Positions 1 to 64,000 of a DNA stretch of 64,000 nucleotides are shown one piece after another (the stretch's first letter is position 1; every line of letters starts with the position of its first letter). The notes under the pieces are model-generated. The model saw only the letters and a list, made by a program, of their open reading frames with translations. It was not told the origin of the DNA and did no database searches. The DNA comes from a virus. Location of the stretch: the IMG/VR virus record IMGVR_UViG_3300045116_000678, positions 18,903 through 82,902 of that record; one strand, given 5' to 3'. Position numbers and translations under genes: made by a program.

Positions 1-144
1 CCTCTGGAAGGGGTTGGCTCGATCGTACACCCGATTTAATTTTGTATGAAAAATATTCACAAAATAATTCGGTACCCCTTAGCCCCCCGGCAGCCTCGAG
101 TCTTGTAACCCTGCTACATTTCGTTGCAACAAACCGGAGCGAGC

Positions 145-759
145 ATGAGCACGTCGTTTGAGGACCTTGAACGCCGACCAGCGGCTGCAGTGCCCGCACC
201 GACCCTTCGCTTGGGCCGGCACGTGGTCGGGATGGCGTTCGCCGCCTTGGCCAACCCCATGCTGTACTTCGACAGCCGGCCGGTTTACCTGTGGGTCGCA
301 ACTTGGCTAGTCCCAGCGGTGGGCGCTGCATGCATCTTCGGGCTGCTCGCACTGTTCTTCACAGAGCGAGCGCGCCGATCCTGGCCCGGAAGCGCCATCA
401 TGTTGGCCTGGGTGCTGCTGGTCCTGCTACTTGTGGGCAACGGGATGAACTTCCGACAGATGCAGCAGGACGCAGCCGCGGCGCGCACGGCCGCGGGGCT
501 GAAACCTTTCACAGGGACCTTAGACACACCGCCAGCCCTAGCCGTGGCGCCACCTGCGCCTGCGGTCGACCCTGCCACTGCGGAGCACTACAAGCGCATC
601 TATGCCGCGCACCCGGACGCGAACGCTATTTCGGAGTCGCCGATGTTCCGTGCCTGGCTGGCTCGGAACTCCGATCGACAGAAAATATTCGATCAAGGAT
701 CCACCGAAGCGGTGATTGCCGTCTTCAGCGCCTACAAAGCCTCTGCCGGTCGCGATTAG
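145..759 (+). CDS. Membrane moron (about 3 TM) with C-terminal scaffolding-protein-like domain
   Basis: GGAG RBS then ATG 145; hydrophobic segments; Pro/Ala linker; HYKRIYAAHPDA..W..AVI..F..YKAS matches the scaffold ORF. Confidence 0.75.
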   Translation: MSTSFEDLERRPAAAVPAPTLRLGRHVVGMAFAALANPMLYFDSRPVYLWVATWLVPAVGAACIFGLLALFFTERARRSWPGSAIMLAWVLLVLLLVGNGMNFRQMQQDAAAARTAAGLKPFTGTLDTPPALAVAPPAPAVDPATAEHYKRIYAAHPDANAISESPMFRAWLARNSDRQKIFDQGSTEAVIAVFSAYKASAGRD

Positions 760-2708
760 GTCACGCCGGCGCGCTTTGCAGATCCGGGACCGAACTTGCT
801 TTCGAACTCCGCCGCCCGCTTCGGATTGCTCTTGAGCGAGGCGATGGCTTCAGCGTTTGGCACCGGCCACTGTTGCGGCGCCTGGTCCACTCGCTGCACG
901 TCCCCCGTCTGCTTGTTGTACCGGTAGACGCTGCCCTCGGTCGTGCTGCCGTCGGCGTTCTTCACCGCCGGCGTCACCTGCACGCCCCACTCCGACGGCG
1001 AGGACTTGCCCTGGATGGCCAGCAGCGCCGTCTGCGCGCGCGTGCGATCGGCCACCGAGGCCTTTGGGTCGAGCACCGTACGACGAAGCGACGCTTCATC
1101 CTGGGCCGCCGCGACCTGCGTGTCGCGCACCCGATTCTGGCCAGCGACCTCGTCGCGCCGGATCGCGTTGCTCTCGGCTGCGCGTCGATCCTCGGCGGCC
1201 ACGCGCTGCGTTTGCAACTGCGCCTGCTGCTGAGCGGCGATGGCATCGCGCTGGGCCTGCGTCCGGAAGCCCAGATCGGCCCGCTGCGTCTCAGCCGCCT
1301 GTCGCCCCGCTTCCATATCCGCTGCCGCTCGTGTCTGCACCGGCAGCGCCGCGGCGGCAATCGCGCCCTGGTCTGACGAGAAGCCGCGGCGAGGCGAGAA
1401 GGCGCCGCGCGCCGCGGCAGTGCGCATCGCGGCGCCGTCGAACATCGCCTGCGCAGCATCGGGCCCGGGGTTGCCGATCACCGACATGCCGCCAGGCTGG
1501 AACCCGAGTCCGCCGCCGGTGGCGCTGCGCGCCGCCAGCGTGTTCGCCGCGGCCATGTTCTGCGCGCTCACGGCGCCGCCCGGGCGAAAGCCTCGTGCCG
1601 CCTCCGGAGAATCGCCGTAGCTGTTGCCCGACCGAAACACACCGGGTGCTACTTCAGCAGCAGTTGCCGGTGCAGCGGCTGCCGGCGCTGCAGCGACGGC
1701 GGGCGTTGCGGCCGCACTCTGCGCCGGGGCGGCCATAGGAGCCGCAGCGCGGGGCGCAGCGGTCGCGGCAGCTGCAACGGCTGGTGCCGCAGCAGGCGCC
1801 GCGGTTTGCGCCGCGGCCGGGTCGAAGCCGAGGCCGAGGCCGGCACCAGAACGCTGCTGGTCCATGAACGGCGTCAGCGAGGTGGGGTCGGCGCCCGCAG
1901 GTACGAGCTTGGGCGCCAACGGCGCGGCATCGATGCCGGCGGCGCGCATGCCGCGCACGACGCTCTGGTCGTAGGCGTTCGCGGCGATACGCGCCGGGTA
2001 GGTGGTGGCATCCAGGATCCCTCGCCCCACCTTTTCGTTGAAACCCTTGGCGGTGTCCCATGCGGCGCCCACGGCCGCGCGATCGGCGCGCACCTGTGGA
2101 TCCGCATCCACGGGCGACGGTGCTGGGGCCGGTGCTGGCGCACCCATCGGTGCCGAGGCATACGGGCTGGGCGAGGGCTGCCGGTTGCCCGGGAAGGCGT
2201 TGTCCATGGTTGGGCCGGCGGCGACGCGCTGCGGCGCAGGCGCGGGGGATGGTGTGGCAATCTGCGTCGTGCCGGGCGTGCTGGCCGCTGCAGCGGCATC
2301 GCCGAAGGCGTTCGGGCGCTTGCGCTCGTCGTCGACCAGCCCGCCGTTGGCGAAGAACAGCTCCGGGTTGAAGCCCATTGGCCCGGCCACTGGCGTGTGC
2401 GTGGCGTCCTTGGCAGCATCCAGCGCCTGCACGCCGATGGCGTGGACCTGCTCCGGCGGGATCTCGAACTCGCCGTTGCTCAGGTGCACGTCGACCTTGC
2501 CTCCCTTCGGTCGAAACCCGCGCGCGCCGCCATTGCCAGCGCGCCGGAGGGCGTCATCGCCAATCTGCTCCGTGGAGTCAGCGGGCATGATGTAGCTGCC
2601 CTGCCGGACAGGCTTCTCGATGTCGTCCGATGTGCCACTGCCGGGACCGCGAACAGGGCCGCCATCGGCGTAGCGGTTCTTGGAGTGTTGAGGATGGAAC
2701 CCGAGCAT
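756..2708 (-). CDS. Internal virion / DNA ejection protein
   Basis: GAAGGA RBS before ATG 2708; YADGGPVRGPGSGTSDDI and LSNGEF motifs; Ala/Gln-rich; located after tail genes. Confidence 0.65.
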   Translation of the reverse strand: MLGFHPQHSKNRYADGGPVRGPGSGTSDDIEKPVRQGSYIMPADSTEQIGDDALRRAGNGGARGFRPKGGKVDVHLSNGEFEIPPEQVHAIGVQALDAAKDATHTPVAGPMGFNPELFFANGGLVDDERKRPNAFGDAAAAASTPGTTQIATPSPAPAPQRVAAGPTMDNAFPGNRQPSPSPYASAPMGAPAPAPAPSPVDADPQVRADRAAVGAAWDTAKGFNEKVGRGILDATTYPARIAANAYDQSVVRGMRAAGIDAAPLAPKLVPAGADPTSLTPFMDQQRSGAGLGLGFDPAAAQTAAPAAAPAVAAAATAAPRAAAPMAAPAQSAAATPAVAAAPAAAAPATAAEVAPGVFRSGNSYGDSPEAARGFRPGGAVSAQNMAAANTLAARSATGGGLGFQPGGMSVIGNPGPDAAQAMFDGAAMRTAAARGAFSPRRGFSSDQGAIAAAALPVQTRAAADMEAGRQAAETQRADLGFRTQAQRDAIAAQQQAQLQTQRVAAEDRRAAESNAIRRDEVAGQNRVRDTQVAAAQDEASLRRTVLDPKASVADRTRAQTALLAIQGKSSPSEWGVQVTPAVKNADGSTTEGSVYRYNKQTGDVQRVDQAPQQWPVPNAEAIASLKSNPKRAAEFESKFGPGSAKRAGVT

Positions 2709-2750
2709 GTTGTTTCCTTCGGCGGACGAAGTCCGCCCAGACTGAGCCCC

Positions 2751-2791
2751 ATCTTGGACTGTGGGCCTCAGGGGGGCGAACCCTAGAGGGG
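2751..2791 (-). promoter_or_regulatory. Late promoter copy 1
   Basis: CCCCTCTAGGG-N24-CAAGAT upstream of the ejection gene. Confidence 0.7.
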
Positions 2792-2793
2792 TG

Positions 2794-3819
2794 TCAGAGG
2801 CTGCTGCTGTCGTTACCGCTGATGGAAGCGCCGGCGCCAATGCCGTTCAGCGAGGCCGCCGCGGCGTCCGCAACCATCTTGGCGTGCGCGAGGGCCGCAT
2901 TCACGCGCTCGGTCAGCGTCTTGAGCTCGGCATCGAGGTTGGACCGCGAAGCGTCCAGCTTCAGCTGCGCATCGGTGATGGCAAGCCGCACTTTCGGCTC
3001 CAGCGCGGCCACCTCGGCTTGATACATCGCCGTGAGGCTGCGCGCGAGGTCGGTTTTCAGACCCACCAGGCCCGTCGCCAGCTGCATGGCAGTCTGTGGG
3101 CCCAGCACCAGCGTGCGGATGTAGTCGCCGGCGGCCGAGATGGCGCGCAGTCGAAGCTCGAGCACCTGCTGCACCGCGAACCGGGTGTTCTCCAGCTCGG
3201 CGCGGAAGGCGTTGATGGCGATGTCGCGGCTTTGCCCGGCCAGCTGGCGGCTGGCGTCGAGCCTGATGCCCTGCACGGCGCCTACCAGCGCACCAGGTGG
3301 AAGCGGGAAGCCGCGGTTGGCCCACGTGGCCATGGCCTCCGCCTCAGCCTGCGCGCTTTGCGCCAGGAAGCGGGCCTTGTCGCGCTCCCAGATCTGCCGC
3401 TCCACCTCGGCGTCGACGCCGGTGCCGCCGTCGATCGCGCGCTCCAGCCACGCCAGCGCCTTGTCCCAGAACGGCCCGGTGGGGAAGTTCTGCGACAGGA
3501 AGTCCTTGAAGCCCTGCTCGATCAGGTTCCCGATCTGCGCGTAGGCCTCGTCGTAGATCTCACGACCCTCTTCCGGGTCGGTGAGCGGCAGGTCGGGCTT
3601 CTCGGGCGGCAGATAGGAGGTATCCAGCACCGGCCCGGTGAGCTGCGGGGCATCCTCGGCCTCGGCCGCCGCGGCGTTGATGGCCGCGATCGCGTTGGTG
3701 AACCAGTTTTGCGCGTTCTCCCACTTGGCGTTGATGATGTAGGCGACGGTCGTTGGCGCTCCGACCCCGCCGCCTGGCTCGGGTACGGGGACGATGCCGC
3801 CAGGGGGTACGGTTGCCAT
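2794..3819 (-). CDS. Virion structural protein (helical)
   Basis: 341-aa ORF with GGAG RBS in tail operon. Confidence 0.65.
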   Translation of the reverse strand: MATVPPGGIVPVPEPGGGVGAPTTVAYIINAKWENAQNWFTNAIAAINAAAAEAEDAPQLTGPVLDTSYLPPEKPDLPLTDPEEGREIYDEAYAQIGNLIEQGFKDFLSQNFPTGPFWDKALAWLERAIDGGTGVDAEVERQIWERDKARFLAQSAQAEAEAMATWANRGFPLPPGALVGAVQGIRLDASRQLAGQSRDIAINAFRAELENTRFAVQQVLELRLRAISAAGDYIRTLVLGPQTAMQLATGLVGLKTDLARSLTAMYQAEVAALEPKVRLAITDAQLKLDASRSNLDAELKTLTERVNAALAHAKMVADAAAASLNGIGAGASISGNDSSSL

Positions 3820-3820
3820 G

Positions 3821-5296
3821 TCAAATTCTCCGGGTCAGGGCGAGCGGCAGGAAGTCGAGGCTGTCCACCTCGAATCGTGCGCCGTGTTCGTTGCTCAGTT
3901 GCAGGGTGGCGTAGTTGGGCCGCAGGCCCTTGCCGAGGGTGATGCGCTGCTGCGCCATGTGCTCGCTGTAGCTGCGCGTGCGGTAGGTGTACGCCCGGCC
4001 CTCGCAGAGGATCCGCAGCAGCATGTGACCGGAGCCGGACACGCCCAGATAGGCCTGCCCCACCGTCATCTTGTTGCCCTTGGCGAGCGCGCGCTCTCCG
4101 AGGTCGACCACTGCGCGGATCTCCGCGCCGGCGTCCGTGTCGCCGCCCAGTTCGTGCAGGCCGGCCGTCGACGCGCCGAAGTAGCGCCCGCCGATGTTCG
4201 CCATGCTGGCAAACGGGAAGCGCGCGTAGGTGGTCGAGCCGAAGCCGTCGAGGTTCACCGCCCAGGCATCGCCGCCAGCGCCATCGCCTTCACCGGCGCC
4301 CCAGTCCGGATCGTCTTCGTGACCTTCGCCCGGATCGGTGCCTACCGCTGCCCTGGGCTCGATCGTGAACTCGAGGTCCAGATCCAGCAGCATGCGTGTG
4401 AAGGTTTCCAGCTGCGGGATGAGGCTGAAGTCGAGGTCGAGGTCCAGCCGCAGGCCCGGGTCCAGCGCGAGCGTGAAGTCCAGGTCCAGGTCGAGCGTCA
4501 GCGACTCCAGCAGCATCGGGCCGCCGTCCGGGTTTTCAGGTGCCGGCGGCACGGTGTTCTGCGTGAGCACCGGGTCGAACACCTCGTCGTCGGCCGAGTA
4601 GAGCGAGGCCTCCAGCCACAGCGCGGCCGGCAGGCTCGCGATGGTGGCCGTGTGCACGGTCGCGCCGTCCATCTTCCACGTGACGACGTCGCCCGTGCGC
4701 TCGATGCGGAACACGGTCGCATCGGTGTAGGGGCCGCCCGGCGCCACATAGGAGCCGCTGCGGTAGACGCGAGCGGTACCGGCCTGGCAGAGGAATGCCA
4801 CGTCGACGTTGTTCGCCGGGTAGAGGCCCGCGCCAGCGTCCGGCGCGTTCATGCCGACCATGGCGCCGGCATTGCTCGCCCTGGCCTTGAACTCGGCCAC
4901 GAAGTCGCCCACCACCACGGCCGAAGACCGTGCGCCGGCGTTCCAGCCGAGGTTGCGACCGGGCACCGCCACCGTCTGCACGATCGTGCGTGGCGGGATG
5001 GCAGGGGTGGGCGGCACCGGAGGCACCCACACGCTGTAGGTCTCGGTGCTGCACACCCACGTGCTCGTGGCGCCGCCGCCGCCATCGGGCACCCAGACCT
5101 GCCGAGTCCTGGGGCCGAGGGGCGTTTCCTCCGTCACCGCGACATAGCGGCCGGAGGTGTTGTACCGCAGGCCGCACACCTGCTGCGTGCGTGTCTCGTA
5201 GTGGCCGGCGACGCCCGGCGAGCCCGGGACGCCCGGGTCCGCCACGGTCTGCGTGACGAGCTCGAGGACCGGTTTCTTGAAGAGGCTGTTAGTCAT
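3821..5296 (-). CDS. Tail-associated virion protein
   Basis: 491-aa beta-rich ORF coupled to neighbours. Confidence 0.6.
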   Translation of the reverse strand: MTNSLFKKPVLELVTQTVADPGVPGSPGVAGHYETRTQQVCGLRYNTSGRYVAVTEETPLGPRTRQVWVPDGGGGATSTWVCSTETYSVWVPPVPPTPAIPPRTIVQTVAVPGRNLGWNAGARSSAVVVGDFVAEFKARASNAGAMVGMNAPDAGAGLYPANNVDVAFLCQAGTARVYRSGSYVAPGGPYTDATVFRIERTGDVVTWKMDGATVHTATIASLPAALWLEASLYSADDEVFDPVLTQNTVPPAPENPDGGPMLLESLTLDLDLDFTLALDPGLRLDLDLDFSLIPQLETFTRMLLDLDLEFTIEPRAAVGTDPGEGHEDDPDWGAGEGDGAGGDAWAVNLDGFGSTTYARFPFASMANIGGRYFGASTAGLHELGGDTDAGAEIRAVVDLGERALAKGNKMTVGQAYLGVSGSGHMLLRILCEGRAYTYRTRSYSEHMAQQRITLGKGLRPNYATLQLSNEHGARFEVDSLDFLPLALTRRI

Positions 5297-7025
5297 GGGC
5301 GATCCTGCAATCGGTCAGCCAGGGCGTGGCGGGATAGGCCGACTGCAGCACGCCGTTGAGCTCTACAGCGGCCAGCTCGGCGAGGTGCGCCGGCAGGTGC
5401 CCCGGAGGCTGCTCCATCAGGTCGTCGCCTATGACGCCCCACTCCTCCCAGGTCTCGCCCTTGTCGATCGAGCGCCAGAGGGTCGCGGTGTTCTCGTCGT
5501 AGACCGTCACGGCCAGGGTGCGCGGCGAGATGGCCATGATCGGCCCGCACCGGAATTCGGGGGCCGGCAGCGTGCCGCGCAGCGTCAGCGTGGCGCCGTC
5601 GGTGGTGCTGTAGATGGTCGCCGGCGTGTTGTAGGCGTCGGTGGCGCTGCGCCGCACCAGCAGCACCTCGCCCTCCAGCGCCAGCAGCTGCTTGATGAGG
5701 ACGGCGCCGAAGTAGGTGCTGGTGCCTTCGTCCAGCGTCGACGTGGCGCTCATCACCCCGTCCGTGCCCACCGTGCCGAGCTTCACGCGCCAGCGCCAGG
5801 TCGTGGCCGACGTCGGGTACGGCACTTCGACCAGCACCACCGACAGCGCGCGCGACAGCGGCGCGGCCCACACGTTGACCGGCTGCAGCTTCGGGTCGTA
5901 GCTCAGGAACACGACGTCATCCTGGTCCAGCGCATGGTGGCTCACCGCGTAGTAGCTGTAGTCGGTGAGCGTCGACTCCAGGTCGGCCAGCTCGGCCGCC
6001 ATGATCGGTGCCCCCACCGCGGCCCAGGTCGCGCCGCCATCGGTGCTCTGCGAGACGATGGCCATGGGCTTCTTGGGCATGTCCTCCCACCCGGCCATGT
6101 CCGGGTCGATCGGCTCGTCGTCGCCGTGGTCCGTGTTGGGCACGAACTTCAGCGGGTAGAGGAACGTGTCCAGCTTCAGGATCCGCCCGGGCGCGAGCGT
6201 GCACAGCGTGGTGCCCAGCGGGTAGCTGTCCTCCACGACCACCGGCGCGCCGTCCGAGGTCTCCCACTCCGGCGGCATGCTGCCGGGCACGTAGCGGATG
6301 CAGGTGAAGGCATTGACGGCCTGGTCGCCGTCCATCTTCAGGTGCGAGACGCCCGCATACCAGCGCGGCGCGCCGCCGTCGTCCAGGTAGCCGGGCGGCA
6401 GCACGCGCACCGCGCCGCGCTTGTTGCTCACGGGCTCCTGGATGTAGTGGTCCACATACTCGGGCACGGTCGGCTCGGTGTCGTAGTGGATGAAGGACGG
6501 CCGCACGTTCTCGATGTCCAGCACCTGGTAGCCGAAGGAGCCGTTGGTGCCGTTGCGCGTCACGGCAATCGCCACCTTGTCGAGCCACCAGCGCAGCGCA
6601 TAGGCATCGGTGAAATTGATCGACAGGCCCTCGGGCGTGTAGCCCACGAAGTCGTTCACCTCGTCGCCGTAGGTCAGCGCATAGGCGATGCCACCCGTGC
6701 TGCTGGCCAGAAACTGCCGCGCGTCATCTTGCGTCGACGCTGGGCCGGCCGGGCCGACCTTGAACCATCGGCGGCCGTCCACAGAGCCAAAGACCCACTC
6801 TTCGCCGGTGGTGAGGTAGCCCAGCAGGTACAGGCGCGTCAGGCGCTCCTGCTTGCGGCGCACGTTCACGAAGAGGCCGTCGCGCGACACCTCCCACACC
6901 TGGTCCGGTGTGCGCTTCTTCTGCCAGTCGCCGCCTGGGCTGCGGTGCATGAAGGCGGCATAGCCGGCGGCCTCGCCACTGCAGAAGCCCTCGCGATAGC
7001 GCGTGGGGAAACTCGGCTCGGCCAT
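5289..7025 (-). CDS. Tail protein with BNR/Asp-box repeats (beta-propeller, possible receptor binding)
   Basis: Start MAEPSF in TGATG overlap; motifs SVDGRRW, STDGGATW, STTDGAT, SIDKGETW. Confidence 0.65.
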   Translation of the reverse strand: MAEPSFPTRYREGFCSGEAAGYAAFMHRSPGGDWQKKRTPDQVWEVSRDGLFVNVRRKQERLTRLYLLGYLTTGEEWVFGSVDGRRWFKVGPAGPASTQDDARQFLASSTGGIAYALTYGDEVNDFVGYTPEGLSINFTDAYALRWWLDKVAIAVTRNGTNGSFGYQVLDIENVRPSFIHYDTEPTVPEYVDHYIQEPVSNKRGAVRVLPPGYLDDGGAPRWYAGVSHLKMDGDQAVNAFTCIRYVPGSMPPEWETSDGAPVVVEDSYPLGTTLCTLAPGRILKLDTFLYPLKFVPNTDHGDDEPIDPDMAGWEDMPKKPMAIVSQSTDGGATWAAVGAPIMAAELADLESTLTDYSYYAVSHHALDQDDVVFLSYDPKLQPVNVWAAPLSRALSVVLVEVPYPTSATTWRWRVKLGTVGTDGVMSATSTLDEGTSTYFGAVLIKQLLALEGEVLLVRRSATDAYNTPATIYSTTDGATLTLRGTLPAPEFRCGPIMAISPRTLAVTVYDENTATLWRSIDKGETWEEWGVIGDDLMEQPPGHLPAHLAELAAVELNGVLQSAYPATPWLTDCRIAHD

Positions 7026-7603
7026 CAGACCACCTCGCGCGCGTCCCTGAACGCGGTCCAGAAGGGCTGCGGCACTGCGCCGGGCACGACGTCGAGGCTG
7101 AGCAACAGATTGCTGGTGATGGACGTGTCTACGAGGTTCTGGATGCGCAGCTCCAGCGTCACGGCCACCTCCGTGGCGCCGGTGTAGTCGGGAGCCGCGG
7201 CCGTGCCCGAAGCGATGGTCGTGCCATTCCGCTTCTTGGTGAAGGCCCCTGTGAAGAGGTCCATTTCGAAGAGAAGGTGCCCATCGGCCCCGAAACCGAA
7301 GGGGTCGATGTCGATCTGGTATTCCCATCCCGTGCTCAACACCACCTTGGCCTGGATGTAGTCCTGCGGCGAACCGCCGATGCTTGCCACATCCATTTCC
7401 AGCACGAACGCGCCCGGCGGAGACGGAACCGTCGCCGTGAAGTAGCACATCGACGGCGAGTTGAATGTGCTGTTGTAGAGGCCGCTCGCGCCGCGCTTGA
7501 GGCTGCTCGATCCTGCCCAGTTCGTGGCGGGCGCACCGGCGGACCCCAGCGCGGTGCCGGCCAGGGCCTGCCCGCTGCCGGTGAGTGCGTCGGTGAAATC
7601 CAT
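7025..7603 (-). CDS. Tail-associated protein
   Basis: 192-aa ORF in tail operon. Confidence 0.6.
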   Translation of the reverse strand: MDFTDALTGSGQALAGTALGSAGAPATNWAGSSSLKRGASGLYNSTFNSPSMCYFTATVPSPPGAFVLEMDVASIGGSPQDYIQAKVVLSTGWEYQIDIDPFGFGADGHLLFEMDLFTGAFTKKRNGTTIASGTAAAPDYTGATEVAVTLELRIQNLVDTSITSNLLLSLDVVPGAVPQPFWTAFRDAREVV

Positions 7604-7607
7604 GGGC

Positions 7608-8018
7608 TTAGGCTTCGTTCACCAGGTTGAACACCTGAGCCGCGTACAGGCCCATGCTCTCGCCGGCCTCCACAGTGCGCGGGTTCGGGAAGCGCACCGC
7701 CACCATGTTCTTGCCGCCGGTGCCGGCCTTCACGTTGCTGCTGATGAGGAACGCACCGTAGAGTGTCTTGTTGGCCGTGAACGTCCAGGTGGACAGGCCT
7801 GCAGCGTTGTCCTGGGCGCCGCCGGCGGGCGCCCCGAAGACTGCCTGCGGCCGGTTGGCCTGCGAAAAGCTCGTGCACTCGGTGGCCAGCGCGGCAATGT
7901 TGGCCGCGGTCTCGGCACCATTGGGCGTGTAGTCGCCCTCGAACAGGCCGATGTACCAGCTTTGGCCGAGGAAGACGGTCTGCAGGATGTGGTTGGCGCC
8001 TTCGATGCTGGGCTTCAT
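7608..8018 (-). CDS. Small tail/fibre-associated protein
   Basis: GGAG RBS; MKPSIEG...WYIGLF motif typical of small phage tail proteins. Confidence 0.6.
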   Translation of the reverse strand: MKPSIEGANHILQTVFLGQSWYIGLFEGDYTPNGAETAANIAALATECTSFSQANRPQAVFGAPAGGAQDNAAGLSTWTFTANKTLYGAFLISSNVKAGTGGKNMVAVRFPNPRTVEAGESMGLYAAQVFNLVNEA

Positions 8019-8020
8019 GG

Positions 8021-9238
8021 TCAGTTCTCCGTGATGAGCGGCCGGCGGCGCGCTTGGGTGGTCAAGGGCTGCACGCCCTGGCGGGTGTAGATGACGTGGG
8101 ACATGCCATCCCAGTCGCGAAAGAGGCACGCAGCGCGCGCCGCGTCGGCGAAGCGCACGGCGTCGTCTTGCACCGCCGTGGCGGTGCCGTCGCTGGCCCC
8201 GATCACCAGGCCCTTTGGCGACACCCAACAGACCTGCGTTTCGTCCGGGCTGCGCGCGCCGGATCCGGCCACGCCACCGAAGGGCAGGACGGGTACCGCC
8301 TGCGTGCCCATCAGGTCGCCCGCGAGCCAGTAGGTCTGGTCGGCGCACACGAACACGCCTCCGACGCACGGCTCCATGACGGTGATCGGGCCCGGCAGCG
8401 GGATGAAGCTCTGCGCAGGGTTGTAGAGCCCGTACCGGTACGGCTCGCTGAACAGCAGCGTGTTGCCGCGCGCCACCAGCATGCGGCCGTTGTAGTGCCG
8501 CACGATCTGGCCGGCCGGCAGCGGCTGCAGGAGCAGCGTCTCGCACCGTGGGCCCGCGCCTAGGCTGTCGACCGCGAGAGCGTTGCCGATCGGCTCCACG
8601 CGCGTGAGCACGTCGCCGTTCGGGCCGCTGGCGTAGGTCAGCGTGTCGGCCTGCAGGCCGGTGATGAAGAAGCCGCCGGCCTCGGGCAACACGACGCGCT
8701 GCACCGGTGTGGCGGCGCTTTCGGGATCCTGCGTCAGGCGCGTGAACGCGAACAGGTACTGGCCGGCTGCCATCGTGCCCTCGCCAGGGCGCGCGGAGAC
8801 GTTGGGTACCGGATTGGGCGCGGGTGCAGCCGGCATGCGGTCCTGGCCAGCGCTGATGCGACCGAGCGTCACGCCATCGGTCCAGTAGATGTCGCCCGTG
8901 GGCGCGCGCTCGAAAGACACCGGCTGGCCGCTCATGCCGTAGCGTACGACGGTGCGCTGCAGCGCCGCGCCTGATGTGCGCAGCTGCTCCAGATTGCCGT
9001 CGACCACAGCGTAGCCGTCCGGCTCGCCGTCACCCCAGACCGAGTGCGCCGGCGGCGTCAGGGGCGTGCTGTAGCCCTCCCGCAGACGAAAGAACCCGCC
9101 ATGGATGTCGATGTTCTCGCCGATGCGCAGGTAGGTGGCGCTGACGCGACCCTGCAGCGTGACGCCCAGCCGCGTCGCGTCAAGGCGATTGTTGACGCCA
9201 AGGAAGGTGCCGAGCGACAGGAGGGGTTTAGTAGCCAC
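8021..9238 (-). CDS. Tail nozzle/stabilisation-like protein
   Basis: 405-aa beta-rich; FLGVNN..ENIDI N-terminus; LLFSEP motif; follows adaptor gene. Confidence 0.6.
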   Translation of the reverse strand: MATKPLLSLGTFLGVNNRLDATRLGVTLQGRVSATYLRIGENIDIHGGFFRLREGYSTPLTPPAHSVWGDGEPDGYAVVDGNLEQLRTSGAALQRTVVRYGMSGQPVSFERAPTGDIYWTDGVTLGRISAGQDRMPAAPAPNPVPNVSARPGEGTMAAGQYLFAFTRLTQDPESAATPVQRVVLPEAGGFFITGLQADTLTYASGPNGDVLTRVEPIGNALAVDSLGAGPRCETLLLQPLPAGQIVRHYNGRMLVARGNTLLFSEPYRYGLYNPAQSFIPLPGPITVMEPCVGGVFVCADQTYWLAGDLMGTQAVPVLPFGGVAGSGARSPDETQVCWVSPKGLVIGASDGTATAVQDDAVRFADAARAACLFRDWDGMSHVIYTRQGVQPLTTQARRRPLITEN

Positions 9239-9245
9239 GGCGCCG

Positions 9246-9286
9246 AGTCTCCTGAGCGAACCGCGCGACGTCGAACCCTAGAGGGG
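9246..9286 (-). promoter_or_regulatory. Late promoter copy 2
   Basis: CCCCTCTAGGG-N24-GAGACT, 7 nt before the GTG at 9238. Confidence 0.7.
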
Positions 9287-9291
9287 TTGGA

Positions 9292-9990
9292 CTACCAGCA
9301 GCGATTCACATGCGGCTCGTCAGCCCTGCTGTCCTTGCGGAGGTCGGCGTCCGGCCGCAGGCCGAAGTACTGTTCGAACAGGCCCAGCTCCCGCGACGCC
9401 CGCGATGCATCGAGCGTGTCCGCGTCCTGCTTGCTGTACGCGCGATAGAGCGCCCAGTGAACGAGAAACCGGTGATGGACAGGCGCAACCTCGGGCTTGG
9501 CGTTCTTGTTGTCCGCGCTGAACGGCTTCAGCGGCAGCCGAAGGCCTTCGAGGTGCAGAACGTAGTCGCGGCTGATGAGCGCAGGCAGCAGGATCCGCGA
9601 ATCTTCCTGGATGAGGTGCCTGGGCGCGTCGCGCTCGGTGCGCCAGTCCGGGTCGATCTCGTTCATGCGATCGAGCGACACCACCTCCAGCACGCAGCCG
9701 CGGCGCTCGGTCGTCACGGGCACCGTCGTGAGGTCGGTCACCCGGAAGAGCTCGGCCCGCGTGATCTCGAAGAAGAGCGTGAACGGGTAGCCGGACTGGC
9801 CGGGCACCACGCGCACCGTGGTGGCGTCGGGCAGGAGGCGCTTGCGGATAGCGGCCTCCTCCTGCGCCTCGGTCAGCCAGCTAGCGACCGCGGTATCCGA
9901 CCAGAGGACGTCGTCGGAGCGCCCGGTGACGTCCCGCGCCTGGTCGTCCGAATCCTCGCGGAAGGCCGCGATCAGCTGTTCGAGCGTCAT
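9292..9990 (-). CDS. Head-tail adaptor protein
   Basis: MTLEQLI..FR..DD..LWSD..WL.EAQ.EA; LVHWALYRAYSKQD motif of podovirus adaptors. Confidence 0.7.
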   Translation of the reverse strand: MTLEQLIAAFREDSDDQARDVTGRSDDVLWSDTAVASWLTEAQEEAAIRKRLLPDATTVRVVPGQSGYPFTLFFEITRAELFRVTDLTTVPVTTERRGCVLEVVSLDRMNEIDPDWRTERDAPRHLIQEDSRILLPALISRDYVLHLEGLRLPLKPFSADNKNAKPEVAPVHHRFLVHWALYRAYSKQDADTLDASRASRELGLFEQYFGLRPDADLRKDSRADEPHVNRCW

Positions 9991-9991
9991 C

Positions 9992-10423
9992 TCAGACCGG
10001 GCCGAACTGGTCGATCAGGCCGATGACGCGCGAGCGCATGTTGTCCAGGCTGAGCGTCTTGGGCACCGTCTGGTCGTACTTCGTCTTCGCGAAGTCCTGC
10101 AGCGCGTCCTTGTCCATCAGCTGCACCTGGTCGCGCAGGTCTTGGAGCTTGGCTGCATTCGCCTCCTGCTCCTTGCGCTTCTGTTCGGCCTTGGCCAGCT
10201 TGTCCGCCGTATCGTCCTTGGTGGCGTCCGTCTTCGTCGGCTTCTTCGCGTCGGCGGGCGCCTGTTCGAAGACGTCCGTGTGACGGAGGAACTTGCGGCC
10301 GACCTCGGCGGGCACCTCTCGCACTTGGTCCGTGACGAAAGTGAGGCCAGTGCCGTAGTTGCGATCGGTGAACTCCGGCCGACGGCCGATGTACTTGACG
10401 TGGACCGTGATGGCGTCAGGCAT
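9992..10423 (-). CDS. Hypothetical head-region protein
   Basis: GAGGAG RBS; 143 aa. Confidence 0.65.
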   Translation of the reverse strand: MPDAITVHVKYIGRRPEFTDRNYGTGLTFVTDQVREVPAEVGRKFLRHTDVFEQAPADAKKPTKTDATKDDTADKLAKAEQKRKEQEANAAKLQDLRDQVQLMDKDALQDFAKTKYDQTVPKTLSLDNMRSRVIGLIDQFGPV

Positions 10424-10448
10424 GTGGAACTCCTCGAGATGGGGGAAA

Positions 10449-10472
10449 GGAAAGGGGCCGAAGCCCCTTCCC
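10449..10472 (-). terminator. Probable intrinsic terminator after head genes
   Basis: GGGAAGGGGC-TTCG-GCCCCTTTCC followed by TTT. Confidence 0.5.
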
Positions 10473-10486
10473 TACTGGCGTCGCGC

Positions 10487-10960
10487 TCAGCGCGGGCCGG
10501 TGAGCTCGCCGTACACCAGCACCTTGATGTCGCTGGCCTTGGCGTTGGCGGCACCGGCGATGGTGAGGATCAGGCGGGCGGGCTTCGGCAGCGTCACCAG
10601 CTTCGAGCCGGCGGCGCGCACGCGGCCGGCGGCGTTGAGTGCGAGGCCGGCGCCGAAGTAGGCAGCGTCCTGGGGCACGCCTGCGTCATCCACGCCGTCC
10701 TCGTACTTGAAGCCGAGCGAGCCGGTGACGGCGGCGGTCATCGCAGTGGTGATGAGCGCCTGGGCGTCCTCCAGGCGCATGCCCTCGGGCAGGCCGCCCA
10801 GATCCACGACGTCGCCGATGGCGAGCGCAGCTGCGGAATCCGAGTTGTCGGCAGAGCCGCTGGCCAGCGTCTTCAGGCCGAAGGCGAGCGTCGACAGGTT
10901 GCCGTAGGGGTTCGGGCCGAACTGACGGCCGCGGAAGTGCTTGAGCTTGATGGTTGCCAT
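10487..10960 (-). CDS. Capsid decoration/cement-like protein
   Basis: 157-aa beta-rich ORF directly after MCP; GGAGG RBS. Confidence 0.6.
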   Translation of the reverse strand: MATIKLKHFRGRQFGPNPYGNLSTLAFGLKTLASGSADNSDSAAALAIGDVVDLGGLPEGMRLEDAQALITTAMTAAVTGSLGFKYEDGVDDAGVPQDAAYFGAGLALNAAGRVRAAGSKLVTLPKPARLILTIAGAANAKASDIKVLVYGELTGPR

Positions 10961-11023
10961 GTTGGCCTCCAGGGAAGTGGGGGAGTCAGTGGGGCGGGCC
11001 GGCCGAAGCCAGCCCGCGGGCCA

Positions 11024-12319
11024 TCACTTGCGGGCGCCGATGATCGGGACCGCCGTGTCGATGACCGTCACGCCGTAGTCGGTGATTTCCTTGCCTTCGC
11101 CGGTGTCCACCTCGAAACGGATCTTCGAGACGCCGCGGATGGCGCCCAGCAGCAGTTCCACCTTGTCGCCGTGGTCCAGCTCCTTCTCGCTCCAGAAGAA
11201 CGGGATGCCGCCACGGTCTTCGCCAGCGCTGGCCATCGCTTCCGCGACCGCCTGGCCGCCGAGCAGGATGGCCCGGTCGATGGCGAAGTTGGTGCCGAAG
11301 CCGGCGGGCACGACGCACGTGCTTTCGGCCTCGCTGTCGAACGCTGCGCAGTAGCGGATCGTGTCGCCAGCGTAGAACCGGATGGGGCGGTTCTGCTTGA
11401 CGATCAGGATGCCGTTCCACAGACCCACGTCGCCGGTGAACAGCGGGTGGTTCTGCATGCGCGAGGCGCGGGCGAGCGCCGAGGCCTGGAACTGACGGAA
11501 GCTCGGGTCGGTGGCGAAGCCGCTGTACTGGGCGGGCGACACCAGCAGCACCCGCAGCGGGCTGTCGTCAGCGGCCGGATCGCCCTCGAACTTCACGACG
11601 GGCGGCGGCAGCGCGATCTGCTCCATGTAGGTGCGGACGGCGTCGACCGTGTCCATCTTGAACAGGTCGGTGGTCTGCAGGTCCACCTCGCCGGCGTTCA
11701 CCGTGAAGGGCTTGATGGCGCCGGCGTCGGCGATGAAGTGCCGGTTCTTGGTCGGCGCCTTCACGGGGTTCACCATGATCTCGGCGAAATCCGAATCGGC
11801 CTCGGTGGGCACGACCCACTCGATGTTGTTCTGGAAGCCACGGGCGCCGGCGGCATGGGCCAGCAGCGACTGGTCCACGTACTTGTCCATCAGGCCCTGC
11901 GCGACCGGGCGGCCGAGCGCGCGGAAGTCCGCCGGGCTGCGGATCTGCGTCATGACGTCGCCGAGGTCGACGGGGAAGCGCGCCTGGTTGACGCGCAGCT
12001 TGTCCTCGGACAGTTTCATGCCGACGCCACGGCCCTCGGCGACCTTGCTGCCCATGATCGGCTTGGCGCCGACCGGGTTCAGCAGGTGGAAGGTGACTTC
12101 GTCTCCGCGGTTCTTGCCGAGATCCTGGCAGCGCACGACGGGCATGTGCTGGGACGTCTGCTTGCGGATGGTGGCGACAGCGCCGGCCGTGCCCTTCGGC
12201 ATGGCACCCGTAAGGCGGTTCCAGGTGGAGTTCCGCTGGTTGTGGGTGGCGAACAGGCCGACCGCCTGTTGCACCAAGGCCTTCGGATCGCCGTAGGCCA
12301 TGTGGGTCTTCGTGGTCAC
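11024..12319 (-). CDS. Major capsid protein, N4-gp56/DUF4043 family
   Basis: DLGKNRGDEVTF, AEGRG, NHPLFTGDVGLWNGILI, RAILLGGQA, DYGV motifs. Confidence 0.9.
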   Translation of the reverse strand: MTTKTHMAYGDPKALVQQAVGLFATHNQRNSTWNRLTGAMPKGTAGAVATIRKQTSQHMPVVRCQDLGKNRGDEVTFHLLNPVGAKPIMGSKVAEGRGVGMKLSEDKLRVNQARFPVDLGDVMTQIRSPADFRALGRPVAQGLMDKYVDQSLLAHAAGARGFQNNIEWVVPTEADSDFAEIMVNPVKAPTKNRHFIADAGAIKPFTVNAGEVDLQTTDLFKMDTVDAVRTYMEQIALPPPVVKFEGDPAADDSPLRVLLVSPAQYSGFATDPSFRQFQASALARASRMQNHPLFTGDVGLWNGILIVKQNRPIRFYAGDTIRYCAAFDSEAESTCVVPAGFGTNFAIDRAILLGGQAVAEAMASAGEDRGGIPFFWSEKELDHGDKVELLLGAIRGVSKIRFEVDTGEGKEITDYGVTVIDTAVPIIGARK

Positions 12320-12372
12320 TGTGGACCTCCTTCAGTGGGACAGGCGCCACCTCCCGGTGGTGCCGTTGGCAA

Positions 12373-13455
12373 TCAGAGTTGCCGGTTCAGGAAAGCCTCG
12401 ATCTGCGCGGGCGTCATGGATGCCATCCGCTCCGACATATCGGGGCCGCTCAATCCAGCGAGCTGCTCGTCCGCACTGAGCCCGGAGGGTCGGCCGCCCG
12501 GAAGGTCCGAGAGGCTGACCGGCACCGGCGTCGGTGCGGCTTGAGCCGCCGCCTTGGCCTGGGCCTTCACGTCGCCAGCGGGCGCCGTGTCGGCCTGGGC
12601 CGGAGCTCGTCCAGAGGACGCTTTGAAGGTGTCGAAGAGCTCGATGACCGCACCGGTGTCACCACCGGTCAGTACGTCGCGGTAGCCCGGCTGCGCGAAC
12701 TTGGGTTGCTTGGCAATCCAGTCCTGCAGCTCCTTGCTCTCGAAGATGGAATCGGCATCCGGGTGCGCCTTGTAGATCGCTTGGTAGTGCGCCTGGGTGT
12801 CGTTGGCGGCCTGCGACTGCTGGAAGGGCTTGAGCGCCTCCCCGACCTTCGCGTTCACCACCTCTGCCACCCGTGCCGCGACCTGCGCGTCCACCAGTTG
12901 CTGGATGCCTCTGGCCATCGCCTCCTCGGAGAAGTCCCCGAAAATCGCCGGGTCGACACCCTTGTCGATGGCCGCTTGCGCAGCCGCGACTTGGTTGTCC
13001 ACCGCGGTCGGCGCTTGTCCCGCGTCGACGCGCTGCTGGGCTTGGGCCCTGAGGCCTTCCAACTCCTTCAGCGCGGCGGCGTGGGCGCTTTCGGCCTGTT
13101 CGGCCTTCGCCTTCCATTGCTTCTCGCCGTCCCGCGCGGCCACCAGCTTCTCGTACGGGATGGTGTGGACACCATCCTTCGCCTGGATCACCGTCTTCGA
13201 CGGATCCTTCGGCTCGTCCAAGTCACCATCGGCGGCTGCCGCGGGCTTGCTCTCTTCCTTCGTCTGGTCCTTGACGCCGTCGGGGTTGGCTTCGCCTGCA
13301 GCAGGGGTCGCGTCGGGCTTCGCGTCCAGTTCCGGCTTGGTGCCGGTATCGCCCTGTTCGGCCAGTTCGAGGAGCTGGGCCGCCTGTTGCGGGGTGAGCG
13401 TGCCGTGCTCGGCGTGCTGCTGAATGAACTCGTCTTGTGCTGCTGTGATCGTCAT
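12373..13455 (-). CDS. Scaffolding protein
   Basis: Between portal and MCP; acidic/helical; KDGVHTIPYEKL; C-terminal SLSDLPGG...M. Confidence 0.8.
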   Translation of the reverse strand: MTITAAQDEFIQQHAEHGTLTPQQAAQLLELAEQGDTGTKPELDAKPDATPAAGEANPDGVKDQTKEESKPAAAADGDLDEPKDPSKTVIQAKDGVHTIPYEKLVAARDGEKQWKAKAEQAESAHAAALKELEGLRAQAQQRVDAGQAPTAVDNQVAAAQAAIDKGVDPAIFGDFSEEAMARGIQQLVDAQVAARVAEVVNAKVGEALKPFQQSQAANDTQAHYQAIYKAHPDADSIFESKELQDWIAKQPKFAQPGYRDVLTGGDTGAVIELFDTFKASSGRAPAQADTAPAGDVKAQAKAAAQAAPTPVPVSLSDLPGGRPSGLSADEQLAGLSGPDMSERMASMTPAQIEAFLNRQL

Positions 13456-13499
13456 GCCTGTCCCGCCACATGTCGCCGTGGCCGCAAGGGGCAGCATTT

Positions 13500-13626
13500 G
13501 GGTGGCAGGCACGGGCCGAAGCCCGCGCCCACAGCCCTCCAGCTATGGGAACCTCCTCTCGGAGGCTTTGCCGCACCATCACGGTGGGGCGCTTCGCCTT
13601 CGGCTTTCGCGTCTGGCTTGGGCTGC
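13500..13626 (-). ncRNA. Structured 5' leader RNA of the scaffold-capsid operon
   Basis: GCAGCCC/GGGCTGT closing stem enclosing three hairpins, then a 10-bp TTCG hairpin. Confidence 0.5.
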
Positions 13627-13667
13627 ACTTTGCCGGCACGCGGCGTGATCTGGAAACCCTACAGGGG
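13627..13667 (-). promoter_or_regulatory. Late promoter copy 3
   Basis: CCCCTGTAGGG-N24-CAAAGT. Confidence 0.7.
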
Positions 13668-13797
13668 GGCAGCTTTGACTGTGAGTCGCGCAAGCCATCA
13701 CGAACGCGCCAGCGGCCCGGCGGTTTAGCCTTTAGCACTTTCGCTTGACTCAGGAGACCAAAAAGAGGATTCTCACCGCGAGGACAAGGAGTAGAGT

Positions 13798-14904
13798 ATG
13801 AGAAGAACTTGGGTGCTTTTCTTACTGGCGTTTTCTAGCGTCTGGCTAGCCAGTTGCGGGTCGGACTATAAAAGGCCGCAACCTCCGCCCTTGGTCAAAT
13901 GCACTTCTGCAAAGGACTGCACTGACATACTTCCCATTGAGCAGAGTGTTTGCGGATGGAGCGCTGAATCCACGGTAGACACTGGCAAGTGGGGACGTGT
14001 TGGGGGGAGTCCGTCTTTGAACCAATGGCGACTCTACAACTTTGACGCACAGCGCGATGTTTCGGCGGTGGTCAAGGTTCACATCGAAACTCAATTGCCA
14101 GAAGCCCCCACCGAAAAATACATTCCGTATTTCCTCAAGGCGCGTCCCAAAGACGGCACTATCAAGGGGGGGCGTCCAGACTCAATCGACACAGCTGGAC
14201 CATACGCCTACCTCGGATGCGAGTGGGTTCGAAGAGTCGATAACACAATCATTCGGTACACGTACCAGGTAGTCAGCGCATGCTACGTGAACGACCCCAA
14301 CTGCCCGGCACAACCGCCCTATGAAAAGCCCGAGCAACGGCCTCCGGTTGAGGATGAGCTGGCTAGATGCGAGGTCGCATGCTCCAGCGGAGATCCGAGA
14401 AAATGCCTCGCCTACGATTTAAGCGCTCCTATCGCGTCAACACCAGCACGGCGGATGAATCAGATTGCCGTCCAGTTGCGTGACAACCCGATTCCATTCG
14501 GCGTAGACATGTCTCCGCTACTGGATGCAATTGACAACGCTACCGGGGCAAGCTGCAGAGGTCGGCAACTTACGATAGGTGAACAGGGGGAGGCGGTTGC
14601 GTTTGGGCAAGCCTGCAGGTTTCAGTTAGCCACTCCTGCAAAGACGCCCCCGGATCTTCAGCTCCTCATGCTGGACGTTCCAAACGTCGTGTCTGGTCAA
14701 TTCACGCGCGGAGCAACTGCGCCAGTGCTGCCCAAGATCCAGTGGAGCTCAGAGAATTCTCCGACCATTGACTACTATGCAAACGGATCCACTGGAGGCA
14801 AGACCGGCACCGAGTCGATAGCCGCAATCTACGTGGGAACATCAAGAATGCTGATCGCCGGAAAAGAGAAGTTCTGCGCCCGCGTCAACTACACCGGGGG
14901 CTGA
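13798..14904 (+). CDS. Cys-rich lipoprotein moron
   Basis: AAGGAG RBS; signal peptide with lipobox LASC; opposite strand; visibly lower GC. Confidence 0.75.
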   Translation: MRRTWVLFLLAFSSVWLASCGSDYKRPQPPPLVKCTSAKDCTDILPIEQSVCGWSAESTVDTGKWGRVGGSPSLNQWRLYNFDAQRDVSAVVKVHIETQLPEAPTEKYIPYFLKARPKDGTIKGGRPDSIDTAGPYAYLGCEWVRRVDNTIIRYTYQVVSACYVNDPNCPAQPPYEKPEQRPPVEDELARCEVACSSGDPRKCLAYDLSAPIASTPARRMNQIAVQLRDNPIPFGVDMSPLLDAIDNATGASCRGRQLTIGEQGEAVAFGQACRFQLATPAKTPPDLQLLMLDVPNVVSGQFTRGATAPVLPKIQWSSENSPTIDYYANGSTGGKTGTESIAAIYVGTSRMLIAGKEKFCARVNYTGG

Positions 14905-15322
14905 CCCTAGCGCGGCCCGCGCGCTCGAGGATCTGCCTACACAGCAGCAACGCCGCGGCGGCGGGCCATGACGGGTTCGTGGGTGCGATGGGAAACGGGT
15001 TGTGCTCCCGGATGGACGCCTCGATGGCGATCGCCAGCCAGTACGGCATGGGCATCGGTTGCGGCGCGGGGCCCCGCATGGCCTCGGCAGGTCCGCCCAC
15101 CTCCAGCGGCTTGAAGACCTGCACGTCACCCCACCTGCCGAGTTCGCAGGCGATGAGCAGCGCGCCCTGCGGCGTGGCCGGCAACTTGTCCACCACCTCG
15201 CAGTAGTCGGGCAGAGCACCACCCTCGGATTCAAGGTGTGCGGCCAGCCAGGGCGGCACCATGATCTTGATCGGTTCGACTTCGTTCATGCGCGCAAAGC
15301 ACCAAGCCCTGTGGTCTGACAT
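14885..15322 (-). CDS. Hypothetical late protein (start uncertain)
   Basis: Only plausible ORF downstream of late promoter copy 4. Confidence 0.5.
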   Translation of the reverse strand: MSDHRAWCFARMNEVEPIKIMVPPWLAAHLESEGGALPDYCEVVDKLPATPQGALLIACELGRWGDVQVFKPLEVGGPAEAMRGPAPQPMPMPYWLAIAIEASIREHNPFPIAPTNPSWPAAAALLLCRQILERAGRARVSPRCS

Positions 15323-15413
15323 CCCCGGTAGCGGCCGGTCCCCTTGCGGGGTGGGATGCCAGAGCACAGGGCTCTGTGGTTGATCGTCTTGGCCGCTACC
15401 CGTCGATAGGCCA

Positions 15414-15454
15414 ATGGTCTTCCGGGGCGGCTGTGAAACCGAACCCTACAGGGG
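15414..15454 (-). promoter_or_regulatory. Late promoter copy 4
   Basis: CCCCTGTAGGG-N24-GACCAT. Confidence 0.7.
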
Positions 15455-15472
15455 TGCTGTCAGAATCCTCCG

Positions 15473-16285
15473 ATGCCCAAGAGAAACGCGAAGTTCTCCG
15501 TTCTACAGCCCGACCGCCTAAAGGAACTGGTGGAGGCAAATCAACGAGCGTTGAACAATCTCGCGGACGCACTTGAGAGGTTTTCTCCGGAACAACTGCC
15601 TTTCCTTGAGCCGGTGCGAGCCTCAGCAAATAGGGTTGCTCAGACGGCGCGTGAAGTCTCCGAGGCGTGGGATCAACTACCCAATGAGTACCGAGCCGCC
15701 TTGCTTGTTCTCGCGCACGAAGGGTGGTATTTCGACCTGGAAGCGATGGAGTTCGGAACGCCTCTTGAAATCGCAAACAGCTTTCAGTCCGGCGATAGAG
15801 AGACAGCCGAGACTCATCTTTGTGACCACTATCGCGATCGTCTAAATGAGATCGAACAGCAACTGACGAAGTGGTTTCCCTCGCGTTTGGCCATATTCAG
15901 AGATGCGTTTCGCGCCCATCGGCAGGGGCTCTATTTCGCGTCAATCCCTCTGTTGCTGTCGCAGATCGACGGCGTGTGCCATGACCTCTCAGACTATTAC
16001 TTCTTCACGAAGCCACGCGGTGAAAGACGGACTGGCGTGTCGCCATTCATCGAGCAGAAAGGTCTAAGCGAAATCAACTTGGCGTTGCTTGCGCCGTTGA
16101 TGGCTGAGCACAGCATCCTCCTAGGTGAAAACCGACGCCCAGCAAATTTCTCCCAGTTGAATAGACATCAGGTATTGCATGGGGAGTCGCTGGACTATGG
16201 AAGCGAGCTCAACAGCTTGCGCTCCATCTCGCTCCTTCACTATCTGGCGTCCTGCTTGCACTACTTCGTCCTTCGCAAGAATTAG
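15473..16285 (+). CDS. Moron with HEPN-like RxxxxH motif
   Basis: SIPLLLSQIDG...LNRHQVLHG; lower GC; opposite strand. Confidence 0.65.
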   Translation: MPKRNAKFSVLQPDRLKELVEANQRALNNLADALERFSPEQLPFLEPVRASANRVAQTAREVSEAWDQLPNEYRAALLVLAHEGWYFDLEAMEFGTPLEIANSFQSGDRETAETHLCDHYRDRLNEIEQQLTKWFPSRLAIFRDAFRAHRQGLYFASIPLLLSQIDGVCHDLSDYYFFTKPRGERRTGVSPFIEQKGLSEINLALLAPLMAEHSILLGENRRPANFSQLNRHQVLHGESLDYGSELNSLRSISLLHYLASCLHYFVLRKN

Positions 16286-16300
16286 GCTTGCACGTTCCGA

Positions 16301-18619
16301 TCAGGCGGCTTCCAGGTTGTCCGAGGTCCGCGCCGTCTCGATGCCCTGCCCTCCGTCGCCTGGCTCAGCTGCGCGCGGTGGGAATGTCGGACTGGTGTTC
16401 TCGCGCACGGGCGGCGCCGCAGCTGCCTCTTCCTGGGCGCCGGGCGCCGGCAGCATGGCCGGGCCCTGGCCCTGGATGTAGGGCGACTTGATGTTCATCG
16501 CCGCGGTCTGGGCAGGCACCGGGAAGTTCGGATCGTCGCCGCCGGGGTTGGGCCGCTGGTAGCCGGCGCCCTGCATGATGGCGTCGGCGATCGGCGCGAT
16601 CATGGGCATCTGGGCAACCTGAGCGCCGCCCTGCATCGCGGCGAAGGCCGCCTGCACGCCCACCTGCACCGCATCGGCCATCAGCTTGCGGATCTCGGCG
16701 TCGGTCTTCCGCTCCTTCATGTCGAGCTCGCGGGCCTTCAGGTCGTTGCCGGCCTTCACGAGTGCCTGCTGCACGGCTTCCTGGATGCGTCGCTCCACCT
16801 GCTCCGGCGTCTCTTGCGACCCGGCTGCCCGGATGGCCTCCACAACCTCGCGCTTGAACGGCACGTCCATGAGGCTGACCATGAACGGCATGACGGCGGC
16901 CTGGTACTGCTGCGGCAGGGACTTGACCGCCTCCGACATCGCGTTGAGCTGCTGGCCGCGGTAGCTGTTGGTGCTGGGCACGTCCTCGAGGGCCACCTTC
17001 AGGCGCGTGCGCTGGAGGTCGTTCGACAGGTAGGTCTGCCCGGTGACAGGATCCTGCTCGGGGCGGTTGATGACAACGGTGCGATCCTTGCGCACCGCGT
17101 CGCCCTCGATCACGACCACGGTCTGCTGGCTGCCGAGGTCTTCGACGATCATCGAGAGGAGCATTTCGCCAACCAGCGTACGGCCGGCGCGGAAGTTGTC
17201 CATGATGCGGCCGAGCGACTGGTTCGATTGCTCGACCTGGGTCTGCTCCTGGAGTCCAGATCGCGCGGTGCCCTTCTGCCCCATGAAGCCGGCCGTGACC
17301 GTGCTGACGCGCTGGATCGCGCCGCGGCTGTCCTCCAGCATCTTGTAGTGCTGCTCGGTCAGGGTGTAGTCGCGCTTCACTTCGAACCGCGCGCCTGGCT
17401 GCGCCATGTGCTGGGCATTGAGCACGACGTCGGCGTCGACGCGCGCGACCATGCGGCGGAACTGTGCGTCGGTCATATCCACCGCGCCCTTGGTGCGCTC
17501 GGTGCGCACTGCGGCCATACCCCAGCGCAGCTTGGCGATGCCGCTGTTCAGGCTGTCCTGCGGGAAGATCATGTCCCGCACGTAGCCGTACGGCACACGG
17601 GTCTCGTCCTCAGCGAAGCCGAAGAATGGGGCGTAGGGGAAGAAGCGATGGGTGTATGGGCTCGGCCCGTCGTGCAGGCAGTGAGGGCCAAGCCAGTAGC
17701 TGCGCCGCACGCGAGCCACAATCGCCCTTTGAGCCCGCACCAGCCCGCGCGCCAGGCTGATGTTGTGGGCAGGGTTGTCCTCGTCGTACTCCACGACACG
17801 GCCGTCCGGGGCGAAGAGGACGACGGCGTCCACCCAGCGGCGGTACCACAGCTCCGCCAGGCAGATCTCTCGGCTGGTCGGGTTGTACCAGCGGTCCTCG
17901 CTGATCGTCCATGCACGTGCCTGATCCCAAGCGTTGCGCAGCCCGGTCGATGCGCCGCCATCGAGAAAGCCTTGGGAGTAGAGGCTCCACCAGCCGCTGC
18001 CGTCCTTGCCCACTACGTCGATGAGTTCCGCATGCTCGGGGAATGAGCGCTTGAGGCGATCCGGCTGGAGCCACCGGGCCCGGCGGAGCCAGCGCCATTC
18101 CTCGGGGTCATCCGACTTCATGTCCCAGTGGATCTCGTTGCGGTGCACGGCGCGGCACCGATACGGATACTTGAACGGGTCGCTCTGCCGCGACACCTCC
18201 ACCCAGCCGATGCCCACGCCGATCTGGGGGCGGAAGGCGTCGCTGCAGGCGCGATCGGCCTTGGATTCGCGCTCGGCCTGGTTCAGCTTGTAGTTCAGCG
18301 CGTCAGCGACCTCTTGGCCGCCGGGCTCTCCGTTCGGGGTGACGCGCCAGTCGGTGCGGATCGTGGCCTCGTAGCCCTGGATGCTGAGCAGCGCCGGGCC
18401 CACCAGGTTCTCGACTGCCGGCGGGATGCCCAGCTGCTGCTGGCGGCGCAGCAGCTCGCTGTCCAGCTGGTTGCCGTCGGCGTAGTCCATCTCCTTGTCG
18501 GCGGTACCGCGCCACGGCGGCTGCATCTCGACCTCGTGCATGAACTCGGTGTATTCCGTCAGCGTCAGCGCCAACGGATCGGCGCCGGGCGCCGCAGGAG
18601 GGGTGGTGTGTTGCAGCAT
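16301..18619 (-). CDS. Portal protein
   Basis: After TerL; DYADGNQ, IGVGIGWVEV, PYGYVRDM..PQD..N motifs; GAGGA RBS. Confidence 0.88.
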   Translation of the reverse strand: MLQHTTPPAAPGADPLALTLTEYTEFMHEVEMQPPWRGTADKEMDYADGNQLDSELLRRQQQLGIPPAVENLVGPALLSIQGYEATIRTDWRVTPNGEPGGQEVADALNYKLNQAERESKADRACSDAFRPQIGVGIGWVEVSRQSDPFKYPYRCRAVHRNEIHWDMKSDDPEEWRWLRRARWLQPDRLKRSFPEHAELIDVVGKDGSGWWSLYSQGFLDGGASTGLRNAWDQARAWTISEDRWYNPTSREICLAELWYRRWVDAVVLFAPDGRVVEYDEDNPAHNISLARGLVRAQRAIVARVRRSYWLGPHCLHDGPSPYTHRFFPYAPFFGFAEDETRVPYGYVRDMIFPQDSLNSGIAKLRWGMAAVRTERTKGAVDMTDAQFRRMVARVDADVVLNAQHMAQPGARFEVKRDYTLTEQHYKMLEDSRGAIQRVSTVTAGFMGQKGTARSGLQEQTQVEQSNQSLGRIMDNFRAGRTLVGEMLLSMIVEDLGSQQTVVVIEGDAVRKDRTVVINRPEQDPVTGQTYLSNDLQRTRLKVALEDVPSTNSYRGQQLNAMSEAVKSLPQQYQAAVMPFMVSLMDVPFKREVVEAIRAAGSQETPEQVERRIQEAVQQALVKAGNDLKARELDMKERKTDAEIRKLMADAVQVGVQAAFAAMQGGAQVAQMPMIAPIADAIMQGAGYQRPNPGGDDPNFPVPAQTAAMNIKSPYIQGQGPAMLPAPGAQEEAAAAPPVRENTSPTFPPRAAEPGDGGQGIETARTSDNLEAA

Positions 18620-18627
18620 GTTCGTCC

Positions 18628-20214
18628 TCAAAGACGCCAATCAGGCGCCATTCCTTCTTCTTCGTCGGCCGTGGCGGTGGCCGAATCGAGCATCCCGAGT
18701 TCCTTGGCCTGAGCCCACTGTCGGAAGGCGTCCGCGCCCTCGCTGCAGAGGTTCCCCTTCTCGGGCTGGTCCACGAACCGGCTCTGCGCGCGATTGAACT
18801 TCTTGCGGTAGCCATCCAGGCGCTGGATGCCCAGGGCGCAGGCCTTGCGGTCCAGGAAGGCGCCCTTCATGTGCTTGCGCGTCTGGTGGATGCCGGTCAT
18901 CAGCTCTGTGATGCGCGGCACGATCTCGAAGCGCTGGCCGGGCATCAGGTCGGCCAGCATTTCTTTCGTGCTGCGGTTGTAGTCGCCCAGGCGCTTGTGG
19001 TCAGCGTCGTGCGGCAGGAAGTGACGGCCGAAGACATAGCCGCGCTTCTGCAGCTCGGTGACGTAGTGCCGCAGGTCCTCGCCGCGGGCTTCGTAGTAGC
19101 CGATGAAGCGATCCTGGCCGCGCAGGTCCTGGTGGAACCACACCGCGCACCCGTCGCTGTTGCCGATGTCCCAGAAGGTGTTCACCGGCAGGTCCAGCAC
19201 CGGCACATCCGTGATGCCGCCGCGCTTGCGCAGCGCGGTCATGTCCTTGGCGTAGTAGTTCCCCTCGGTGCTGATCTGGAAGGCCTCGACCGGCGTCGAC
19301 GGGTACTCCTGCCACATCCGCTCCTCGCGCCCGGAGAAGTCGGCCTCCATCGTGGCGACATACCAAGCGCGCTGGTCGATGTCGATGGTGCAGTCCATCT
19401 CGACCTCGACCCGATCGAAGTAGTCGTGCTGCTCCGTGGTGATCGCCACGGACCGCGAGTCCATGCGGTACTTCGGCTCCTGCCACCAAGCGTAGAAGTG
19501 GAACCGGTAGTCGCGCGGCGTGAGGGGCAGCTTGCCAGCGTGCGCAGCCTCGGCGCGCTGCACCATCTCGAAGAACTCGCCTTCCCTGCCCTCGGCCGTG
19601 CTCTCGATGACCAGGATGCCGTTGAGCGGCACGGCGGGGATGGAGCCGGTGACGACCTCGGCCGCCTTGTCGGGGAACTTGGCGCAGATCTTCCCGAACT
19701 CGCTGACGTGCAGGCGGTGGATCGTGCCCGACCGCATGGACGTGGCGACGCGCACGCTGCTGTTGTTGTGCGCGAAAAGCAGTTCTGTCGCGCTGTCGCG
19801 TGCGAGAGGGAACCGCTCACGGATCTCGACTGGCAGGCTGTCGTAGGCGAACTTGACCTTGTCCCGGAAGATGACTTCGGCAGCCTCGCGGTCCTGGGCG
19901 ATGATCCCGCAGCGCTGGTCGGAATTGAACAGGGCGTGGTCCAGCCAAAGGATCGCGATCAGGGTGGTGAAGCCCAGCTGCCGCGCCTTCAGGATCAGGT
20001 TCCGGTGCCACAGACGACGCACGAACCGCCGCTGAGCGCGGTTGGGCCGGAAGGGCATGACCATGGCGTCGTCGCCGTCGTCGTCGCCCTTCACCATGAT
20101 CTTGTAGAGGCAGCCGCTGAAGACGCGCCACTCCGGGTCCGCCAGGCAGCGCGCCAGCTCCGCGGCGTTGGTCGGCAGCGGAAGGAGCGGCTCGTCGTGC
20201 GTGATGGTGGTCAC
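18628..20214 (-). CDS. terL: Terminase large subunit
   Basis: Walker A LKARQLGFTT, Walker B LHVSE, IESTAEG, nuclease WDIG..D, LPHD, GADAFR. Confidence 0.95.
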   Translation of the reverse strand: MTTITHDEPLLPLPTNAAELARCLADPEWRVFSGCLYKIMVKGDDDGDDAMVMPFRPNRAQRRFVRRLWHRNLILKARQLGFTTLIAILWLDHALFNSDQRCGIIAQDREAAEVIFRDKVKFAYDSLPVEIRERFPLARDSATELLFAHNNSSVRVATSMRSGTIHRLHVSEFGKICAKFPDKAAEVVTGSIPAVPLNGILVIESTAEGREGEFFEMVQRAEAAHAGKLPLTPRDYRFHFYAWWQEPKYRMDSRSVAITTEQHDYFDRVEVEMDCTIDIDQRAWYVATMEADFSGREERMWQEYPSTPVEAFQISTEGNYYAKDMTALRKRGGITDVPVLDLPVNTFWDIGNSDGCAVWFHQDLRGQDRFIGYYEARGEDLRHYVTELQKRGYVFGRHFLPHDADHKRLGDYNRSTKEMLADLMPGQRFEIVPRITELMTGIHQTRKHMKGAFLDRKACALGIQRLDGYRKKFNRAQSRFVDQPEKGNLCSEGADAFRQWAQAKELGMLDSATATADEEEGMAPDWRL

Positions 20215-21149
20215 GGCGGATCCTTGCGACCCGTGTCGTGTTCGGGATCCTGGGCGACCGGCTTGAAGCCGTTCGATGTGCCGCCGGCGATTGCGTGCAG
20301 CAGGCTGGCCAGCGGGTCGACGCGCTGCTGGTTGTCCTTCTCGTACAGCCCGAGGTGCTTCGCCAGCTTCTCGATGGCGTCCAGCTTGGAGTGCATCTTG
20401 ACCTCAATGCCCTCCTTGGTCTGCTTGACGCCGGCGTACAGAGCCAGCGCGGCCGGAGACAGGCGGCGGGTGTCGCACACGAAGGTCTGCCCGAAGCCCT
20501 TGCCGAAGCAATGCGGGCATCCGGGGTGCGGAGCGCGATGCGGGTTGAAGCCGATGCCGCCTTTCGGGTCGAATTCCTCAGGCCCCTTGTTCTCCTTCAT
20601 CAGGCGCATCTGGTCGGCAGCGAACTCTTCTGCGGTGCGCTGGTAGCCGAAGCCCTCGCCGTGGCAGTGCCGGCAACAGCCCACCACGTATTCCACCAGC
20701 TCGCGAGCGTCAGCCGTGGCGATCAGCGCCAGCTCTCGGACCACGCGGTCCGCAGTGATGTGCGTGCGCTCCTGCTGCTGCTGCCGGGCCTCAGCGATGG
20801 CAGCCTGGATGTACGGTTTTGACAGGTTCTCCGACGCCATCTGGCGGGCCGACTCTGTGCTGTATCCGGCCCGCTCGGCCGCCTTGGTGGCATTCAGGTC
20901 CACCAGGTACTCGTCCACAAACCGCTGCTGTTTGGGCGTGAGGGCCACAGGCGCCGTTGGCTGCGTGCTATCGATTTCGGAGCGCTTCGCGACCTTCTTC
21001 GCTGCTGGCTTCGCCTTCGCCTCGACCACCGCTGCCGGATTCGGCTTCTTGCGCGCGAGCACGACCGCTGCCTTCTTGGGGGCGGCGGTGGGCTTGGTGG
21101 TCTTCTTGGGAGGAGGCGCCGGCTTCTTGGCCGGCTTGCGGGTTGCCAT
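20211..21149 (-). CDS. terS: Terminase small subunit with Lys/Ala-rich N-terminus and Zn-ribbon insert
   Basis: LTPKQQRFVDEYLVDLNATKAAERAGYS; CCRHCHG...CPHCFG; KLAKHLG. Confidence 0.9.
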   Translation of the reverse strand: MATRKPAKKPAPPPKKTTKPTAAPKKAAVVLARKKPNPAAVVEAKAKPAAKKVAKRSEIDSTQPTAPVALTPKQQRFVDEYLVDLNATKAAERAGYSTESARQMASENLSKPYIQAAIAEARQQQQERTHITADRVVRELALIATADARELVEYVVGCCRHCHGEGFGYQRTAEEFAADQMRLMKENKGPEEFDPKGGIGFNPHRAPHPGCPHCFGKGFGQTFVCDTRRLSPAALALYAGVKQTKEGIEVKMHSKLDAIEKLAKHLGLYEKDNQQRVDPLASLLHAIAGGTSNGFKPVAQDPEHDTGRKDPP

Positions 21150-21157
21150 GGCGCGCG

Positions 21158-21198
21158 AGTGTTCCTGCACCTTCACCCACGGTCGAACCCTATAGGGG
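21158..21198 (-). promoter_or_regulatory. Late promoter copy 5
   Basis: CCCCTATAGGG-N24-AACACT, 8 nt before terS ATG. Confidence 0.7.
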
Positions 21199-21226
21199 GC
21201 GGCAGGCTGTCCGGCAAAATCGACCC

Positions 21227-21814
21227 ATGAAAGTGCTGCAGTCGTTTCTCATGGCGGTCGCCGTTGCTTCGTACGTCCCTGCCTATGCAGCCGAAGACGC
21301 TGAAGCCCTGAAAGCGCTGGTCGACCGGCAGAACAGCATCTGCAGAGGTGGCGCCGGCGGCGACCAGACCAAGATGGAGGCAGCCTGCGATGAGCGCGGC
21401 CGCAACATGGCGCGGCTCGAGCGCATGGGGTGGTGCTGGGGCCCGGCTGACCAGCCCGGCTACCTGCAGAAGTGGATACGCTGCCCCGGGCAAGCGGGTG
21501 CTCAAGCGCGGCAGCAGGGCGAGAGCCAGTCCTCCGACGACGCGCGGCTCGTCAGCTGCGCGAAGCAAGCGACGCTGCTACAAGACATCGCGAGGTGGCG
21601 AGATGCTGGCGTGCCGGCTGATAGCGGCCGCGCGTTCCAGCGTGCGATGGCCAGGGCCGCCTATTTGGAACTGCCCAAGGCATTCACGGACAGGCTGGGC
21701 GGGCTGTACGGTGACATCCACCACGGCCGCATGCTCGGGATGACCCCGAACGAGATTCTGGCGGATTGGACCGTGAAGTGCCGCAGCGCGGCTTCACTGC
21801 GGAAGCCTGCATAG
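21227..21814 (+). CDS. Secreted Cys-containing moron protein
   Basis: Signal peptide MKVLQSFLMAVAVASYVPAYA; CRGG..ACDER..GWCWG. Confidence 0.7.
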   Translation: MKVLQSFLMAVAVASYVPAYAAEDAEALKALVDRQNSICRGGAGGDQTKMEAACDERGRNMARLERMGWCWGPADQPGYLQKWIRCPGQAGAQARQQGESQSSDDARLVSCAKQATLLQDIARWRDAGVPADSGRAFQRAMARAAYLELPKAFTDRLGGLYGDIHHGRMLGMTPNEILADWTVKCRSAASLRKPA

Positions 21815-21833
21815 TAGTAGCAACTGCCGAGAC

Positions 21834-21866
21834 AAAGAAAGCCCGCCAGGCGCAGGCCCGGCGGGC
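21834..21866 (-). terminator. Intrinsic terminator
   Basis: GCCCGCCGGGC-CTGC-GCCTGGCGGGC-TTTCTTT. Confidence 0.7.
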
Positions 21867-22082
21867 GAATCACGCGAGACAGGATCGCGCGAGGAGACAT
21901 CTGGCCGGCGCAGGCGCCGGGGTACGGCCAATCCGACTACGTGCGCAGTGCACGCTTGGCCGTGCGGTTCTCATCCCGCCCTGCATCCCCCGGGATGAGC
22001 GAGGGGTAATGATGGAGTGGCTTGCCCCCCACTCCCGCGCCAGGGCTGGCACTCAACTCGGGGACCGTCGTTGCCGACCGAG
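21834..22082 (-). ncRNA. Putative ~250-nt multi-hairpin late ncRNA
   Basis: Bounded by late promoter copy 6 and terminator; consecutive hairpins; no convincing ORF. Confidence 0.55.
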
Positions 22083-22430
22083 CCCTGATAGTCGCCGCGC
22101 TGGGTGTTGAGCCGAACCCCTACAGGGGGCCGACAAGGTGGCTGGGGATGTCCGGCCGAAGCGCGCAGCCACGATGGCGCGGCCCACGGCCATGCGCATG
22201 GTCTGGCCCTCGATCCACGGCCCGGCTGGGATGCTGGCGCCAGGCCGGCCGACGACCACTGCGCACCAGATCCAGTCTTTCCCGGGCATGGGTGCCGCCT
22301 GGATGGCTAGGCGTTCCATCACCATGTCGATGTCGGGCCAGCGGGTGAGGTACTGGGTGCCGGCCGGCGCGTCCAAGGCCTGGGCGATCAGGGCTTCGAG
22401 GGTCTTGCTGGGGAGCTCGGAGACTTGCAC
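22053..22430 (-). CDS. NinX/DUF2591-like protein
   Basis: GGGAGAGA RBS; G.T...AVGRAIVAARFG motif. Confidence 0.55.
   Translation of the reverse strand: MQVSELPSKTLEALIAQALDAPAGTQYLTRWPDIDMVMERLAIQAAPMPGKDWIWCAVVVGRPGASIPAGPWIEGQTMRMAVGRAIVAARFGRTSPATLSAPCRGSAQHPARRLSGLGRQRRSPS
22088..22128 (-). promoter_or_regulatory. Late promoter copy 6
   Basis: CCCCTGTAGGG-N24-GACTAT. Confidence 0.7.
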
Positions 22431-22453
22431 CTGCCGATTCTCTCCCGCGTGCC

Positions 22454-22531
22454 TGGTGCCGCCACCACGGATTCGAACCTGGGGCCCTTCCCTTACAGGG
22501 GGAACGCTCTACCGGACTGAGCTATGACGGC
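22454..22531 (-). tRNA. tRNA-Thr(TGT), variant
   Basis: GCCGTCA/TGGCGGC acceptor, GCTC/GAGC D-stem, TTCCC-CCTGTAA-GGGAA anticodon arm, TTCGAAT T-loop, ACCA. Confidence 0.8.
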
Positions 22532-22538
22532 TGTGGAG

Positions 22539-22653
22539 TGATGGTGGCCGGTGCTGATCCCCGGCGCGGCTTCTGCAGGTCGGAGCGAATCACGCCTTGC
22601 GATCCATGCCGCCCCTCTCCGCATCGGGGCGCCCAGCATGCGCGTTCACCATC
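22539..22653 (-). ncRNA. tRNA-like RNA with complementary D- and T-like loops
   Basis: GATGGTG/CACCATC stem; GCGC-ATGCTGG-GCGC; GCCGG-GGATCAGCA-CCGGC. Confidence 0.55.
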
Positions 22654-22927
22654 GTGTCGAGGCACTGTGCGCTCCCCCAGGAACCCCCGGCGGCAATGCC
22701 TCGGCATGATGGCGCCCCGTCTTCCCGGGGCGCCAGCGCTGTTTTGCATCACGCCCGGGCAACTGGCCCAGTCTCAACGCTCTGCATGGGCCTCACCCCA
22801 ACCGGGGCATTTGCCGCGCCTTCCCTCGCAATGGGTGCCGGTTGCCGCCCGGCGCCGTCGCAGGTGTCCACGTTGGGGTCTGCGGCAGCGGCTTACCCCT
22901 TGCGAGGGCGCTCTCTCTACGGTTGTC

Positions 22928-23004
22928 TGGTTGCGGGAACCGGACTTGAACCGGCGGCCTCCGGGGTATGAGCCCGGCGCTCTAACCAACTGAGCTAGCC
23001 CGCG
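22928..23004 (-). tRNA. tRNA-Met(CAT), initiator-like
   Basis: 77 nt; C1:A72 mismatch; GGG/CCC anticodon stem; CAT; TTCAAGT; ACCA. Confidence 0.88.
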
Positions 23005-23527
23005 GCGCGAAGTCTCCAGCGTTGGCGGCCGCCTTCACAGCCCTACAGGGGGTGCCGAACAGCTGCCCCTGCTCCGGGTCGACCTTCTCGGCAAGGGCCT
23101 GCACCTGGCGGCGCAGTCGGAGGATCTCCTGCGCTTGCTCCGCGGCGATGGTGGCCATGTTGCGGCCCGTCTCGATCGCGGCAGCCTGCGCGGCGGCGCC
23201 GGCCTGCAGGTTGGCCAGCATGCGGTCCTCCCGCGGCGTCAGGTTCAGCACCTCGTCGCCGATTTCGAGCTTCACCATGCCATCCGGCATGACGGTCTTG
23301 CTCATCGGCCGCGCCGGCGGGTGCCGCGGTGCCGGCACGTAGACGCCGCGCTGCACCCGCAGGATGGCTCCATCGTCGGCCAGGGTGCCGAGGCGGTCAT
23401 CGATCACCGTGAGCTTGAGTCCAGTGAGCCCGGCGAGCGTCTCCCGGGTCACGATCTGTTCCTGGGCGTGCAGATCCTGCACGGCCTCCATAACCAGGGC
23501 GGTGGTCGATTTGCGGGTGTCAGCCAT
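22982..23527 (-). CDS. Winged-helix DNA-binding protein; candidate late activator
   Basis: GAGGAG RBS; VTRETLAGLTGLKLTVIDDRLGTLADDGAILRVQRGVY; last gene of early operon. Confidence 0.65.
   Translation of the reverse strand: MADTRKSTTALVMEAVQDLHAQEQIVTRETLAGLTGLKLTVIDDRLGTLADDGAILRVQRGVYVPAPRHPPARPMSKTVMPDGMVKLEIGDEVLNLTPREDRMLANLQAGAAAQAAAIETGRNMATIAAEQAQEILRLRRQVQALAEKVDPEQGQLFGTPCRAVKAAANAGDFAPRASSVG
23011..23051 (-). promoter_or_regulatory. Late promoter copy 7
   Basis: CCCCTGTAGGG-N24-GAGACT, 6 nt before tRNA-Met nucleotide 1. Confidence 0.72.
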
Positions 23528-24065
23528 CGTTCTCTCCTCGTTGAATCCTGTCCAGTGCCCACTGGGCGGCGTTCCGGTCCCGAGCGGGGCGCTCGGGGTC
23601 GTTCGCGATCTTGTGCCACACGCCCCGCTGGCGCGCGTGTGCCTCCTCGAAGGCCTGCGCCTTCTGCTCGAGCGTTGCGTTGTAGCTGCTGTCCAGCCAG
23701 GTGTGGCAACGCGCGCAGGCCCACACGCTGTACTGGTCGTCAGCCTTCCGGGCGCCTGCCTTGCCGTGAACCTGCAGGTTCGAGTGCGCGGCAACAGTGG
23801 TCTGACGGTCGTCGTTGCACACCCCAGGAACGCGCAGCAGGCAAGGCGCGTCGCGCGCAAGGTGGAGCAGCGCGCGGTTTCGCTGGGCCTCCGTCTTGGG
23901 CAGCGCACCTGCGAAGTCGCCGTCGTTGATCGCCACCATGCGCACGATGCGGCCGGGCACGGCGGCAATAGCTATCATTTTCATAGCTGACCGATCAGGC
24001 CGGGCGGGCGCCGCGGGCTGATTCCGCTTCCACTCCGACCGCCGCAGCGGAGCACTGCGCTTCAT
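23520..24065 (-). CDS. DUF1364/YbcO-like nuclease-domain protein
   Basis: PCLLRVPGVC..TTVAAH..KADD..ACARCH..LD. Confidence 0.75.
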   Translation of the reverse strand: MKRSAPLRRSEWKRNQPAAPARPDRSAMKMIAIAAVPGRIVRMVAINDGDFAGALPKTEAQRNRALLHLARDAPCLLRVPGVCNDDRQTTVAAHSNLQVHGKAGARKADDQYSVWACARCHTWLDSSYNATLEQKAQAFEEAHARQRGVWHKIANDPERPARDRNAAQWALDRIQRGENDG

Positions 24066-25840
24066 GCTGGCAGTGCCTCCAGGCCTTCCGGTGCGATGTC
24101 GGCCACCTGCTCTTCGGCGGGCGGCGCCACGCCGCGCTTGACCAGGAACTCGCGAGCAAGGCGGCGCAGGTGCCCTTCCCCGGTCTCGATGCGCTCAGCG
24201 AGCGCCGTGTCCGGGTTCCGCACGTTCTCGATCTGCTCCCGCTTCACGCCGAGCACCTCGGCCATGATCGGGTCGGCGCCGCTGTCCGACAGCAGGAAGT
24301 ACGCGGCGCAGTGGTCTTCCTGCCCGTCGCGGTGCAGCCGGCCCATGCACTGCTCGTGCACCCCCGGACTCCAGTCGAGCTCGCCGAAGACGGCGATGCG
24401 CGCGTAGCCCTGCAACCCGTCGACGCCGGCGCCGGAGCGCAGCGACATCATCAGGACGCGCGACTCGCCGGACAGGAACTGCCGCACCGCCTCATCCTTC
24501 TGGGCGGCCGACTCGCTGCCTGTGTACAGCACTGGCTCGTACTCGGCCAGCGCTTCGGCCCAGATGTCATAGACGGCGCGGTGCCAGCCGAACAGGACGA
24601 CGGGCTCGCCGCTCTCCAGCAGCAGCTTCACGAACTCGGCCACGTACGGCGCCTTCGCGATGCCGGTGGCCTGGCGCATCAGGGCATCGAACTCGCCCGC
24701 GGCCTGCATCTTCTGGCCGCGGTGCGACTCGCCGGCCTGCAGCACGATGCGCGCGAGCGCCACAGCGTCGCTCTTCAGGGCCTCCAGCGCCTTCTCGTCG
24801 GCGTCGATCTCGTGGATGATCTTCTCCAGCGGCGGGAGCTCGCGGCCGACGTCGGCGCGCGTGCGGCGCAGCATCAGGCCCTCGCGCCGCAGGTAGGCGC
24901 CGAATTCCTTGGCGTCGTCCAGGCGCGAGTTTCCGCCGGGCGCCGGCGCGCACCATTCGCGGATGAACTCGTCGTGCTCGCCAAGTGCGCCCGGGCACAC
25001 CACGTCCAGCACGTTGAAGAACTCGCTGCCGTAGTTGTAGATGGGGGTGGCGCTCAGGACGATGCGCTTCTTCGCCCGCTCGGCCACGTATTTGCACGCG
25101 ATGTAGATGGCGCTGCCGCTGCTGCGAAGCTGCTGCCCCTCATCGAACACCACGAACTGCACCTTGCCGGCCAGCTCGTCCGCCCAGCCACGCAGCTTGT
25201 GGTAGCTGGTGACGATCACGTCGGGGAGCATCGGCGGCAGCAGTTCTTGCTGCGCGGCGGGTTGCTTGCCTCGACCCTTGGGCGTCAGGTCGTAGGGCGT
25301 GCCCTTCTTCAGGATGTGCACGTTGAGGTGCGGCGCGAAGCGCTGCAGCATCTTCTTCCACTGGCGCGGCAGGTGCGCCGGGCATACGACCAGCGCAGGA
25401 AGGCGCCCCGGCTGGACAATCGCGGCGATCGCCGACACGGTCTTGCCCAAGCCGACGTCGTCGGCCAGGATGTAGCCGTCACGGACGTCGAGCATCTGCG
25501 CCGCCAGGACCTGGTATTCCCGTGCGGGCTCGGCCAGCGGCAGCGCCGGCGCGGCGACATAGCCAGCGAGCAGCTCGGCCAGGGCCTTCTCCGCCGCCTT
25601 GTGACGCTCGGTCAGGCCCGCGAGGATGTCTGGCCGGTCGACCTCCATCGGGAACCGGTCCAGAAACCACGCCAGCTCCCGCGTGTTCTCCGCGGATGCC
25701 GACAGGTGGATGTGCTCGCCGGCCACCTGGGGCGCGCGCGGGAATACGCGCTTCAGGCGCGTGCGCACGTGCGGCTCGCAGGTGATGCGCCACCGCTCAA
25801 GGGCGGGGACGTAGGTCACGGTGCCATAGGTCTTGCTCAA
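24062..25840 (-). CDS. SNF2-family helicase
   Basis: ADDVGLGKT, DEGQ, LSATP, QCMGRLHRDGQ; TTG start in TTGA overlap. Confidence 0.88.
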   Translation of the reverse strand: MSKTYGTVTYVPALERWRITCEPHVRTRLKRVFPRAPQVAGEHIHLSASAENTRELAWFLDRFPMEVDRPDILAGLTERHKAAEKALAELLAGYVAAPALPLAEPAREYQVLAAQMLDVRDGYILADDVGLGKTVSAIAAIVQPGRLPALVVCPAHLPRQWKKMLQRFAPHLNVHILKKGTPYDLTPKGRGKQPAAQQELLPPMLPDVIVTSYHKLRGWADELAGKVQFVVFDEGQQLRSSGSAIYIACKYVAERAKKRIVLSATPIYNYGSEFFNVLDVVCPGALGEHDEFIREWCAPAPGGNSRLDDAKEFGAYLRREGLMLRRTRADVGRELPPLEKIIHEIDADEKALEALKSDAVALARIVLQAGESHRGQKMQAAGEFDALMRQATGIAKAPYVAEFVKLLLESGEPVVLFGWHRAVYDIWAEALAEYEPVLYTGSESAAQKDEAVRQFLSGESRVLMMSLRSGAGVDGLQGYARIAVFGELDWSPGVHEQCMGRLHRDGQEDHCAAYFLLSDSGADPIMAEVLGVKREQIENVRNPDTALAERIETGEGHLRRLAREFLVKRGVAPPAEEQVADIAPEGLEALPA

Positions 25841-26226
25841 AATGCTGCCCCTCTGAGGTGGAGTACCTGAATCTGCTTGTCGTTCTCTTTCGAGACGTAC
25901 CGAGGAGCCGTACGGCCCCAGTGGCGCGCGGCGACCAGCACCACGGCCGAGACGTCGTCGCGCTTGAGGTACCTCGCGCACTGGCCGAGCGCCTGGCTCA
26001 ATGACCCCTTGGTCTTGGCCTCGATGACGATGCCGGTCGGCAACAGGAAGTCGAAGCGGTCGTCAGGGCCTGCCACGAACTCGTGTTGGAACTCCAGGCC
26101 GGCTTCGGTGAGCACCTTGCTGATGCCGCTGTGGAGATCGACCTCGTCCGCAAAGCGGTAGGCGAAGCGCGGCAGTTCTTGCGTCACGCGGCGCAGCACG
26201 AGAGGATTGGGCTTCAAGGCGGTCAC
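25837..26226 (-). CDS. PD-(D/E)xK nuclease-like protein
   Basis: E..RFDFL..GIVIEAK..Q..RY. Confidence 0.65.
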   Translation of the reverse strand: MTALKPNPLVLRRVTQELPRFAYRFADEVDLHSGISKVLTEAGLEFQHEFVAGPDDRFDFLLPTGIVIEAKTKGSLSQALGQCARYLKRDDVSAVVLVAARHWGRTAPRYVSKENDKQIQVLHLRGAAF

Positions 26227-26717
26227 GCGAACACCCCCAGGATCTCGCCTGTCTCAGGGTCCACCTGCACGCGCTCCCAGTCCTCGTAGGTCATGAAGGT
26301 GACGCCGAGCTCCGTGGCGGCGAATGCCGTGACGCGCTCGATCAGGTCGCTGTAGCCCTTCACGCCCAGGTCCTCGGTGCTCACGCGCAGGCGCCGACGC
26401 ACCTTCTTGCCCGTCAACGGGTTCCGGGTCGTGAGGGTCTTGAAGCCCAGGTAGGTGGCGCGGAAGTGCTCCTTCCAGACCTCCATGGAGAACTGCTGGC
26501 CATGCGGCCGCGCCTGGGCGGCGATCGTGCGCAGCACCAGCCCGTGGTAGTACTTCCGCTGGCGATCGGTCTTGGCATCCTCGTGCAGCCGCACCTCGAG
26601 TTCCAGCGCGTGGCCGGCCTCCCACTGCTTCTTGCAGAATGGGGCCAGGGACTGGTTGAGGCTCTGCCGAGCCTGCTCGGCGTCGCGCCAGACCAGATGA
26701 AGCGCACTGCCGGCCAT
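26223..26717 (-). CDS. ninB: NinB-like protein
   Basis: KTDRQRKYYH..WKEHF..STEDL..YSDLIE..FA. Confidence 0.7.
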   Translation of the reverse strand: MAGSALHLVWRDAEQARQSLNQSLAPFCKKQWEAGHALELEVRLHEDAKTDRQRKYYHGLVLRTIAAQARPHGQQFSMEVWKEHFRATYLGFKTLTTRNPLTGKKVRRRLRVSTEDLGVKGYSDLIERVTAFAATELGVTFMTYEDWERVQVDPETGEILGVFA

Positions 26718-27094
26718 CAGCCCTCCCCTCCAGCGTCCACCTGCACCTCGACCGCCCACTGTCCGGCGCGGCCCTGCCGCTGGGCGTACTGCCATTCGAT
26801 GGAAGGATCCGCGTCATCGCGGCCCAGCCAGTGCGCCACGGCGTCCACGGGTGCCTTCAGTGCGCCGCGCAGGTTGTCGTGCTCATCGAGCGGCTGCCAG
26901 GTGCCCGTGGCGCCGGGCGGCGATACGCGCGTCATCAGGACGCGCACGGGCCCCGCTGGCGGGGTGCGCGTCGCCAGCGCCCAGGCGATCGCCGCGCGCT
27001 CTGCCTTGACGCGGCGGTGCCGCACCATGTGATGCTCGCGGGCGTTCTGCCCGTTGGTCGTGCGCAGGGGCACCCTGATGGAGATCGGCGTCAT
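26717..27094 (-). CDS. RusA-like resolvase
   Basis: LDEHDNL..LKAPVDAV...GRDD. Confidence 0.6.
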   Translation of the reverse strand: MTPISIRVPLRTTNGQNAREHHMVRHRRVKAERAAIAWALATRTPPAGPVRVLMTRVSPPGATGTWQPLDEHDNLRGALKAPVDAVAHWLGRDDADPSIEWQYAQRQGRAGQWAVEVQVDAGGEG

Positions 27095-27381
27095 GCGTCG
27101 GCTGAAAAATGGCGCGGCCTGCGTGCACGGCGGCCGCTGGCCAGCGCGGGCACCTTGCTTGCCGGCTCGGTGAAGGGTTCCGGAACGGCGATGCCGCAGT
27201 CGGCGAGTGCCGCATCCAGGTCCTGCAGCAGCCCACCGAAGTACTCCGGGCACTCGGTCTGCAGCTGGTCGGCTCGCCAGCGGGCGTAGCCGGCGTCCAG
27301 CTCAGCGAACCAGGTGAGGTGCTGCAACTGCGCCGCGCGGGCCGCGGCGGGGTCGATCACTTCAGCTCGCGACACGGTCAT
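27091..27381 (-). CDS. Hypothetical phage protein
   Basis: ATGA-coupled ORF in early operon. Confidence 0.55.
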   Translation of the reverse strand: MTVSRAEVIDPAAARAAQLQHLTWFAELDAGYARWRADQLQTECPEYFGGLLQDLDAALADCGIAVPEPFTEPASKVPALASGRRARRPRHFSADA

Positions 27382-27830
27382 GCTGCGACGGCCTCCAGCA
27401 ACCCTTCGAAGTCGTGCCAGCGGACGTCGCCGCGGCGCAACTTCAGGTCGAGCTCGCAAGCCGCGTCGATCACGCTGCGGCGCTGCAACGCGGGCAGCAG
27501 CCGCTCGCAGGCGTCAAGGCCGGCGGCGATCGATGCGCGCCGCTCGGGCGTGATGGTGGCCACCTCGGCCTGCTCGTAGAGGGCGTTCGCCGCGCCGCGA
27601 AGGATCCGCAGCTCGGGCTGCTCGTGATCGACGCCATCCCGCACGGCCGCGCCGAGGATCACCCAGAAGATGCGTCCGGCGGCGTTCACGAAGGCGTGGC
27701 CGTCGTCGCCCATGATCGCGTGGATCTGCGCGCGCACGCCGTCGTCGCGCCAGTTCTTCTCGATGAGCGCGCGGGCGATGAGGCCGACGCCGGCCGGCGC
27801 ACGCCCGAAGGTTCGAGCCTGGCGCTTCAT
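27378..27830 (-). CDS. Hypothetical phage protein
   Basis: ATGA-coupled ORF, GGAG RBS. Confidence 0.6.
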   Translation of the reverse strand: MKRQARTFGRAPAGVGLIARALIEKNWRDDGVRAQIHAIMGDDGHAFVNAAGRIFWVILGAAVRDGVDHEQPELRILRGAANALYEQAEVATITPERRASIAAGLDACERLLPALQRRSVIDAACELDLKLRRGDVRWHDFEGLLEAVAA

Positions 27831-28000
27831 ATGCGGGCTCCCCGCCGGGGCAGGCCTGCAAAGGTCGTGGCGCGTTTGCGCGGCCGCACTGCGTGCGTCA
27901 GGTCGCCCGTGGTCTGCAGCGCGGTGATGATGGCGTGCTCCGGCACGTAGCGCCCGCGGCGCACGGCGTTCAGCAGCTGGTTGGCCTGTTGGCGGGTCAT
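27827..28000 (-). CDS. Small hypothetical phage protein
   Basis: MTRQQANQLL..ALQTTGD; ATGA-coupled. Confidence 0.55.
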   Translation of the reverse strand: MTRQQANQLLNAVRRGRYVPEHAIITALQTTGDLTHAVRPRKRATTFAGLPRRGARI

Positions 28001-28215
28001 GCTGTCTCGGGTTCGGGGTGGAAGGCGGTGTCGTTGGCGGCGGCCGCTGCGGCGAAGTGCTCGGCACACACGGCCAGCCGGGCGCGGTGCATGTCGGCGT
28101 AGCGCGCGAGGTGGGCGCGGCCCTCTGCGGGCAGCACCGCGCGAGCGACGTTGTTGGCCGTCATCAGTTCGCGCTGGGCATCCACGGCCATGGCCGCCAC
28201 GTCGGTGAGCTTCAT
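27997..28215 (-). CDS. Small hypothetical phage protein
   Basis: AAGGAG RBS; ATGA-coupled. Confidence 0.55.
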   Translation of the reverse strand: MKLTDVAAMAVDAQRELMTANNVARAVLPAEGRAHLARYADMHRARLAVCAEHFAAAAAANDTAFHPEPETA

Positions 28216-29153
28216 GCGGGTACTCCTTGGCGTTGTTCCACCGCCTGCCGCACACGGGCCGTGTACTGGGCGAAGGTCTCGCGGTTGGCGCTGAGGTCGT
28301 GCTCGTTCCAGCGACCCAGGCCGAGCTCGTCACCCTTGGCCTCGATGCTGGTGCGCGTGTCGTCCCAGGGCTTCTGCGGCATGCCGGCGCCGGCGGCGAT
28401 GGCTGTGGCCTCGCCCAACTGCCGCTTCACGATGCCCAGCAGGTAGGCCATGCCCTTCGGCGGCGTGGCCTTCACGCACGTCTCGGCGGCGGCCTCGAAC
28501 ACCTCCACCGGCACGCCCTTGTCGATGAGGGCCTGCAGCTCGGGATGGCTCGGGTTCACGCCGGTGACGCCCTTGGCCTTGATCGCCCGGCAGATCTCTC
28601 CGGCTTTCGTCGGCGTAGCCGAAACACCCCCACCCAGCGGCGGTAGATCTTTGTGGGGGGTATCTACTTGGGTATTGGTTCCGGTTCCGGTTCCGGTTCC
28701 GGTGTCGGGCACCCCGGGTGACTCCGGCTGGTGTCCTGTCGTTGTCCCGCGGGACACGGGCGGGACGGCGGCAGGCTTCCCACGGTTTCGGCTGCGGCGT
28801 TCCGACTCCTTCCGGCGGTACGCCAGCATCTCGTGCACGCGCTCCGCGAGGGTGTCGTGATAGAGGCGGCCGTCCTCCGCCAGCCACCAGCCGCGCATCA
28901 TCACCTCGCGCATGGTGTTCCACGCCCTGACAGGGATGCGGCACTTCGCGCGGATGACGGCCTCGTCGTTCGGCAGCGAGCCGCACGGCACCTGCGTCCA
29001 GGCGACCATCCACATCATGAGCAGCGCGTGCTGCGCCATAGGGACTTCTGCCGCCAGATCCCAGGTGTCGGACTGCTCCACTCGCTCGTAGTCGAGTTCG
29101 AAGCGCCAGCCCTTCGCGCGGGTGTCAGCGGGATATGGAACGGGGCGCGTCAC
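28212..29153 (-). CDS. Replication initiator (O-like, DUF1376-type N-terminus)
   Basis: W.QVPCGSLPNDE..DGRLYH..L; GTGTGTGT linker. Confidence 0.7.
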   Translation of the reverse strand: MTRPVPYPADTRAKGWRFELDYERVEQSDTWDLAAEVPMAQHALLMMWMVAWTQVPCGSLPNDEAVIRAKCRIPVRAWNTMREVMMRGWWLAEDGRLYHDTLAERVHEMLAYRRKESERRSRNRGKPAAVPPVSRGTTTGHQPESPGVPDTGTGTGTGTNTQVDTPHKDLPPLGGGVSATPTKAGEICRAIKAKGVTGVNPSHPELQALIDKGVPVEVFEAAAETCVKATPPKGMAYLLGIVKRQLGEATAIAAGAGMPQKPWDDTRTSIEAKGDELGLGRWNEHDLSANRETFAQYTARVRQAVEQRQGVPA

Positions 29154-29154
29154 A

Positions 29155-30033
29155 TCAGTCCCCACAGAAGCACGGCAGGGCTTCCTGCTCTGGATCGAAC
29201 ATATCCACTTGCTCGGTGGCGAAGCGCGCAAGTTCGGCGTAGCTCGGGCCGTCCTTCGTGAATCTGGCTGCCCGGCTCGACTTCGGCTCCTTGCTCTTAG
29301 TCTCGGCCTCCATACGGGCCCACCAGACGACCCGACCAGGTCGCTCGGCAATGAGGCTCAGTCGCTGCGCCGGAGGCTTGAGGAAGCAGAGGTCGCAGTT
29401 CCCGGCCAGCGTCCGCCCGTTTAGCGAAATCAGCTCAAGGTTGAAGGGCTGGGCCGCCCAGAACTCGCCTACGTCGCCAACGGCGATGCCGGCATCGGCC
29501 AGCGGGATGCACATCGTTTCCCTGGAGTTTTCGGTCGACGCTCCACGGTTTCTGATCTTGGCGACTCGGCGCTGCTCATCGGCGCGGATCCCGATGAACT
29601 GGTCCCAGCCGTCTGCCAGGTCCCACCAACCGAGGGACTTCAGGTAGCGGTGCATCGTGCGGATCTTGAGTTCGACGGTGCAGAAGCGGGTGACCGGGTT
29701 GGGCAGGAAACTGCGTGCGCGGATGAGCGCCTCGAATGGCTCGCCATCACGGCTTGCGGTGTCGAAGTCCACCACCTCGAAGCGGTGCTCTCCCTCTGCG
29801 TGGCGGTACTCGAGCCAGACGATGGTGATGCCCCATCGCCGCCCGCATTCGCGGACGAATCGCAAGGTGGCCTCGTCCTCCCGGCCGGTGTTGGCGAAAC
29901 ACACGATCAGCCACCGTTCGATGTCCTCGCGCGTGTTCGCCTGCAGCACCCGCCACAACATGTAGGCACTGGTGCGCCCGCCGCTAAAACTAAGGCAGGT
30001 GGGGCCGGTCAGCTTGAATGGGTCGAGACTCAA
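29155..30033 (-). CDS. PAPS-reductase-like PP-loop protein
   Basis: SFSGGRTS, FANTGRE, RFCT.ELK, IGIRADE, GNCDLCFLK, PCFCGD. Confidence 0.85.
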   Translation of the reverse strand: MSLDPFKLTGPTCLSFSGGRTSAYMLWRVLQANTREDIERWLIVCFANTGREDEATLRFVRECGRRWGITIVWLEYRHAEGEHRFEVVDFDTASRDGEPFEALIRARSFLPNPVTRFCTVELKIRTMHRYLKSLGWWDLADGWDQFIGIRADEQRRVAKIRNRGASTENSRETMCIPLADAGIAVGDVGEFWAAQPFNLELISLNGRTLAGNCDLCFLKPPAQRLSLIAERPGRVVWWARMEAETKSKEPKSSRAARFTKDGPSYAELARFATEQVDMFDPEQEALPCFCGD

Positions 30034-30548
30034 GAAGGCTCCCCCAGATACTCGCGCCACGGCACAACAGTGCCGTCAACCTTGAACCCCCAGCCGCGCG
30101 AAGGGCCCCAGGTGAAAAAGAGCGTGTAGACGCCCTGTGGCGGCACGTAGTCGATCCGGTGGAACGTGTCGATGGACAGGGCCACGGTGTCGCCGGCCTT
30201 CCGGAGGCGCACACCGTCGAACTCCTCCCGGCGCTGCTCGCCATAGAAGTGCATCAGGATGCACGAGCGGGACGGCCACGGGTGGCCGTGCTCGTGTTCA
30301 TCGTCGTCGGCGCGCAGGATCTTGTGGATGCGCATGCTTGGCAACTTGGGCCAGCGGGCTGGGGTCTGATCGCCGTTTTTGTCCTTGCCGTAGCCGTTGA
30401 AAAGCCAGTACCGCTCCATGTAGGTGCTGGAACCGTCGCGCGATGTGATGTGCGTATACGGCGTGCGCTGGGCGCGGCGGATCAAGTAGGCGGCCACCGG
30501 CCGGCGGGAGACGATGAAGGCGGCGCACCGCCAGAGAAGGGTTTTCAT
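30030..30548 (-). CDS. Cupin-like protein
   Basis: YMERYW..H.ILRAD..HGHPW..FHRI..WGF. Confidence 0.65.
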   Translation of the reverse strand: MKTLLWRCAAFIVSRRPVAAYLIRRAQRTPYTHITSRDGSSTYMERYWLFNGYGKDKNGDQTPARWPKLPSMRIHKILRADDDEHEHGHPWPSRSCILMHFYGEQRREEFDGVRLRKAGDTVALSIDTFHRIDYVPPQGVYTLFFTWGPSRGWGFKVDGTVVPWREYLGEPS

Positions 30549-32176
30549 TGCTTGGTGAGCTTCATAAGGACCACGTCCACAGCGGTGCCGTCGAACTGGT
30601 TGGCGAGCACGGGGGACCACTCCATGGCGCCCGCAAGGAACCTCTTTCCGCGGGCCGACGCGGGCAGGACGGCCACCAGCACGCCACCAGGTGCCAGCAG
30701 CGATGCCGCGAGCTCCGTGTGCAACTTCCAGCGGCCTTCGGAGAACGGCGGGTTCATCACGATGCGGTCATAGCGCGGGCCGCAGGGCCAGTGGTGGTCG
30801 GCCCACAGCAGAAAGTCCGCCTCGATGACGTTGAAGCCCTTGGCGCGCAGGATCTGGCAATGCAGCGGCGCGATCTCCACGCAGGTGAGACGATCCTTGG
30901 GCAACAGGTCGGCGAGCCCGCCCTGCCCTGCGCTGGGCTCAAGGACGGTGTGATCCGGCGCGATCTGGGCCAGCTCGACAGCCGCCTGCGCCACGGCAGT
31001 GGGCGTGGGGTAGTACTGGTGCGCCTGCTGATCGGGAATGCACCCCGTGGCGACGATGGAGGCGATTGACTCGCCGGCGTTGTATGGAAACTGCCAGTAA
31101 TGCGACACCGGGGCACCGCCGATGGCGCGAAGCACCTCTTCGGCCTGCTTGCGCGCGGCCTTCTCGCCCTCGCCATAGTGGAATTGAAGCGCCATTGGCA
31201 CGTCGCGGTACCGCTCCGGCCACGCGCCAGGCAGACGCTCGCGGACCTGGCGCATGCCCGACAGCAGTTCAAGGACCGCGAACGGCAGAGGCCGGCCCAT
31301 CATCACCCAAGCCTTTGGCTTGCTCTTCGGCTTTGTGCGGAACTCCGCTGGAATAGCCAGCGGGTAAAGGTGCGCCAGGACCTGGTTGAGCCGGTAGGCC
31401 ATGTCCGGGTGCACCTCGAGGTGCGCGGTGCCGACCTTGTAGACCCGGATGCGTAGCGCTCCGGCGTCCAGGTTCAGCCATTTGCCATGCTCCCGCCGCG
31501 CCCGGTCCACCACGACTGAGGTGCTGTTCCAGCGCGGGGCATCGCGGCCCATGAACTTCGCGATGACGGCCCGCAAATCGTTGATGATGCCCGCGCGGCT
31601 GTGGTCCACCGAGCCGTAGCTGCTGACCACATAGGACAGGATCATTCGGCGGTTGAATCCCTCCGGCGCATTGGTGACGTGCGTGTGAGACAGAGCGCGA
31701 AAGATCCCGTCGACCCGCTCGGCGAAGAACTGGGCTCGCATATTCAGCAAGTCGCCGATCGTGGCGCGTACGGTGGCCGCCTCGAACTCGGGCGTCTCCC
31801 GCTTCATGATCTGCTCGTTCCACTCGTCACGGCGCTTCTGCGGCATTGCGTCCAGCACGTCGGTCAAAGCGAGAGCCTTGGACCAGTAGGCCGCGTTCAA
31901 AGCCGAGATGGCCCCCTCGGGGTCGAACAGCTGCCGGGCCGACGATTCGAGCGAGATGCGGCCGCGGTCGTCGGTGCGGTTGCCTTCCAGGAAGTAGTGC
32001 AGCACGCTGTTGTGCGCCTCACCCTTCATGAACGCTGACACCTCGCTGATGCGCGCGCGGTGGTGCTGGTAGGCGCCAAGCAATGGCTCCAGCGCATCGG
32101 TGGTCGTCGGTGCGAAGAACGTACTGTCCGACACGAACTCACCGGTTTCGGCTTCGACTGTTGCAACGGCAGTCAT
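30545..32176 (-). CDS. DUF4942-type protein fused to DNA methyltransferase
   Basis: YYPTP, LEPSAGQG, MNPPF. Confidence 0.8.
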   Translation of the reverse strand: MTAVATVEAETGEFVSDSTFFAPTTTDALEPLLGAYQHHRARISEVSAFMKGEAHNSVLHYFLEGNRTDDRGRISLESSARQLFDPEGAISALNAAYWSKALALTDVLDAMPQKRRDEWNEQIMKRETPEFEAATVRATIGDLLNMRAQFFAERVDGIFRALSHTHVTNAPEGFNRRMILSYVVSSYGSVDHSRAGIINDLRAVIAKFMGRDAPRWNSTSVVVDRARREHGKWLNLDAGALRIRVYKVGTAHLEVHPDMAYRLNQVLAHLYPLAIPAEFRTKPKSKPKAWVMMGRPLPFAVLELLSGMRQVRERLPGAWPERYRDVPMALQFHYGEGEKAARKQAEEVLRAIGGAPVSHYWQFPYNAGESIASIVATGCIPDQQAHQYYPTPTAVAQAAVELAQIAPDHTVLEPSAGQGGLADLLPKDRLTCVEIAPLHCQILRAKGFNVIEADFLLWADHHWPCGPRYDRIVMNPPFSEGRWKLHTELAASLLAPGGVLVAVLPASARGKRFLAGAMEWSPVLANQFDGTAVDVVLMKLTKQ

Positions 32177-32937
32177 GCGGCCTCCAGGAGCAGCGACGGC
32201 TGCCGCAGGCGCTCGGCCTGCATGCGTTTGCAGTCTGGGTTGAGCTCGCACGCCGCCCACTGCATGCCCAGCATCTCGGCGGCAATGCCCGTGGACAGGG
32301 AGCCGGCGAACGGGTCGATCACGACGCCGCCCGGCGGCACGCTGTACCGCAGCAGCGGCGCCAGGATGCCGAGCGGCTTCTGGGTCGGGTGGACCGCGCT
32401 GCCGTGCTCGTTCGGCACGAACAAGACGCTGGTGGCCAGCTTCGGGCCGCCGTTCTCGCTGACATAGCTGCTCGCGTCGCCGCACGCGATCGCGCGCGTG
32501 TGCGTGGGCTTGGTCTTGCGGCGCACCGTCTTGGCCACGGCGTCAAGCGTGAACTGCGGCTGGTGGTACACCTCGGCCCAGGCGCCGCGGTAGAACATGA
32601 CAGCGTGCTCGTGGACGCGGCGGAAGCGGTCGGCGTGAAAGCCTGTGCCGTTCTGCTTCTCCCACACTACATCCTGGCTGTAGCGAAAGCCGTGTGCCTC
32701 CATCTCTGCGAAGACGGTGGCGAGGTAGCGCATGGAGCCGAAGACCCAGACCGACGCCGCCGGCTTCAGGACGCGCGCAACGTGCGCCATCCAGCCATCG
32801 CAGCGGCGATCCCACTCCAACGACGTGTCGCCGTAGGGCGGGTCGGTGACGCAGGCGTCGGCCGAGGCGTCTGGCCATGAAGCCATGAGCTCGCGGCAGT
32901 CGCCCCATTGGCAGCGGTTGAGCCATTGCTCCATCAC
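32173..32937 (-). CDS. N6A/N4C DNA methyltransferase (beta class)
   Basis: TDPPY, HPTQKP, DPFAGS. Confidence 0.9.
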   Translation of the reverse strand: MMEQWLNRCQWGDCRELMASWPDASADACVTDPPYGDTSLEWDRRCDGWMAHVARVLKPAASVWVFGSMRYLATVFAEMEAHGFRYSQDVVWEKQNGTGFHADRFRRVHEHAVMFYRGAWAEVYHQPQFTLDAVAKTVRRKTKPTHTRAIACGDASSYVSENGGPKLATSVLFVPNEHGSAVHPTQKPLGILAPLLRYSVPPGGVVIDPFAGSLSTGIAAEMLGMQWAACELNPDCKRMQAERLRQPSLLLEAA

Positions 32938-33296
32938 GCAGCCTCCCGACGACGGCGCACGGCCTTGGTCTCGCGGAACTCGAACAGCGCAGCGTGGTCA
33001 GGATGGGCGAGCGCGAACAGGCGTGCCAGGTACGGCGTGTGCCAGTCGTTCAGCTTCCACGGCCCGGAGGCCTCCGCCAGCGCCGAGTTGTGGCGCAGCA
33101 CCTCGATGATGGTGCGCGCGCTGTAGTGCTGGAAGCCGCGGGCGACGACGCGCAGCGCCTCGCGCTCGAAGGCCACCCACACATGGCGATTGGGCGGCAG
33201 GTAGGCCAGGAACTCGGGGGTGAACATCTCGGCGTTGCGGTGCGCCAGCACCACGGCGTCGACGCGGCCGAAGTCGGAACTGTTTGCAGCGCTCAC
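32934..33296 (-). CDS. Conserved-looking phage protein
   Basis: YSARTIIEVLR..KLND..PYLARLF. Confidence 0.6.
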   Translation of the reverse strand: MSAANSSDFGRVDAVVLAHRNAEMFTPEFLAYLPPNRHVWVAFEREALRVVARGFQHYSARTIIEVLRHNSALAEASGPWKLNDWHTPYLARLFALAHPDHAALFEFRETKAVRRRREAA

Positions 33297-33601
33297 GCCC
33301 CCGCCCTTTCCGATTCGGGGCCCTGAAAAGGCCCTGTCAGCGAGCGGAGAGCTTCGATACGCTTCTCCTCATGCATCAACTTCTCAGCGGCCATCGCGCG
33401 CCACGTCTTGCCGTAGCAGGTGAGGTAGACGAAGTCGCGCAGCAGCGTGGACGGGTCGGTACCGCTCATGGAGCAGTGCTGCCGGAATACCTGGTCAGTC
33501 GACTCGTCGACCTTGGTCTTCAGGTCTTCGGTCAGCTTCCCGAGCGGCCCGGCGATGCCTCGGGCGAAGGCCGGTTCATCGTTCTGGTCGATGGTGGACA
33601 T
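33293..33601 (-). CDS. CII-position regulator (RHH-like)
   Basis: Downstream of cro; KLTEDLKTKV..STLLRDFV. Confidence 0.55.
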   Translation of the reverse strand: MSTIDQNDEPAFARGIAGPLGKLTEDLKTKVDESTDQVFRQHCSMSGTDPSTLLRDFVYLTCYGKTWRAMAAEKLMHEEKRIEALRSLTGPFQGPESERAGA

Positions 33602-33628
33602 TTCGAGCTCGTGGTGGGTATGAAGTGG

Positions 33629-33808
33629 TCAGCAGACCGGCTGCAGCTCGGCGGCGCGCTCGCGGAAGGCGTCGACGAAGACGGCATGGCGCCAGCAGTC
33701 GGGCGCAAACGGGTTGGCGTGCTCCACGGTTTCACCGCGATCGGCGGCACTGGCCGCCAGTTCGGCGACCTGAGCGTGACTGAGGGTTGTGAGGGGCTGG
33801 ACGTGCAT
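33629..33808 (-). CDS. Small hypothetical protein
   Basis: A..AADRG..ANPF motif. Confidence 0.45.
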   Translation of the reverse strand: MHVQPLTTLSHAQVAELAASAADRGETVEHANPFAPDCWRHAVFVDAFRERAAELQPVC

Positions 33809-33904
33809 CAGCTGAACTTCGGTTGGCGGTGACGGTGGGGAGCCCGCGCCCTCGCGGGGTAGATTCCGGTCACCACAACACGGACCCCGCGAGGGGCGGA
33901 CGAA

Positions 33905-34150
33905 ATGAATGCCAAGCCCGACCTGGCGGCGATGGAGCGGACCGTGGAATTCCTGATGGCGCAGTCGCTCGCGATGAGCGCAGTGATCCGCGTGCTCACG
34001 GCGAACCACCCGAATCCGCCCGCACTCCAGCAGGCCGCACCGCGGGCGCTGGAATACCTGCGCACGCAGCTCCTGCAGTCACCGTTTTCGGACGCGACGA
34101 ATCAGCGTGCGGAGGAAACGCTGCAAGCCCTGCTTGGAATGCCGCGCTGA
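33905..34150 (+). CDS. Small helical hypothetical protein
   Basis: 81-aa ORF with RBS, opposite strand. Confidence 0.5.
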   Translation: MNAKPDLAAMERTVEFLMAQSLAMSAVIRVLTANHPNPPALQQAAPRALEYLRTQLLQSPFSDATNQRAEETLQALLGMPR

Positions 34151-34278
34151 CGCCGAGCAGCGCGCGCGTAACGGCGGCGCTTCGCTCGATCCGCTGGGCA
34201 GCCTTGCCTACCGCCGTCTTGCTCGCAATGCGCGGGCGCAGCTGCCTCGCCAAGTGCCAAGACACGTGGTGGTTCATG

Positions 34279-34569
34279 TCAGGCTGCCTCCTTCGCGGCG
34301 GCAGCGAAGTCCAGCACCGGCCTGCCCTTCGGGTTGGGCCAGTTCTTGTCGGGGATGCGGCGCCAAGGTTCACTTGGGCGCAACTCCTCGCACGTCACCG
34401 CGCCGAAGGTGGCTTGCTCGATAGCAACGCTGTATTCAGGGCTAGGCAGCCGGTCCGCATAGCCGTGTTGCCACTGCCTGACTTGCGCGTCGCTTTTGGC
34501 GCCGATTGCCTGGCGCAGGTCGGCGACTGTCCGCGCGCCGTCGCTTTTGAGGGATTCGTCGAGTCGCAT
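34279..34569 (-). CDS. cro: Cro/YdaS-like repressor
   Basis: HTH; AIEQATFGAVTCEELRP; divergent from cI. Confidence 0.8.
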   Translation of the reverse strand: MRLDESLKSDGARTVADLRQAIGAKSDAQVRQWQHGYADRLPSPEYSVAIEQATFGAVTCEELRPSEPWRRIPDKNWPNPKGRPVLDFAAAAKEAA

Positions 34570-34578
34570 AATGACCCG

Positions 34579-34638
34579 AAGATATAGCATTTGCTACATG
34601 GAAGCAATAGCTATCGCTAGTGTAGCAACTGCTACTGT
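34579..34638. promoter_or_regulatory. OR region: three operators plus pR and pRM
   Basis: TAGCATTTGCTA 34585, TAGCTATCGCTA 34608, TAGCAACTGCTA 34623; minus TTGCTT-17-TATCTT; plus TACTGT before cI. Confidence 0.8.
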
Positions 34639-34644
34639 TGCTCC

Positions 34645-35337
34645 ATGAACGACGACCTCATGGATTGGCGAAGAGAGCGCTTGCAGGCCGCGTCAGATAA
34701 GGCTGGCGGCGATGCAGAGTTGGGGCGAATGCTTGGCCACAAATCTGGGGCCCAGATCGGCCACATGCTTTTGGGACGCCGCCCGGTGACCGAGAAGACC
34801 ATTCAAAAGGTTGAAGGCTTACGGGGTTTCGCCGGCTGGTTCGGATCGACTCAACTTGTTCAGACGGCCAAACAAGCTGCATCTGTCAACACCCCGTTCC
34901 TACCGGGTTTTGAGCCACTGAGCATTCCCCTCTTGGCCAACTCAGGCAGCATGGGGCCTGGCAGCGATCAGCTGCACGATGAGGTGGTCATCGGGCGCCT
35001 CACGGTGTCGCCGGACTGGGCACTCCGCGTCGTGAAGCCGACGAAGCTGGAGCATTTGCGCTTCATCCACGGGTATGGCGATTCGATGGAGCCCACCTTC
35101 ACGGATGGTGATGTACTCCTCGTGGACCTAGGCGTGCGCGACCCAAAGATCGACGGCGTCTATGTGCTCGAAGCCAATGACCGCATCTACATCAAGCGGG
35201 TGCGAGAACGCCTGGACGGCACACTCGAAATCAGCAGCGACAACCCGACGGTGAAAACTGTCGATGTGCTCGACGGGTCGACACAGGTAACTGTCCATGG
35301 TCGCGTGGTCTGGCGCTGGAACGGAAAGAAGATGTGA
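34645..35337 (+). CDS. cI: CI-like repressor with S24 peptidase domain
   Basis: N-terminal HTH; GDSMEPT; YIKRV. Confidence 0.9.
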   Translation: MNDDLMDWRRERLQAASDKAGGDAELGRMLGHKSGAQIGHMLLGRRPVTEKTIQKVEGLRGFAGWFGSTQLVQTAKQAASVNTPFLPGFEPLSIPLLANSGSMGPGSDQLHDEVVIGRLTVSPDWALRVVKPTKLEHLRFIHGYGDSMEPTFTDGDVLLVDLGVRDPKIDGVYVLEANDRIYIKRVRERLDGTLEISSDNPTVKTVDVLDGSTQVTVHGRVVWRWNGKKM

Positions 35338-35415
35338 TGCGAGCACTTCGCTGTACGGTCGGGGTTTGGTGATCGCAGAGCACCCGCCGGACTCCTTCCC
35401 CCTCCTAATCGTCTG

Positions 35416-35438
35416 AGCCCGCCCGCGCGGGCTTTTTT
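35416..35438 (+). terminator. Intrinsic terminator after cI
   Basis: AGCCCGC-CCGC-GCGGGCT-TTTTT. Confidence 0.7.
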
Positions 35439-35476
35439 GCGTCCATCACCGGCTCTGGCCGACATGGAGAAAACAA

Positions 35477-35517
35477 TAGCTTTTGCTATTGACTCCGAAT
35501 ATAGCGTTTGCTACATT
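35477..35517 (+). promoter_or_regulatory. pL with two operators
   Basis: TTGACT-17-TACATT with TAGCTTTTGCTA and TAGCGTTTGCTA. Confidence 0.82.
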
Positions 35518-35650
35518 TGCTCCATCGAACACGCAATACCACCCAGCCCCAGCGATCCGGGGGCAAACCAAACCGATGCGGGCGGGGGTTCTAGGGGCAG
35601 TGCTCCGCAGCGTGGCGCGATTCCCTTCACAGGCGAAACGAGGAGCGCAA

Positions 35651-35857
35651 ATGCACAACACCCCTGGGCAGCACGCCCACATTCACACAACCTTCCGGCC
35701 GGCGCTGACATCGATCGCCGACCGCGCCGCAATCGTCCCCTTCCCACTCGTCGCAGCGAACGACGAACTGCCGGTCGGCCCTGCGCCCACGGCTGAAGCC
35801 CTGGAGCGCGCGCGCAACCAAGGCATCCTCCGCGAGCAACTTCGGGGCGGCGTGTGA
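35651..35857 (+). CDS. Small early protein
   Basis: GAGGAG RBS; first ORF after pL. Confidence 0.55.
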   Translation: MHNTPGQHAHIHTTFRPALTSIADRAAIVPFPLVAANDELPVGPAPTAEALERARNQGILREQLRGGV

Positions 35858-36297
35858 GCAGGTCGCCAAACGAGGCGCCTCCAGTCCAGGGCGCGTTGCC
35901 CAAAGGCCTGGTCGAGTGGCTATCCAGCGGCGAGCGTGGCGTCAGCAGCAACACCATCGTCCAACACCTGACAGGCATACCTGCGTGCGGCTCCGACAAC
36001 CACGTCGGAGCGCCGCAGGATCCTGCCGACCTAGACCGCTGCCTGGCGCTGCTTGAAGCGGTGCCATTGCTTCGCGCATTCTTTGCGCACATGCGGACCT
36101 GCTCTCCCGAGTGGGCCGCGCTTGTCCCAATCTGGGATCGGCTTGAAGCCAGCCATCTGGCGGAGGCGGGGCTTGGCTGGAAAAAGGCGCGCAGCGCTCC
36201 GAAGACCTATGCGCTCATGCGGTCGGTCTTGGATCCAATCGCCCGAGAGTCGGAACTCAGGTATTGGGCATCTCGCTCAGGGCCGGGAGCCGCCTGA
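35854..36297 (+). CDS. Conserved-looking phage protein
   Basis: GERGVSS..PQDPADLDRC..LL. Confidence 0.6.
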   Translation: MSRSPNEAPPVQGALPKGLVEWLSSGERGVSSNTIVQHLTGIPACGSDNHVGAPQDPADLDRCLALLEAVPLLRAFFAHMRTCSPEWAALVPIWDRLEASHLAEAGLGWKKARSAPKTYALMRSVLDPIARESELRYWASRSGPGAA

Positions 36298-36717
36298 TGC
36301 ACGCCCACAACCTGGACTTCCAACACGGCGTCGAGTGCACCGAGCGGGAGATGTCGGAGGAGGAAGCGCTGATCTTCTGCACCGCGCCTCCCAAGAACGA
36401 CGTGCCCCACGTGCGCGGCGAGAAGGTCGTGAAGCTGACCGCGCCGCCGCCCTCGGAATGGAGGGTTCTGCAGTGATCGCCACTCGCCTGACCGCAACAC
36501 CTGTGTTCGTCGGCACGGTTGACGCCACGCGCGACAGCCGCCGGCCCACACCGCGCAGCCTGGAGCAGGGCTAGGGCATGCAGCGCAGCAGCACGGCACG
36601 CATCGAGCCCATCGGTGCCGCCCAGCCCATGTCCATCGCCGAGAAGGCCGTGCTCGTCGCTTCGGCTCTCGGCGGCCTCTTCGTCCTCTTCCTGATCGCC
36701 CTTGAAAGGTTAGCCCA

Positions 36718-37014
36718 ATGACCGTTCGCCTCGCCTCCAGCAACTCGCGGCCCGTGCGTCGCGTCCGCGCCGGCACCGTGCCCGAAGACACCGCCTACCA
36801 CGAGCCTCCGGACCTCGGTGCCAGCGCCAGCACGCGCCGCGCCCTTGGCGGCTTCACCTTCGCCCCGGCCGCCAAAGATGAAGACACGGGGCACGGCGCC
36901 AGCCTGCTCGAGGACATCGCCATGACGGGCGGCGTGCTGGTCGTGATCGTCCTCGCGTCCATCGTCGTCTACGTCGCTCCCGACCTCATCGCATTCTTGG
37001 GAAATCTCAAGTGA
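36718..37014 (+). CDS. Small membrane protein
   Basis: C-terminal hydrophobic helix. Confidence 0.5.
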   Translation: MTVRLASSNSRPVRRVRAGTVPEDTAYHEPPDLGASASTRRALGGFTFAPAAKDEDTGHGASLLEDIAMTGGVLVVIVLASIVVYVAPDLIAFLGNLK

Positions 37015-37829
37015 CCGCAGCGCTCGCCAAAGCCGAGCCGGCCGTCCTTGCCGCGGAAGCGCCGGTCGTATTGCCGCCGCGCAATGAGATTGCGACGGTC
37101 CTCTACGCCATCACGGCGGCGGCCAACGACCCGAATGTCGACATCGACAAGATGGAGCGCCTGCTCGGCATGCACGAGCGCATGCATGCGCGTGCCAATG
37201 AGCAGAAGTTCAACGCGGCGATGACCAAGGCACAGGCCGCGATGGCTCCAATCTCGGCCGACGCGGTCAATCCGCAGACCCGCAGCACCTATGCCAGCTA
37301 CGCGCAACTGGACCGCGCGCTGCGCCCCATCTACACAAAGAACGGCTTCGCGCTGAGCTTCGACACCGAAGACAGCCCGAAAGAGAACCACATCCGTGTG
37401 CTGTGCTATGTGTCGCACGCCGCCGGCCACGTGCGCACCTACAAGTGCGACATGCCGGCCGACGGCAAGGGCGCCAAGGGCGGCGACGTCATGACGAAGA
37501 CCCACGCCCAGGGCTCCGCGATGACCTACTCCCAACGCTACCTGTTGAAGCTGATCTTCAACGTGGCGATCGGCGAGCAGGACGACGACGGCAACGGTGC
37601 CAGCCCACCGCCCGGCGCCGATGGCATTCGGGAGGTGAGCGATGCCGACCGGCTCGCCGACTCCCTGTTCCAACGTCTGCAGGCGGCGAAGACCGACGGC
37701 GAAGCCGCTGCACTCTGGGCCGAAGGTGCAAAGGCGCTGGCAGCAACAAAGCGCCGAGATCTCTACGACGAGTTCAAAGGGAATGTCGTTGCCCACCGTC
37801 GGAAGCTGAAGGCAGGAGTTCGTCCGTGA
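37011..37829 (+). CDS. erf: ERF-family ssDNA annealing protein
   Basis: GSAMTYSQRYLL..IFN..DDDG. Confidence 0.85.
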   Translation: MTAALAKAEPAVLAAEAPVVLPPRNEIATVLYAITAAANDPNVDIDKMERLLGMHERMHARANEQKFNAAMTKAQAAMAPISADAVNPQTRSTYASYAQLDRALRPIYTKNGFALSFDTEDSPKENHIRVLCYVSHAAGHVRTYKCDMPADGKGAKGGDVMTKTHAQGSAMTYSQRYLLKLIFNVAIGEQDDDGNGASPPPGADGIREVSDADRLADSLFQRLQAAKTDGEAAALWAEGAKALAATKRRDLYDEFKGNVVAHRRKLKAGVRP

Positions 37830-38758
37830 TCGTGCTGAACCACCCCCAAGGCAGCGAAGACTGGCTGCGTGCACGCTGCGGCGTGGCGACAGCTTCGCGG
37901 TTTTCCGACGCGCGCGAGCGTGTGGGCGGGCTCACCGACCAGCAGCGCATCTACGTTGAGGCATTGCAGCGCGGTGTGGACGAGCCTGACGCGCGCGCCA
38001 AGGCGGGCTACAAGTTGAAGCCGACGGCGGGGGCGATCACGCTGGCCCTCAACGGCGAACCGACCTCGGAGCCAGGTGCGGCCGCAATCAAGTACGCCTG
38101 GCTGATCGCGTTCGAGACCATCAGCCGCGAGCCGCTGGACGACACCTTCGTCACCTACGCCATGCGCCGCGGCCGGGACCTGGAGCCGCGCGCGCGGCAG
38201 GTCTACGAGACCCGCACTGGCGCCCTGGTCGAAGAAGTCAGCTTGATCCTGACCGACGACGAGCGCTTCGGCTACTCGTCGGACGGCTTCATTGACGACG
38301 ACGGAATGGTCGAAATCAAGTGCCCCCTGTCCTGCGAGAAGCTTGGGCAGGTCTGGGCCAGCCCAGAGACGGCGCACCTCGAGTACCTCGACCAGATCAA
38401 CGGCGGCCTGTGGATCACCGGCCGGAAGTGGTGCGACCTGGTCGTCTATTGCCCGTGGCTTGAGCCCGTCGGCAAAGACCTTTTCGTGAAGCGCATCTAC
38501 CGCAACGAGGAGGCGATCGAGGCCCTCGAGACGGACCTGGTCGGCTTCCTCAAGCTGGTCGACAGCTACCTCGCGATCCTGCGCACGCCCGCCAAGATGT
38601 CCGGCGCCCCGAGGGATGCCGCGCCCACTCAGCATGCGACCGCCGCCGAGCCCGCACCCTGGGAAGACAGCGGCACGCCCGCGCGCGCACTCCCACTGTT
38701 CGCCGATGCCGCGCCCGCTGCGCGGTCCGGCAATGCCGTTATCGACAACCCGTTCTGA
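37826..38758 (+). CDS. YqaJ/lambda-exonuclease family
   Basis: QGSEDWLRARCG.ATAS; SSDG; EIKCP; Y..Q. Confidence 0.88.
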   Translation: MIVLNHPQGSEDWLRARCGVATASRFSDARERVGGLTDQQRIYVEALQRGVDEPDARAKAGYKLKPTAGAITLALNGEPTSEPGAAAIKYAWLIAFETISREPLDDTFVTYAMRRGRDLEPRARQVYETRTGALVEEVSLILTDDERFGYSSDGFIDDDGMVEIKCPLSCEKLGQVWASPETAHLEYLDQINGGLWITGRKWCDLVVYCPWLEPVGKDLFVKRIYRNEEAIEALETDLVGFLKLVDSYLAILRTPAKMSGAPRDAAPTQHATAAEPAPWEDSGTPARALPLFADAAPAARSGNAVIDNPF

Positions 38759-38766
38759 GAGGTCCC

Positions 38767-39870
38767 ATGTCCGAACTGTCCACCACCACCATCGGCGGCG
38801 AAGTAGCCGCCAAGCAGACCACTATCGCCGCCGCGGCCCTTGCGCTGTTCGCTCCACTGGAGACGGAGGTCAAGACGCTGGCGGAGCGCTACCGCAATGT
38901 CGCATTCGACATGAGCACTCCCAAGGGCTTCAAGGCCGCCAAGGACGCGCGGCTGGAACTGCGCGAGTCGGGCCGCTTCGCGCTGCAGCGCCTGCGCGAC
39001 AAGACCAAGGACCAGCTGAACGACTGCAAGAAGGTCGTCGACAGCGAGGCCGCGCGGCTGATCGAGATCGTGAAGCCGGTGGAGACCGCCATCGATGCCC
39101 AGATATCAGCGCACGAGACCAAGCTGGCCGCTGAGAAGGCGGAGCGCAATCGGGTTGAGGCCGAGCGCCGACAGAAGCACCTCGATGCCATCGCCAAGAT
39201 CGAAAGCTACGTCGCGAAGGCCGAAGGTCTGCCGATCGAGCGCATCGAAGCCGGACTGGGCTACGTGCGCGACATCGACGTGAGCGCGGCCGTCTTCGAG
39301 GACTTCGCAACGCGCGCCGCGGCGCAGAAGGATGCCACCATTCGCGCGCTGGAGAAGATGATCGTAGACGCGAGAGATCGCGCTGCCGCCGAGGCCCAGC
39401 GGATCGAAAACGAGCGCCTGCGAGCCCAGATCGCCGAACTGCAGAGCAAGCAAGCGCCGCAGCCTTCTCCCGCACCTGCCCCTGCTGCCCTGCAGCAAGA
39501 ACTGGCTCCCGCACCGCAGGCAGCGGCAGCGCCCCCCGCTCCCAGCCCCGTCGGCTACTCCACCGGCCGAGTGACGCGCGAAGCCGACACAGAACCGGCG
39601 CCCGCTCCGGTCCGTCAGTTCGAGGCCGGCGCAACCGCAGCAAACGAACCGGTGGTGTCCGGCAACCCGACGCTGCGGATCGGAGACATCGCCGCGCGGC
39701 TCGGCTGGACCATGACCGCGGAGCAGCTGCGCAGCCTGGGCGTGGAGCCCGCGACCCGCGAGCGCGGCGCCACGCTGTACCACGAGCAACAGTTCGCCGA
39801 CATCTGCGACGCCGTGGCGCGCCGCGCACAACAAGCGAAGGCCGAGCACGCGCAGCGCCTGGCCGCCTGA
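38767..39870 (+). CDS. Coiled-coil hypothetical protein
   Basis: GAGG RBS; 367 aa helical. Confidence 0.65.
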   Translation: MSELSTTTIGGEVAAKQTTIAAAALALFAPLETEVKTLAERYRNVAFDMSTPKGFKAAKDARLELRESGRFALQRLRDKTKDQLNDCKKVVDSEAARLIEIVKPVETAIDAQISAHETKLAAEKAERNRVEAERRQKHLDAIAKIESYVAKAEGLPIERIEAGLGYVRDIDVSAAVFEDFATRAAAQKDATIRALEKMIVDARDRAAAEAQRIENERLRAQIAELQSKQAPQPSPAPAPAALQQELAPAPQAAAAPPAPSPVGYSTGRVTREADTEPAPAPVRQFEAGATAANEPVVSGNPTLRIGDIAARLGWTMTAEQLRSLGVEPATRERGATLYHEQQFADICDAVARRAQQAKAEHAQRLAA

Positions 39871-39891
39871 CCGTCACCCACAGGAGCCGCC

Positions 39892-40179
39892 ATGCCCCAA
39901 ACACGCACCGCACCGGCCGCCGTCAACGGTCCGAAGGAATTCAAGGTCATCCCGCTGGTCGACGTGCAGTCGAGCCAGGTAAAGGCGATCGGCTACGACG
40001 CCGGAACCAAGACCCTGGCCCTCACCTTTGCGCACGGCCCCGGGACCGTCTACCACTACCCGAACGTCGAAGCCGACCTGCACGCCGCCTTCGTCGCGGC
40101 CGAGTCGATCGGCACGTTCTTCGGCAAGCACATCAAGCCGCTGCCGTTCAAGAAGTTCGCGCCGCCCGCGGCCGACTGA
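39892..40179 (+). CDS. KTSC-domain protein
   Basis: VQSSQVKAIGYD..LTF..YHY.NV..AESIGTFF. Confidence 0.85.
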   Translation: MPQTRTAPAAVNGPKEFKVIPLVDVQSSQVKAIGYDAGTKTLALTFAHGPGTVYHYPNVEADLHAAFVAAESIGTFFGKHIKPLPFKKFAPPAAD

Positions 40180-40290
40180 CCAGTTTCGGGCGACTCGTCG
40201 GCGGGCACCTCCTCCTCCCTTCCTCCTCGCATTTCCCGCCGACCCGCGCGAGCGGCGCCCTCTTTCTTCAACTCATCGCAGCCATTCACC

Positions 40291-41196
40291 ATGCGCTTCA
40301 AGAACGCCATCAACTTCCGAATCGAGCCGACTTGGCAGGCCGACCATGGGTGCGCACTGGAAGGCCTCGCCCCAGCGGCCTTCGTGCCCTGCGGCCCCTC
40401 GCAGGAAAGTGCCGCCGGCTGGGTGCCGCCGCGCGGGCAGGAACACGGCTCCCTGCTTGAATCCGTCGACGGCCAGTGGCTGCTCGTCTACATGGTCGAG
40501 AGCAAGGCGCTGCCCGCCTCCGTCGTCCGCCGCAAGGTGGACGAGCGCGCCGCGCAGATCGAGGCCACCACCGGCCGCGCGCCAGGCAAGAAGGAGAAGA
40601 AGCAGCTCAAGGAGGACATCACGCACGAGCTGCTGCCGCTGGCCTTCACGCGCCATGCGCGCACGGCGGTGTGGATCGACCCCGACCAGCGCCGCCTGAC
40701 GCTCGACACCTCGAACATGGCGCGCGCCGATTCGGTGGTCACGGCCCTGGTGCAGGCGATCCCCGGCTTTGCCGTGGGTGCGGTGCATACCCAGGTGGAG
40801 CCGGCCAGCGCCATGGCCGGCTGGCTGGCCACACAGGATCCGCCCTCTGGCTTCACCATCGACAGGGAGTGCGAACTCAAGGCCACCGACGACTCCAAGG
40901 CCGTGGTGCGCTACGGCAAGCACCCGCTGGACATCGAAGAGGTCCGCCAGCACATCGCCAGCGGGAAGCGGCCCACGCGCTTGGCCATGACCTGGGAGGA
41001 CCGCGTGTCCTTCGAACTGACCGAAGGCGGGCAACTGCGCAAGCTGGCCTTCCTCGAAGGCGTATTCGACGGCGGCGAATCGAAGGGCGGCAAGGGCAGC
41101 GACGAGAACTTCGACACCGACGCCGCCATCGTCACCGGCGAGCTGGGACAGCTGCTGCCCGCCCTGATCGACGCCCTCGGTGGGGAGACGTCGTGA
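40291..41196 (+). CDS. rdgC: Recombination-associated protein RdgC
   Basis: FKNAINFR..GWVPP..LLPLAF..SFELT..ALGG. Confidence 0.92.
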   Translation: MRFKNAINFRIEPTWQADHGCALEGLAPAAFVPCGPSQESAAGWVPPRGQEHGSLLESVDGQWLLVYMVESKALPASVVRRKVDERAAQIEATTGRAPGKKEKKQLKEDITHELLPLAFTRHARTAVWIDPDQRRLTLDTSNMARADSVVTALVQAIPGFAVGAVHTQVEPASAMAGWLATQDPPSGFTIDRECELKATDDSKAVVRYGKHPLDIEEVRQHIASGKRPTRLAMTWEDRVSFELTEGGQLRKLAFLEGVFDGGESKGGKGSDENFDTDAAIVTGELGQLLPALIDALGGETS

Positions 41197-41837
41197 TGTG
41201 GGAAACAAAACTCTCGATGCTCAAGCGCGGCATCGACCTGATGGAGCGCTTCTGCGCGGCCAATGACCTCCAGGTGCCGCCCGTCGTGGCAACCGATCGG
41301 CGGGCCTGGAACTTCGACGCCTGCGCCTACTACCGGCCGATCGAGATCCACATCTGTCCCTATAGGTGCGCGGCGATCGGCTACGCCGGCATGCAGTGGT
41401 CGTTTCCAGGCCATTCCGTCGACCGCACACCCTATGGCGTGATCGCCCACGAGCTCGGCCACCATGCCGATTGGGTCAGGAGCGACCAGAAGGGCCGCTA
41501 CTTCGGCGATTTCAGCATTGCCATGCGCAAGCGCTGTGCGGAAGCGCCGCTGACGTCCTACTGCCCAAACGACGCAGAGTGGTTCGCGGAGATGTTCCGG
41601 CTGTTCGTCACGAACCCGGATCTGCTGTCGCATCTGCGGCCGCGCACCCACGCAGATCTGTTGGAACACTTCAAGCCAGTCTTCGAAGACGCCTGGAGCC
41701 AGCGACTGCACGGCGCACCTGATCGGACCATCCTGGCCATCCGCCGCAAGCTGGATCCGAAGCGGCCAGTGCGCAAGGCTCACGAGCCGTCAGACCGCAA
41801 CTACCGCGACAGCGGATTGGAAAGAGCGGCAGCGTGA
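41196..41837 (+). CDS. HExxH zinc metallopeptidase-like protein
   Basis: AHELGHH ... SY..NDAEWFAEMF. Confidence 0.7.
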   Translation: MWETKLSMLKRGIDLMERFCAANDLQVPPVVATDRRAWNFDACAYYRPIEIHICPYRCAAIGYAGMQWSFPGHSVDRTPYGVIAHELGHHADWVRSDQKGRYFGDFSIAMRKRCAEAPLTSYCPNDAEWFAEMFRLFVTNPDLLSHLRPRTHADLLEHFKPVFEDAWSQRLHGAPDRTILAIRRKLDPKRPVRKAHEPSDRNYRDSGLERAAA

Positions 41838-41839
41838 CG

Positions 41840-42196
41840 CTACTTTTTCCAGACCAGCGGCACGATCACGGCTGCGGCAGCTGCGAGTGCGCTGACAGCG
41901 GCGGCGATGGCCGCAACCATTCCCCAGCGGGCAGACCGCTCAGCGGCTGCCGTCGAGCGTTGCTGCGCAGTGCGGGCGATCTCCGCGGCCGCCTCGGATT
42001 GAGCATGGTCATGGCGAGCCAGCCACAGCTCGGCAGCCGTCCCAGCTTCCCCGACGAAATGGCCGTCGTTGAGGGCCGTGCGGATTTCGAACGCATCATG
42101 CTCAGCCGCGAAGGCGTCGAAGTCAGCGGCGGTGTAAGCGCTGAATCCCCCGGGGACCACGTGCATGTGGCCATTTCTGTCGCGATAGGTCGCCAT
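41840..42196 (-). CDS. C-terminal TM protein (paralogue A)
   Basis: AAAERSARW followed by hydrophobic helix. Confidence 0.6.
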   Translation of the reverse strand: MATYRDRNGHMHVVPGGFSAYTAADFDAFAAEHDAFEIRTALNDGHFVGEAGTAAELWLARHDHAQSEAAAEIARTAQQRSTAAAERSARWGMVAAIAAAVSALAAAAAVIVPLVWKK

Positions 42197-42199
42197 CTT

Positions 42200-42445
42200 T
42201 CAATCCGTATCGAGGTCGAATTCCATCTGGGTCTGCCGGATGACGCGCGCCACGTCGAGCCGGTAATGCGCGCGCTGTGCACCCACAGGCACATACCAGT
42301 TCGGCTCGCCCGGGCCAGCGTCGGCCCAGCGCACGCCGTTGGTGTGGACGTCCGTGACTTGGCCAGCCATGCCGTGCAGCGCCTCGATGCGCTCGATCAG
42401 GATCTCGCGCAGTTGACGCGCGGTGCGGGTGGGCTTGAAGGGCAT
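42200..42445 (-). CDS. Small hypothetical protein
   Basis: KPTRTARQL..PNW; between two paralogues. Confidence 0.55.
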   Translation of the reverse strand: MPFKPTRTARQLREILIERIEALHGMAGQVTDVHTNGVRWADAGPGEPNWYVPVGAQRAHYRLDVARVIRQTQMEFDLDTD

Positions 42446-42448
42446 GCG

Positions 42449-42829
42449 TCAGCCCACCCACTCTTTGATAAACGGCCAGCCTGCTACCAGCAGTGCAGCC
42501 ATCGATACCGCGATCGCCCACCCTGCCCAGCGGGCAGACCTGTCGGCGGCGTCGGCTGCCCGCTCTGCCGCGGCAGTCGCGCGCTCCTCCCTGTCAACCC
42601 TCGCGCCTTCAGAAAAACGGTAAGCCGCCGCCCTGGCGCGCTCGACGTAGATCTCGACAGAGGTCCTTTTTTTTCCAACGAAGTACCCGCGGGCAAGGCG
42701 CTCTTCGAGTTCGTCAACCGGGTCGTCTTCGCCAGCGAAGGCAAGGTCTTTGTTGGCAGCGTGCTCCCGGTGCAGGGAGGCCCAGCGGTCGATGTCTCTG
42801 TGGTCGAGCCAGTTCGCTTCGTCAGCCAT
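42449..42829 (-). CDS. C-terminal TM protein (paralogue B)
   Basis: GAGGAG RBS; AADRSARW followed by hydrophobic helix. Confidence 0.6.
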   Translation of the reverse strand: MADEANWLDHRDIDRWASLHREHAANKDLAFAGEDDPVDELEERLARGYFVGKKRTSVEIYVERARAAAYRFSEGARVDREERATAAAERAADAADRSARWAGWAIAVSMAALLVAGWPFIKEWVG

Positions 42830-42855
42830 CTTCGTCTCCTCGTAGCTGTTCCAGC

Positions 42856-43629
42856 ATGATGCCACCACTCGAAATCAGCACAAACCCGTGCCCCGTGCAT
42901 GAGGTATCGCCTGCCGGTGATGAAGTGCAGCCATCGCCCAAGGGCGATGCGCGCGAGCGCCCGATACTCTTCTCCGCGCCCATGGTGCGCGCCCTGCTGG
43001 CCGGCACGAAGACGCAGACGCGGCGGGTTGTCAAGCTCCCTCACAACAACCGTCTGGGCCAGTGGGAGGTGTTGCCATGGGGCGGGCCGAATGGTGGCCG
43101 AACGCGCGGCGGCGAAATGGTGCCCTTCCAAAACGTGATCGGGCACAGCCGCACCGGCGACATTGTCGGCTGCCCCTACGGCCAGCCCGGCGACCGGCTG
43201 TGGGTACGCGAGACGTTCTTTGCGTGGGGCCGCTGGGAATCCCGCTTCAGCTCAAAGAAGAACCGCGACGAGTGGCACTTCGTGGACGAGACCCTCGTCA
43301 GCGGGCACGCCTACCGCTACGCCGCCGACGGCCTCTGGCCAATAGCCGCCCGGCCTCGCCTGGCCGGAGCGAAGCCAAGCTGGTGGCAGCGCCCGGCGAT
43401 CTACATGCCGCGGGTGGCCAGCCGGATCGCGCTGGAGGTCAGCGGCGTGCGCGTCGAGCGGCTGCAGGACATCAGCGAGAAGGACGCGCTGGCTGAGGGC
43501 ATCGAGCATTTCGTGCCTGATGACCCCCGCAAAGAGTATCGGCTGCTCTGGGAAGACATCAATGGCGCCGGCAGCTGGGGCGCCAATCCCTGCGTGTGGG
43601 TAGTCGAGTTCCGGAGGATCGCACCGTGA
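42856..43629 (+). CDS. ASCH/PUA-like phage protein (start uncertain)
   Basis: RPILFSAPMVRALLAGTKTQTRR; GDRLWVRETF; ERLQDISE; NP.VWV.EF. Confidence 0.75.
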   Translation: MMPPLEISTNPCPVHEVSPAGDEVQPSPKGDARERPILFSAPMVRALLAGTKTQTRRVVKLPHNNRLGQWEVLPWGGPNGGRTRGGEMVPFQNVIGHSRTGDIVGCPYGQPGDRLWVRETFFAWGRWESRFSSKKNRDEWHFVDETLVSGHAYRYAADGLWPIAARPRLAGAKPSWWQRPAIYMPRVASRIALEVSGVRVERLQDISEKDALAEGIEHFVPDDPRKEYRLLWEDINGAGSWGANPCVWVVEFRRIAP

Positions 43630-43898
43630 GCGGCCTGTTCCTCACCGATGAAGAGGTCGACGACATGTGCGCCGGCCTGAGCACCAACGCTGTGAAGGTG
43701 CGCCGCCTGCGCGCCCTTGGCCTGGTGGTCAACGTGAAACCCAACGGGCGGCCCCTGATCGTGCGTTCGCACGCCGAGGCTGTCATGAGCGGCCGGCCCA
43801 AGATGGAAGCCGCCGCCCAGCCGCAGGAGGCCGAGCCGGCACCGGCCGCCAACACCGCCGGCATCGTGGCCCTCTTTGGCCGCAGGAAGGCTGCCTAA
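43626..43898 (+). CDS. Excisionase-like (DUF4224) protein
   Basis: FLTDEEV..L..G..NGRPLI; directly before integrase. Confidence 0.7.
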   Translation: MSGLFLTDEEVDDMCAGLSTNAVKVRRLRALGLVVNVKPNGRPLIVRSHAEAVMSGRPKMEAAAQPQEAEPAPAANTAGIVALFGRRKAA

Positions 43899-43899
43899 G

Positions 43900-45015
43900 A
43901 TGTGCTCCATGGGGCGACGCCGAAAGTTCGATGACGGACTCGAGCCGCGGGTCTACCTGAACCACGGCGCCTACTACTACGTCCACCAGAACGGCAAGTG
44001 GGAGCGGCTGGGCACCGACAAGGACGAGGCCAACCGCAAGGCCCGGATCCACAACGACCCGGGCAGCCTGTACGGCACGATGGTCTACTGGCTCGACCAG
44101 TTCCTGCTGCACTGCGAGGAGCGCGTGCGGCGCAAGACCATGAGCCAGCGCACGCTGGACGATTACCGGGACGCCATCCTGCCGCCGACCGAGACGCGGG
44201 CCAGGGGCGCCCTGCGGGTCTACTTCCCGCCGCCGCTGGCGCCGCAGCAGGTCACCCCCGCCATGGTGCAGAACTTCCTGGCCACCATGGCCGAGCTGGG
44301 CCGCCCCACCCCTGCCAACCGCGAGCGCGCCTGCCTTTCCGCGTGCTTCGGCTGGCTGCTGCGCACGGGCAAAGTGCCAGGGCTGGCCAGCAATCCGTGC
44401 CTGCGCTCGGCGGGCGTGCAGCGCAACGCCGAGAAGCGGCGCGCGCGCTACGTCACGCACGACGAGTTCCGCGAGGTATACGCCGTCGCCGGCGCCAGCG
44501 AGCGCCTGATGATGGAGCTGACGTACCGCACTCTGCAGCGCCCGGAAAGCGACATCGTTCTGTGGACATCGGCCAACCTGGTGATGGAGGCTGGCCGGCG
44601 CGTGCTGGTGCACGTCCAGAACAAGACCGGCACCGAGATCCGCATCGCCCTGCCCGACAGCGTCAACGCGCTGCTGGACCGCGCCCTGGGCACCGAGGCC
44701 AACGTCGTGCGGCTGCGGCAGCCGCTGGTGCAGCGCCTGGACGGCGAGAACTACACGTACGACGGCCTCAGCTCGATGCTGCGCCGGTCGATCGCCGTGG
44801 CCAACGAGCGGCGCCTGGCGCGCAAGCTCCCGCCCATGGCGTCCTTCGGCTTCCGCGACCTGAAGGGCAAGGGGGCCACCGACATGTGGCTGGCGGGCGT
44901 GCCGATCGAGCGCATCCAGCTGCTCTGCGGCCACAAGTCGAAGACCACCACCGAGGTCTACATCAAGCAGCGCTGGCGCGAGACGGCCCAGCCCAACATG
45001 GTCGAAGTCGGGTAG
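43900..45015 (+). CDS. int: Tyrosine integrase
   Basis: QRPESD, QNKTG, FRDLKGK, LCGH..TTEVY; adjacent to att. Confidence 0.9.
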   Translation: MCSMGRRRKFDDGLEPRVYLNHGAYYYVHQNGKWERLGTDKDEANRKARIHNDPGSLYGTMVYWLDQFLLHCEERVRRKTMSQRTLDDYRDAILPPTETRARGALRVYFPPPLAPQQVTPAMVQNFLATMAELGRPTPANRERACLSACFGWLLRTGKVPGLASNPCLRSAGVQRNAEKRRARYVTHDEFREVYAVAGASERLMMELTYRTLQRPESDIVLWTSANLVMEAGRRVLVHVQNKTGTEIRIALPDSVNALLDRALGTEANVVRLRQPLVQRLDGENYTYDGLSSMLRRSIAVANERRLARKLPPMASFGFRDLKGKGATDMWLAGVPIERIQLLCGHKSKTTTEVYIKQRWRETAQPNMVEVG

Positions 45016-45159
45016 CCTGCGCTGCCAAATATCCAGTGGTTTCGCACCCGGAATTGCACAAAAAATGTGCAGAAATGGGCCTCCGATCTGCTTCCAGTAT
45101 TTGGCAGTGACCGGCCCGATCTCCAGCATCCATGCGGGCTGCGGGCCCGAAACAACCGG

Positions 45160-45207
45160 GGACTGTTAATCCGTAGGTCCCTGGTTCGAGCCCAGGTCGG
45201 GGAGCCA
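45160..45207 (+). repeat. att site: 3' half of tRNA-Asn(GTT)
   Basis: GGACTGTTAATCCGTAGGTCCCTGGTTCGAGCCCAGGTCGGGGAGCCA with no 5' half upstream. Confidence 0.85.
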
Positions 45208-45229
45208 AATGAAAGGCCGCATGGCCATT

Positions 45230-45273
45230 AGCCCCGCTGCTACAGTTTCTGTAGCGCGGGGCTTCTTCTTTTC
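45230..45273 (+). terminator. Terminator downstream of tRNA 3' end
   Basis: AGCCCCGC-TGCTACAG-TTT-CTGTAGC-GCGGGGCT-TCTTCTTTT. Confidence 0.6.
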
Positions 45274-45696
45274 TGCGACGATTTCGCCGATGTAATGGCG
45301 GATGTAAGGCGATTTTTGGGTCGGGGCAGAACTGAGGACGGGGAGAAAGCGCAGGTGCCATCCTTCAGCCAGGTCAACGCCTGCTCGTCGACTAGCCTTT
45401 ACCGGGCCCGGTGCGACGGCGGGGACGTGGAGCGAATCAGGAGTCTTTGCAGCGGCTGACCCGACGTGCGCGAGAACGTGCAGTGGACTCCCAAGCACGA
45501 CTACAAGCTGAAGTCGTCACTCGACGCGAAGGAGTGCCGGAGGCGCGCGAAAGCGACTTCGCCTCCCACAATGTGGACTGATGACTGGCAAAGCATCCAG
45601 CATTTCCAACCAATCCCGCACACAACTGAACTTTCTTGCAACGTTAGTGCACTTACTGCTAGCAAGGAAAACTTGCAAGCTGCAGAATCCGCGCCT

Positions 45697-45936
45697 ATGG
45701 ATACCTCCATGCGCCTTTGTTTCTCGATGGGTCCTTTCGACCTCGTGAACGAAGAGCCTGTACTCTTTCGCCAAATCGACCACCCGACTCCTTCCAAGAC
45801 TGGACTGAAGCCGGGGGAGTTTGATCGTGAGCGCATGTCAAAGGCCCTAGCTGGCCCAAGCATCACCATCCCGCAGGGTCTGTCTGCCGACGAAATCGGG
45901 GCTTTCATCCTCGACGCTGCCGCGCGGATGAAATGA
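45697..45936 (+). CDS. Small antitoxin-like protein (start uncertain)
   Basis: FDRERMSKAL..IPQGLS; ATGA overlap with next gene. Confidence 0.5.
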   Translation: MDTSMRLCFSMGPFDLVNEEPVLFRQIDHPTPSKTGLKPGEFDRERMSKALAGPSITIPQGLSADEIGAFILDAAARMK

Positions 45937-46385
45937 CCTTCACCGTCGGGTTTAAGCGGAAGTTTGCATTCGAGTACGAGCAGCGCCTGGGCAAGGCGGA
46001 TCGGACTGCGATCAACGTCTTCATCGCTACCTTCGTTCAGCATGGTCTAGCCGACCAAACAAGATACGTGGGGCGCGTCTCCCCGTCTTGGATGAACATC
46101 CCGACCGATCATCCCAACTACAAGTACGCCCAGGAAAACCACCTTTGGCATTACCACATCGGTATTCCGAAGTACCAAGGCGCTCAGGCGTGGGGGAAGA
46201 CTTCCGATTGGATCTTGCATTTCCAGTGGCAGGATCGCGGTGATCGCGTGGAGCTGGTCGACCTGTACGCTCACCATGACCAGGATGGAAAGTTTCGGCT
46301 TCCCACCGCGGACTACCTGGAAGACGACCCAGCGGCGGCTGCACCTGAGCCGATTGCCCAACCACCAGATCCTCCATCGGTCTGA
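45933..46385 (+). CDS. Toxin-like protein with LWHYHIG motif
   Basis: 150 aa; RelE/YafQ-like size and layout; followed by terminator. Confidence 0.55.
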   Translation: MTFTVGFKRKFAFEYEQRLGKADRTAINVFIATFVQHGLADQTRYVGRVSPSWMNIPTDHPNYKYAQENHLWHYHIGIPKYQGAQAWGKTSDWILHFQWQDRGDRVELVDLYAHHDQDGKFRLPTADYLEDDPAAAAPEPIAQPPDPPSV

Positions 46386-46396
46386 GCCATCGAACA

Positions 46397-46419
46397 GCCC
46401 GCCCCGCGCGGGCTTTTTC
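46397..46419 (+). terminator. Intrinsic terminator
   Basis: GCCCGC-CCCGC-GCGGGC-TTTTTT. Confidence 0.65.
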
Positions 46420-46618
46420 TCGCCCGCAGCCAACTATTTCACGCGCGCTATGGAGGAATCTGACGGAAACTGAGCGTCCTCCCTGGCCGACCTCCAAGCG
46501 GCCTTCGGCCCACCCTAATCGGTGGGCTTTTTCTTGCATGGTGAGGGTTACCGGTTGCTGTCGGCTGTCTCCGCCGTCGTAGCCCCGCAGCGGGGCAACT
46601 GTCGATCCCGCACACCTG

Positions 46619-47497
46619 CTACGCATCAATCGATGTCAGCTCCACCAGCTTGGCAAACTCTTCCAAGATTTCGGGGTAGTGCCTCTGCATGTAATGCATC
46701 ACACGTTCGTTATCGATCATCTTCACGACATACCCCCTCGCCAACATCAGGTTCAACATGTCTTCCCCGTGAGACTGCTCGGCTATCTTGTACTGCGCGA
46801 GCAAATTAGACATCTCGGTTTCCATGCGCAGTAGCTGCTCCTGAGATAGGGCGCGACGACCTAACGGCCGCTTTCCGGCGACCAAAAGCTCTGGCGAAGT
46901 CGCCGCGAGCAGTGCCCTGGCATATGAGGCACTGACGCTGTTTGCGGACACCATCAATTCCGCGCATTCAATCTGTCGGGTGGGCTTCATTCTTCGCAGC
47001 GCGACCGGGACTTCGGGAGAGAAGTTGACGTCCTTCAGTATGGCTACGACCTCGTCGCAAATTCCGTCAAGCAGGGTACTTTTCTTCTGCAGCAGCGAAA
47101 CGTCGATCGATAGACCCTTGGCAAGTTTGGCCGGAGGAATGCCGCGATCTACCGCGCGACGGATCATCAGATGCTCTTGAATCGTCGACAAACGGCTAAT
47201 GCGGTTGTTGTACGTGAAAGTTTCGTCGTCAGTGGCGATGAGGCATGGCACCTCGAGAATTGAAAGCTCCTTAATGACCTCCAATCGCAAGTGACCATCC
47301 AGAACAAGGTGATGCCCAGTTTTCTTATCCACACCAGACACCGATAGAGGTTCGATCAGTCCGATCTCTTGGATTGACTCGCGAATCTGTCGATACTTGG
47401 GAATCAGCTTGTTCTTCGGATCGAGCTTTACCGATGGGAGTAGCGCGCTCACCGCAATCATGATTGGCTTGGGAAGAAAGGCCAACAGGGTGCTCAT
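46619..47497 (-). CDS. ParB/RepB-like partition protein
   Basis: SIQEIGLIEPL..LDGHLRL. Confidence 0.85.
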   Translation of the reverse strand: MSTLLAFLPKPIMIAVSALLPSVKLDPKNKLIPKYRQIRESIQEIGLIEPLSVSGVDKKTGHHLVLDGHLRLEVIKELSILEVPCLIATDDETFTYNNRISRLSTIQEHLMIRRAVDRGIPPAKLAKGLSIDVSLLQKKSTLLDGICDEVVAILKDVNFSPEVPVALRRMKPTRQIECAELMVSANSVSASYARALLAATSPELLVAGKRPLGRRALSQEQLLRMETEMSNLLAQYKIAEQSHGEDMLNLMLARGYVVKMIDNERVMHYMQRHYPEILEEFAKLVELTSIDA

Positions 47498-48396
47498 ATC
47501 GGGCCTCCCATACGGACCACTCGCTCGGCGAGGTAAGCAGGGAGCGTGTCTAGTCCTTCCAGCCGCAAGACGTTTACCAAGTTCTCATCGGTGAACATCT
47601 TGCGCAACGCGCCGAGAATGAAGAACAGGCGCTGCTGGGCCAGTGATGATTTCCGGACCATCATGCGCTGTCTCTCAACTTCCTTTTTGTAGGCGCGGAC
47701 TAGACTTGAACTACTGACATCCGCTCGGCGACGTGGCGGTGCTCTTGCAATGCTCCTGCCCAGGAATTGGCGCCGCTCAATCAATTTCTTGGCGTACATC
47801 AACTGTGGCCCGCGCAGTTGCCCCGATTCATACGAGTCTTGCATCGCCAACTGCACAGCCTTGTCGTCGTCACCTGCCCCGACGATCAGCAGTGCGACAG
47901 TAATTGGGATCTGCCCCCGGCCTACTGCAACGAGCAGCCGTTCTTCCCCCTTGTCTGCAAGCTCCAAGATTTGGCGGACATAGCCTTCGTGCATGTCGAT
48001 CTTCTGGGCGATCTCCCGTGGAGAACAGCCCTTGTCGCGAAGAAGCACGATGCCGTTCAAAAGCTCCATGGGTTTGTGTCGGCGCCGAGCGATGTTCTCC
48101 GCCAAGCTCATCACGAAAGCATCCTCGTCGGAGACTGTCACCACAAGCGCCGGTATGCTGGACTCTCCCAATCTCTGGAATGCCTTCATGCGGCCCTCGC
48201 CGCAGATCAAGACGTAGCGTTCTGCGCCATCCGGGCCGGGCCCAGGCGTCACGGTGACGGGCTTCTTCAGCCCCACCACACCAATATTCTTCACGATGAC
48301 GTCGAACTTCTGTTGATCCCGCTCACGAGGGTTCAGAACTTCGATTCGATTCAGCGGAATCATCCGCAGTTCAGGCAGAGAGAGGTTGGCGGTCAT
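47494..48396 (-). CDS. ParB/RepB-like partition protein
   Basis: NPRER..VGLKKPV..ICGEGR..SLAENIARR. Confidence 0.85.
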   Translation of the reverse strand: MTANLSLPELRMIPLNRIEVLNPRERDQQKFDVIVKNIGVVGLKKPVTVTPGPGPDGAERYVLICGEGRMKAFQRLGESSIPALVVTVSDEDAFVMSLAENIARRRHKPMELLNGIVLLRDKGCSPREIAQKIDMHEGYVRQILELADKGEERLLVAVGRGQIPITVALLIVGAGDDDKAVQLAMQDSYESGQLRGPQLMYAKKLIERRQFLGRSIARAPPRRRADVSSSSLVRAYKKEVERQRMMVRKSSLAQQRLFFILGALRKMFTDENLVNVLRLEGLDTLPAYLAERVVRMGGPI

Positions 48397-49955
48397 GCAG
48401 CCCTCTTGAGTCGCGTGCGCGCTGCCATCTTGTAGAAGTAATCCAAGCTGTCGAAGCGGTAGCTTTCAAGCTCGATCGGATTCCGCTCGCCTAGCCTGAT
48501 GCGCGGACAATTGATGTCCAGCCTCGGTAGTAAGTAGTAGTCGAACGCAGACCGGTTGTCCTGGTTCAAACGTATGGCAACTGTGAGGTCAGGATTCAGC
48601 CCGGTGTCGAATCTGATCTTCCAGAAAAGGCTTCCGCTCTCGACCTTGTGGCACCGCGCCAGCACAACAGAGACATCAAACTCGTCGTTCACCCGCAGCA
48701 TGTCGGTGTCGGTATCTCGCTTCACTTTCCCCCCGATGGCCTCGATCCGCGATTCCGCGTCGCTCACAACAGCAGGGTGCAACTGCCGAAGAATGCGATT
48801 GATCTCGATGTACTGAAAGTCTCGAGCAGGCGTATATCCAACCAAGTGATACGCGCGAATGAGGCTGCCAAAGCGAGACGCATAAACCGAGGATGAGGGC
48901 ATTCCTTCGGTTGAGTTGATGATCAAACCTGACAGGGCCTGGCGCTCTTCGTAGAGCACGCGAAGCCGTGTGATCAGTTCTTCATCGGTCAGCCGCCGGG
49001 AGCGCGCCCGAATGATTCCCTGTGCCGTGTAGAAGACCTCTTTTGCGACGATCGGGGCAAAGGCGTCTTCACGGCGGATCCACATATCGGACGGATTGAC
49101 TACACGCAGCTTGCGAAGCTTGAACGAAACGCGGTTGTAGACATTGCTTCCGATGTACTTTTCGTTGATCAGCACCCCATGAACCGTCGCCCTCGACCAG
49201 GATCGCCCAAGATCAGTAAGGATCTGCATCGAGTTGAGTCTGCCGGCTATTTGATTCTCCTGCAGTCCGTCCCTGACAAACCACGCATAGATCTGGCGAA
49301 CCGTTTCAACCTCGTTGTCTGGGCCAGGGACCAAGATCACCCGGTCGGTCTGAAGGCTCTTTTGCTCACCTCGATCGAGCAGGCCCTTTTGCTGGCCGAG
49401 TTGATCGATCAGCAACCGTCGAAGTCCGAATCCCGCAGGGCCACCCTGGCGAAAGCCCTCCTCGACGAGCCTGCACTGGCCAGCAAACACCTTTGCGGAC
49501 AGTTCACGGCTGTATTCGCCGGCCATCGCACGTTTGACGCCTTTGACGATGGTCGAGACCGGCGAGCCATCGTTCTCGAACTGCTCAGCGCAATAGATGA
49601 CCTGAATGCCCGCCCGTTTGCAGATGTACTCGTAGTACGCACTTTCGTCAGCATCTTGAAAGCGACCCCAGCGACTCACGTCATAGACGAGGATCATCGA
49701 ATAGCCCGGTCGTCCTGACTCGACGTCCTGAATGAGTTGTTGCAGTGCAAGCCTTCCCGCGATGCGAAGGCCGCTCTTCCCCTCATCCGCATATGTCTTC
49801 ACGACTTCTATGCCGCGCTGCCTGGCGTACTCCCGGATTCGGTCCGTCTGGTTCTGCGTGGAGTACTGCTGATGTTCGGTCGACATCCGCACATACTCCG
49901 CGGCGCACACTCCTGAGGAGTGGCTTTGCGGGATGTCGGCGCGCAATGCTTCCAT
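48393..49955 (-). CDS. Large serine recombinase
   Basis: YVRMSTEHQ; D.GKSG; YDVSRWGR; L.NEKYIG. Confidence 0.92.
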   Translation of the reverse strand: MEALRADIPQSHSSGVCAAEYVRMSTEHQQYSTQNQTDRIREYARQRGIEVVKTYADEGKSGLRIAGRLALQQLIQDVESGRPGYSMILVYDVSRWGRFQDADESAYYEYICKRAGIQVIYCAEQFENDGSPVSTIVKGVKRAMAGEYSRELSAKVFAGQCRLVEEGFRQGGPAGFGLRRLLIDQLGQQKGLLDRGEQKSLQTDRVILVPGPDNEVETVRQIYAWFVRDGLQENQIAGRLNSMQILTDLGRSWSRATVHGVLINEKYIGSNVYNRVSFKLRKLRVVNPSDMWIRREDAFAPIVAKEVFYTAQGIIRARSRRLTDEELITRLRVLYEERQALSGLIINSTEGMPSSSVYASRFGSLIRAYHLVGYTPARDFQYIEINRILRQLHPAVVSDAESRIEAIGGKVKRDTDTDMLRVNDEFDVSVVLARCHKVESGSLFWKIRFDTGLNPDLTVAIRLNQDNRSAFDYYLLPRLDINCPRIRLGERNPIELESYRFDSLDYFYKMAARTRLKRAA

Positions 49956-50085
49956 CGGGTAACCCCTCGAGCACAACTGGCTGGTTCAGAAAATCTGTGC
50001 GCCAAGCAAGAGGGCGCAGCGCAGGCGGCACGCTCGCACAGTAACAGGACTCTGCAGGAAACTCGATCAAGTCTTCTCTTTGCAA

Positions 50086-50520
50086 TCAGTCCGCAATGGC
50101 TGCGATCGGGATGAGTTGGACGAGCCAACTCTGCGCGGCGGTGGCCTCACCACCCCACAGCCGTGCCAAACAAAAAAGCCCGTGGGGTGGCGGCCAAGCT
50201 GAAGACACGTCAACCTTTGCAATCGAATTGAAATCGTCAGTGCGACGACGGTTTCGCTCCCGCTGCTGCTCGCGATTTGAGGCGACGTATTCAGGGTGCT
50301 CGCCGCGATACTTCCTCCAGTACTCTCTATTTTTCTCTCGCCAGACCGACTGAGCTTCGAGCTGTTCCTGGTGGTAGTCAGGATCTGTTCTGCGTTTGGT
50401 TCGTTGCCACAAAAGCTTTCTTGCCTTCTGGCAGGCAATGTCTGAACAGTACGCCTGTCTGGGTGCCCGAGGGTTGGGGTCGTATGGCCTGCCACAGGCG
50501 CTGCACCACCGCTTTTCCAT
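50086..50520 (-). CDS. Zn-ribbon basic protein
   Basis: CSACG..YCS..CQKARK..DPDY. Confidence 0.65.
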   Translation of the reverse strand: MEKRWCSACGRPYDPNPRAPRQAYCSDIACQKARKLLWQRTKRRTDPDYHQEQLEAQSVWREKNREYWRKYRGEHPEYVASNREQQRERNRRRTDDFNSIAKVDVSSAWPPPHGLFCLARLWGGEATAAQSWLVQLIPIAAIAD

Positions 50521-50763
50521 GGCTGCTCCTTGCGCCCTTCAGGGCCAACACAAGAGAGAGCCCAAATTGTCGAAGCTGCCGCGCCGGGCTCTGGGGCGCC
50601 AGCAGCTGATGGAAAACCGCCTCACCGCGGCTTGGGCTGATCTAGGACTTGGAGCGCCCGGTCGGCCCACGGACCTACTGTCCTCGCTCGACTTGAAAGG
50701 GGCGCGGACTCCTAGTTGTCCGCAGTGAGAACAATCCCACCAGGAATTGCGAACGGGATGTGG

Positions 50764-51498
50764 CTAGAAGAGGCCGACGGCTTCAAGTTGCGCAGCTGGT
50801 GGACCCGCAGGCGCCGCGTCGAACACCTCGTGCGGCGTGAGCTTGATGAGCGCCCTCGCCTCCTCGACCGTGCCTTGCAGCCACCGGTCTACTTCGCCTC
50901 GTTCAAGCAGCACTAAGCTGCGCTTGTCCTGTTTGTCGGGGCCGAGACGCGGATCAGGTTTGTGCATGCGCTTCATCAGCGGGTGCGCGTCGGCGTTGAC
51001 GGTCACCATGGAATAGCTGGGCACCACCTCGCCCGTCGCTGGGTCAGTCCACTCGCTCCATAGGCCCGCCACGCTCCACGGCTGACCATCAGCGCGGAGG
51101 AACCGCCACCAGACATTCGCGCCAGTTTCCCAGTTTGGCTCGAAGAAAAGCCGGGCAGGAACTATGCAGCGTTGGCCCTTCTTCCATGCCTCGCGGTAAG
51201 TCGGCCGGCTGGCGATCGTCTCCTGACGAGCGTTCACGGTGCTGATTCGCTTGGGCTTCTCGCCCGGGCCGCGTGGCCGGCTCATCGGGATGCGAGTCTC
51301 GCTGTCCGGAGGAATCATCCCCCACTGAGCCAGTTGCGCCCTGCGCTCGCCCTCGCCATCCAGGCGCACGATCGGCCCGGTCGAGAGCGGGAACAGTTCG
51401 CGCGCCCTGAAGAGGCCCGACGGCATGCGCTTGCCGGCGCCGATCTGCCAGAAGTCCTCCAACTCGCGCATCTCTGGTGGGATGTAGCGGGTGCACAT
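50764..51498 (-). CDS. SRAP (YedK/HMCES) family protein
   Basis: MCTRY N-terminus; WG; NARQET; RCIVPA..FFE; MH. Confidence 0.9.
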   Translation of the reverse strand: MCTRYIPPEMRELEDFWQIGAGKRMPSGLFRARELFPLSTGPIVRLDGEGERRAQLAQWGMIPPDSETRIPMSRPRGPGEKPKRISTVNARQETIASRPTYREAWKKGQRCIVPARLFFEPNWETGANVWWRFLRADGQPWSVAGLWSEWTDPATGEVVPSYSMVTVNADAHPLMKRMHKPDPRLGPDKQDKRSLVLLERGEVDRWLQGTVEEARALIKLTPHEVFDAAPAGPPAAQLEAVGLF

Positions 51499-52133
51499 AT
51501 CAGCAGCATACGCTGATCAGTCCGAGCATCTCAGAGCTGGTCATATAATGCCTTAGTTCTCATTGTTGAGCACTATTCCTACGTCGCGCCGATTTCTCTG
51601 CTGGACTCTCACCGGTCAGAGGAGTCTCTGAATGAAACCCGACCATCCACTTGGCGAAGAATTTTCCGACTGGGCCGAGCTAACCGATCAGTATCGCGCT
51701 CGGCTGGAGCAGGCGTCGCCTCAGAAGATTCCACACCGGAGCCAGTTGGCCCGCATGGTGAAGCGTTTGCGGGCCCTTGCGACCGCAGCCACCGAGGCGG
51801 TCGCGCGACAGACTCCACCACCCCGCTGACCGCTCAGGGCTGAAGGCGCGCTAGAAACTCGGCCCAGAGAGCGTCGAAGAGCATGCCAAGAAGGCTGGCA
51901 TTGGTCCAGCGTTGCAGAAAACGCCCAAGTTATCGCGCTGACGGCTCAGAGAGGGTTTGGATTGTCGATTCGATCGCGTTGCGCATGGCTGCGTGCCCGG
52001 GCGGCTCCCTCAGCCACACCAAGACCAGCCACAACACGCCGACAGCAAGCACGACGCAGCTCGCGAGCGCGTAGATCAACAGCATTTCCATCCCCTCGAA
52101 GAGTTGAGCCAGGAAACGATTGGCTCGCGTGAT

Positions 52134-52352
52134 TTATGAAGACCGGCTCGACCCGGCTGTACCAGGCTGTACGTTCCGGATTGTCCCGCCGGGCTCCAGC
52201 CAAGCAAGCGCCGCCTCGTCAGGGGTGAGACCAAGCAGATCCGGATTGTTCGCGATCTCGCGCGCCACTTCGTCCAGTTCGGCCGGATCAATGGTCCTCC
52301 AGCGCCGTTGTAGGCGATGTGCGCAGAGAGCGATCCAGATTTCGCGATCCAT
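52134..52352 (-). CDS. Small hypothetical protein
   Basis: WI..CA.RL..RW..P.EAA..W; next to LexA box. Confidence 0.55.
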   Translation of the reverse strand: MDREIWIALCAHRLQRRWRTIDPAELDEVAREIANNPDLLGLTPDEAALAWLEPGGTIRNVQPGTAGSSRSS

Positions 52353-52359
52353 GGTGATA

Positions 52360-52375
52360 CTGTATGAAAATACAG
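52360..52375. promoter_or_regulatory. LexA (SOS) box
   Basis: CTGT-ATGAAAAT-ACAG between divergent starts. Confidence 0.8.
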
Positions 52376-52377
52376 GT

Positions 52378-52770
52378 GTGTTCGCAATCGTTTATCGCTG
52401 TCGATTCCATGGTGCGCGGCTCGATGCCGACGCCATCCGCGCCAACCCCCTACAGGGAGACCTCATCGTGCACCGCCGGGGAATGGGCCGAATCGCCAAG
52501 TTGGTGGCCGCAGACGGGGAAACCTACCTGACCCCGCTCATGGACAAAGTTCGCCTGCTCGACCTGAACGAGCGCGGGCTCCTGATTGCCGGGCGGGAGA
52601 GGTATCCGGGCAGAAGCGACAAGCGAGATGGGCCGACCTATCCACAGGCTTGGTGGTGCATCCCGGCTCCACGGCCAGTGCTGAGGCCCGATACGCGCCC
52701 ACAGCAGCTCAGGGAAGCAGCCGAGATAGGCCGCACGATGGTCAACCACTACTCGCGACGCAGAGGCTGA
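52378..52770 (+). CDS. SOS-box-linked hypothetical protein
   Basis: GTG right after LexA box; G.E..YPQAWWC. Confidence 0.6.
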   Translation: MFAIVYRCRFHGARLDADAIRANPLQGDLIVHRRGMGRIAKLVAADGETYLTPLMDKVRLLDLNERGLLIAGRERYPGRSDKRDGPTYPQAWWCIPAPRPVLRPDTRPQQLREAAEIGRTMVNHYSRRRG

Positions 52771-52837
52771 GGCTCAACAGCCGTTCCTGATCCTCGATAC
52801 TCCCACGACCTAGCTCACCTTTTAGCCGCGCTCCGGC

Positions 52838-53824
52838 ATGACACACAACAACAACTTCGACGCGATCCGCCTCATCGCTGCTTTAACAGTACTAGTCAGC
52901 CACCAGTTCCCCCTTACAGGCCGGACCGAACCGATGGCCCTGGATCCCTACCGATTCGGGACGATAGGAGTGGTGGCGTTCTTCTCGATCAGCGGCTACT
53001 TGGTGATGACCAGTTGGTCGCGAGATCCACGCATAGTCGCATTTGCGGTCAAGCGGCTATTGAGACTGTGGCCCGGCCTGGCTTTGGTCACAGTGGTCCT
53101 CACGGTGCTTGCGATCTGCTTCCAGCCCAATCGCTGGCCCGAGGCAATCGAGTTTCTGCGCATGAACTTAGTCTTCGTGCAACGTGGCGGAAACTACTTC
53201 CAGTCAAACCCGATCGCGATCCTCAACGGCCCGACCTGGACGATCCCAATTGAGGCGTTCTGCTACTTCGCATTGGTGATCGCGGCGCTGATTTTCCGCA
53301 GGTCGCTGCCCCTCGCACTTATTGCCTTTGTCGTGGTCGTGGGGAACTACACGCGCAGGCTCACGGATGCATCTCTGATCGAGAAGGCTCAAGCCATGGG
53401 CCATCCAACATTTGCGCCGTGGCTCGTTGCAATCTTCATGTTCGGAGCGTTATTCAGCCTTTGGCCGCGTCTCCAACGCTTATGGCTCGTATTCGTAGCC
53501 ATCGGCCTCGCAGCGCTTTGGGCCGGACATAGCTCGCTCGCGCTGTTGCTTGCCGCGCCCCCATTGCTTGTTTGGGCGGGACAGAAGTCGTGGCCTTTCT
53601 TCCGGCACGCCGGGCGCTTCGGGGATTTTTCCTATGGCATATACCTCTGGGCGTGGCCTGTGCAGCAGTCGGTAGTCGTTCTGCTTGGAAAGGATGCGTC
53701 GATATTCGCGCATCTGTTCTTGTCAATGTCTGTCACCACCGCGCTTGCAGCATGCTCGTGGCATTTTGTCGAAGAGAAAGCGCTCAAGCAGAAAGACCAG
53801 GTTAGACCAGCCGAGCCCAGGTAG
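52838..53824 (+). CDS. Acyltransferase-3 (OafA-like O-acetyltransferase)
   Basis: FDAIRLIAA..SH; FFSISGYL; R.LRLWP; GDFSYGIYL; about 10 TM. Confidence 0.9.
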   Translation: MTHNNNFDAIRLIAALTVLVSHQFPLTGRTEPMALDPYRFGTIGVVAFFSISGYLVMTSWSRDPRIVAFAVKRLLRLWPGLALVTVVLTVLAICFQPNRWPEAIEFLRMNLVFVQRGGNYFQSNPIAILNGPTWTIPIEAFCYFALVIAALIFRRSLPLALIAFVVVVGNYTRRLTDASLIEKAQAMGHPTFAPWLVAIFMFGALFSLWPRLQRLWLVFVAIGLAALWAGHSSLALLLAAPPLLVWAGQKSWPFFRHAGRFGDFSYGIYLWAWPVQQSVVVLLGKDASIFAHLFLSMSVTTALAACSWHFVEEKALKQKDQVRPAEPR

Positions 53825-53876
53825 TAGTTGAACGACCACAACAAGCGCCGCCCAACCGTCCTAGACCTCCAACTCC

Positions 53877-54410
53877 CTAACTTCCAACGCCTCTCGCCGG
53901 CCGTCTACCTTTCCGCTTTGCAGGGACGATGAGCTTTCGAAAGGTCTGGTACGCCTTGTCCTTCTCAGCTTCCAGGCATGCGAAGAACTGCGCCTGATAT
54001 TCCGCCGTCTTGCGGTACAGCATCTCGGCGTGCGCCTGCTCGGCCTCGTAGATCCTGGCCTCCCTCAAGCCGGTCCCTTGATGTTTGACGAGGGATCGGC
54101 GCAGCGCCCAGCTATCTAGCTCGATCCATGAGGACTGCGGCCCCTTGTGTCCCTTCGGCCGAGTACGCAATAGCCAAAACTCGAATGCGCCGCAGGTCCA
54201 CCGGAAGTGGGCCTTGCCGCGCGGCCATTCGAACCCATCGGGGATGAGCCCTTCAGCCTGCAATTGGGCAGCGGTCCCAGTCCACCAGTCCCAAGCCCGA
54301 GCGAAGATCTCGATCTGCAAATCTTCGACGGCTGGCGTCGCGCACCCGTTCGCAGATCCTAGATCGAGCGCAGCCACGCTCCCAGATTTGTGAGGTAGCC
54401 GCTCAGTCAT
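53877..54410 (-). CDS. Hypothetical protein
   Basis: GTAAQLQAEGLIP motif; coupled operon. Confidence 0.6.
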   Translation of the reverse strand: MTERLPHKSGSVAALDLGSANGCATPAVEDLQIEIFARAWDWWTGTAAQLQAEGLIPDGFEWPRGKAHFRWTCGAFEFWLLRTRPKGHKGPQSSWIELDSWALRRSLVKHQGTGLREARIYEAEQAHAEMLYRKTAEYQAQFFACLEAEKDKAYQTFRKLIVPAKRKGRRPARGVGS

Positions 54411-54693
54411 GGGCCGCCCCCTTGAGACACTGGTCGTGCAAGAAGCGTTGAAAGGCTTTGTCACTGGAGGCAGCGGCGATCCGTCCGTCAGTCGGAACGA
54501 TCTCCGCCTTGTCGAACAGCTCCCACAGGTGATAGAGGTGATAGTCGAGCTTCTCCACAGCAGCCGGAGCTAGTTGCAGAGGATGGGCGCCACCTGGTGT
54601 GGTGCAGTACTTGGCAGCAGCAAGACGGCCGAGCATCTGCAGGTTGAGCTTGCACGCTTGTCGGAAGCCTTCGGGGCTGGCGTAACTAGCCAT
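54403..54693 (-). CDS. Hypothetical protein
   Basis: GGAGG RBS; coupled. Confidence 0.55.
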   Translation of the reverse strand: MASYASPEGFRQACKLNLQMLGRLAAAKYCTTPGGAHPLQLAPAAVEKLDYHLYHLWELFDKAEIVPTDGRIAAASSDKAFQRFLHDQCLKGAAHD

Positions 54694-55021
54694 GGCGCAC
54701 CTCCGACAGGAAGCGCTGCAACTGAACGTCGTTTCGCGCCTGCTCAACCGAACGGAGATCCACCATCGGGGCCGTCTTCAGCATCTCGTACACCTGGCTC
54801 AAAAGACCCAGCAGCTCATCCGCGTGACTGTCCGCGATCTTGTAGTGCAGCCAGTTGTGCGGCTTCATGGTGAAGGCGTCGCGATGAATCATCACGATCT
54901 TATCCATGCAGCTTCGGCGGAAGTCGGCCTCCGACAGGGTCGGGCCGTCGTATGTCGCAGAACCTGGAGTCCGCGCCTGAACCTCTGCGCTCTTGGGGTC
55001 ACGACGTGTTGGCCTAGGCAT
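54686..55021 (-). CDS. Hypothetical protein
   Basis: GGAGG RBS; coupled. Confidence 0.55.
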   Translation of the reverse strand: MPRPTRRDPKSAEVQARTPGSATYDGPTLSEADFRRSCMDKIVMIHRDAFTMKPHNWLHYKIADSHADELLGLLSQVYEMLKTAPMVDLRSVEQARNDVQLQRFLSEVRHG

Positions 55022-55271
55022 GGTCCGCCTCCGCGCTGAACACAACGTCGACGAGCTTGGCAAGCTCATCTGCCATATCGCCGCAGGCCCACATGAAGCT
55101 GTCTTGAATATCTTCGCTGTGGTTGCGGAACGACGCCCCTCCCTCTCCAAACGTCATATGAAGAAGGGCACTCAGTTGCTTCGACACTGCAGATAGCCTG
55201 TCGAAGTCGTCCATGTGTGAATTTCGAGCGAGCGGGGATGCCCATTCCGGGGCGACAATTGAGGTAGCCAT
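55014..55271 (-). CDS. Hypothetical protein
   Basis: AAGGA RBS; QLSALL..G..F..QD.FMWAC. Confidence 0.6.
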   Translation of the reverse strand: MATSIVAPEWASPLARNSHMDDFDRLSAVSKQLSALLHMTFGEGGASFRNHSEDIQDSFMWACGDMADELAKLVDVVFSAEADHA

Positions 55272-55408
55272 GGTGCACGTTCCTTTCAGGGTGAGTGCGT
55301 TGTGGTTAGAACGGCTGCAGGGCTCCTACCCCCTGTGGCCGTTCGCCTTTGTGCCTCGGATTTAGCTGGTTTTTGATGCAAACCAGATCCCGCCCCGAGG
55401 CTCAGCGG

Positions 55409-55594
55409 TCATTCGTTCTTCGGCTCCTTCGCCTTGTCGATCTTGTCGCGCACCCATGGCGCACCGCCGAGCCGCTGCAGTTTTTCCTTCTGCGCTTCGG
55501 AGAGCTTGATCGTGATCGGGGATGTGGCCGGGGCGCCCGCAACCTGAGGCTTAGGGCCTCGACGCGGGGGCTGTGCCGGTTTCTTCTCGTCCAT
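55409..55594 (-). CDS. Small RHH-like DNA-binding protein
   Basis: RGPKP..ITIKLS..LGGAPWVR..ID. Confidence 0.6.
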   Translation of the reverse strand: MDEKKPAQPPRRGPKPQVAGAPATSPITIKLSEAQKEKLQRLGGAPWVRDKIDKAKEPKNE

Positions 55595-55603
55595 GCGTTA
55601 AAT

Positions 55604-55634
55604 GGTACACCTATTTCCAATATATAGGTGTACC
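55604..55634. promoter_or_regulatory. Perfect 11-bp inverted repeat (operator-like)
   Basis: GGTACACCTAT-N9-ATAGGTGTACC just upstream of the RHH gene. Confidence 0.6.
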
Positions 55635-55661
55635 TGTTTGCACTCGTAAACCCGGACCATG

Positions 55662-56027
55662 CTACTCGCGCCGCTTCTTGAACGGCCGCTTCCAAAAGTG
55701 GTCAGGACCTGGCCCCTTGGCCAGCAGCCGCGCTGTCAGTTCCATTGGGCTGAGCGGCTCGGCGTCCTCAGTTTCCGGCGCAGGCAATGAGTGCCGGTCA
55801 GGATTCTTCCGCTCCTGGGTCTGGCTTTCGATGAAAGGAAGTTCGAATGCCGCGTCCATGACAGCCGCAAACTGCACCTCCAGGCGCGTAGCATCGATGA
55901 TTCGGTCTGCTATTGCGCACTTCGCTGTAATGCGAGCCTTGTCGTTATCACTTAATAGCGCTCCTGGTGGGAGCGATTCCAGCTCGGCGAACAGGGCGTC
56001 TCGCAGCGTCTTGATGTTCGGCATCAT
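55662..56027 (-). CDS. Hypothetical phage-type protein
   Basis: LRDALFAELE.L..A..II...LE.QF. Confidence 0.55.
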   Translation of the reverse strand: MMPNIKTLRDALFAELESLPPGALLSDNDKARITAKCAIADRIIDATRLEVQFAAVMDAAFELPFIESQTQERKNPDRHSLPAPETEDAEPLSPMELTARLLAKGPGPDHFWKRPFKKRRE

Positions 56028-56715
56028 GAAGAATCCTTCTAAGTTTGTTGCGCAGCGCTATGGCCTCTCGCGCCTCCTGCGGCAGAAGGTGATGGAAGTG
56101 ACCAATGGACGCCAAGTACGTTCGGTCCTTGCGCAGGCCGAGTCGGTGAGCAAGTCTTGCAATCGAAGTAATCCTTCGACCCAACATCCGCGAGATGAAG
56201 GTGTTGGAATTGATCGGCCACAATCGAACAACGATCTCAATCTCTTCGTTGCTCCACCACGACCGCTCGGGAGCGCGGTAACCCAAGTCGTACAGGAAGC
56301 GCTCGACACTCTTTCGACTGCGACCGATCAGCATGCCAATCTCGTCCGGCGCGAGGTCAACCCGCAGTCGCTCCACCAACCTGCGTTCTTCATCTGACCA
56401 TTGGCTCACTAGTCGAGGGGCAACACCCTCGGCCATTTGGCTTTTGATCAAGCTCTTGACCGACGTTGTGGTACGACCAAGAAAGCGCGCAATTTCTGTG
56501 TGCGTAAACTCATGCCGAAGTCGTAGCAATAGCGCCTTTTCCTCTTCTGTCCAAGACAGGTGAATTTGCCGCTGAAGGTGCTGGACGCGCACTTGATACT
56601 TGACGGAGCCCAGAGAACGCCCGAGCAAGGCACTGATCTCGTTATCGGTGCAATATGGACGCCACTCTGCAAGCAATGCAAGTTCGTCTCGACTCCAAGG
56701 AGCGATCCTTTTCAT
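55948..56715 (-). CDS. Protein with four Myb/SANT-like repeats
   Basis: WSRDE, WTEEE, WSDEE, WSNEE each followed by (L/I)GR..S(V/I). Confidence 0.7.
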   Translation of the reverse strand: MKRIAPWSRDELALLAEWRPYCTDNEISALLGRSLGSVKYQVRVQHLQRQIHLSWTEEEKALLLRLRHEFTHTEIARFLGRTTTSVKSLIKSQMAEGVAPRLVSQWSDEERRLVERLRVDLAPDEIGMLIGRSRKSVERFLYDLGYRAPERSWWSNEEIEIVVRLWPINSNTFISRMLGRRITSIARLAHRLGLRKDRTYLASIGHFHHLLPQEAREAIALRNKLRRILHDAEHQDAARRPVRRAGIAPTRSAIK

Positions 56716-56873
56716 TTATGCGCCGGTTCCTAGCCCACTCGGACGGCGGACTATGCGCGCCGGCTGCGCTTGAGCCACCTAGGGCAATGCCTCTACCTTT
56801 GCAACCCTCTTGGTGATGAGGCTCGTAATCGCGCGCTGCGACATCCTGCACTCACCACCGGAGGGCTCCATTA

Positions 56874-57089
56874 GTGACCAAAATCTATCTTCTCAGTGCA
56901 CTACTCGCACTTTGCGGCTGCGATTCAACAAACTGGGAATCCGCGGGCCGACAGGACGGGTATGCAGTCACGGTCAACACGACGTGTAAGTTCCGGTCCA
57001 CCATGGTGCATGGGAAGTTCGAAAACGCGGACTACGCCAGGGGATACAGCCGCGGCGCCCAAGATGGAGCCGCCGCGGTAGCGACGTAA
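56874..57089 (+). CDS. Small lipoprotein, possibly truncated
   Basis: GGAGGG RBS; lipobox LCGC. Confidence 0.5.
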   Translation: MTKIYLLSALLALCGCDSTNWESAGRQDGYAVTVNTTCKFRSTMVHGKFENADYARGYSRGAQDGAAAVAT

Positions 57090-57178
57090 GGATGCGAGCG
57101 TTTGAGGTAGCCCAGGCCGGCGGCACATTTCCTCGTGACCGGTCGAGCAGTGCTCGACAAGTTCTACCCGGGCATATT

Positions 57179-57580
57179 TCAGTGCGGCAAGTCGAGAGGA
57201 GATAAGGCATGAGCGCCGACCCGGCGCTCCTCCAACGCCTTTACCTTCTCCTCAAGCTCTTCGCGCTTGGCATTGCGTGCGACGAGCGCCTTTTCAGTCT
57301 GCTCAAGGAACAGGAAGACAAATCCTGCGCACAGGTTGAAGAAGTGCAGGAGCAACAGCAGGACTGCGCCCCGTGTAACGGGCCCACTGCCCAGCCAGAA
57401 CGTGAGGATCCCGAGCGGCGAGTTGACGAAAAGCACAACGTAAAAGGCGCGATTCAGCCACCGTGTCCACAGCTGCCGCAGCCACTCACGCTTCTCCGGC
57501 TCCATGTTGGCCAGCGTCATCGTGACCGTGAAGACGGCAATGAAGACGCCCAAGATCGACACAACGGTTGTCACCTCCAT
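57179..57580 (-). CDS. Membrane protein, 3 TM plus coiled coil
   Basis: GAGGAGG RBS; hydrophobic segments. Confidence 0.65.
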   Translation of the reverse strand: MEVTTVVSILGVFIAVFTVTMTLANMEPEKREWLRQLWTRWLNRAFYVVLFVNSPLGILTFWLGSGPVTRGAVLLLLLHFFNLCAGFVFLFLEQTEKALVARNAKREELEEKVKALEERRVGAHALSPLDLPH

Positions 57581-57678
57581 GCCATCCCTCCTCGGTGGTA
57601 TGTGCGCATTAGTTCACTTGACCCGAACAGCGACCGGGCAGATCATGTAACTATACGCAACACAACGAGGAGAACGAC

Positions 57679-58026
57679 ATGAGGATTGCTATCGGGTTGA
57701 TCTTGGCTGCCGCTTCCTTCGGCGCGAGTGCCTATTGCACTGGGTCCGGAGCCTTCCGCCAGTGCTCGGACGGTAGCGGCAACAGCTACAGCGTCCAGCA
57801 GTTCGGCAACACGACCTATGTGCAGGGTCACAACGCACAGACTGGCTCAAGCTGGAATCAGACCAGCCAGAACATCGGTAGTACAACCTACCATCACGGG
57901 ACGGCCGCCAACGGGAACAACTGGAACGGCACGACCCAGCACATCGGCAACACCACCTATCACAACGGCATCAACAGCCAGGGCCAGCCATACGCGAGGA
58001 CTTGCAATCAGTTCGGCTGCAACTGA
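57679..58026 (+). CDS. Secreted beta-repeat protein
   Basis: Signal peptide; QQFGNTTY, QNIGSTTY, QHIGNTTY repeats. Confidence 0.75.
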   Translation: MRIAIGLILAAASFGASAYCTGSGAFRQCSDGSGNSYSVQQFGNTTYVQGHNAQTGSSWNQTSQNIGSTTYHHGTAANGNNWNGTTQHIGNTTYHNGINSQGQPYARTCNQFGCN

Positions 58027-58058
58027 CTTCGGGCTCTACTAACCCTGTTGAGGTTGCG

Positions 58059-58268
58059 TTGTTCCTACTTGTCGCCCTGCTACACGCAGTGCCCGTTCTC
58101 TTGACCGCGGCGATTACGCGCCGCGCGAAGCCTGTGTGGATTGCGGGCGGAATCATGGCTATCTTGGCTATCGCAACCGGAGCTGCCAAATTTGCCGGCG
58201 TGGACTTGTTGGCAATCGGCGGTGGCATCTGGCTGGGGTTGGAAATGTGCGAAAAGCCAGATCGGTGA
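58059..58268 (+). CDS. Small membrane protein
   Basis: Hydrophobic ORF, GAGG before TTG. Confidence 0.45.
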   Translation: MFLLVALLHAVPVLLTAAITRRAKPVWIAGGIMAILAIATGAAKFAGVDLLAIGGGIWLGLEMCEKPDR

Positions 58269-58318
58269 AGGAGTACGCTGGAAGCCAAGGACACCGAAGT
58301 GATTCAGTGGGCAACTGG

Positions 58319-58552
58319 TCAGGTCTCCACTCCCTCAACCATTCCCCGGTGCTCTCTCAGCAGCCGGTTCAACTCCTTCATGAGCCGCTGATCCTCCCGC
58401 CACTTCCCGCCCTTGTACGGGTTACGCGCGACCTTCGCCTTTCCCTCGACCGTCTTGGGCCCGGTGGACTTCTCCCACGGCCTCCATCGCTGGATCGCCT
58501 CTCTCTGCTTTGCTCGTCGCTCTGGCGTCCAGCCAGCCGCAGGGTTGCCCAT
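58319..58552 (-). CDS. STG-motif (HGGxSTG-related) small protein
   Basis: WRPWEKSTGPKTVEGKAKVARN. Confidence 0.7.
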   Translation of the reverse strand: MGNPAAGWTPERRAKQREAIQRWRPWEKSTGPKTVEGKAKVARNPYKGGKWREDQRLMKELNRLLREHRGMVEGVET

Positions 58553-59105
58553 GGCTATGCTCCAAAAGTGTGCTTTCTGCTACATCAGTGTTGATCACGC
58601 CCGCGCCCGTGCGCGTACTTGTCGCAGAACCGGCGTTGTTGACCTGCTGCTGGCCGCCGTTGTTCACGTTGGCCTGCCTCGCGATCACAGTCGTTCTCGG
58701 GTACTTCAGGTCGACCAGCGCTGAGATCGTTGCTCTGCTCCCCGCCTGGGCCTTGAACGCCAGCCCCATGAACGCCTCTAGGTGTCTTTGGTAGTTCTGG
58801 TCCTGTGCTCGGCGGGCGAGGTTGACGAACATGGTTTGCAGAGCGGTAGCCTGAGCTACCAACATGCCCTCCAAGTCCGAGAGGTCCCCCGCTCTCACCC
58901 GGCCGACGGTCTCCTCCAAGGATCGGACCGTGGACATGATGTCCACCTCGTCCTTTGACCCGATATAGCCCTGATACGGCTGGATGACCGAGGCGGCGTT
59001 GATGGCCGGATCCGTGATCATGCGGCCCAGAGTCTGCGAGCCCGTCTCGTCAGGCCGGCTGGTCACCTCGAAAGCCCCGGGCTTGGGGCGGCTCTTGGCG
59101 GTCAA
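58422..59105 (-). CDS. Satellite helical protein (partner of STG protein)
   Basis: LEGMLVAQA..LQ..KAQ..RAT..AL..ANVNNGGQQQVNN. Confidence 0.65.
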   Translation of the reverse strand: MTAKSRPKPGAFEVTSRPDETGSQTLGRMITDPAINAASVIQPYQGYIGSKDEVDIMSTVRSLEETVGRVRAGDLSDLEGMLVAQATALQTMFVNLARRAQDQNYQRHLEAFMGLAFKAQAGSRATISALVDLKYPRTTVIARQANVNNGGQQQVNNAGSATSTRTGAGVINTDVAESTLLEHSHGQPCGWLDARATSKAERGDPAMEAVGEVHRAQDGRGKGEGRA

Positions 59106-59623
59106 TGCAGGTGCTCCGGCGTCGACTGCCCGCGGATGATGGAGGTCGCATACATCCGGATTTGCTTGCGGGTGTTGTCGACCAGAGGGAGCCATTCGCT
59201 CGGGACGAAGCTCTTGGCCTGTTCCAGCTCAACGGCGTGCTTGGGGTCCTCTTCGGCATGCAGCCGAAGCGTCCGGGCCAGCTTCTTGCCGAATTGACGC
59301 TCGATCGCTTCGACAAACTCCAGCGAGATGGGCTGATCTTCAAGAGCCTGCATGTATCCCAACAGCGCCACAGGGTGGACGTGCAGGATGAGGTAATAGG
59401 CCATTCCAGCCATCGCTGCGACACCGTAGTGCAGATTGCCGGTGTACCCGTCCAGATCCTCCAGGAGCCACTTGGCGTGGTCCTTCTCGTCGGCCAGGTG
59501 CTTGACGAAGAACGCCTTCAACTCGGCCTCCCATCCGTCATCACGAAGTGTTCCGATTGCCTGGGCCAGGAGAGGTTCGCTCGCGACGATGAGCTGATAG
59601 CAGTTGGCTAGATGTTCACGCAT
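59102..59623 (-). CDS. Heme-oxygenase-like iron-containing redox enzyme
   Basis: HLADEKDH..LLEDL; LLGYMQALE; LHAEEDPKH. Confidence 0.75.
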   Translation of the reverse strand: MREHLANCYQLIVASEPLLAQAIGTLRDDGWEAELKAFFVKHLADEKDHAKWLLEDLDGYTGNLHYGVAAMAGMAYYLILHVHPVALLGYMQALEDQPISLEFVEAIERQFGKKLARTLRLHAEEDPKHAVELEQAKSFVPSEWLPLVDNTRKQIRMYATSIIRGQSTPEHLH

Positions 59624-59625
59624 GA

Positions 59626-60732
59626 TCAGAAGAAGAAGCTGGCGCCAGCACCGGCAGCGGCACTGCTGGCGGCGGACGAACCATAGGCGTACAGGGCAGA
59701 AGCAGCCAGGCCAGCAGCAGCCTGGGTATTGGCAGCCTCCTGGGCGTTCTGTGCATTCACTTGTCCAAGCTGCGAGTTGTATTGGCCCTGGGTGGCTCCC
59801 AGGAGGTCTGGCCCGCTGGTCTGCCCTTGCTGGCCTGGCGTGTTGAACGTGGGGTTTGTGACCTGGGACCCGTTTCTCAGGGCGCTCAGCTCTTGAAGAG
59901 GCAGGTTGCGTAGATACGCGCGCTGCTGAAGCGTTGCGGCGTTCCCAGCAAGGGCTTGCTGGAACATCTGGTTTTGCAGCTGCGAGCCAGCCAGCTCTGC
60001 GGCAATGTCGGCGTCGTTGCGTTGCTTGCCGAACTGGCTTTGCTGCGTGGCCCAGCCTTCGGAACCCACTGTCAGGCCCATGTTTGCAAGTTTGGTGTCG
60101 AGGGCGGCCTGCTGCTGGTCGAGACTTTCTCGATTGCGCTGTTTGATCAGGTTCGCGGCACGGTCCCAGCCATCCATGCCGGTCATGCTGTTGATGTCGA
60201 TAAGCCCTGACGTATCAAACGGCTGTGCCATGGAGTCGCGTACCCGATCCATGGCACTTCCCTGCAGGTCGGCCATCCCCAGGCTGGTGCGGTTGTACGC
60301 ATCGAGGAGTTGCCGCCCGGTGTCGGACAACTGGATCTCAGACGACCACTTGTCCGGGTTGATCATGTAGTCGTTACGATCAGGCGCCTTCAGTATCGCC
60401 CCGGTCGCTTCCATGTACTTGCGTACCTGTGGATTGAGCTGGAGCCCGCGCTCCTGATCCTGATAGCGTTTCAGCGCTGCGTCATACCCGGCTTGGTCGA
60501 ATCCATCGCCCTGGTGGTAGACCAACGAACCATAAGGGGTGACTTGGTCGATGCGGTTGGCCTGAGTTTGCGCGCGGGCGGCATTGAGGTTGCCGGCAGC
60601 TTGGGCGTTCGCTTGGCCGACGTAGTCAGGTGCGGCGGGCGCTTCGGACTTGCCACCGTACAGGCGCATGCGGCCGGCCGAAGGCTGAAAGGCCCGAGGA
60701 TCGTGCTCGGGGATGTCGAGGAGGTGCTTCAT
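59626..60732 (-). CDS. Virion DNA-ejection/pilot-like protein
   Basis: GGKS.APAAPDY..ANRIDQVTPYGSL; LANMGL..GSE.W; Gln/Asn/Ala-rich. Confidence 0.6.
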   Translation of the reverse strand: MKHLLDIPEHDPRAFQPSAGRMRLYGGKSEAPAAPDYVGQANAQAAGNLNAARAQTQANRIDQVTPYGSLVYHQGDGFDQAGYDAALKRYQDQERGLQLNPQVRKYMEATGAILKAPDRNDYMINPDKWSSEIQLSDTGRQLLDAYNRTSLGMADLQGSAMDRVRDSMAQPFDTSGLIDINSMTGMDGWDRAANLIKQRNRESLDQQQAALDTKLANMGLTVGSEGWATQQSQFGKQRNDADIAAELAGSQLQNQMFQQALAGNAATLQQRAYLRNLPLQELSALRNGSQVTNPTFNTPGQQGQTSGPDLLGATQGQYNSQLGQVNAQNAQEAANTQAAAGLAASALYAYGSSAASSAAAGAGASFFF

Positions 60733-61034
60733 TGGGCTTGGCGGCGTTCCATGGCTGCGCGAAGCAGAGCGTTGATTTCGTGCTCCACCCAGCCCTTTGC
60801 GTGTTCGCCCAGGGAGATGGGCTTGGGAAACGTTCCACGCCGGATGCGGCTGTAGATCGTCGAGCGGGACAGTCCAACCCGGCTCATCACCACGGGTAAC
60901 CGCAGGATGCGAATGGGCGGGTCCTCATCGGCATGGCCGGCCGCGGGTAGCCGCGACCGTCCGTGACTGGCCGTGAGGGAATGCGTGTGGACGTCTTTGG
61001 ACATGGATGGATGGTCGACCCAAGTGCTCGCCAC
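60729..61034 (-). CDS. alpA: AlpA-family regulator (start uncertain)
   Basis: ILRLPVVMSRVGLSRSTIY..GTFPKPISLG..GW. Confidence 0.9.
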   Translation of the reverse strand: MASTWVDHPSMSKDVHTHSLTASHGRSRLPAAGHADEDPPIRILRLPVVMSRVGLSRSTIYSRIRRGTFPKPISLGEHAKGWVEHEINALLRAAMERRQAQ

Positions 61035-61061
61035 ATCTACGCCGAAGCTGACCGTTGCTCG

Positions 61062-61337
61062 TCAGCGCCCGGCGTCCCTCGCCATTTCTATCCACGAAGC
61101 CAGGTCCGATATCCGATAGCTGACCCTGCCGCCGTTCATTCCGAGCGCATAGAAGGTCGGGCCGTTGCCCGACTGCCGCATCGCCTTGAGACTCGCCGCC
61201 GAGTACCCCAGCAGTTGGGCGGCATCCTTCTCGTTCACGCGTCCATCTCCAGAGACACACATCCGCTCTCGGGCAGCGAATGCCCCGAGGAGGTCCGCAG
61301 TCGCCTGGATCGACTGAGCAATCGAACCCTGAGTCAC
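61062..61337 (-). CDS. HTH excisionase-like protein
   Basis: EKDAAQLLG..L..R..G.GP.F..VSY..DL..WI. Confidence 0.75.
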   Translation of the reverse strand: MTQGSIAQSIQATADLLGAFAARERMCVSGDGRVNEKDAAQLLGYSAASLKAMRQSGNGPTFYALGMNGGRVSYRISDLASWIEMARDAGR

Positions 61338-61723
61338 AGCCGGCCCCCATTTCCCTCGCGCGCGCGTACTGGACGTTTTTCAGCGTCGCGGTACACGACC
61401 TGGAAGTACTTCAACAGTTCGGGCTTCAGCTCGTCCGGGGTGTTGATGCAGTCCTGCCGCATCTCCTCCCGACGCTCAGGACTGTCTCCCCAGCAATCGC
61501 AGGCCCGCATGGCAGCGCGGATCAGCTCGTCCTGAAGGCGTTTGGCCTGGGCCTGGCACTGCTCCAGGTATCGGACGACCTCCTGCTTGTTGGCCCTGAG
61601 GATCTGCCGCTGGCTGTCGTGCAAGGTGCTGGCCGGGCTCACAAGGAGTCGACCACCCTCCCCCAGCTCAACGGTGAAGCCCTGCGCCCAGAGGTCGCTC
61701 AGGATGGAATGTGGCGAGGTCAT
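61334..61723 (-). CDS. Small primase-region protein
   Basis: L..L.AQG..V..GRL.V.P..L..L..K.E. Confidence 0.6.
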   Translation of the reverse strand: MTSPHSILSDLWAQGFTVELGEGGRLLVSPASTLHDSQRQILRANKQEVVRYLEQCQAQAKRLQDELIRAAMRACDCWGDSPERREEMRQDCINTPDELKPELLKYFQVVYRDAEKRPVRAREGNGGRL

Positions 61724-63003
61724 CAGATCGCCTCCACGTCCGTCGAAGATTCCGAAGGTTTCGAAGATTCCAAGATTCCGGAGACGGAACCTTCGGAACC
61801 TTCGACGTTTGGCGTCGAGCCAGTCCGTGAAGATTCCGAAGATTCCACGTCCGAAAAACTGGAGCCTTCGGAATCTTCGGAATCTTCGGAACCTTCGGTG
61901 GTGGGGCTGGAATCTTCGGGGAAAGTCACTTCGTGGCCTGGTAGACGCCAGTACCAGCCGCCCTGCATGCCGCCCTTCTTGCGCACGACGCTCAGCTTCT
62001 TGGATGCCGCCCAGATCTGTTTCTTGGTGAACCCAGCAGCCTTGAGAGGCTTGCTCGCGGTATCAGCCTCGGTCCACGTCGCAGCGGAAAGCTCCTCGCG
62101 CAGCATCGAGCTGGCATCGGAGGTGTCCTCCCCGTCGTCGTCGCTGGGGTCCGTCAAGAGATCGCGAGCGGTCCCCTCGACAGCCTTGCCCCAAGCAATC
62201 CGGCTGGCTTCGATGCCGCCCATTACCTCGATCTGCTCAAGGTGGTATTCGAAGCCGCCGTCGTCCGGACCGATGTTGGACTTGGCACGGGCGAGAATCC
62301 GCGCGTCCTGGCCATCCTCGCCCTTAACCTTGGCAGCGACCATAACCACCCGAGCGACCGCGGAGAAGGCCACGCTGCCGACCACGCGCTGCGCCGGGTC
62401 TTGACCCTGCCCGCCCTTGGCGAAGTGGGTGATGCCAACGATGGCGCACCCGCATGTCGCGGCAAGGTCCACCAAGGGCTGGAGCGATCGGCGCACCTCG
62501 GTGTTCTTGTGACTGTCACCGTTGACCGCTGAAACGACCGGATCGACCAGCACCATGCGCACATCGCCGATGTGCTCTATGGCCTGCGTCAATTGGGACA
62601 GGTCTCGGGCCGGGTCGAACGGCACCAGCTCGCCGTCAATCCTGGTCCCCTGCACGAAGAACACCCGCGCTGGATCGCCGCCGGCCGCGACAATGCGGGG
62701 CAGCAGCGTGTCGGCTGCATCATCCTCGCTGGAGAAGATCACTGCGTTGCCCTTAGCGCAGCGTGCGCCATCGGGCCACACACCGCCAATGGTCACCGTT
62801 GCGACCATCGTGAGGCCCAGGGTAGTCTTCCCCTGCCCAGGCGCACCAGCGAGCAAATGGAACTTCCCATTCGCCAGCCAGTGCCGCCACAGCCAGTCAA
62901 TGGGCTGGGGGTTGAGCTGGCTGCCACAGACGATGGCGACGGCGTTGTTCGGGTCCATGGTCGCTGCCCTGGCAGCCTCGATGTTCTTGAGCACGGCGTT
63001 CAT
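61723..63003 (-). CDS. RepA/AAA_25 replicative helicase
   Basis: GAPGQGKTT; VLVDP; THFAK; GSVAF; KSNIG. Confidence 0.88.
   Translation of the reverse strand: MNAVLKNIEAARAATMDPNNAVAIVCGSQLNPQPIDWLWRHWLANGKFHLLAGAPGQGKTTLGLTMVATVTIGGVWPDGARCAKGNAVIFSSEDDAADTLLPRIVAAGGDPARVFFVQGTRIDGELVPFDPARDLSQLTQAIEHIGDVRMVLVDPVVSAVNGDSHKNTEVRRSLQPLVDLAATCGCAIVGITHFAKGGQGQDPAQRVVGSVAFSAVARVVMVAAKVKGEDGQDARILARAKSNIGPDDGGFEYHLEQIEVMGGIEASRIAWGKAVEGTARDLLTDPSDDDGEDTSDASSMLREELSAATWTEADTASKPLKAAGFTKKQIWAASKKLSVVRKKGGMQGGWYWRLPGHEVTFPEDSSPTTEGSEDSEDSEGSSFSDVESSESSRTGSTPNVEGSEGSVSGILESSKPSESSTDVEAI
61745..61920. repeat. GAAGATTCC/GGAATCTTC repeat array (candidate iterons)
   Basis: More than ten direct and inverted 9-bp units in the helicase 3' end. 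Confidence 0.6.
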
Positions 63004-63830
63004 GCCTGCACCTCCACTTTTCCGGCGAGCCGGTGCAGATCGTTGTGGTCTGAGTCGTTCGGGCCACGCGGCAGGCCCGTGAAGTCAGGTACGGCCAGCA
63101 AGCCACCGACGGCGCGCGCAGCTTCCGTTGCTGCCGTCAGGCCCGGATTTCCAAGAGTCGTGTGGTCGTCGTCGGCCGCGATTACGAGCGTGATGCAGGG
63201 AAACTTGGCGCGCAGCGCTCTCGCCACGGGCAATAGGTTGCCCGCGTTAAACGCCACCGCCACGGCATGGCTGGTGTCCTCGTGGATCGTGGCGCCCGTT
63301 GCGTACCCCTCGCAGATCACCAGGCGGCCGGATGGCTTTCCGATCGAGCAATAGCAGCCCTTCACCCGTCCTCCCGGCATGAACCGCTTCTCGCCGTCCG
63401 GGGCGATACTCTGCAGGCTCCACAGACGTCCTTCTGCATCACGCATCGGGATCAGAAGCGTATGTCCGCCTTCGATCCGGATGCCGTGTGGCTGGACGCC
63501 CTTGTTGGTCAGGTAGGTATGTTCCGTGACTGGCTCCGCAGCGGCCCACCGCAGCGCAGCAGCCTCGGCCGTCTCAGCCTGGCGCTGTCGCTGCTCCGCG
63601 TCGTGCTGGCGGCGCAGGACATCCATGCGGCGCCGGAAGGCTTCACGCTCAGCAGGCGTCAGCTCCCGGTCATTCCTGCGCGTCTCGACATGCCCGCACC
63701 GGAAGCAGTGGGCCACGCCGTGACCCTCCCCGGCGCATGTGATGCCCATGGTCTTATCCTTGGCCGAGCGTCCGCAAGCGGGGCAGGAGACGCGGTAGTC
63801 ACCTGGGGCATATTCGTTCCAGTCGATCAT
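63000..63830 (-). CDS. Zn-finger Toprim primase
   Basis: CPACG..CFRCG; ICEGYAT; AFNAGNL; AADDD. Confidence 0.88.
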   Translation of the reverse strand: MIDWNEYAPGDYRVSCPACGRSAKDKTMGITCAGEGHGVAHCFRCGHVETRRNDRELTPAEREAFRRRMDVLRRQHDAEQRQRQAETAEAAALRWAAAEPVTEHTYLTNKGVQPHGIRIEGGHTLLIPMRDAEGRLWSLQSIAPDGEKRFMPGGRVKGCYCSIGKPSGRLVICEGYATGATIHEDTSHAVAVAFNAGNLLPVARALRAKFPCITLVIAADDDHTTLGNPGLTAATEAARAVGGLLAVPDFTGLPRGPNDSDHNDLHRLAGKVEVQA

Positions 63831-64000
63831 GCTGCACCTCCGATCAGGCGCAGGAGCGCGCCCAGTGCAGCGAGATCCGGGCATCGCCGAGCAGCGCCCA
63901 CCCGAGTGACCACGTATCCTCCGTCGGCCATCTCAAACACCTCATGGCCGAGGAGCGCGAGACGGGCACGCAGTGTGTCGAGGAGTTTGGTCTCAGACAT
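63827..64000 (-). CDS. Small satellite protein
   Basis: MSETKLLDTLRARLALLGH..DL..L..IGG; ATGA overlap with primase. Confidence 0.55.
   Translation of the reverse strand: MSETKLLDTLRARLALLGHEVFEMADGGYVVTRVGAARRCPDLAALGALLRLIGGAA

Follow-up and report, generated by a model that had tools for sequence, protein, structure and literature searches.

A prophage membrane protein with a scaffold-related domain and a giant-protein peptide as a possible SieA-like exclusion decoy

P0001 is a small protein encoded in a viral DNA stretch of 64,000 nucleotides (the window, which is the whole stretch analysed here and belongs to an 82.9-kb record that is a provirus). It carries a five-helix domain shared with the scaffold-position protein of the same phage, together with a short linear peptide, LKPFTGTLD, of the kind with which the giant polyvalent proteins of other phages begin. 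We predict that it resides in the inner membrane and is encoded by the prophage of a temperate podovirus whose portal is of the P22 type and whose head module resembles those of F116 and 8P, and in our judgement there is about an even chance that it works as a SieA-like, periplasm-facing decoy for superinfection exclusion. As far as our searches and knowledge go, the combination of putative decoys bound to one genomic slot and copying the peptide of a giant protein, a co-varying module in the neighbouring gene and an undescribed domain is a new pattern.

The P0001 gene, its product and the antisense slot

The P0001 frame (Table 1) is free of stop codons along its 204 codons and has a GC content of 0.66, 0.53 and 0.73 at the three codon positions. 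The start at position 145 is supported by the conservation of the N-terminus in the homologues and by the GGAG sequence 5 nt upstream. A TGn-TACATT element was located 15–40 nt before the start codon in five of six related loci, and its core, CCTGCTACATT(C/T), could also be aligned upstream of the start in five of the six, the flanks being otherwise unalignable. The core of P0001 occurs once in the window. We infer that this element could be the promoter of the P0001 gene, and go no further than that since a simple scan for sigma-70 promoters and terminators found nothing at the locus.

The N-terminal half of the protein is a three-helix membrane module formed by TM1 with the motif RHxVGMAxxALxNP, TM2, a K/R-rich loop (T-E-R-A-R-R-S-W-P) and TM3. 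AF2 helices were obtained at residues 19–36, 47–72 and 80–116, and hydropathy peaks at 50–73 and 83–103. The approximately three TM helices and the Pro/Ala linker that had been read in the original prediction were thus confirmed by AF2, hydropathy and translation. Among the homologues the pattern RHxVGMAxxALxNP...Y...W, the loop T-x-R-A-K/R-x-x-W-P and the third helix are invariant, and the C-termini differ. In P0001 the module is followed by the peptide, the linker and the five-helix HY-x6-HPDA domain, which was modelled with a pLDDT of 95–98 in the full protein and a mean of 90.6, again with five helices, when modelled alone. Searches of P0001 against Pfam, PADLOC and PHROGs gave no family beyond a weak match of the domain to phrog_479; the weak Pfam matches to DUF6057 and T4SS_TraI were far under the cut-offs and were rejected. 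A metagenome scan with the homologue P0004 yielded no matches. A look-up of RNA runs containing the locus likewise gave none, and contigs of relatives aligned to window positions 1–3000 extended over p694 and left out the P0001 gene, a gap from which we draw no conclusion.

Across 12 members of the P0001 family the 12-residue loop between TM2 and TM3, with 2–4 K/R and 0–1 acidic residues, is the most K/R-dense segment. The segment after TM3 also holds 1–3 K/R. The higher density of the loop favours, by the positive-inside rule, an orientation with the N-terminus inside and the C-terminus outside, and P0001 is therefore likely to cross the membrane three times and to have a cytoplasmic N-terminus and a periplasmic C-terminus. 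The domain had originally been suggested to face the periplasm, and this orientation is likely both from the charge of the loop and from the closest relatives of the P0001 domain, which are exported since they are fused to Sec signal peptides and 6-Cys domains.

The strands of the ORFs agree with the initial view that the P0001 gene is antisense to the late genes. Alignment of the TM module located a gene of this type at the same antisense place in seven of seven related loci, between the gene of a giant polyvalent protein and the p694 gene, with the 3' end of the slot gene abutting the 3' end of p694. Forms with a signal peptide and a Cys domain, as well as one other TM form, occupy the same slot and are convergent with the p694 homologue, and p694 homologues adjoin the slot in all the related phages examined. 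The DnaJ-RDD form of the G208 record, in which a p694 homologue was not found, adjoins an integrase, with the giant gene nearby.

The giant protein of the focal phage is encoded outside the window (G000:C1:8686-17130, minus strand) and contains InPase (8e-46), MuF_C (2.8e-19) and LPD1 (1e-16) domains according to Pfam. Its size of more than 2000 aa, its LPD and MuF-C domain types and its location in the virion module place it among the large polyvalent proteins, which are thus the class of the mimicked protein. Judging from the annotation of their families, both p694 and the giant protein are presumably ejected. Between the slot gene and the giant gene there is a variable region of 1–5 kb, which in this phage holds a RosmerTA-type pair (RmrA, E 2e-66) divergent from P0001. 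Because this divergent neighbour is a defence gene, the slot region can be regarded as a moron/defence hotspot. A 448-aa ORF beside a tRNA-Asn gene had no Pfam match, and the integrase was not identified.

Table 1. Features of the P0001 locus and of the scaffold-position gene (window coordinates)
Feature	Position	Strand	Residues or length	Remarks
P0001 CDS, membrane protein	145–759	+	204 aa	Stop codon 757–759; N-terminus conserved in homologues
GGAG ribosome-binding site	136–139	+		5 nt before ATG; read from the sequence
Promoter-like element TGn-TACATT, extended -10 type	111–130	+		15–34 nt upstream of the start codon
Conserved 3-TM module	199–453	+	Residues 19–103	From AF2 helices, hydropathy, invariant residues and loop charge
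Short linear motif LKPFTGTLD, type C	499–525	+	Residues 119–127	Kept in P0004 and P0006
Pro/Ala-rich linker	526–561	+	Residues 128–139	pLDDT 70–76
Five-helix HY-x6-HPDA domain	562–756	+	Residues 140–204, 65 aa	Exported/membrane clade
p694, probable ejection/internal virion protein	756–2840	−		phrog_11341; convergent with the P0001 gene, stop codons overlapping
Variable C-terminal module of p694, alpha type	759–884	−	Last ~42 aa	Breakpoint versus the Xenophilus prophage at 885
P0002, scaffold-position protein	12373–13512	−	379 aa	phrog_479; between P22-type portal and major head protein
Scaffold-clade HY-x6-HPDA copy of P0002	12604–12813	−	Residues 234–303, 70 aa	5-aa insertion

The HY-x6-HPDA domain and its family

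Homology between the C-terminus of P0001 and a segment of the scaffold ORF, proposed by eye with roughly 40% identity, was established by BLASTP, in which residues 145–203 of P0001 and 239–302 of P0002 were identical at 26 of 64 positions (41%; 52.4 bits, E 1e-12). The comparison with shuffled controls was also significant, giving a Smith-Waterman score of 121 against 31.2 ± 4.9 (maximum 52) for 2000 shuffles of the domain (z = 18). The scaffold ORF was the only one above noise in the six-frame translation of the whole window, and a profile search of the 82.9-kb record found exactly two copies of the domain, those of P0001 and P0002. The neighbours of P0002 were assigned as a P22-type portal through PF16510 (4e-92) and as a major head protein through phrog_334, and homologues of P0002 occupy the same position in 8P and F116. 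P0002 matches positions 7–331 of the phrog_479 profile (E 1.7e-64), while the match of P0001 is not full-length and comprises only its residues 143–179 against profile positions 183–219 (E 2.5e-4). Thus, the phrog_479 scaffolds (F116p42, 8P_005) have the five-helix domain in common with P0001 and match it in this domain only. Unlike P0001, they are soluble, coiled-coil-rich proteins of 330–380 aa, in which the domain is internal, bears a 5-aa insertion, is followed by a C-terminal tail of ~75 aa and belongs to the other clade.

Profile A2, built from six sequences, was searched against 1.84 billion sequences and retrieved 1433 cluster representatives at E ≤ 1e-3, of which 306 were at E ≤ 1e-10. 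P0001 has the nearly invariant residues H148, I152, H156, P157, D158, A159, W171, G185, I191 and K198. None of the Pfam models covers the domain. PF28034, which is found on P0009 and P0010, probably belongs to the N-terminal part of these proteins, since P0003 and P0004 share their C-terminal domain and have no Pfam entry. In the best 150 matches, 64 were soluble scaffold-like proteins, with the domain at about residues 200–275 and a tail of ~75 aa; in the remainder, which were membrane or secreted proteins, it was C-terminal or nearly so. The non-scaffold fusions comprised the RHxVG 3-TM module, Sec signal peptide plus 6-Cys, DnaJ plus RDD, T5orf172 plus TM, DUF2628 plus TM and other TM families, so that the recurrence of TM fusions, which the original prediction had raised as a check by domain profile, was evident in several families. 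The domain was also present as tandem repeats in secreted proteins.

Copies in scaffolds measure 68–71 aa, including the 5-aa insertion, and the others about 65 aa. In the tree, 63 of the 64 scaffold copies fell on one side of a split with a support of 0.96. The P0001 domain was grouped with the exported and membrane copies, and by tree distance its own scaffold ranked only 118 of 161. HY-x6-HPDA is, therefore, a large, undescribed and promiscuous module with a scaffold clade and an exported/membrane clade. The lack of the 5-aa insertion, the clade and the rank of the own scaffold all indicate that P0001 is not a recent copy of the scaffold domain of its phage. In the same sense, the identity between moron and scaffold domains in 17 phages was 0.295 for the own scaffold and 0.292 for those of other phages, which does not support gene conversion or co-evolution of the two copies. 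Hence the exaptation of the phage's own scaffold domain that had been envisaged, if it took place, was not recent. The domain co-varies neither with the resident scaffold nor with the peptide type described below. Even so, 15 of 17 viral records with an exported/membrane copy had exactly one more copy, in a scaffold-like frame of 312–413 aa, and the two exceptions lacking it were fragments that are 37–45% complete.

With respect to the fold, Foldseek with the domain alone gave no PDB match at E ≤ 0.001, the best VIA-align Z was 4.9 (FliG, rmsd 7.2), the searches with the whole P0001 model gave no convincing match, and the ESM Atlas gave unnamed clusters only. A PDB sequence match to galectin-1 was discarded as due to chance; it consisted of two stretches with an i-Evalue of 1.6 each, and galectin is a beta-sandwich whereas the domain is predicted to be all-helical. 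Reading the "HPD" as that of a J-domain was also rejected, as the helix order differs and no J-domain appeared among the structural matches.

The domain was present in 5 of the 201 genomes searched from the host family of the Xenophilus relative (see below), a sparse distribution that is consistent with an origin in mobile elements. The Xenophilus genome itself had no copy, and its prophage seems to be cut off beyond the p719 homologue. Two of the phage records retrieved with P0001, 8P and USP_18/25, matched through their scaffold genes alone, and no TM copy was found in them.

Peptides shared by slot proteins, giant proteins and p694 modules

The giant proteins start with a short peptide that is present twice within about 45 residues, and the occupant of the slot carries the peptide of its own giant protein, 7–10 aa long, in its linker or tail. 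Taking as a match a best 7-mer score of at least 29, the slot peptide matched the peptide of the own giant protein in 15 of 18 metagenomic phages, covering 8 peptide types and 4 anchor architectures (Table 2). The best score averaged 32.7 for own pairs versus 21.3 ± 5.0 when the giant protein came from another phage, and a mean as high as that of the own pairs was not attained in any of 100,000 permutations (p < 1e-5). The three phages without a match were those of P0001, L007 (mismatched) and G208 (weak match). Elsewhere in the ORFs of at least 100 aa of these loci and of the 82.9-kb record, the peptide motifs were absent.

Table 2. Peptide types common to slot and giant proteins, and accompanying p694 C-terminal modules
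Type	Peptide	Phages with the peptide	p694 module	Phages with the module
A	NFFDQFD	L006	alpha	Focal phage, L006
B	WWKxGAK	L004, G213, G218	beta	L004, G218
C	KPFxGxLD	L005, G219; G208 weakly	gamma	L005, G219
D	DWEKG	L008, L009	delta	L008, L009
E	[FI]SYE[DE]A	L010, G220, G221	epsilon	L010, G220, G221
F	NPFxDPDYG	G211, G214	alpha	G211, G214
G	SEIExxLKxAPxY	G212	zeta	G212
H	FDPSTA	G217	eta	G217

At the nucleotide level, the slot gene and the giant gene are alike only over the motif, and inside the motif of L006 five of the seven codons differ synonymously. Both observations indicate that the similarity is kept at the protein level, and they led us to discard an inverted DNA repeat or a shufflon as the origin of the shared peptide. 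The secreted forms hardly differ as far as the HY-HPDA domain extends; beyond it they have divergent tails that bear the peptide, some of them with two types. That the domain is a type-specific receptor of the peptide is disfavoured because it is nearly constant across types in the signal-peptide forms and because the same scaffold domain occurs with types G and C. To our knowledge, neither the presence of tandem N-terminal peptides on large polyvalent proteins nor their imitation by an adjacent gene has been described.

The last ~40 residues of the p694 homologues also form discrete types, which mostly follow the peptide type both in phages with TM forms and in phages with signal-peptide forms. 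The pairing is not strictly one-to-one, since alpha is found with A and F. The slot gene, the p694 module and the giant gene lie within about 2–8 kb, so that linkage alone could explain the co-variation of p694. Linkage has no power to explain the same peptide in two different proteins.

The focal phage is one of the mismatches. Its own giant protein is of type A (NFFDQ[YF]D) and its own p694 is alpha, whereas the P0001 peptide is of type C, the type of the giant proteins of other phages (L005, G219 and G208). LKPFTGTLD, which occurs once in the 82.9-kb record, in P0001, has 9 of 10 residues in common with the second peptide in the giant proteins of G208 and G219. In comparison with a Xenophilus prophage that is 92–95% identical, the P0001 gene breaks after TM3 and continues with an unrelated tail, and p694 has a different sequence in its last ~42 aa, the TM module being 81% identical. 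P0001 is thus a recombinant in which, with respect to the Xenophilus prophage, the tail and the end of p694 have been replaced and the TM module has been retained. Its specificity is accordingly predicted, from the peptide sequence, to be directed to other phages and not to its own type.

Likeness to exclusion proteins, proposed mechanism and competing readings

P22 SieA is a protein of 164 aa with three TM helices that is located in the inner membrane and expressed from its own promoter; it blocks DNA injection, and the mutations that escape it map in the C-terminal regions of gp16 and gp20 (PMC10883804). P0001 resembles it in being a small prophage-encoded protein (about 160–200 aa for the two) with three predicted TM helices, and also in the arrangement of its gene, as both genes run antisense to the late operon and converge on a gene for an ejection or virion protein, the two 3' ends lying side by side. 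The P22 sieA gene spans 13336–13830 on the minus strand and gene 16 ends at 13313 on the plus strand, leaving a gap of 23 nt, whereas in P0001 the stop codons overlap. Likewise, the own promoter of sieA has its putative counterpart in the conserved promoter-like element of the P0001 gene, and the C-termini of ejection proteins, which are the sites of escape from SieA, correspond here to the p694 module that mostly co-varies with the peptide. However, no mimicry peptide is reported for SieA, which also lacks a scaffold-like domain; P0001 has both. Neither P0001 and SieA (BLASTP E 0.19) nor p694 and gp16 have detectable sequence homology, and the SieA motif FxRYPxEAxxFNK is absent from P0001. 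Since there is no sequence similarity, the likeness to SieA is one of position and architecture, an analogy and not a membership of the same family.

By its predicted organisation, an envelope anchor with an extracytoplasmic part, P0001 can also be likened to Ltp of the Streptococcus thermophilus phage TP-J34, to gp15 of HK97 and to Imm and Sp of T4. All of them are phage-encoded, envelope-anchored Sie proteins whose extracytoplasmic part is thought to engage the incoming DNA-delivery machinery. We know of none of them that copies a peptide of an ejected protein or shares a domain with a scaffolding protein.

According to the mechanism that we propose, a lysogen would produce P0001 as a decoy, the periplasmic part of which would display LKPFTGTLD and the 65-aa five-helix domain. 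As the internal proteins of an infecting related phage were ejected into the periplasm, the peptide on display would compete with the N-terminal peptide of the incoming giant protein for a partner, for which the variable C-terminal module of the p694-type protein is the best candidate. As a result, the trans-envelope DNA conduit would fail to assemble and injection would be blocked, giving superinfection exclusion. The HY-HPDA domain might dimerise the decoy, as is suggested by the two tandem peptides that the giant protein presents, or it might bind a conserved part of the ejection apparatus. Extending this to the phages of the F116/8P/P22-portal type is more tentative: one slot would house modular decoys with interchangeable anchors (the 3-TM module, the secreted 6-Cys domain or DnaJ-RDD), the hypervariable 7–10 aa peptide would set the exclusion specificity, the p694 module would be the receptor, and HY-HPDA would provide bivalency or conserved binding. 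Of the roles first put forward for P0001, decoy or exclusion is kept as likely, with independent support from the mimicry of the giant-protein peptide and from the sieA-like position of the gene; a copy of the own scaffold is not sustained, and the predicted periplasmic orientation speaks against a membrane tether for the assembly of heads in the cytoplasm.

Other explanations were weighed against exclusion at the periplasm. The domain could be a generic oligomerisation module, P0001 a lysogenic-conversion protein with another role in the envelope, and the peptide a dock for a host periplasmic factor. The diversity of the fusions described above (DnaJ plus RDD, T5orf172, DUF2628, signal-peptide Cys and several TM families), the tandem repeats, the near-identical copies on different anchors (P0009 versus P0012), the independence of the domain from scaffold and peptide type and its dispensability in many slot occupants are all in keeping with such a module. 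Nevertheless, we hold this reading to be unlikely, as it leaves unexplained why the peptide tracks that of the own giant protein through 8–9 types and why a scaffold copy accompanies the domain in all but the incomplete viral records. If the C-terminus were instead cytoplasmic, P0001 could interfere with head assembly or tether it, either as a scaffold decoy for abortive infection or as a capsid-targeting mimic competing for encapsidation. This would fit the scaffold paralogy and the mildly positive segment after TM3; a crude predictor counts an even number of TM helices in some DnaJ-RDD forms, and a peptide at the N-terminus of an internal protein recalls the capsid-targeting sequences of T4. 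It becomes improbable when the signal-peptide 6-Cys forms are considered, which must be exported and have the same domain and peptides, together with the K/R density of the TM2–TM3 loop and the fact that mimicry of the own type would sabotage the assembly of the phage itself after induction.

A function in the lytic cycle of the phage, such as lysis timing or a T4 Imm/Sp-like exclusion during lytic growth, would agree with the small size, the three TM helices, the location inside the late region and the usual coincidence of the peptide with that of the own giant protein. In our opinion it is quite improbable given the antisense orientation of the gene relative to the late operon, its own conserved promoter-like element and the defence genes of the surrounding hotspot, and since no TM copy was found in the matching records 8P and USP_18/25. 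Finally, the break after TM3 with respect to the Xenophilus prophage, beyond which the rest is unrelated, and the difference between the P0001 peptide and that of the own giant protein could be taken as signs of a mosaic joint that brought the domain and the peptide as functionless recombination debris. This is highly improbable: P0001 and P0004 are 91% identical in the domain compared with 73% over the whole proteins, at least 9 cluster representatives have the TM-peptide-domain architecture, all the nearly invariant residues are retained and the AF2 model is of high confidence.

Superinfection exclusion that acts on DNA injection is common, but little is understood of how it works at the molecular level; in the case of P22 SieA, knowledge is limited to the genetic targets. 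If the decoy reading is true, peptide mimicry within a three-way arms-race cassette would supply a molecular logic for SieA-like exclusion and would identify an interaction that is needed to build the DNA-delivery conduit. The data predict, from sequence alone, both a specificity determinant, which is the copied linear peptide with its 8–9 types, and the likely partner of this peptide, the C-terminal module of p694. In addition, they define a large undescribed domain family that includes scaffold-position proteins and exported prophage proteins, and draw attention to a tandem peptide at the N-terminus of giant polyvalent proteins, which had apparently gone unnoticed and may be a docking or assembly signal.

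A tractable system is also predicted among the F116-like phages of Pseudomonas aeruginosa that are in culture, in ORFs that lack annotation. In phiC725A, a cultured F116-like phage, there is an unannotated antisense ORF with a signal peptide and a Cys domain that ends in KKPWEEY, and its giant "internal virion polymerase" starts with KPWEEF twice. This phage is therefore the nineteenth, with a ninth peptide type, and it also matches.

Tandem peptides of the giant protein and the C-terminus of p694

The giant polyvalent protein of this provirus carries the motif NFFDQ[YF]D twice within its initial 30 residues. A tandem short peptide, of a type specific to each phage, opens every related giant protein examined except those of phages G222 and G223, in which an obvious N-terminal tandem peptide was not seen. 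The C-terminal module of p694, the probable ejection protein whose gene abuts that of the three-TM protein P0001, is swappable: at least seven types occur among related phages, and they mostly track the peptide type seen in the giant protein and in the product of the slot gene, the gene occupying the antisense position of P0001.

In the cultured F116-like phage phiC725A (LT603684.1, 45.1-45.5 kb), the antisense ORF is without annotation. Its product combines a signal peptide with a Cys-rich domain and ends in KKPWEEY, which matches the two KPWEEF copies opening the 3787-aa 'internal virion polymerase'. Homologues of this ORF, likewise unannotated, are present in LKA5, E220, JBD90, F1Pa and Atpa001. 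In a prophage of Xenophilus aerolatus (L010; CP166702.1, 2.72-2.74 Mb) the slot gene product ends in PFTYEEA, matching PFSYDDA and GFSYEDA of the giant protein of the same prophage. This prophage shows 92-98% identity across the giant-to-p719 region; no counterpart of the p312, p232, head and scaffold genes was found in it, nor was the HY-HPDA domain found anywhere in the whole CP166702.1 genome. It is probably a truncated remnant.

Other carriers of the HY-HPDA domain

The five-helix HY-HPDA domain, C-terminal in P0001, was also found on other anchors. In provirus G208 (IMGVR_UViG_2882925227_000002, 52.4-63.0 kb; locus L018) it is borne by a 427-aa DnaJ-RDD membrane protein, whose gene lies directly after the integrase and close to the giant gene. 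A near-identical domain and tail also occurs elsewhere on a signal-peptide protein (P0009 versus P0012), and this presence on two anchors shows recent module shuffling. In G222 and G223 (loci L063 and L074), a separate 3-TM family of 169 aa bears the domain in its long, scaffold-like form with the insertion, which suggests an independent capture. Additionally, the domain profile search matched secreted proteins with two to four tandem copies (P0031, P0106 and P0122).

Surroundings of the P0001 gene and other features

Features of the provirus and of the window
Feature	Position	Strand	Remarks
Giant polyvalent protein, 2814 aa	G000:C1:8686-17130	-	InPase, LPD1, MuF_C domains; outside window
Cassette genes (L003)	G000:C1:17215-18285 and 18286-18894	-	
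Inverted-repeat region	window 118-144		equivalent sites in L010, L005, L006
p694 swappable module, last ~42 residues	window 759-884	-	
Two further antisense morons	window 13798-14904 and 15473-16285	+	between portal and scaffold genes
448-aa ORF	window 43783-45207 region	-	directly adjoins tRNA-Asn (45129-45207)

Immediately upstream of the window lies a two-gene cassette of lower GC content (0.58), transcribed divergently from P0001. One of its products, with XRE-HTH and M78/IrrE peptidase domains, matched RmrA of RosmerTA (E 2e-66); the other, of 202 aa, gave no match in a family search and is presumably the toxin partner of the RmrA-like protein.

In several loci the stretch that separates the conserved TACATT element from the ribosome-binding site contains a short inverted repeat, exemplified in L010 by CCGTTGCAAGTCAACGG. 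This repeat may serve as an operator or form a hairpin in the 5'-UTR.

Neither of the two further morons had a match in Pfam or PADLOC; the first begins with a lipoprotein-like signal (…LASCGS…). The 448-aa ORF, without a match in Pfam, sits at the place expected for an integrase, and beyond it the GC content falls to 0.56-0.62.

Follow-up and report, generated by a model that had tools for sequence, protein, structure and literature searches.

Two-part elements ahead of the late units of an F116-like provirus

The provirus studied here, a Variovorax prophage, is F116-like, a relative of Pseudomonas phage F116, the classic generalised transducing phage of P. aeruginosa. Prophages related to F116 are frequent in Pseudomonas, Acinetobacter, Variovorax, Thauera and further Proteobacteria. 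The window (the whole 64,000-nt stretch of DNA that was analysed) holds the following features, each predicted promoter consisting of a box and a downstream hexamer.

2744..2791, minus strand: predicted late promoter; box CCCCTCTAGGG 2791-2781, TTCG 2780-2777, hexamer CAAGAT 2756-2751, predicted start near 2744; leader type, with ATG 2708 behind GAAGGAAA and a downstream 650-aa protein (phrog_11341)
9238..9286, minus strand: predicted late promoter; box 9286-9276, hexamer GAGACT 9251-9246; leaderless type, with GTG 9238 7 nt past the hexamer and the head-closure Hc3 gene 8021-9238 next
13620..13667, minus strand: predicted late promoter; box 13667-13657 followed by TTTC, hexamer CAAAGT 13632-13627; leader of ~165 nt to ATG 13455 of the gene at the scaffold position, with the major head protein gene at 11024-12319
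15407..15454, minus strand: predicted late promoter; box 15454-15444, hexamer GACCAT 15419-15414; then the conserved non-coding CGACGGGTAGCGGCCAAGAC and a small ORF ending at 14885
20211..21149, minus strand: terS, small terminase gene, read from a predicted leaderless ATG at 21149, 8 nt past the hexamer, with no Shine-Dalgarno
21149..21198, minus strand: predicted late promoter before terS; box CCCCTATAGGG 21198-21188, hexamer AACACT 21163-21158
21841..21866, minus strand: intrinsic terminator of the ORF-less unit, separating two units
22080..22128, minus strand: predicted late promoter; box 22128-22118, hexamer GACTAT 22093-22088; the ~240-nt unit that it heads has no ORF and runs to the terminator
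22928..23004, minus strand: tRNA-Met, initiator-type; C1 opposite A72, GGG:CCC in the anticodon stem, encoded CCA
23004..23051, minus strand: first predicted late promoter; box 23051-23041, hexamer GAGACT 23016-23011; within the 3' end of the candidate activator gene
22982..23527, minus strand: P0001, 181 aa, candidate late activator; last early gene, at the lambda-Q position

All seven boxes of the original prediction, at plus-strand positions 2781, 9276, 13657, 15444, 21188, 22118 and 23041, are present on the same strand and read CCCCTNTAGGG on the minus strand. Seven is the right count for the window but not for the provirus, since CCCCTNTAGGG occurs nine times in the whole 82.9-kb record, always on the minus strand; the extra two sit upstream of the window (record positions 8681 and 17177). 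The usual continuation of the box is TTCG. The pattern CCCTNNAGGG has nine matches in the window against 1.17 expected, and none of 100 shuffles reached nine. The early region, which had been described as free of boxes, gave no further copy in a position-weight scan.

In all nine provirus copies an nAnnnT hexamer begins exactly 24 nt past the last G of the box, and in the window these hexamers occupy the coordinates that the original prediction implied. With A and T each near 17.5% in window DNA, we calculate a chance of ~0.03 per copy for the combination of A2 and T6. Each of the nine boxes sits just past a stop codon or within the tail of a gene, ahead of a late unit and on one strand, and a search of this late strand found no canonical sigma70 promoter. 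As to the units that the boxes had been said to precede, terS, the major head protein, head-closure Hc3 and tRNA-Met stand, whereas the proposed ejection and scaffold genes belong to PHROGs without known function. The intrinsic terminator at 21841..21866 closes the ORF-less unit, so that transcription must restart at the terS promoter, and tRNA-Met is predicted to be the first product of the promoter set.

Two loose matches, at 50535 and 52448, were rejected as members of the set: they have neither the CCCC start nor the hexamer and lie outside the prophage. The flank of the match at 50535 is not TTCG-like; that at 52448 is loosely so.

Conservation in related phages and restriction to the prophage

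The same two-part design occurs at ~190 distinct sites in related phages and in prophages of Beta- and Gammaproteobacteria. F116 itself has six or seven box copies at matching gene junctions, including a counterpart of the 13620..13667 copy at 28681 and boxes at 45731 and 59202, and the box-tRNA arrangement of 23004..23051 is repeated in the relatives L044, L062 and L124. One element of the original prediction is lost in this comparison: the near-palindrome CCCT-NN-AGGG had been taken as the conserved unit, but relatives have TAAGG or CTACTGTAAGG, and the core conserved across them is the asymmetric CCCCTNTA(G/A)GGTT(C)G.

An independent set of relatives was collected through the P0001 protein and not through the motif. 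It contains 81 loose boxes on the regulator's strand compared with 8 on the opposite strand, and 75 of the 81 have A2/T6 at one of two offsets, 24 in 49 boxes and 25 in 26, as against about three boxes at each other offset. On the regulator's strand, 64 boxes lie downstream of the regulator gene and 6 upstream. Fifteen of the 47 regulator loci have no box under the pattern used; these may carry variant boxes, or none. In AT-richer hosts the hexamers are nearer to the -10 consensus, for example GAAAAT and TACATT in Shewanella and Pseudoalteromonas phages and TAACAT and TAAATT in Psychrobacter.

We also find that the signal follows the prophage within host genomes. In five host genomes with the protein, all 23 two-part matches share a strand and fall within a single stretch of 27-44 kb next to it, whereas 120 other genomes of the family gave 16 scattered matches and no clusters, against 14 for a reversed control. 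The protein is present in 4 of 121 genomes, with boxes downstream in each. A box common and randomly placed in the host genome, the outcome named beforehand as speaking against a promoter function, does not describe these data, in which the signal was found only inside the prophage and on the late-gene strand. Box and protein occur together in all three complete motif-bearing viral records tested and in Acidovorax phage AP1. A putative tape measure protein is annotated in the AP1 record, which suggests a tailed morphotype other than that of F116.

Taken with this distribution, the anatomy of the element makes it likely that the boxes are phage-specific late promoters without a -35 element, read at nine units by host sigma70-type RNA polymerase together with a phage activator, which is probably P0001. 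The strand, position, spacing and location of the copies all fit the multi-promoter, activator-dependent late regulon with a sigma70-like -10 and no -35 that had been put forward. The 15-bp box CCCCTNTA(G/A)GGTT(C)G would lie at about -47 to -33, replacing the -35 element, and a weak -10 hexamer rAmAmT, with A2 and T6 invariant and T1 nearly never present, would follow 24 nt, sometimes 25, past the box. We infer that RNA would start 7-8 nt past the hexamer, and that a P0001-type phage protein would bind the box and recruit the polymerase. The nine units, which would be switched on jointly after early transcription, comprise the initiator tRNA, the RNA unit, terS-terL-portal, the small ORF, scaffold-capsid, head closure and tail genes, the giant polyvalent protein and distal genes.

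In the literature searched we found no published description of late-gene control in F116-type phages; the box motif strings returned unrelated papers only, and the phiC725A paper does not mention promoters. The present analysis gives a precise promoter consensus and predicted starts for a widespread phage group, a named candidate activator out of a family of hypothetical proteins, and corrected gene starts such as that of F116 terS (see below).

P0001 is a candidate winged-helix activator at the lambda-Q position

P0001 is a homologue of F116 gp37 and belongs to a family of more than 400 'hypothetical' proteins. Against Pfam, with E values up to 1 admitted, P0001 gave only sub-threshold AbiEi_4, SlyX, RepL and coiled-coil signals and no family; NCBIfam and a profile search of solved structures gave no match, and in the Atlas it falls in 'hypothetical' clusters only. 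A structure model without an alignment had a pLDDT of 61, and with 45 homologues the winged-helix domain reached 84. In the model, a winged helix at the N-terminus is followed by a unit of three strands, a long helix and finally a disordered tail that contains QGQLF. Residues 4-69 superpose on DtxR/IdeR with an rmsd of 1.3-1.4 Å over ~60 (61) residues (Foldseek), and the winged helix gives VIA Z 10.4-8.6 to many winged-helix regulators. These fold matches account for residues 2-70 only, with the beta unit and long helix unmatched, and since the winged helix is a generic fold they do not establish the specificity of P0001. The recognition helix has an invariant DDR, which is unusual in a DNA-reading helix. 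For a winged-helix dimer the box is short, and relatives do not keep its half-symmetry; this counts against activation by such a protein.

P0001 travels with the box, and from this sequence distribution it is probably the activator. Because the co-occurrence links the box to the prophage as a whole, the factor could instead be the product of a different early gene: proteins of the same early module are not separated from P0001 in this way, and about a dozen early ORFs are without known function. The promoters might then be read by a different phage factor, alone or with P0001, such as a pair resembling T4 MotA/AsiA or a divergent sigma, and the box-hexamer distance would also suit a factor that replaces sigma region 4. 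We regard this as unlikely. P0001 is the one protein with a DNA-binding fold that keeps the Q position, and it accompanies the box both in otherwise differing phages such as AP1 and in the three complete motif-bearing viral records. Searching all six frames of the record revealed no Sigma70_r2 domain, with controls responding. The absence of a recognisable Q, as originally stated, was also borne out: there is no Q family match at the Q position, and the only PF06530 signal in the record (16 bits, below cut-off) lies at window positions 47923-48138, outside the prophage.

Predicted leaderless messages and inverted repeats

Of 102 sites in a first set, 41 have an ATG 6-8 nt past the hexamer (42 when GTG is included), and in a larger set an ATG or GTG has this position in 68 of 187. 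A usable Shine-Dalgarno is absent from the 42 leaderless-type sites. Among the window copies, three of seven have a start codon or tRNA 5' end 6-8 nt past the hexamer (6 nt from GAGACT to the tRNA-Met 5' end at 23004), and the messages predicted there are therefore leaderless, a consequence that the originally predicted starts carried without its being spelled out. In three relatives tRNA genes occupy the same place. At ~40% of sites, then, the first RNA base would be that of the start codon, and many units are predicted to give leaderless mRNAs. Against this reading, leaderless mRNAs are not known to be common in these hosts, and the C with which tRNA-Met would begin is a poor initiating base. 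The terS start agrees with the prediction: the N-terminus MATRKPAKK is conserved from ATG 21149 in 10 phages, and within the 5' coding region codon position 3 varies most (2.11 versus 0.91 and 0.40). F116 terS appears to start 25 codons earlier than annotated, and the transcript start predicted ahead of terS in F116 falls at ATG 22776.

The hexamers were also considered as mere Shine-Dalgarno sequences, which GGAGACT resembles. This was rejected, as the same hexamer and spacing precede the tRNA and the ORF-less unit; the GGA of GGAGACT is, in addition, too far from the ATG. A hairpin formed by the box itself was discarded because its 2-nt loop is impossible.

Inverted repeats accompany the element. 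They flank the hexamer at leaderless-type sites, with a stem of at least five pairs in 26 of 42 compared with ~3 expected, and at the other sites they join the core to the SD/ATG region. Together with the need of SD-less genes for some route to translation, these repeats are what would favour an element acting in RNA, as a processing, stabilising or ribosome-loading signal within one long late transcript, its functional part being the hairpins beside the start codons. Wobble counts (17 G:T in 185 pairs against 9 A:C in 143) do not discriminate between RNA and DNA and give no clear sense-strand preference. The hexamer, however, keeps the two bases that a sigma70 -10 requires, its spacing from the DNA box, which forms no conserved structure, is fixed, and the signal also stands ahead of a tRNA and of an ORF-less, terminator-ended unit. 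An intrinsic terminator is found at most 60 nt upstream of the box at 28 of 192 sites (3.1 expected), and a single long transcript would be cut there. An RNA-level role is very improbable.

Least credible of all is a T7-like arrangement, in which the box holds the start site of a phage polymerase (TATAGGG) and the hexamer belongs to the transcribed leader: the core TNTAGGG does resemble the initiation region of T7-group promoters, and the phage has a giant virion protein whose phiC725A counterpart has been linked to the C-terminal domain of N4 gp50 (PMC5217972), but conservation upstream of GGG extends to only ~8 bases, the giant protein has InPase, MuF_C and LPD1 domains and no polymerase domain, a PF00940 search of the record found nothing (the control genomes being likewise silent), and both A2/T6 at a fixed offset and start codons 6-8 nt past the hexamer would go unexplained.

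Comparison with known late activators

Activator-dependent late promoters of the kind proposed here have several parallels, the closest being Mu C. In Mu the activator site, centred at -43.5, covers the -35 region, as the box (centred near -42) would here. Mu likewise has several late promoters with a -10 and no -35 (Plys, PI, PP and Pmom, activated by C, and Pm, activated by Mor), and C is produced as the preceding phase ends, as P0001 would be. The present system differs from Mu in its box, in having nine sites rather than four, and in the many predicted leaderless messages and the inverted repeats over the start; P0001 has no sequence or Pfam relation to Mor/C, and its DNA-binding domain is the N-terminal winged helix.

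Sets of late promoters lacking a -35 and sharing a conserved upstream element are also driven by P2 Ogr, P4 Delta and P1 Lpa. These activators have zinc-finger or other folds, with sites near -55 (Ogr) or -22 (Lpa) and other sequences. PhoB/OmpR provide a precedent for a winged helix that binds where the -35 should be and contacts sigma region 4; they are, however, response regulators acting on direct repeats, whereas P0001 has no receiver domain and would read one short box. Like the gene for P0001, that for lambda Q closes the early rightward operon, following ninB-like genes and standing just ahead of terS, but P0001 does not match the Q family and nine dispersed sites replace the single PR' and its terminator. 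The packaging and lysis operon depends on RinA/Ltr, a small activator encoded, like P0001, just upstream of terS (PMC3152322). RinA/Ltr acts at one promoter upstream of terS in Firmicutes phages, in contrast to the many promoters in Proteobacteria here, and homology of RinA/Ltr to the candidate activator was not detected. The -10 without -35 layout of the Mu late promoters is set out in PMC2582627.

A possible link to the host beta clamp

Mu C depends on the host beta clamp by way of QHDLF/QPDLF motifs, and activation requires a clamp-binding motif of the QL[SD]LF type (PMC12867686). The QGQLF at residues 153-157 of the P0001 tail resembles such a motif. Motifs of this type occur in 57 of 118 homologues (4.7 in shuffles), with about half of the family lacking one, and in 14 of 34 genome loci.

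A further and more tentative extension of the late promoter reading, which we think rather unlikely, is a late switch in which the activator binds the host beta clamp through a C-terminal QxxL(F/L). In the same extension, the inverted repeats over the predicted start would form only in read-through RNA and hide the start codon or Shine-Dalgarno, so that the first gene would be translated only from RNA of its own promoter. The leaderless design, together with a phage initiator tRNA transcribed from the first late promoter, would aid this local-start translation. If clamp tethering were true, an unrelated family would have reached replication-coupled late transcription independently, like Mu C and T4 gp33/gp55; the recent Mu C result would be extended to an unrelated activator family, suggesting that replication-coupled late transcription is a common phage strategy. 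Many members of the P0001 family carry QGQLF, QGELL or QRDLL in the C-terminal tail.

Predicted late promoter copies in the provirus

The window covers positions 18903-82902 of an 82.9-kb IMG/VR provirus and has 65% G+C. Over portal and terminase, its late region shows ~75% DNA identity to the Hollowayvirus group, Pseudomonas phage F116 and relatives, and the nearest protein relatives of the prophage genes are from Variovorax. The late genes occupy the minus strand from ~23 kb to the beginning of the record. Among them are terS and terL, portal, the genes for the major head protein and head closure Hc3, a gene in the scaffold position, structural protein genes, and one for a polyvalent protein of 2814 aa. 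The main features are listed below in window positions, or in those of the whole record where marked L009.

Features of the prophage
34645-35337: cI-like repressor
43.9-45.2 kb: integrase-sized ORF and tRNA-Asn
22982-23527, minus strand: P0001, 181 aa, last early gene, after ninB- and YbcO-like genes
22928-23004, minus strand: initiator-type tRNA-Met, first product of the late promoter set
124-759 and 13798-14904, plus strand: moron-like opposite-strand ORFs within the late region
L009 8686-17130, minus strand: polyvalent virion protein with InPase, LPD1 and MuF_C domains, upstream of the window
9238 (GTG) and 21149 (ATG): window start codons 6-8 nt past a hexamer

In the window the sequence CCCTNNAGGG is present nine times where 1.17 would be expected, a count reached in none of the shuffles. 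The original prediction had described seven near-palindromic boxes in one orientation; all seven are present on the minus strand, where each reads CCCCTNTAGGG, but the provirus holds nine copies on that strand and none on the other, two of them upstream of the window. TTCG directly follows the box in five of the seven window copies. An nAnnnT hexamer starts exactly 24 nt past the box in 9/9 copies, so that the spacing proposed for the seven extends to the two extra ones. A weight-matrix scan of the early region revealed no additional copy, in agreement with the original prediction, which had noted none there. Loose matches at 50535 and 52448 were rejected as members, having neither the CCCC start nor the hexamer and lying past the prophage end. 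Each of the plus-strand ORFs, one of which (13798-14904) sits in a 59% G+C patch, is followed by a fresh promoter copy in the late direction. The polyvalent protein gene has one copy ahead of it and another immediately past its stop codon.

Conservation in relatives and distribution in host genomes

F116 carries six or seven degenerate copies, all on the late strand and at gene junctions, including those ahead of terS, the scaffold-position gene and holin. A scan of viral contigs with a 15-mer returned more than 119 loci, and 80 of 126 matches had A2 and T6, the two indispensable positions of the sigma70 -10 element, at offset 24; in DNA above 57% G+C nearly all did. To avoid circularity, a second set was gathered via the candidate regulator protein P0001, comprising four phage records and 47 bacterial genome loci (Variovorax, Pseudomonas, Acinetobacter, Thauera, Zoogloea, Psychrobacter and others). 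Here the loose box CCNNTNTARGG occurred 81 times on the regulator's strand versus 8 on the opposite strand, and A2/T6 followed at offset 24 or 25 in 75 of the 81 (background about three per offset). On the regulator's strand, 64 boxes were downstream of its gene and 6 were upstream (median distance ~1 kb). AT-richer phages have the box forms CCCCTGTAAGGTTCG (Shewanella Y11) and CTACTGTAAGGTTAG (Pseudoalteromonas Y7), with GAAAAT or TACATT as the hexamer; what is conserved is therefore an asymmetric unit, to which the palindrome of the window copies is incidental. The pooled consensus of 187 sites is (C)CCCCT(G/C)TA(G/a)GGTT(C/t)G(A)CC, then N, then (G/A)A(c)(A)(C/a)T, with T at hexamer position 1 in only 5%.

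The original prediction had named a box common or randomly placed in host DNA as evidence against itself. Instead, all 23 two-part matches in five regulator-bearing host genomes (3.4-6.0 Mb) fell within one 27-44 kb stretch adjoining the regulator, on a single strand, while the reversed control gave one match. A further 120 same-family genomes contained 16 scattered two-part matches versus 14 for the reversed control, and no clusters. Four of 121 genomes encode the regulator, and all four have variant boxes on the late strand downstream of it. The box is thus not a host feature: matches are confined beside the regulator and elsewhere stay at control level. A literature search for a published description of the late promoter set found none; the box sequence is new and the set, at nine sites, is large. 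Its main interest is that the regulon is widespread, precisely defined and easily testable in F116.

Proposed promoter architecture and transcription units

A2 and T6 are held at a fixed distance from the DNA box, and no canonical sigma70 promoter was found on the late strand of the window. Assuming a start 7 nt past the hexamer, the box would occupy approximately -47 to -37 and TTCG(AC) -36 to -31, a predicted placement that is that of a class II activator. In the first set an ATG lay 6-8 nt past the hexamer in 41 of 102 sites (42 including GTG), and in the larger set a start codon did so in 68 of 187. These start codons are without a usable Shine-Dalgarno sequence, but they are real, since the terS N-terminus MATRKPAKK is kept from the leaderless-type ATG in ten phages and its codons vary most at third positions (2.11 vs 0.91 and 0.40). 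Many late messages are accordingly predicted to be leaderless. Where the leader is longer, an ordinary Shine-Dalgarno sequence is present (e.g. GAAGGAAACAAC-ATG at 2708).

F116 terS (F116p38 in the F116 record, L010) is annotated from 22851, and the same open frame runs from ATG 22776, 48 nt past a box and 25 codons ahead of the annotated start. The N-terminus read from this ATG is Lys/Pro-rich and resembles those of the relatives, so the annotation probably begins 25 codons too far into the gene.

An intrinsic terminator ends at most 60 nt upstream of the box at 28 of 192 sites (3.1 expected). The window box at 22128 leads into an ORF-less unit of ~240 nt ended by a strong terminator (21866-21841). 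For terS, beyond this terminator, a separate promoter is required, namely the box at 21198.

A candidate activator

The P0001 gene occupies the place where lambda has Q. P0001 belongs to PHROG 8117 (function unknown), matched no family in Pfam or NCBIfam, and has more than 400 homologues, every one named 'hypothetical', among them F116 gp37 (53% identity). In a structure model built with 45 homologues (pLDDT 84), residues 4-69 form a winged helix and are followed by three strands (75-96), a long helix (98-148) and a tail that is disordered. DtxR/IdeR align to the winged helix at 1.4 Å, and many regulators match it at Z ~10. Box and protein co-occur in each of the three complete viral records with the motif that were tested, and also in Acidovorax phage AP1, which has a tape measure protein annotated in its record. 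We infer that P0001 binds the box and is the probable activator of the late promoters.

A search of the record found no Sigma70_r2 domain. The predicted lack of a recognisable Q was borne out, the sole signal being a sub-cut-off Phage_antitermQ match outside the F116-like prophage. This match (16 bits; 47923-48138, minus strand) falls in a 300-aa ORF on a lower-G+C island beyond tRNA-Asn.

Mu C is the classical activator of -35-less late promoters, and the prophage set is of similar design, a Mu C-type late regulon, although P0001 is unrelated to Mor/C, Q, Ogr and RinA. The tail of the P0001 family carries a motif resembling the beta-clamp-binding consensus QL[SD]LF: QGQLF in P0001, QGELL at the extreme C-terminus in Acinetobacter, and QRDLL, QMSLL, QKGLF or QMxLxL elsewhere. 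It was found in 57 of 118 homologues (4.7 in shuffles) and at 14 of 34 genome loci, about half of the family being without it. Mu C was recently found to require the host clamp via QHDLF/QPDLF motifs (PMC12867686).

Inverted repeats at predicted starts

Inverted repeats, which like the tail motif do not feature in the original prediction, span the predicted start. At leaderless-type sites the hexamer sits between the two arms, which reach up to or take in the ATG, as in CCCGCC-GGAAGACT-GGCGGG-ATG at record position 17177, with stems of at least 5 pairs in 26 of 42 (~3 expected). At leader-type sites a segment further downstream, in many cases the SD/ATG region, can pair with the promoter core (-14 to +1); stems of at least 7 pairs occur in 56 of 119 versus 26 expected, and a control arm from the spacer showed no excess (52 vs 50). 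The -10 region of Acinetobacter prophages pairs with SD and ATG in a 14-15 bp stem that shows compensating changes. Such start-spanning stems can form only in read-through RNA from upstream. We hypothesise that there they block translation of the first gene in each unit, which would then be translated only from RNA begun at that unit's own promoter. At some sites in two Acinetobacter prophages (L144, L146), the -10 hexamer is overlapped by the 5' arm of a terminator-like hairpin, AATAAAAAGGC...GCCTTTTTATT, which could halt read-through RNA while missing from locally started RNA.

tRNA and non-coding stretches

The tRNA-Met has the initiator hallmarks (C1 opposite A72, three G:C pairs adjoining the anticodon loop) and an encoded CCA, and its 5' end lies 6 nt past the hexamer; tRNA genes occupy the equivalent position in three other phages. 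One might speculate that a phage initiator tRNA favours translation of leaderless late messages. Folding of the whole 247-nt ORF-less unit is no better than shuffles (z -1.2). Its 3' end (21834-21899, minus strand) gives a full-length, sub-threshold match to Rfam RF02278, a Betaproteobacteria toxic small RNA (32.9 bits, gathering score 50, E 2e-4), spanning a CUCCUC stretch and the terminator. Past the promoter at 15454, the non-coding CGACGGGTAGCGGCCAAGAC (15380-15413, minus strand) is conserved in several related phages (L117, L124, L107, L062) and may be a leader or small RNA.

Follow-up and report, generated by a model that had tools for sequence, protein, structure and literature searches.

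A conserved tRNA and small RNA cassette at the early/late junction of F116-like prophages, with a likeness to the RF02278 family of regulatory RNAs

The locus and its phage backbone

The window considered here (the whole stretch of DNA analysed, 64,000 nt) is an F116-like prophage of the P22 type: the portal is P22-type, and TerL has 75% identity to that of F116-like phages. In Pseudomonas phage F116 (Hollowayvirus) the gene order is NinB-HNH-DUF1064-p37-[box]-terS, where F116p37 is a homologue of the phrog_8117 gene described below and stands immediately before terS, with nothing but the box between the two. F116 shares with the window the gene backbone, the phrog_8117 homologue before terS, the P22-type portal and the promoter box, but is without the tRNAs, the NinX-like ORF and the small RNA (sRNA) at the junction. 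Because F116 has the same backbone without anything inserted between the phrog_8117 gene and terS, the region from 21.2 to 23.05 kb of the window is to be regarded as cargo.

All of the confirmed features of this cassette lie on the minus strand. Their order, namely phrog_8117 gene, box, tRNA-Met, (tRNA-Thr), (ORF), box, sRNA, box, terS, is common to at least 15 related contigs (given L numbers here), and the tRNA-Met, the sRNA and the boxes recur in this order across diverged contigs. Among the contigs with the syntenic order is a Variovorax paradoxus NBRC 15149 prophage, which has the boxes and a short form of the sRNA. The first-pass annotation of this DNA had described a cassette dominated by RNA elements where the early genes meet the late ones, and had named synteny in related prophages as a check; the cassette and the order of its parts are indeed conserved. 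From its list of parts, promoter copies 7 and 6, both tRNAs, the ORF, an RNA of about 247 nt and the terminator stand, while a 'structured spacer' and a 'tRNA-like RNA' fall away as discrete elements. The junction is an insertion hot spot with content that is variable among relatives, including variable cargo between the sRNA terminator and terS, where the window has a convergent ORF. We conclude that the cassette is conserved cargo in F116-like temperate phages whose hosts are high-GC proteobacteria, the one named host being Variovorax.

Late-promoter-like boxes and the gene at the Q position

The window has seven promoter-like boxes, and two of these, copies 7 and 6, directly precede RNA genes, as had been claimed. 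Copy 7 (23011..23052, minus strand) consists of the box CCCCCTGTAGGG at 23052-23041, a 24-nt spacer and the -10-like hexamer GAGACT at 23016-23011. The tRNA-Met starts 6 nt beyond this hexamer, and the element is found at the equal position in relatives. Copy 6 (22088..22129, minus strand) has its box at 22129-22118, again a 24-nt spacer, and the hexamer GACTAT at 22093-22088, with a predicted transcript start near 22081. Across the window and its relatives, an nAnnnT hexamer lies exactly 24 nt past the box in 44 of the 48 distinct copies, and all of the copies are oriented toward downstream genes. In F116 there are five forward and no reverse copies, one of them before terS and the others at four further late sites. 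Every relative has a separate box and hexamer for terS.

The promoter architecture is what leads us to infer late activation. In each promoter a palindromic box would have its centre near -42 and be followed by an nAnnnT -10 element, a -35 element being absent, and host RNA polymerase probably transcribes the cassette from these activator-dependent late promoters. A first unit, from box 7, would begin at the 5' end of the tRNA-Met, or no more than a few bases away from it, and continue through a variable spacer, the tRNA-Thr and the small NinX-like ORF; a second, from box 6, would consist of the non-coding RNA of about 247 nt, ending at a strong intrinsic terminator.

The last of the early genes, which has the place that Q has in lambda, lies at 22982..23527 on the minus strand and belongs to PHROG 8117 (E = 2.6e-52). 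Its frame is open to 22982 and encodes 181 aa, the part conserved with relatives being residues 1-151, and it crosses box copy 7 in the window and in relatives alike. Sequence searches against Pfam, NCBIfam and the PDB gave only a weak wHTH match, to AbiEi_4 (E = 1.2e-3); the AF2 model of the protein (mean pLDDT 75.7) had no PDB fold match by Foldseek, and no antiterminator-Q domain or signature was found. By its position the protein is a candidate for the activator of the boxes; its more distant homologues have no box downstream. The lambda-type Q antitermination unit combines a Q-family protein with one late promoter and a terminator that is read through, and the arrangement here is unlike it in that there are seven box promoters and terS has its own.

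The two tRNAs

The first tRNA (22928..23004, minus strand) is an initiator-type tRNA-Met(CAU), called by ARAGORN and by the Rfam tRNA model (59 bits), with the anticodon loop CUCAUAC. Bacterial initiator tRNAs are marked by a CAU anticodon, a 1x72 mismatch, G2:C71, C3:G70 and A73 (formylation determinants). In the ARAGORN fold of the window tRNA all of these are present, the mismatch being C1xA72, as are three consecutive pairs G29-31:C39-41 (CCGGG/CCCGG in the window), which bears out the earlier description of an initiator-like tRNA. The 1x72 mismatch is found in eight of the eight phage tRNA-Met copies examined; C1xA72 together with the GGG:CCC stem is found in all except L006, which has A1xA72 and AGG:CCU. 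The canonical initiator tRNA also has an A11:U24 pair and the loop CUCAUAA, and the window tRNA departs from it in having C11:G24 and C38 (loop CUCAUAC). It is because this pair and the canonical loop are absent that the label 'initiator-type' is used here, not 'initiator'. Among relatives the loop varies at positions 32, 33 and 38, the initiator hallmarks being kept except in L006.

In lambdoid phages, too, tRNA genes follow the late regulator, an example being ileZ-argN-argO after Q/pR' in the Stx phage 933W. In both arrangements the early/late junction carries tRNA cargo that shares its transcription with the late genes (here as predicted). They differ in that here the first tRNA is of initiator type, transcription is predicted to start at the tRNA 5' end, an sRNA is coupled to it, and there are multiple activator-type promoters as against Q antitermination.

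The second tRNA is a variant tRNA-Thr(UGU) (22454..22531, minus strand; Rfam 53.5 bits) with the anticodon loop CCUGUAA. A tRNA-Thr is characterised by its cloverleaf, G1:C72, C2:G71, G35 and U36, and by the near-universal U33. The identity pairs are present here, but position 33 is C instead of U (C32 and C33 in the loop). The promoter box has a look-alike in its anticodon arm, CCCCCUGUAAGGG, which is also found in the tRNA-Thr of L004, L117/L042/L097 and L024, the contigs covered by the arm comparison; L262 carries a tRNA-Thr(UGU) too. A codon-supply reading of this tRNA gave no clear signal, ACA being only 7% of phage Thr codons (4.7% in the flank, a small sample).

Anticodon-loop changes have been proposed to let phage tRNAs evade tRNA nucleases (PMC10264068; PMC11555353). 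VapC-type toxins are reported to cleave initiator tRNA, and phages generally avoid encoding tRNA-fMet if the anticodon itself is the nuclease target, as in the case of Shigella VapC-LT2 (PMC10264068). The window tRNAs are like the nuclease-evading ones in that both have non-canonical anticodon-loop bases, a likeness at the level of sequence; they are unlike them in that the initiator-type tRNA is nearly always encoded in this phage group. The loops of both tRNAs fit nuclease escape, without proving it. The tRNAs would add capacity for initiation and for the decoding of ACR codons, and defences directed at tRNAs may fail to act on them.

The inter-tRNA spacer and the small ORF

The 396-nt spacer between the tRNAs (22532..22927, minus strand) is a mosaic with only patchy homology: a single block of 120 nt is common to it and L004, and 35 nt recur in L007/L009. 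It also contains a terminator-like hairpin on the plus strand (22710-22745). The 'structured spacer' of the first-pass annotation is not conserved as a discrete RNA, despite a fold z of -3.06. Within it, the proposed 'tRNA-like RNA' (22653-22539) folds as a rod (z = -2.3), has no ARAGORN call and no Rfam match, and is likewise not conserved; in L004 a real tRNA-Gly occupies its place.

The small ORF (22053..22430, minus strand) belongs to phrog_4389 and encodes 125 aa, against 95-103 aa in relatives, the window copy extending across box copy 6. It had been described as NinX-like. The ORF is present, and seven of eight homologues touch the NinX family PF10765 (best E = 3e-4); the window copy itself has no Pfam match to it even at E <= 10, and comparison with P22 NinX gave no pairwise or profile match (hhalign probability 0.8%), so that the likeness is weak and distant.

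A conserved and covarying sRNA after copy 6

The long sRNA, of about 247 nt, runs from about 22081 to 21834 on the minus strand. Its 5' domain (21904..22081) contains helices P1-P6 and a candidate H-type pseudoknot, in which 21999-21993 would pair with 21976-21970. The 3' module (21834..21903) is a double hairpin headed by single-stranded CAGnUGUCUCCUCG: an unpaired seed, CAGAUGUCUCCUCG, at 21903-21890 is followed by hairpin 1 (21889-21873) and, as identified by a terminator scan, an intrinsic terminator hairpin (21866-21841) and U-tract.

As a single sequence the RNA does not have an unusually stable fold (z = -1.3), and support for it therefore comes from conservation and covariation. It has about 80% nucleotide identity in roughly a dozen related proviruses, more precisely 78-82% to most of the long-form relatives and 72% to L007/L009, compared to 66% for the flanking ORF. 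In a model of nine helices, 94.8% of cells are paired, as against 35-42% when the helices are slid, and 12 pairs are changed on both sides, as against 0-3; in 500 shuffles, values as high as these never arose. Both hairpins of the 3' module show compensatory changes, and the seed UGUCUCCUC is the same in all but one of the 18 phage copies, the exception being L013, with UGUCUCCAC. A coding reading was rejected, since there are indels of 1-2 nt and no ORF common to the relatives. An RNA of about 250 nt with a terminator after copy 6 had been predicted from the first, and it is upheld by these results.

The distance from box to seed is constant within each form, being 220-229 nt in the long forms and 58-59 nt in the short ones. 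In L013 and L260 the 3' module directly adjoins tRNA-Met, and it also follows tRNAs in unrelated contexts; in L004 the sRNA terminator is 8 nt from the terS box. Searches farther afield found little. BLAST with the long sRNA gave no match in 151 Variovorax-family genomes, and only chance matches of 21-24 nt in 50,697 named phage records. A 15-nt seed pattern run over genome contigs gave nearly all chance matches, the one true match being the Variovorax prophage, and when metagenomes were scanned with the P2 hairpin, only near-duplicates were added. A target search in the window, using the seed complement and duplex energy, found no distinctive target: the RBS of the phrog_8117 gene pairs with the seed over 8 bp, as would any strong Shine-Dalgarno sequence.

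Relation to RF02278

RF02278, listed in Rfam as the Betaproteobacteria toxic sRNA, comprises the Burkholderia cenocepacia double-hairpin RNAs ncS03/05/27/62 (bdhR) and S17 of Bordetella pertussis (PMC5688073; 10.1101/2024.11.19.624354). In this family a CU-rich seed pairs with ribosome-binding sites, and overexpression of ncS27 slows growth (PMC5688073); S17 is a 190-nt RNA that RNase E cuts to give a 67-nt Hfq-dependent repressor with the seed at its 5' end (10.1101/2024.11.19.624354). A 311-nt stretch containing the window sRNA matches RF02278 with 32.9 bits (E = 4.5e-5), below the gathering score of 50. L007 scores 32.2 bits; the model reports none of the other relatives, those with the linker ACGUUCGCCC not even at E <= 1. 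A genuine RF02278 gene, scoring 62.9 bits, is present on the V. paradoxus chromosome, and its 5' end is likewise UGUCUCCUC. The reverse comparison agrees: a model made from the 18 phage copies only (R1) matches this Variovorax gene end to end, over all 71 model positions, with 28.9 bits (E = 1.2e-5).

The likeness extends to the anatomy. Both have the unpaired 5' seed, which in the window is identical to the Rfam consensus, followed by hairpin 1, a GAUUC/GUUC linker and a second hairpin that is an intrinsic terminator; and the long form and its module of about 66 nt are paralleled by S17L (190 nt) and S17S (67 nt). There are also differences. The window RNA is phage-borne and lies behind a late-type phage promoter (in other phages, behind a phage tRNA); its score is below gathering; the CU-rich site in loop 1 is not conserved in phage copies, being UCCUGUC in the window and CUCG, UAUCUU and similar in relatives; and its 5' domain of about 180 nt, though conserved and covarying, has no match in Rfam. 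From seed and sequence, we consider the sRNA to be a relative of the RBS-pairing regulatory class RF02278/bdhR/S17. We found no report in the literature of a phage copy of this family.

By analogy with S17L/S17S, the long RNA would be cleaved immediately before UGUCUCCUC, where the context is CAG|WUG, and in phages where the module directly follows tRNA-Met the tRNA would be cut away instead. Either cut would leave a double-hairpin sRNA of about 66 nt, which may use Hfq as S17 does. Its seed would then pair with Shine-Dalgarno regions and repress the host RF02278 regulon of transport and metabolism genes late in infection. A model in which the long RNA is a mere precursor leaves the conserved, covarying 5' domain unexplained.

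Interpretation of the cassette

The sequence evidence points most strongly to a late-transcribed translation module, in which the sRNA would use its seed to mimic an RBS-pairing sRNA of the host. The explanation as a whole, in which an F116-like cargo with box promoters, tRNAs and an RF02278-type seed mimic would retune translation late in infection, we regard as moderately probable. The first-pass annotation had called the cassette a candidate for an undescribed system; that is too strong, since the parts are of known kinds, and what is new is their arrangement and the fact that it is phage-borne. It had also proposed a counter-defence or translation-support role, with nuclease-resistant tRNAs and decoy RNAs. 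Taken as counter-defence, the tRNAs would replace host tRNAs cut by anticodon nucleases, and the spacer, the tRNA-like element and the 250-nt RNA would be decoys for such nucleases or other defence proteins. We consider this counter-defence reading unlikely. The tRNAs do give it some support: C38 in tRNA-Met and C32/C33 in tRNA-Thr are non-canonical, such changes have been published as the mark of phage tRNAs that evade nucleases (PMC10264068), the tRNA-Met loop varies while its hallmarks persist (L006 aside), and the rarity of ACA makes codon supply a weak reason for keeping a tRNA-Thr. The decoys fare worse, the spacer and the tRNA-like element not being conserved, and the well-conserved non-tRNA RNA resembling a regulatory sRNA family, not a tRNA or a decoy-type hairpin array. 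In addition, this analysis tied no anticodon nuclease or defence gene to these phages or their hosts.

The RNA of about 247 nt could also be a terminated leader with no function in trans, like the lambda 6S RNA (pR' to tR'), where read-through feeds the late operon. It resembles that RNA in being a short transcript with a strong terminator at its end, placed after the gene that has the Q position and just before terS, most closely so in L004 with its 8-nt gap. We hold this to be very unlikely, because terS has its own promoter in every relative, making read-through unnecessary, and variable cargo, in the window the convergent ORF, separates it from the terminator. The phrog_8117 protein is also not Q-like, and the RNA appears to be under selection for structure and seed: it is more conserved than the neighbouring genes, with compensatory changes and a conserved unpaired seed, and its 3' module also follows tRNAs in unrelated contexts. 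Similarly improbable, in our view, is a set of unrelated morons at a permissive site, with the RF02278 likeness a convergence of a CU-rich 5' end and a GC-rich terminator. The hot spot with its variable content and the sub-threshold score would suit this proposal; against it are the fixed order of tRNA-Met, sRNA and boxes in many diverged contigs, the recurrence of the tRNA-Met-sRNA linkage in other arrangements, and the reciprocal, full-length match of R1.

It is worth adding a bolder form of the translation reading. In every relative, the ATG or GTG of terS and of at least one other late message lies 7-8 nt past the -10-like hexamer. This leaves no room for a Shine-Dalgarno sequence, so that these messages would be leaderless. 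The cassette might then be a coordinated device for late translation reprogramming: the initiator tRNA, itself transcribed without a leader, would raise fMet-tRNA and selectively boost leaderless initiation, the sRNA would mask competing host Shine-Dalgarno sites, and the box look-alike in tRNA-Thr may tie that tRNA to the same regulator. We consider this version unlikely.

Few phage-encoded trans-acting sRNAs are understood. The RF02278/bdhR/S17 family is described as Betaproteobacteria-wide and as controlling transport and metabolism genes, and a phage sRNA with a host-identical seed behind a putative late promoter would be a case, open to direct test, in which a virus borrows the sRNA regulon of a host. 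With its possible pseudoknot, the conserved 5' domain represents a new RNA structure without an Rfam counterpart. There are two culturable systems, F116 for the promoter boxes and the V. paradoxus NBRC 15149 prophage for the boxes and the short sRNA. Finally, the near-constant pairing of an initiator-type tRNA with the sRNA, with the tRNA gene at a predicted transcript start and beside an apparently leaderless terminase message, provides a concrete hypothesis for what phage initiator tRNAs may do.

Prophage backbone and insertion site

The window (65% G+C), taken from an 82.9-kb IMG/VR provirus record, carries a P22-type prophage over approximately 1-45 kb, with its late genes on the minus strand. 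In order along this strand there are NinB (26795-26223), an SNF2 helicase (25981-24062), a YbcO/HNH nuclease (24065-23520), the phrog_8117 protein (from 23527) and, beyond the cassette, the small terminase, terS (listed as 21176-20211), the large terminase, TerL (20214-18628), and a P22-type portal (18640-16301). ARAGORN calls a 79-nt tRNA-Asn(GTT) at 45129-45207, where the Rfam tRNA model falls below its gathering score; the call may reflect a partial tRNA marking the site of prophage attachment.

Among named phages, the closest are those of the Pseudomonas phage F116 group (TerL identity 75%), followed by the Bcep22-like Burkholderia phages (approximately 60%). The gene order in F116 is NinB, HNH, DUF1064, p37 (the phrog_8117 homologue) and terS. 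Because the gap between p37 and terS is only 125 bp there, the region at 21.2-23.05 kb of the window is cargo inserted at the early/late junction. The RNA cassette placed here by the first-pass annotation, which read it as late-activated, is real and conserved. A convergent ORF of 195 aa (21227-21814, plus strand) also separates the sRNA terminator from the terS promoter; by eye, its N-terminus resembles a signal peptide. It has no match in Pfam or NCBIfam, and is absent from the relatives searched. The cargo at this site differs in each relative, which marks it as an insertion hot spot.

Promoter-like boxes

Counting close variants, the 12-mer CCCCCTGTAGGG has seven copies in the window, all of them in the minus-strand sense. 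All distinct copies were gathered from the window and from related contigs, 48 in total, and in 44 of these an nAnnnT hexamer (GAACAT, CAAAGT, AACACT and AAGACT among them) is found exactly 24 nt past the 12-mer; most of the other four look like chance matches in unrelated contigs. This spacing places the centre of the box palindrome near -42, counting from a start approximately 7 nt past the hexamer. A class II activator site can replace the -35 element, and a box at -42 would have the geometry of such a site. The F116 late region has five forward and no reverse copies of the box, including one directly after p37 and ahead of terS.

The terS ATG is 7-8 nt past the hexamer in every relative (L004-L009, L024, L064, L117, L248 and L251), in a conserved AACACT-cgcgcgc-ATGGCA arrangement. 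This leaves no room for a Shine-Dalgarno sequence, and would imply that the message is leaderless. In the window, terS probably starts at the ATG at 21149, in agreement with the relatives, rather than at the GTG listed at 21176. The GTG of the ORF at 9238-8021 is likewise 7-8 nt past its hexamer.

Unit 1: tRNAs, spacer and small ORF

Box 7 (23052-23041, minus strand, as are all features of both units unless noted) overlaps the last part of the phrog_8117 frame. In the window this frame is open past residue 151 to 22982, crossing the box (which codes T-P-C-R) and overlapping the tRNA-Met gene by 23 nt; reading through the box is kept in relatives, whereas F116 p37 stops just ahead of its own box. 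The hexamer, GAGACT (23016-23011), ends 6 nt short of the first base of tRNA-Met (23004-22928), so that transcription would start at or beside the mature tRNA 5' end. In relatives this distance is mostly 5-7 nt, and 10 nt in the contig L013.

The tRNA-Met has the anticodon CAU, a C1xA72 mismatch, G2:C71, C3:G70, A73 and a G29-31:C39-41 run, and these are the marks of bacterial initiator tRNA. It departs from the initiator in having C11:G24 rather than A11:U24, and the loop CUCAUAC rather than CUCAUAA. Of the eight phage tRNA-Met copies examined, seven keep both the mismatch and the G:C run, and vary in the loop at positions 32, 33 and 38; in the exception, L006, the mismatch is A1xA72 and the stem AGG:CCU. 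The tRNA-Thr(UGU) at 22531-22454 has a normal score (53.5 bits), with G1:C72 and C2:G71, and its anticodon loop is CCUGUAA, that is, with C32 and C33; the same arm is found in four other lineages. The initiator-type tRNA-Met and the variant tRNA-Thr first described are both present; this part of the cassette belongs to a known type, with some unusual features. The tRNA-Thr anticodon arm, CCCCCUGUAAGGG, is the promoter box bar one change. At 22491-22503, where it reads CCCCCTGTAAGGG, the arm equals the F116 box, and it is kept in four other lineages. No -10 hexamer is found downstream of this box-like arm.

The spacer and tRNA-like RNA originally proposed between these tRNAs are not supported as distinct elements. 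The 396-nt spacer after tRNA-Met is predicted to fold somewhat better than shuffled sequences (z = -3.1), and it is a mosaic, sharing one 120-nt block with L004 (77%) and 35 nt with L007/L009; another phage group has an unrelated 128-nt block. The only block shared with L004 holds a terminator-like hairpin and T-run (22710-22745, plus strand), which might stop antisense transcription from the convergent ORF. The supposed tRNA-like RNA (22653-22539) has a rod fold (z = -2.3). Neither ARAGORN nor, even at E <= 1, the Rfam tRNA model reports it, and we reject it as an element in its own right. A genuine tRNA-Gly(UCC) occupies its position in L004, and it may be debris of tRNA turnover. Past its tRNA-Met, L004 (831-1000) has what by eye resembles a tRNA 3' half, with another T-arm and a 3' acceptor end bearing CCA. 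This suggests gain, loss and breakage of tRNA genes within this spacer.

The small ORF that follows (22430-22053, phrog_4389) had been called NinX-like. Seven of eight members do touch Pfam NinX (best E = 3e-4), but the window copy does not, and its profile comparison with P22 NinX was negative. In relatives the ORF has 95-103 aa and stops just ahead of box 6; the window copy is approximately 27 codons longer.

Unit 2: a predicted long sRNA with a conserved structure

Box 6 (22129-22118) is followed by the hexamer GACTAT (22093-22088), with a predicted start near 22081, and the transcript from there to the terminator hairpin (21866-21841, then UUUCUUU) would be approximately 247 nt. Support for the hairpin RNA of approximately 250 nt in the first-pass annotation comes from sequence comparison, the result of single-sequence folding being unremarkable (z = -1.3).

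About a dozen distinct long forms were found using nhmmer and pattern scans, and in other relatives there is a short form, consisting of the last 70-85 nt alone. In long forms the seed is 220-229 nt away from the box, and in short forms 58-59 nt. Identity of the sRNA is 78-82% across most long-form relatives (72% in L007/L009), compared with approximately 66% for the adjoining ORF, and L005 has the sRNA and lacks the ORF. There is no conserved peptide in the sRNA, since copies differ by 1-2-nt indels and their ORFs are frame-shifted or missing. The long form is rare: it is absent from 50,697 named phage records and from 151 sampled Variovorax-family genomes.

A model of nine helices, including a possible H-type pseudoknot, was tested on 12 sRNA sequences. 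It pairs 94.8% of cells, against 35-42% with the partners slid, a figure biased towards the model because this was drawn from the same sequences. Better evidence comes from the 12 pairs changed on both sides, against 0-3 with the partners slid, within an alignment that is shallow and of sequences sharing history. Values as high as those observed were not obtained in any of 500 shuffles. The sequence CAGnUGUCUCCUCG, which separates helix P6 from the final two hairpins, is unpaired and constant across long and short forms, bar three variant copies. Both the structure and this seed are under selection.

Relation to RF02278

The last 66 nt of the sRNA match RF02278 across the whole model (local search, 32.9 bits, E = 4.5e-5), below the gathering score of 50, so that by the Rfam threshold the phage module is not a member; it also lacks the second CU-rich loop of the family. 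The sRNA 5' domain matches no family. The RNAs grouped in RF02278 are the double-hairpin RNAs of Burkholderia cenocepacia, which have unpaired CU-rich regions complementary to ribosome-binding sites, and overexpression of which slows growth (PMC4603805, PMC5688073). The closely similar S17 of Bordetella pertussis, with two seed-region mismatches to the RF02278 member bdhR1, is a 190-nt transcript cut by RNase E to a 67-nt Hfq-dependent repressor with a conserved seed at its 5' end (bioRxiv 10.1101/2024.11.19.624354).

The Variovorax paradoxus NBRC 15149 chromosome bears a related prophage (phrog_8117 identity 81%), in the order phrog_8117, ORF, box, short sRNA, box, terS. A genuine RF02278 gene is also present on the chromosome (62.9 bits; its RNA starts with UGUCUCCUCC), together with a second, weaker element (L271 1497-1564, 37.7 bits) in which the CAGUUGUCUCCU context of the phage sRNA recurs. 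The latter is directly past the stop of a phasin-like gene (identified by eye), and could be a 3'-UTR-derived host sRNA. A covariance model of 18 phage copies alone matches the RF02278 gene end to end (E = 1.2e-5) and, more weakly, the second copy (E = 0.0016), with no match in F116. On these grounds we view the phage module as a divergent relative of RF02278 in which the seed is preserved.

Proposed function

Both units would be transcribed late from activator-dependent promoters. The long RNA would then be cut in a CAG|WUG context, freeing a seed-first sRNA of approximately 66 nt; this site fits both the RNase E preference, RN|WUU, and the precedent of S17. In L013 and L260 the module directly adjoins tRNA-Met, and tRNA processing would free the sRNA instead. 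Once free, the phage sRNA would pair with the targets of the host sRNA at their Shine-Dalgarno regions.

When fMet-tRNA is in extra supply, leaderless initiation is strongly favoured over the canonical kind (review, PMC9031893). That the phage initiator tRNA, an anti-Shine-Dalgarno sRNA and leaderless late messages form one device is speculation, and we consider it improbable. The cassette tRNAs may provide additional capacity or evade defences directed at tRNAs (PMC10264068). As for the cassette sRNA, it represents a known sRNA class in a new, extended variant carried by phages.
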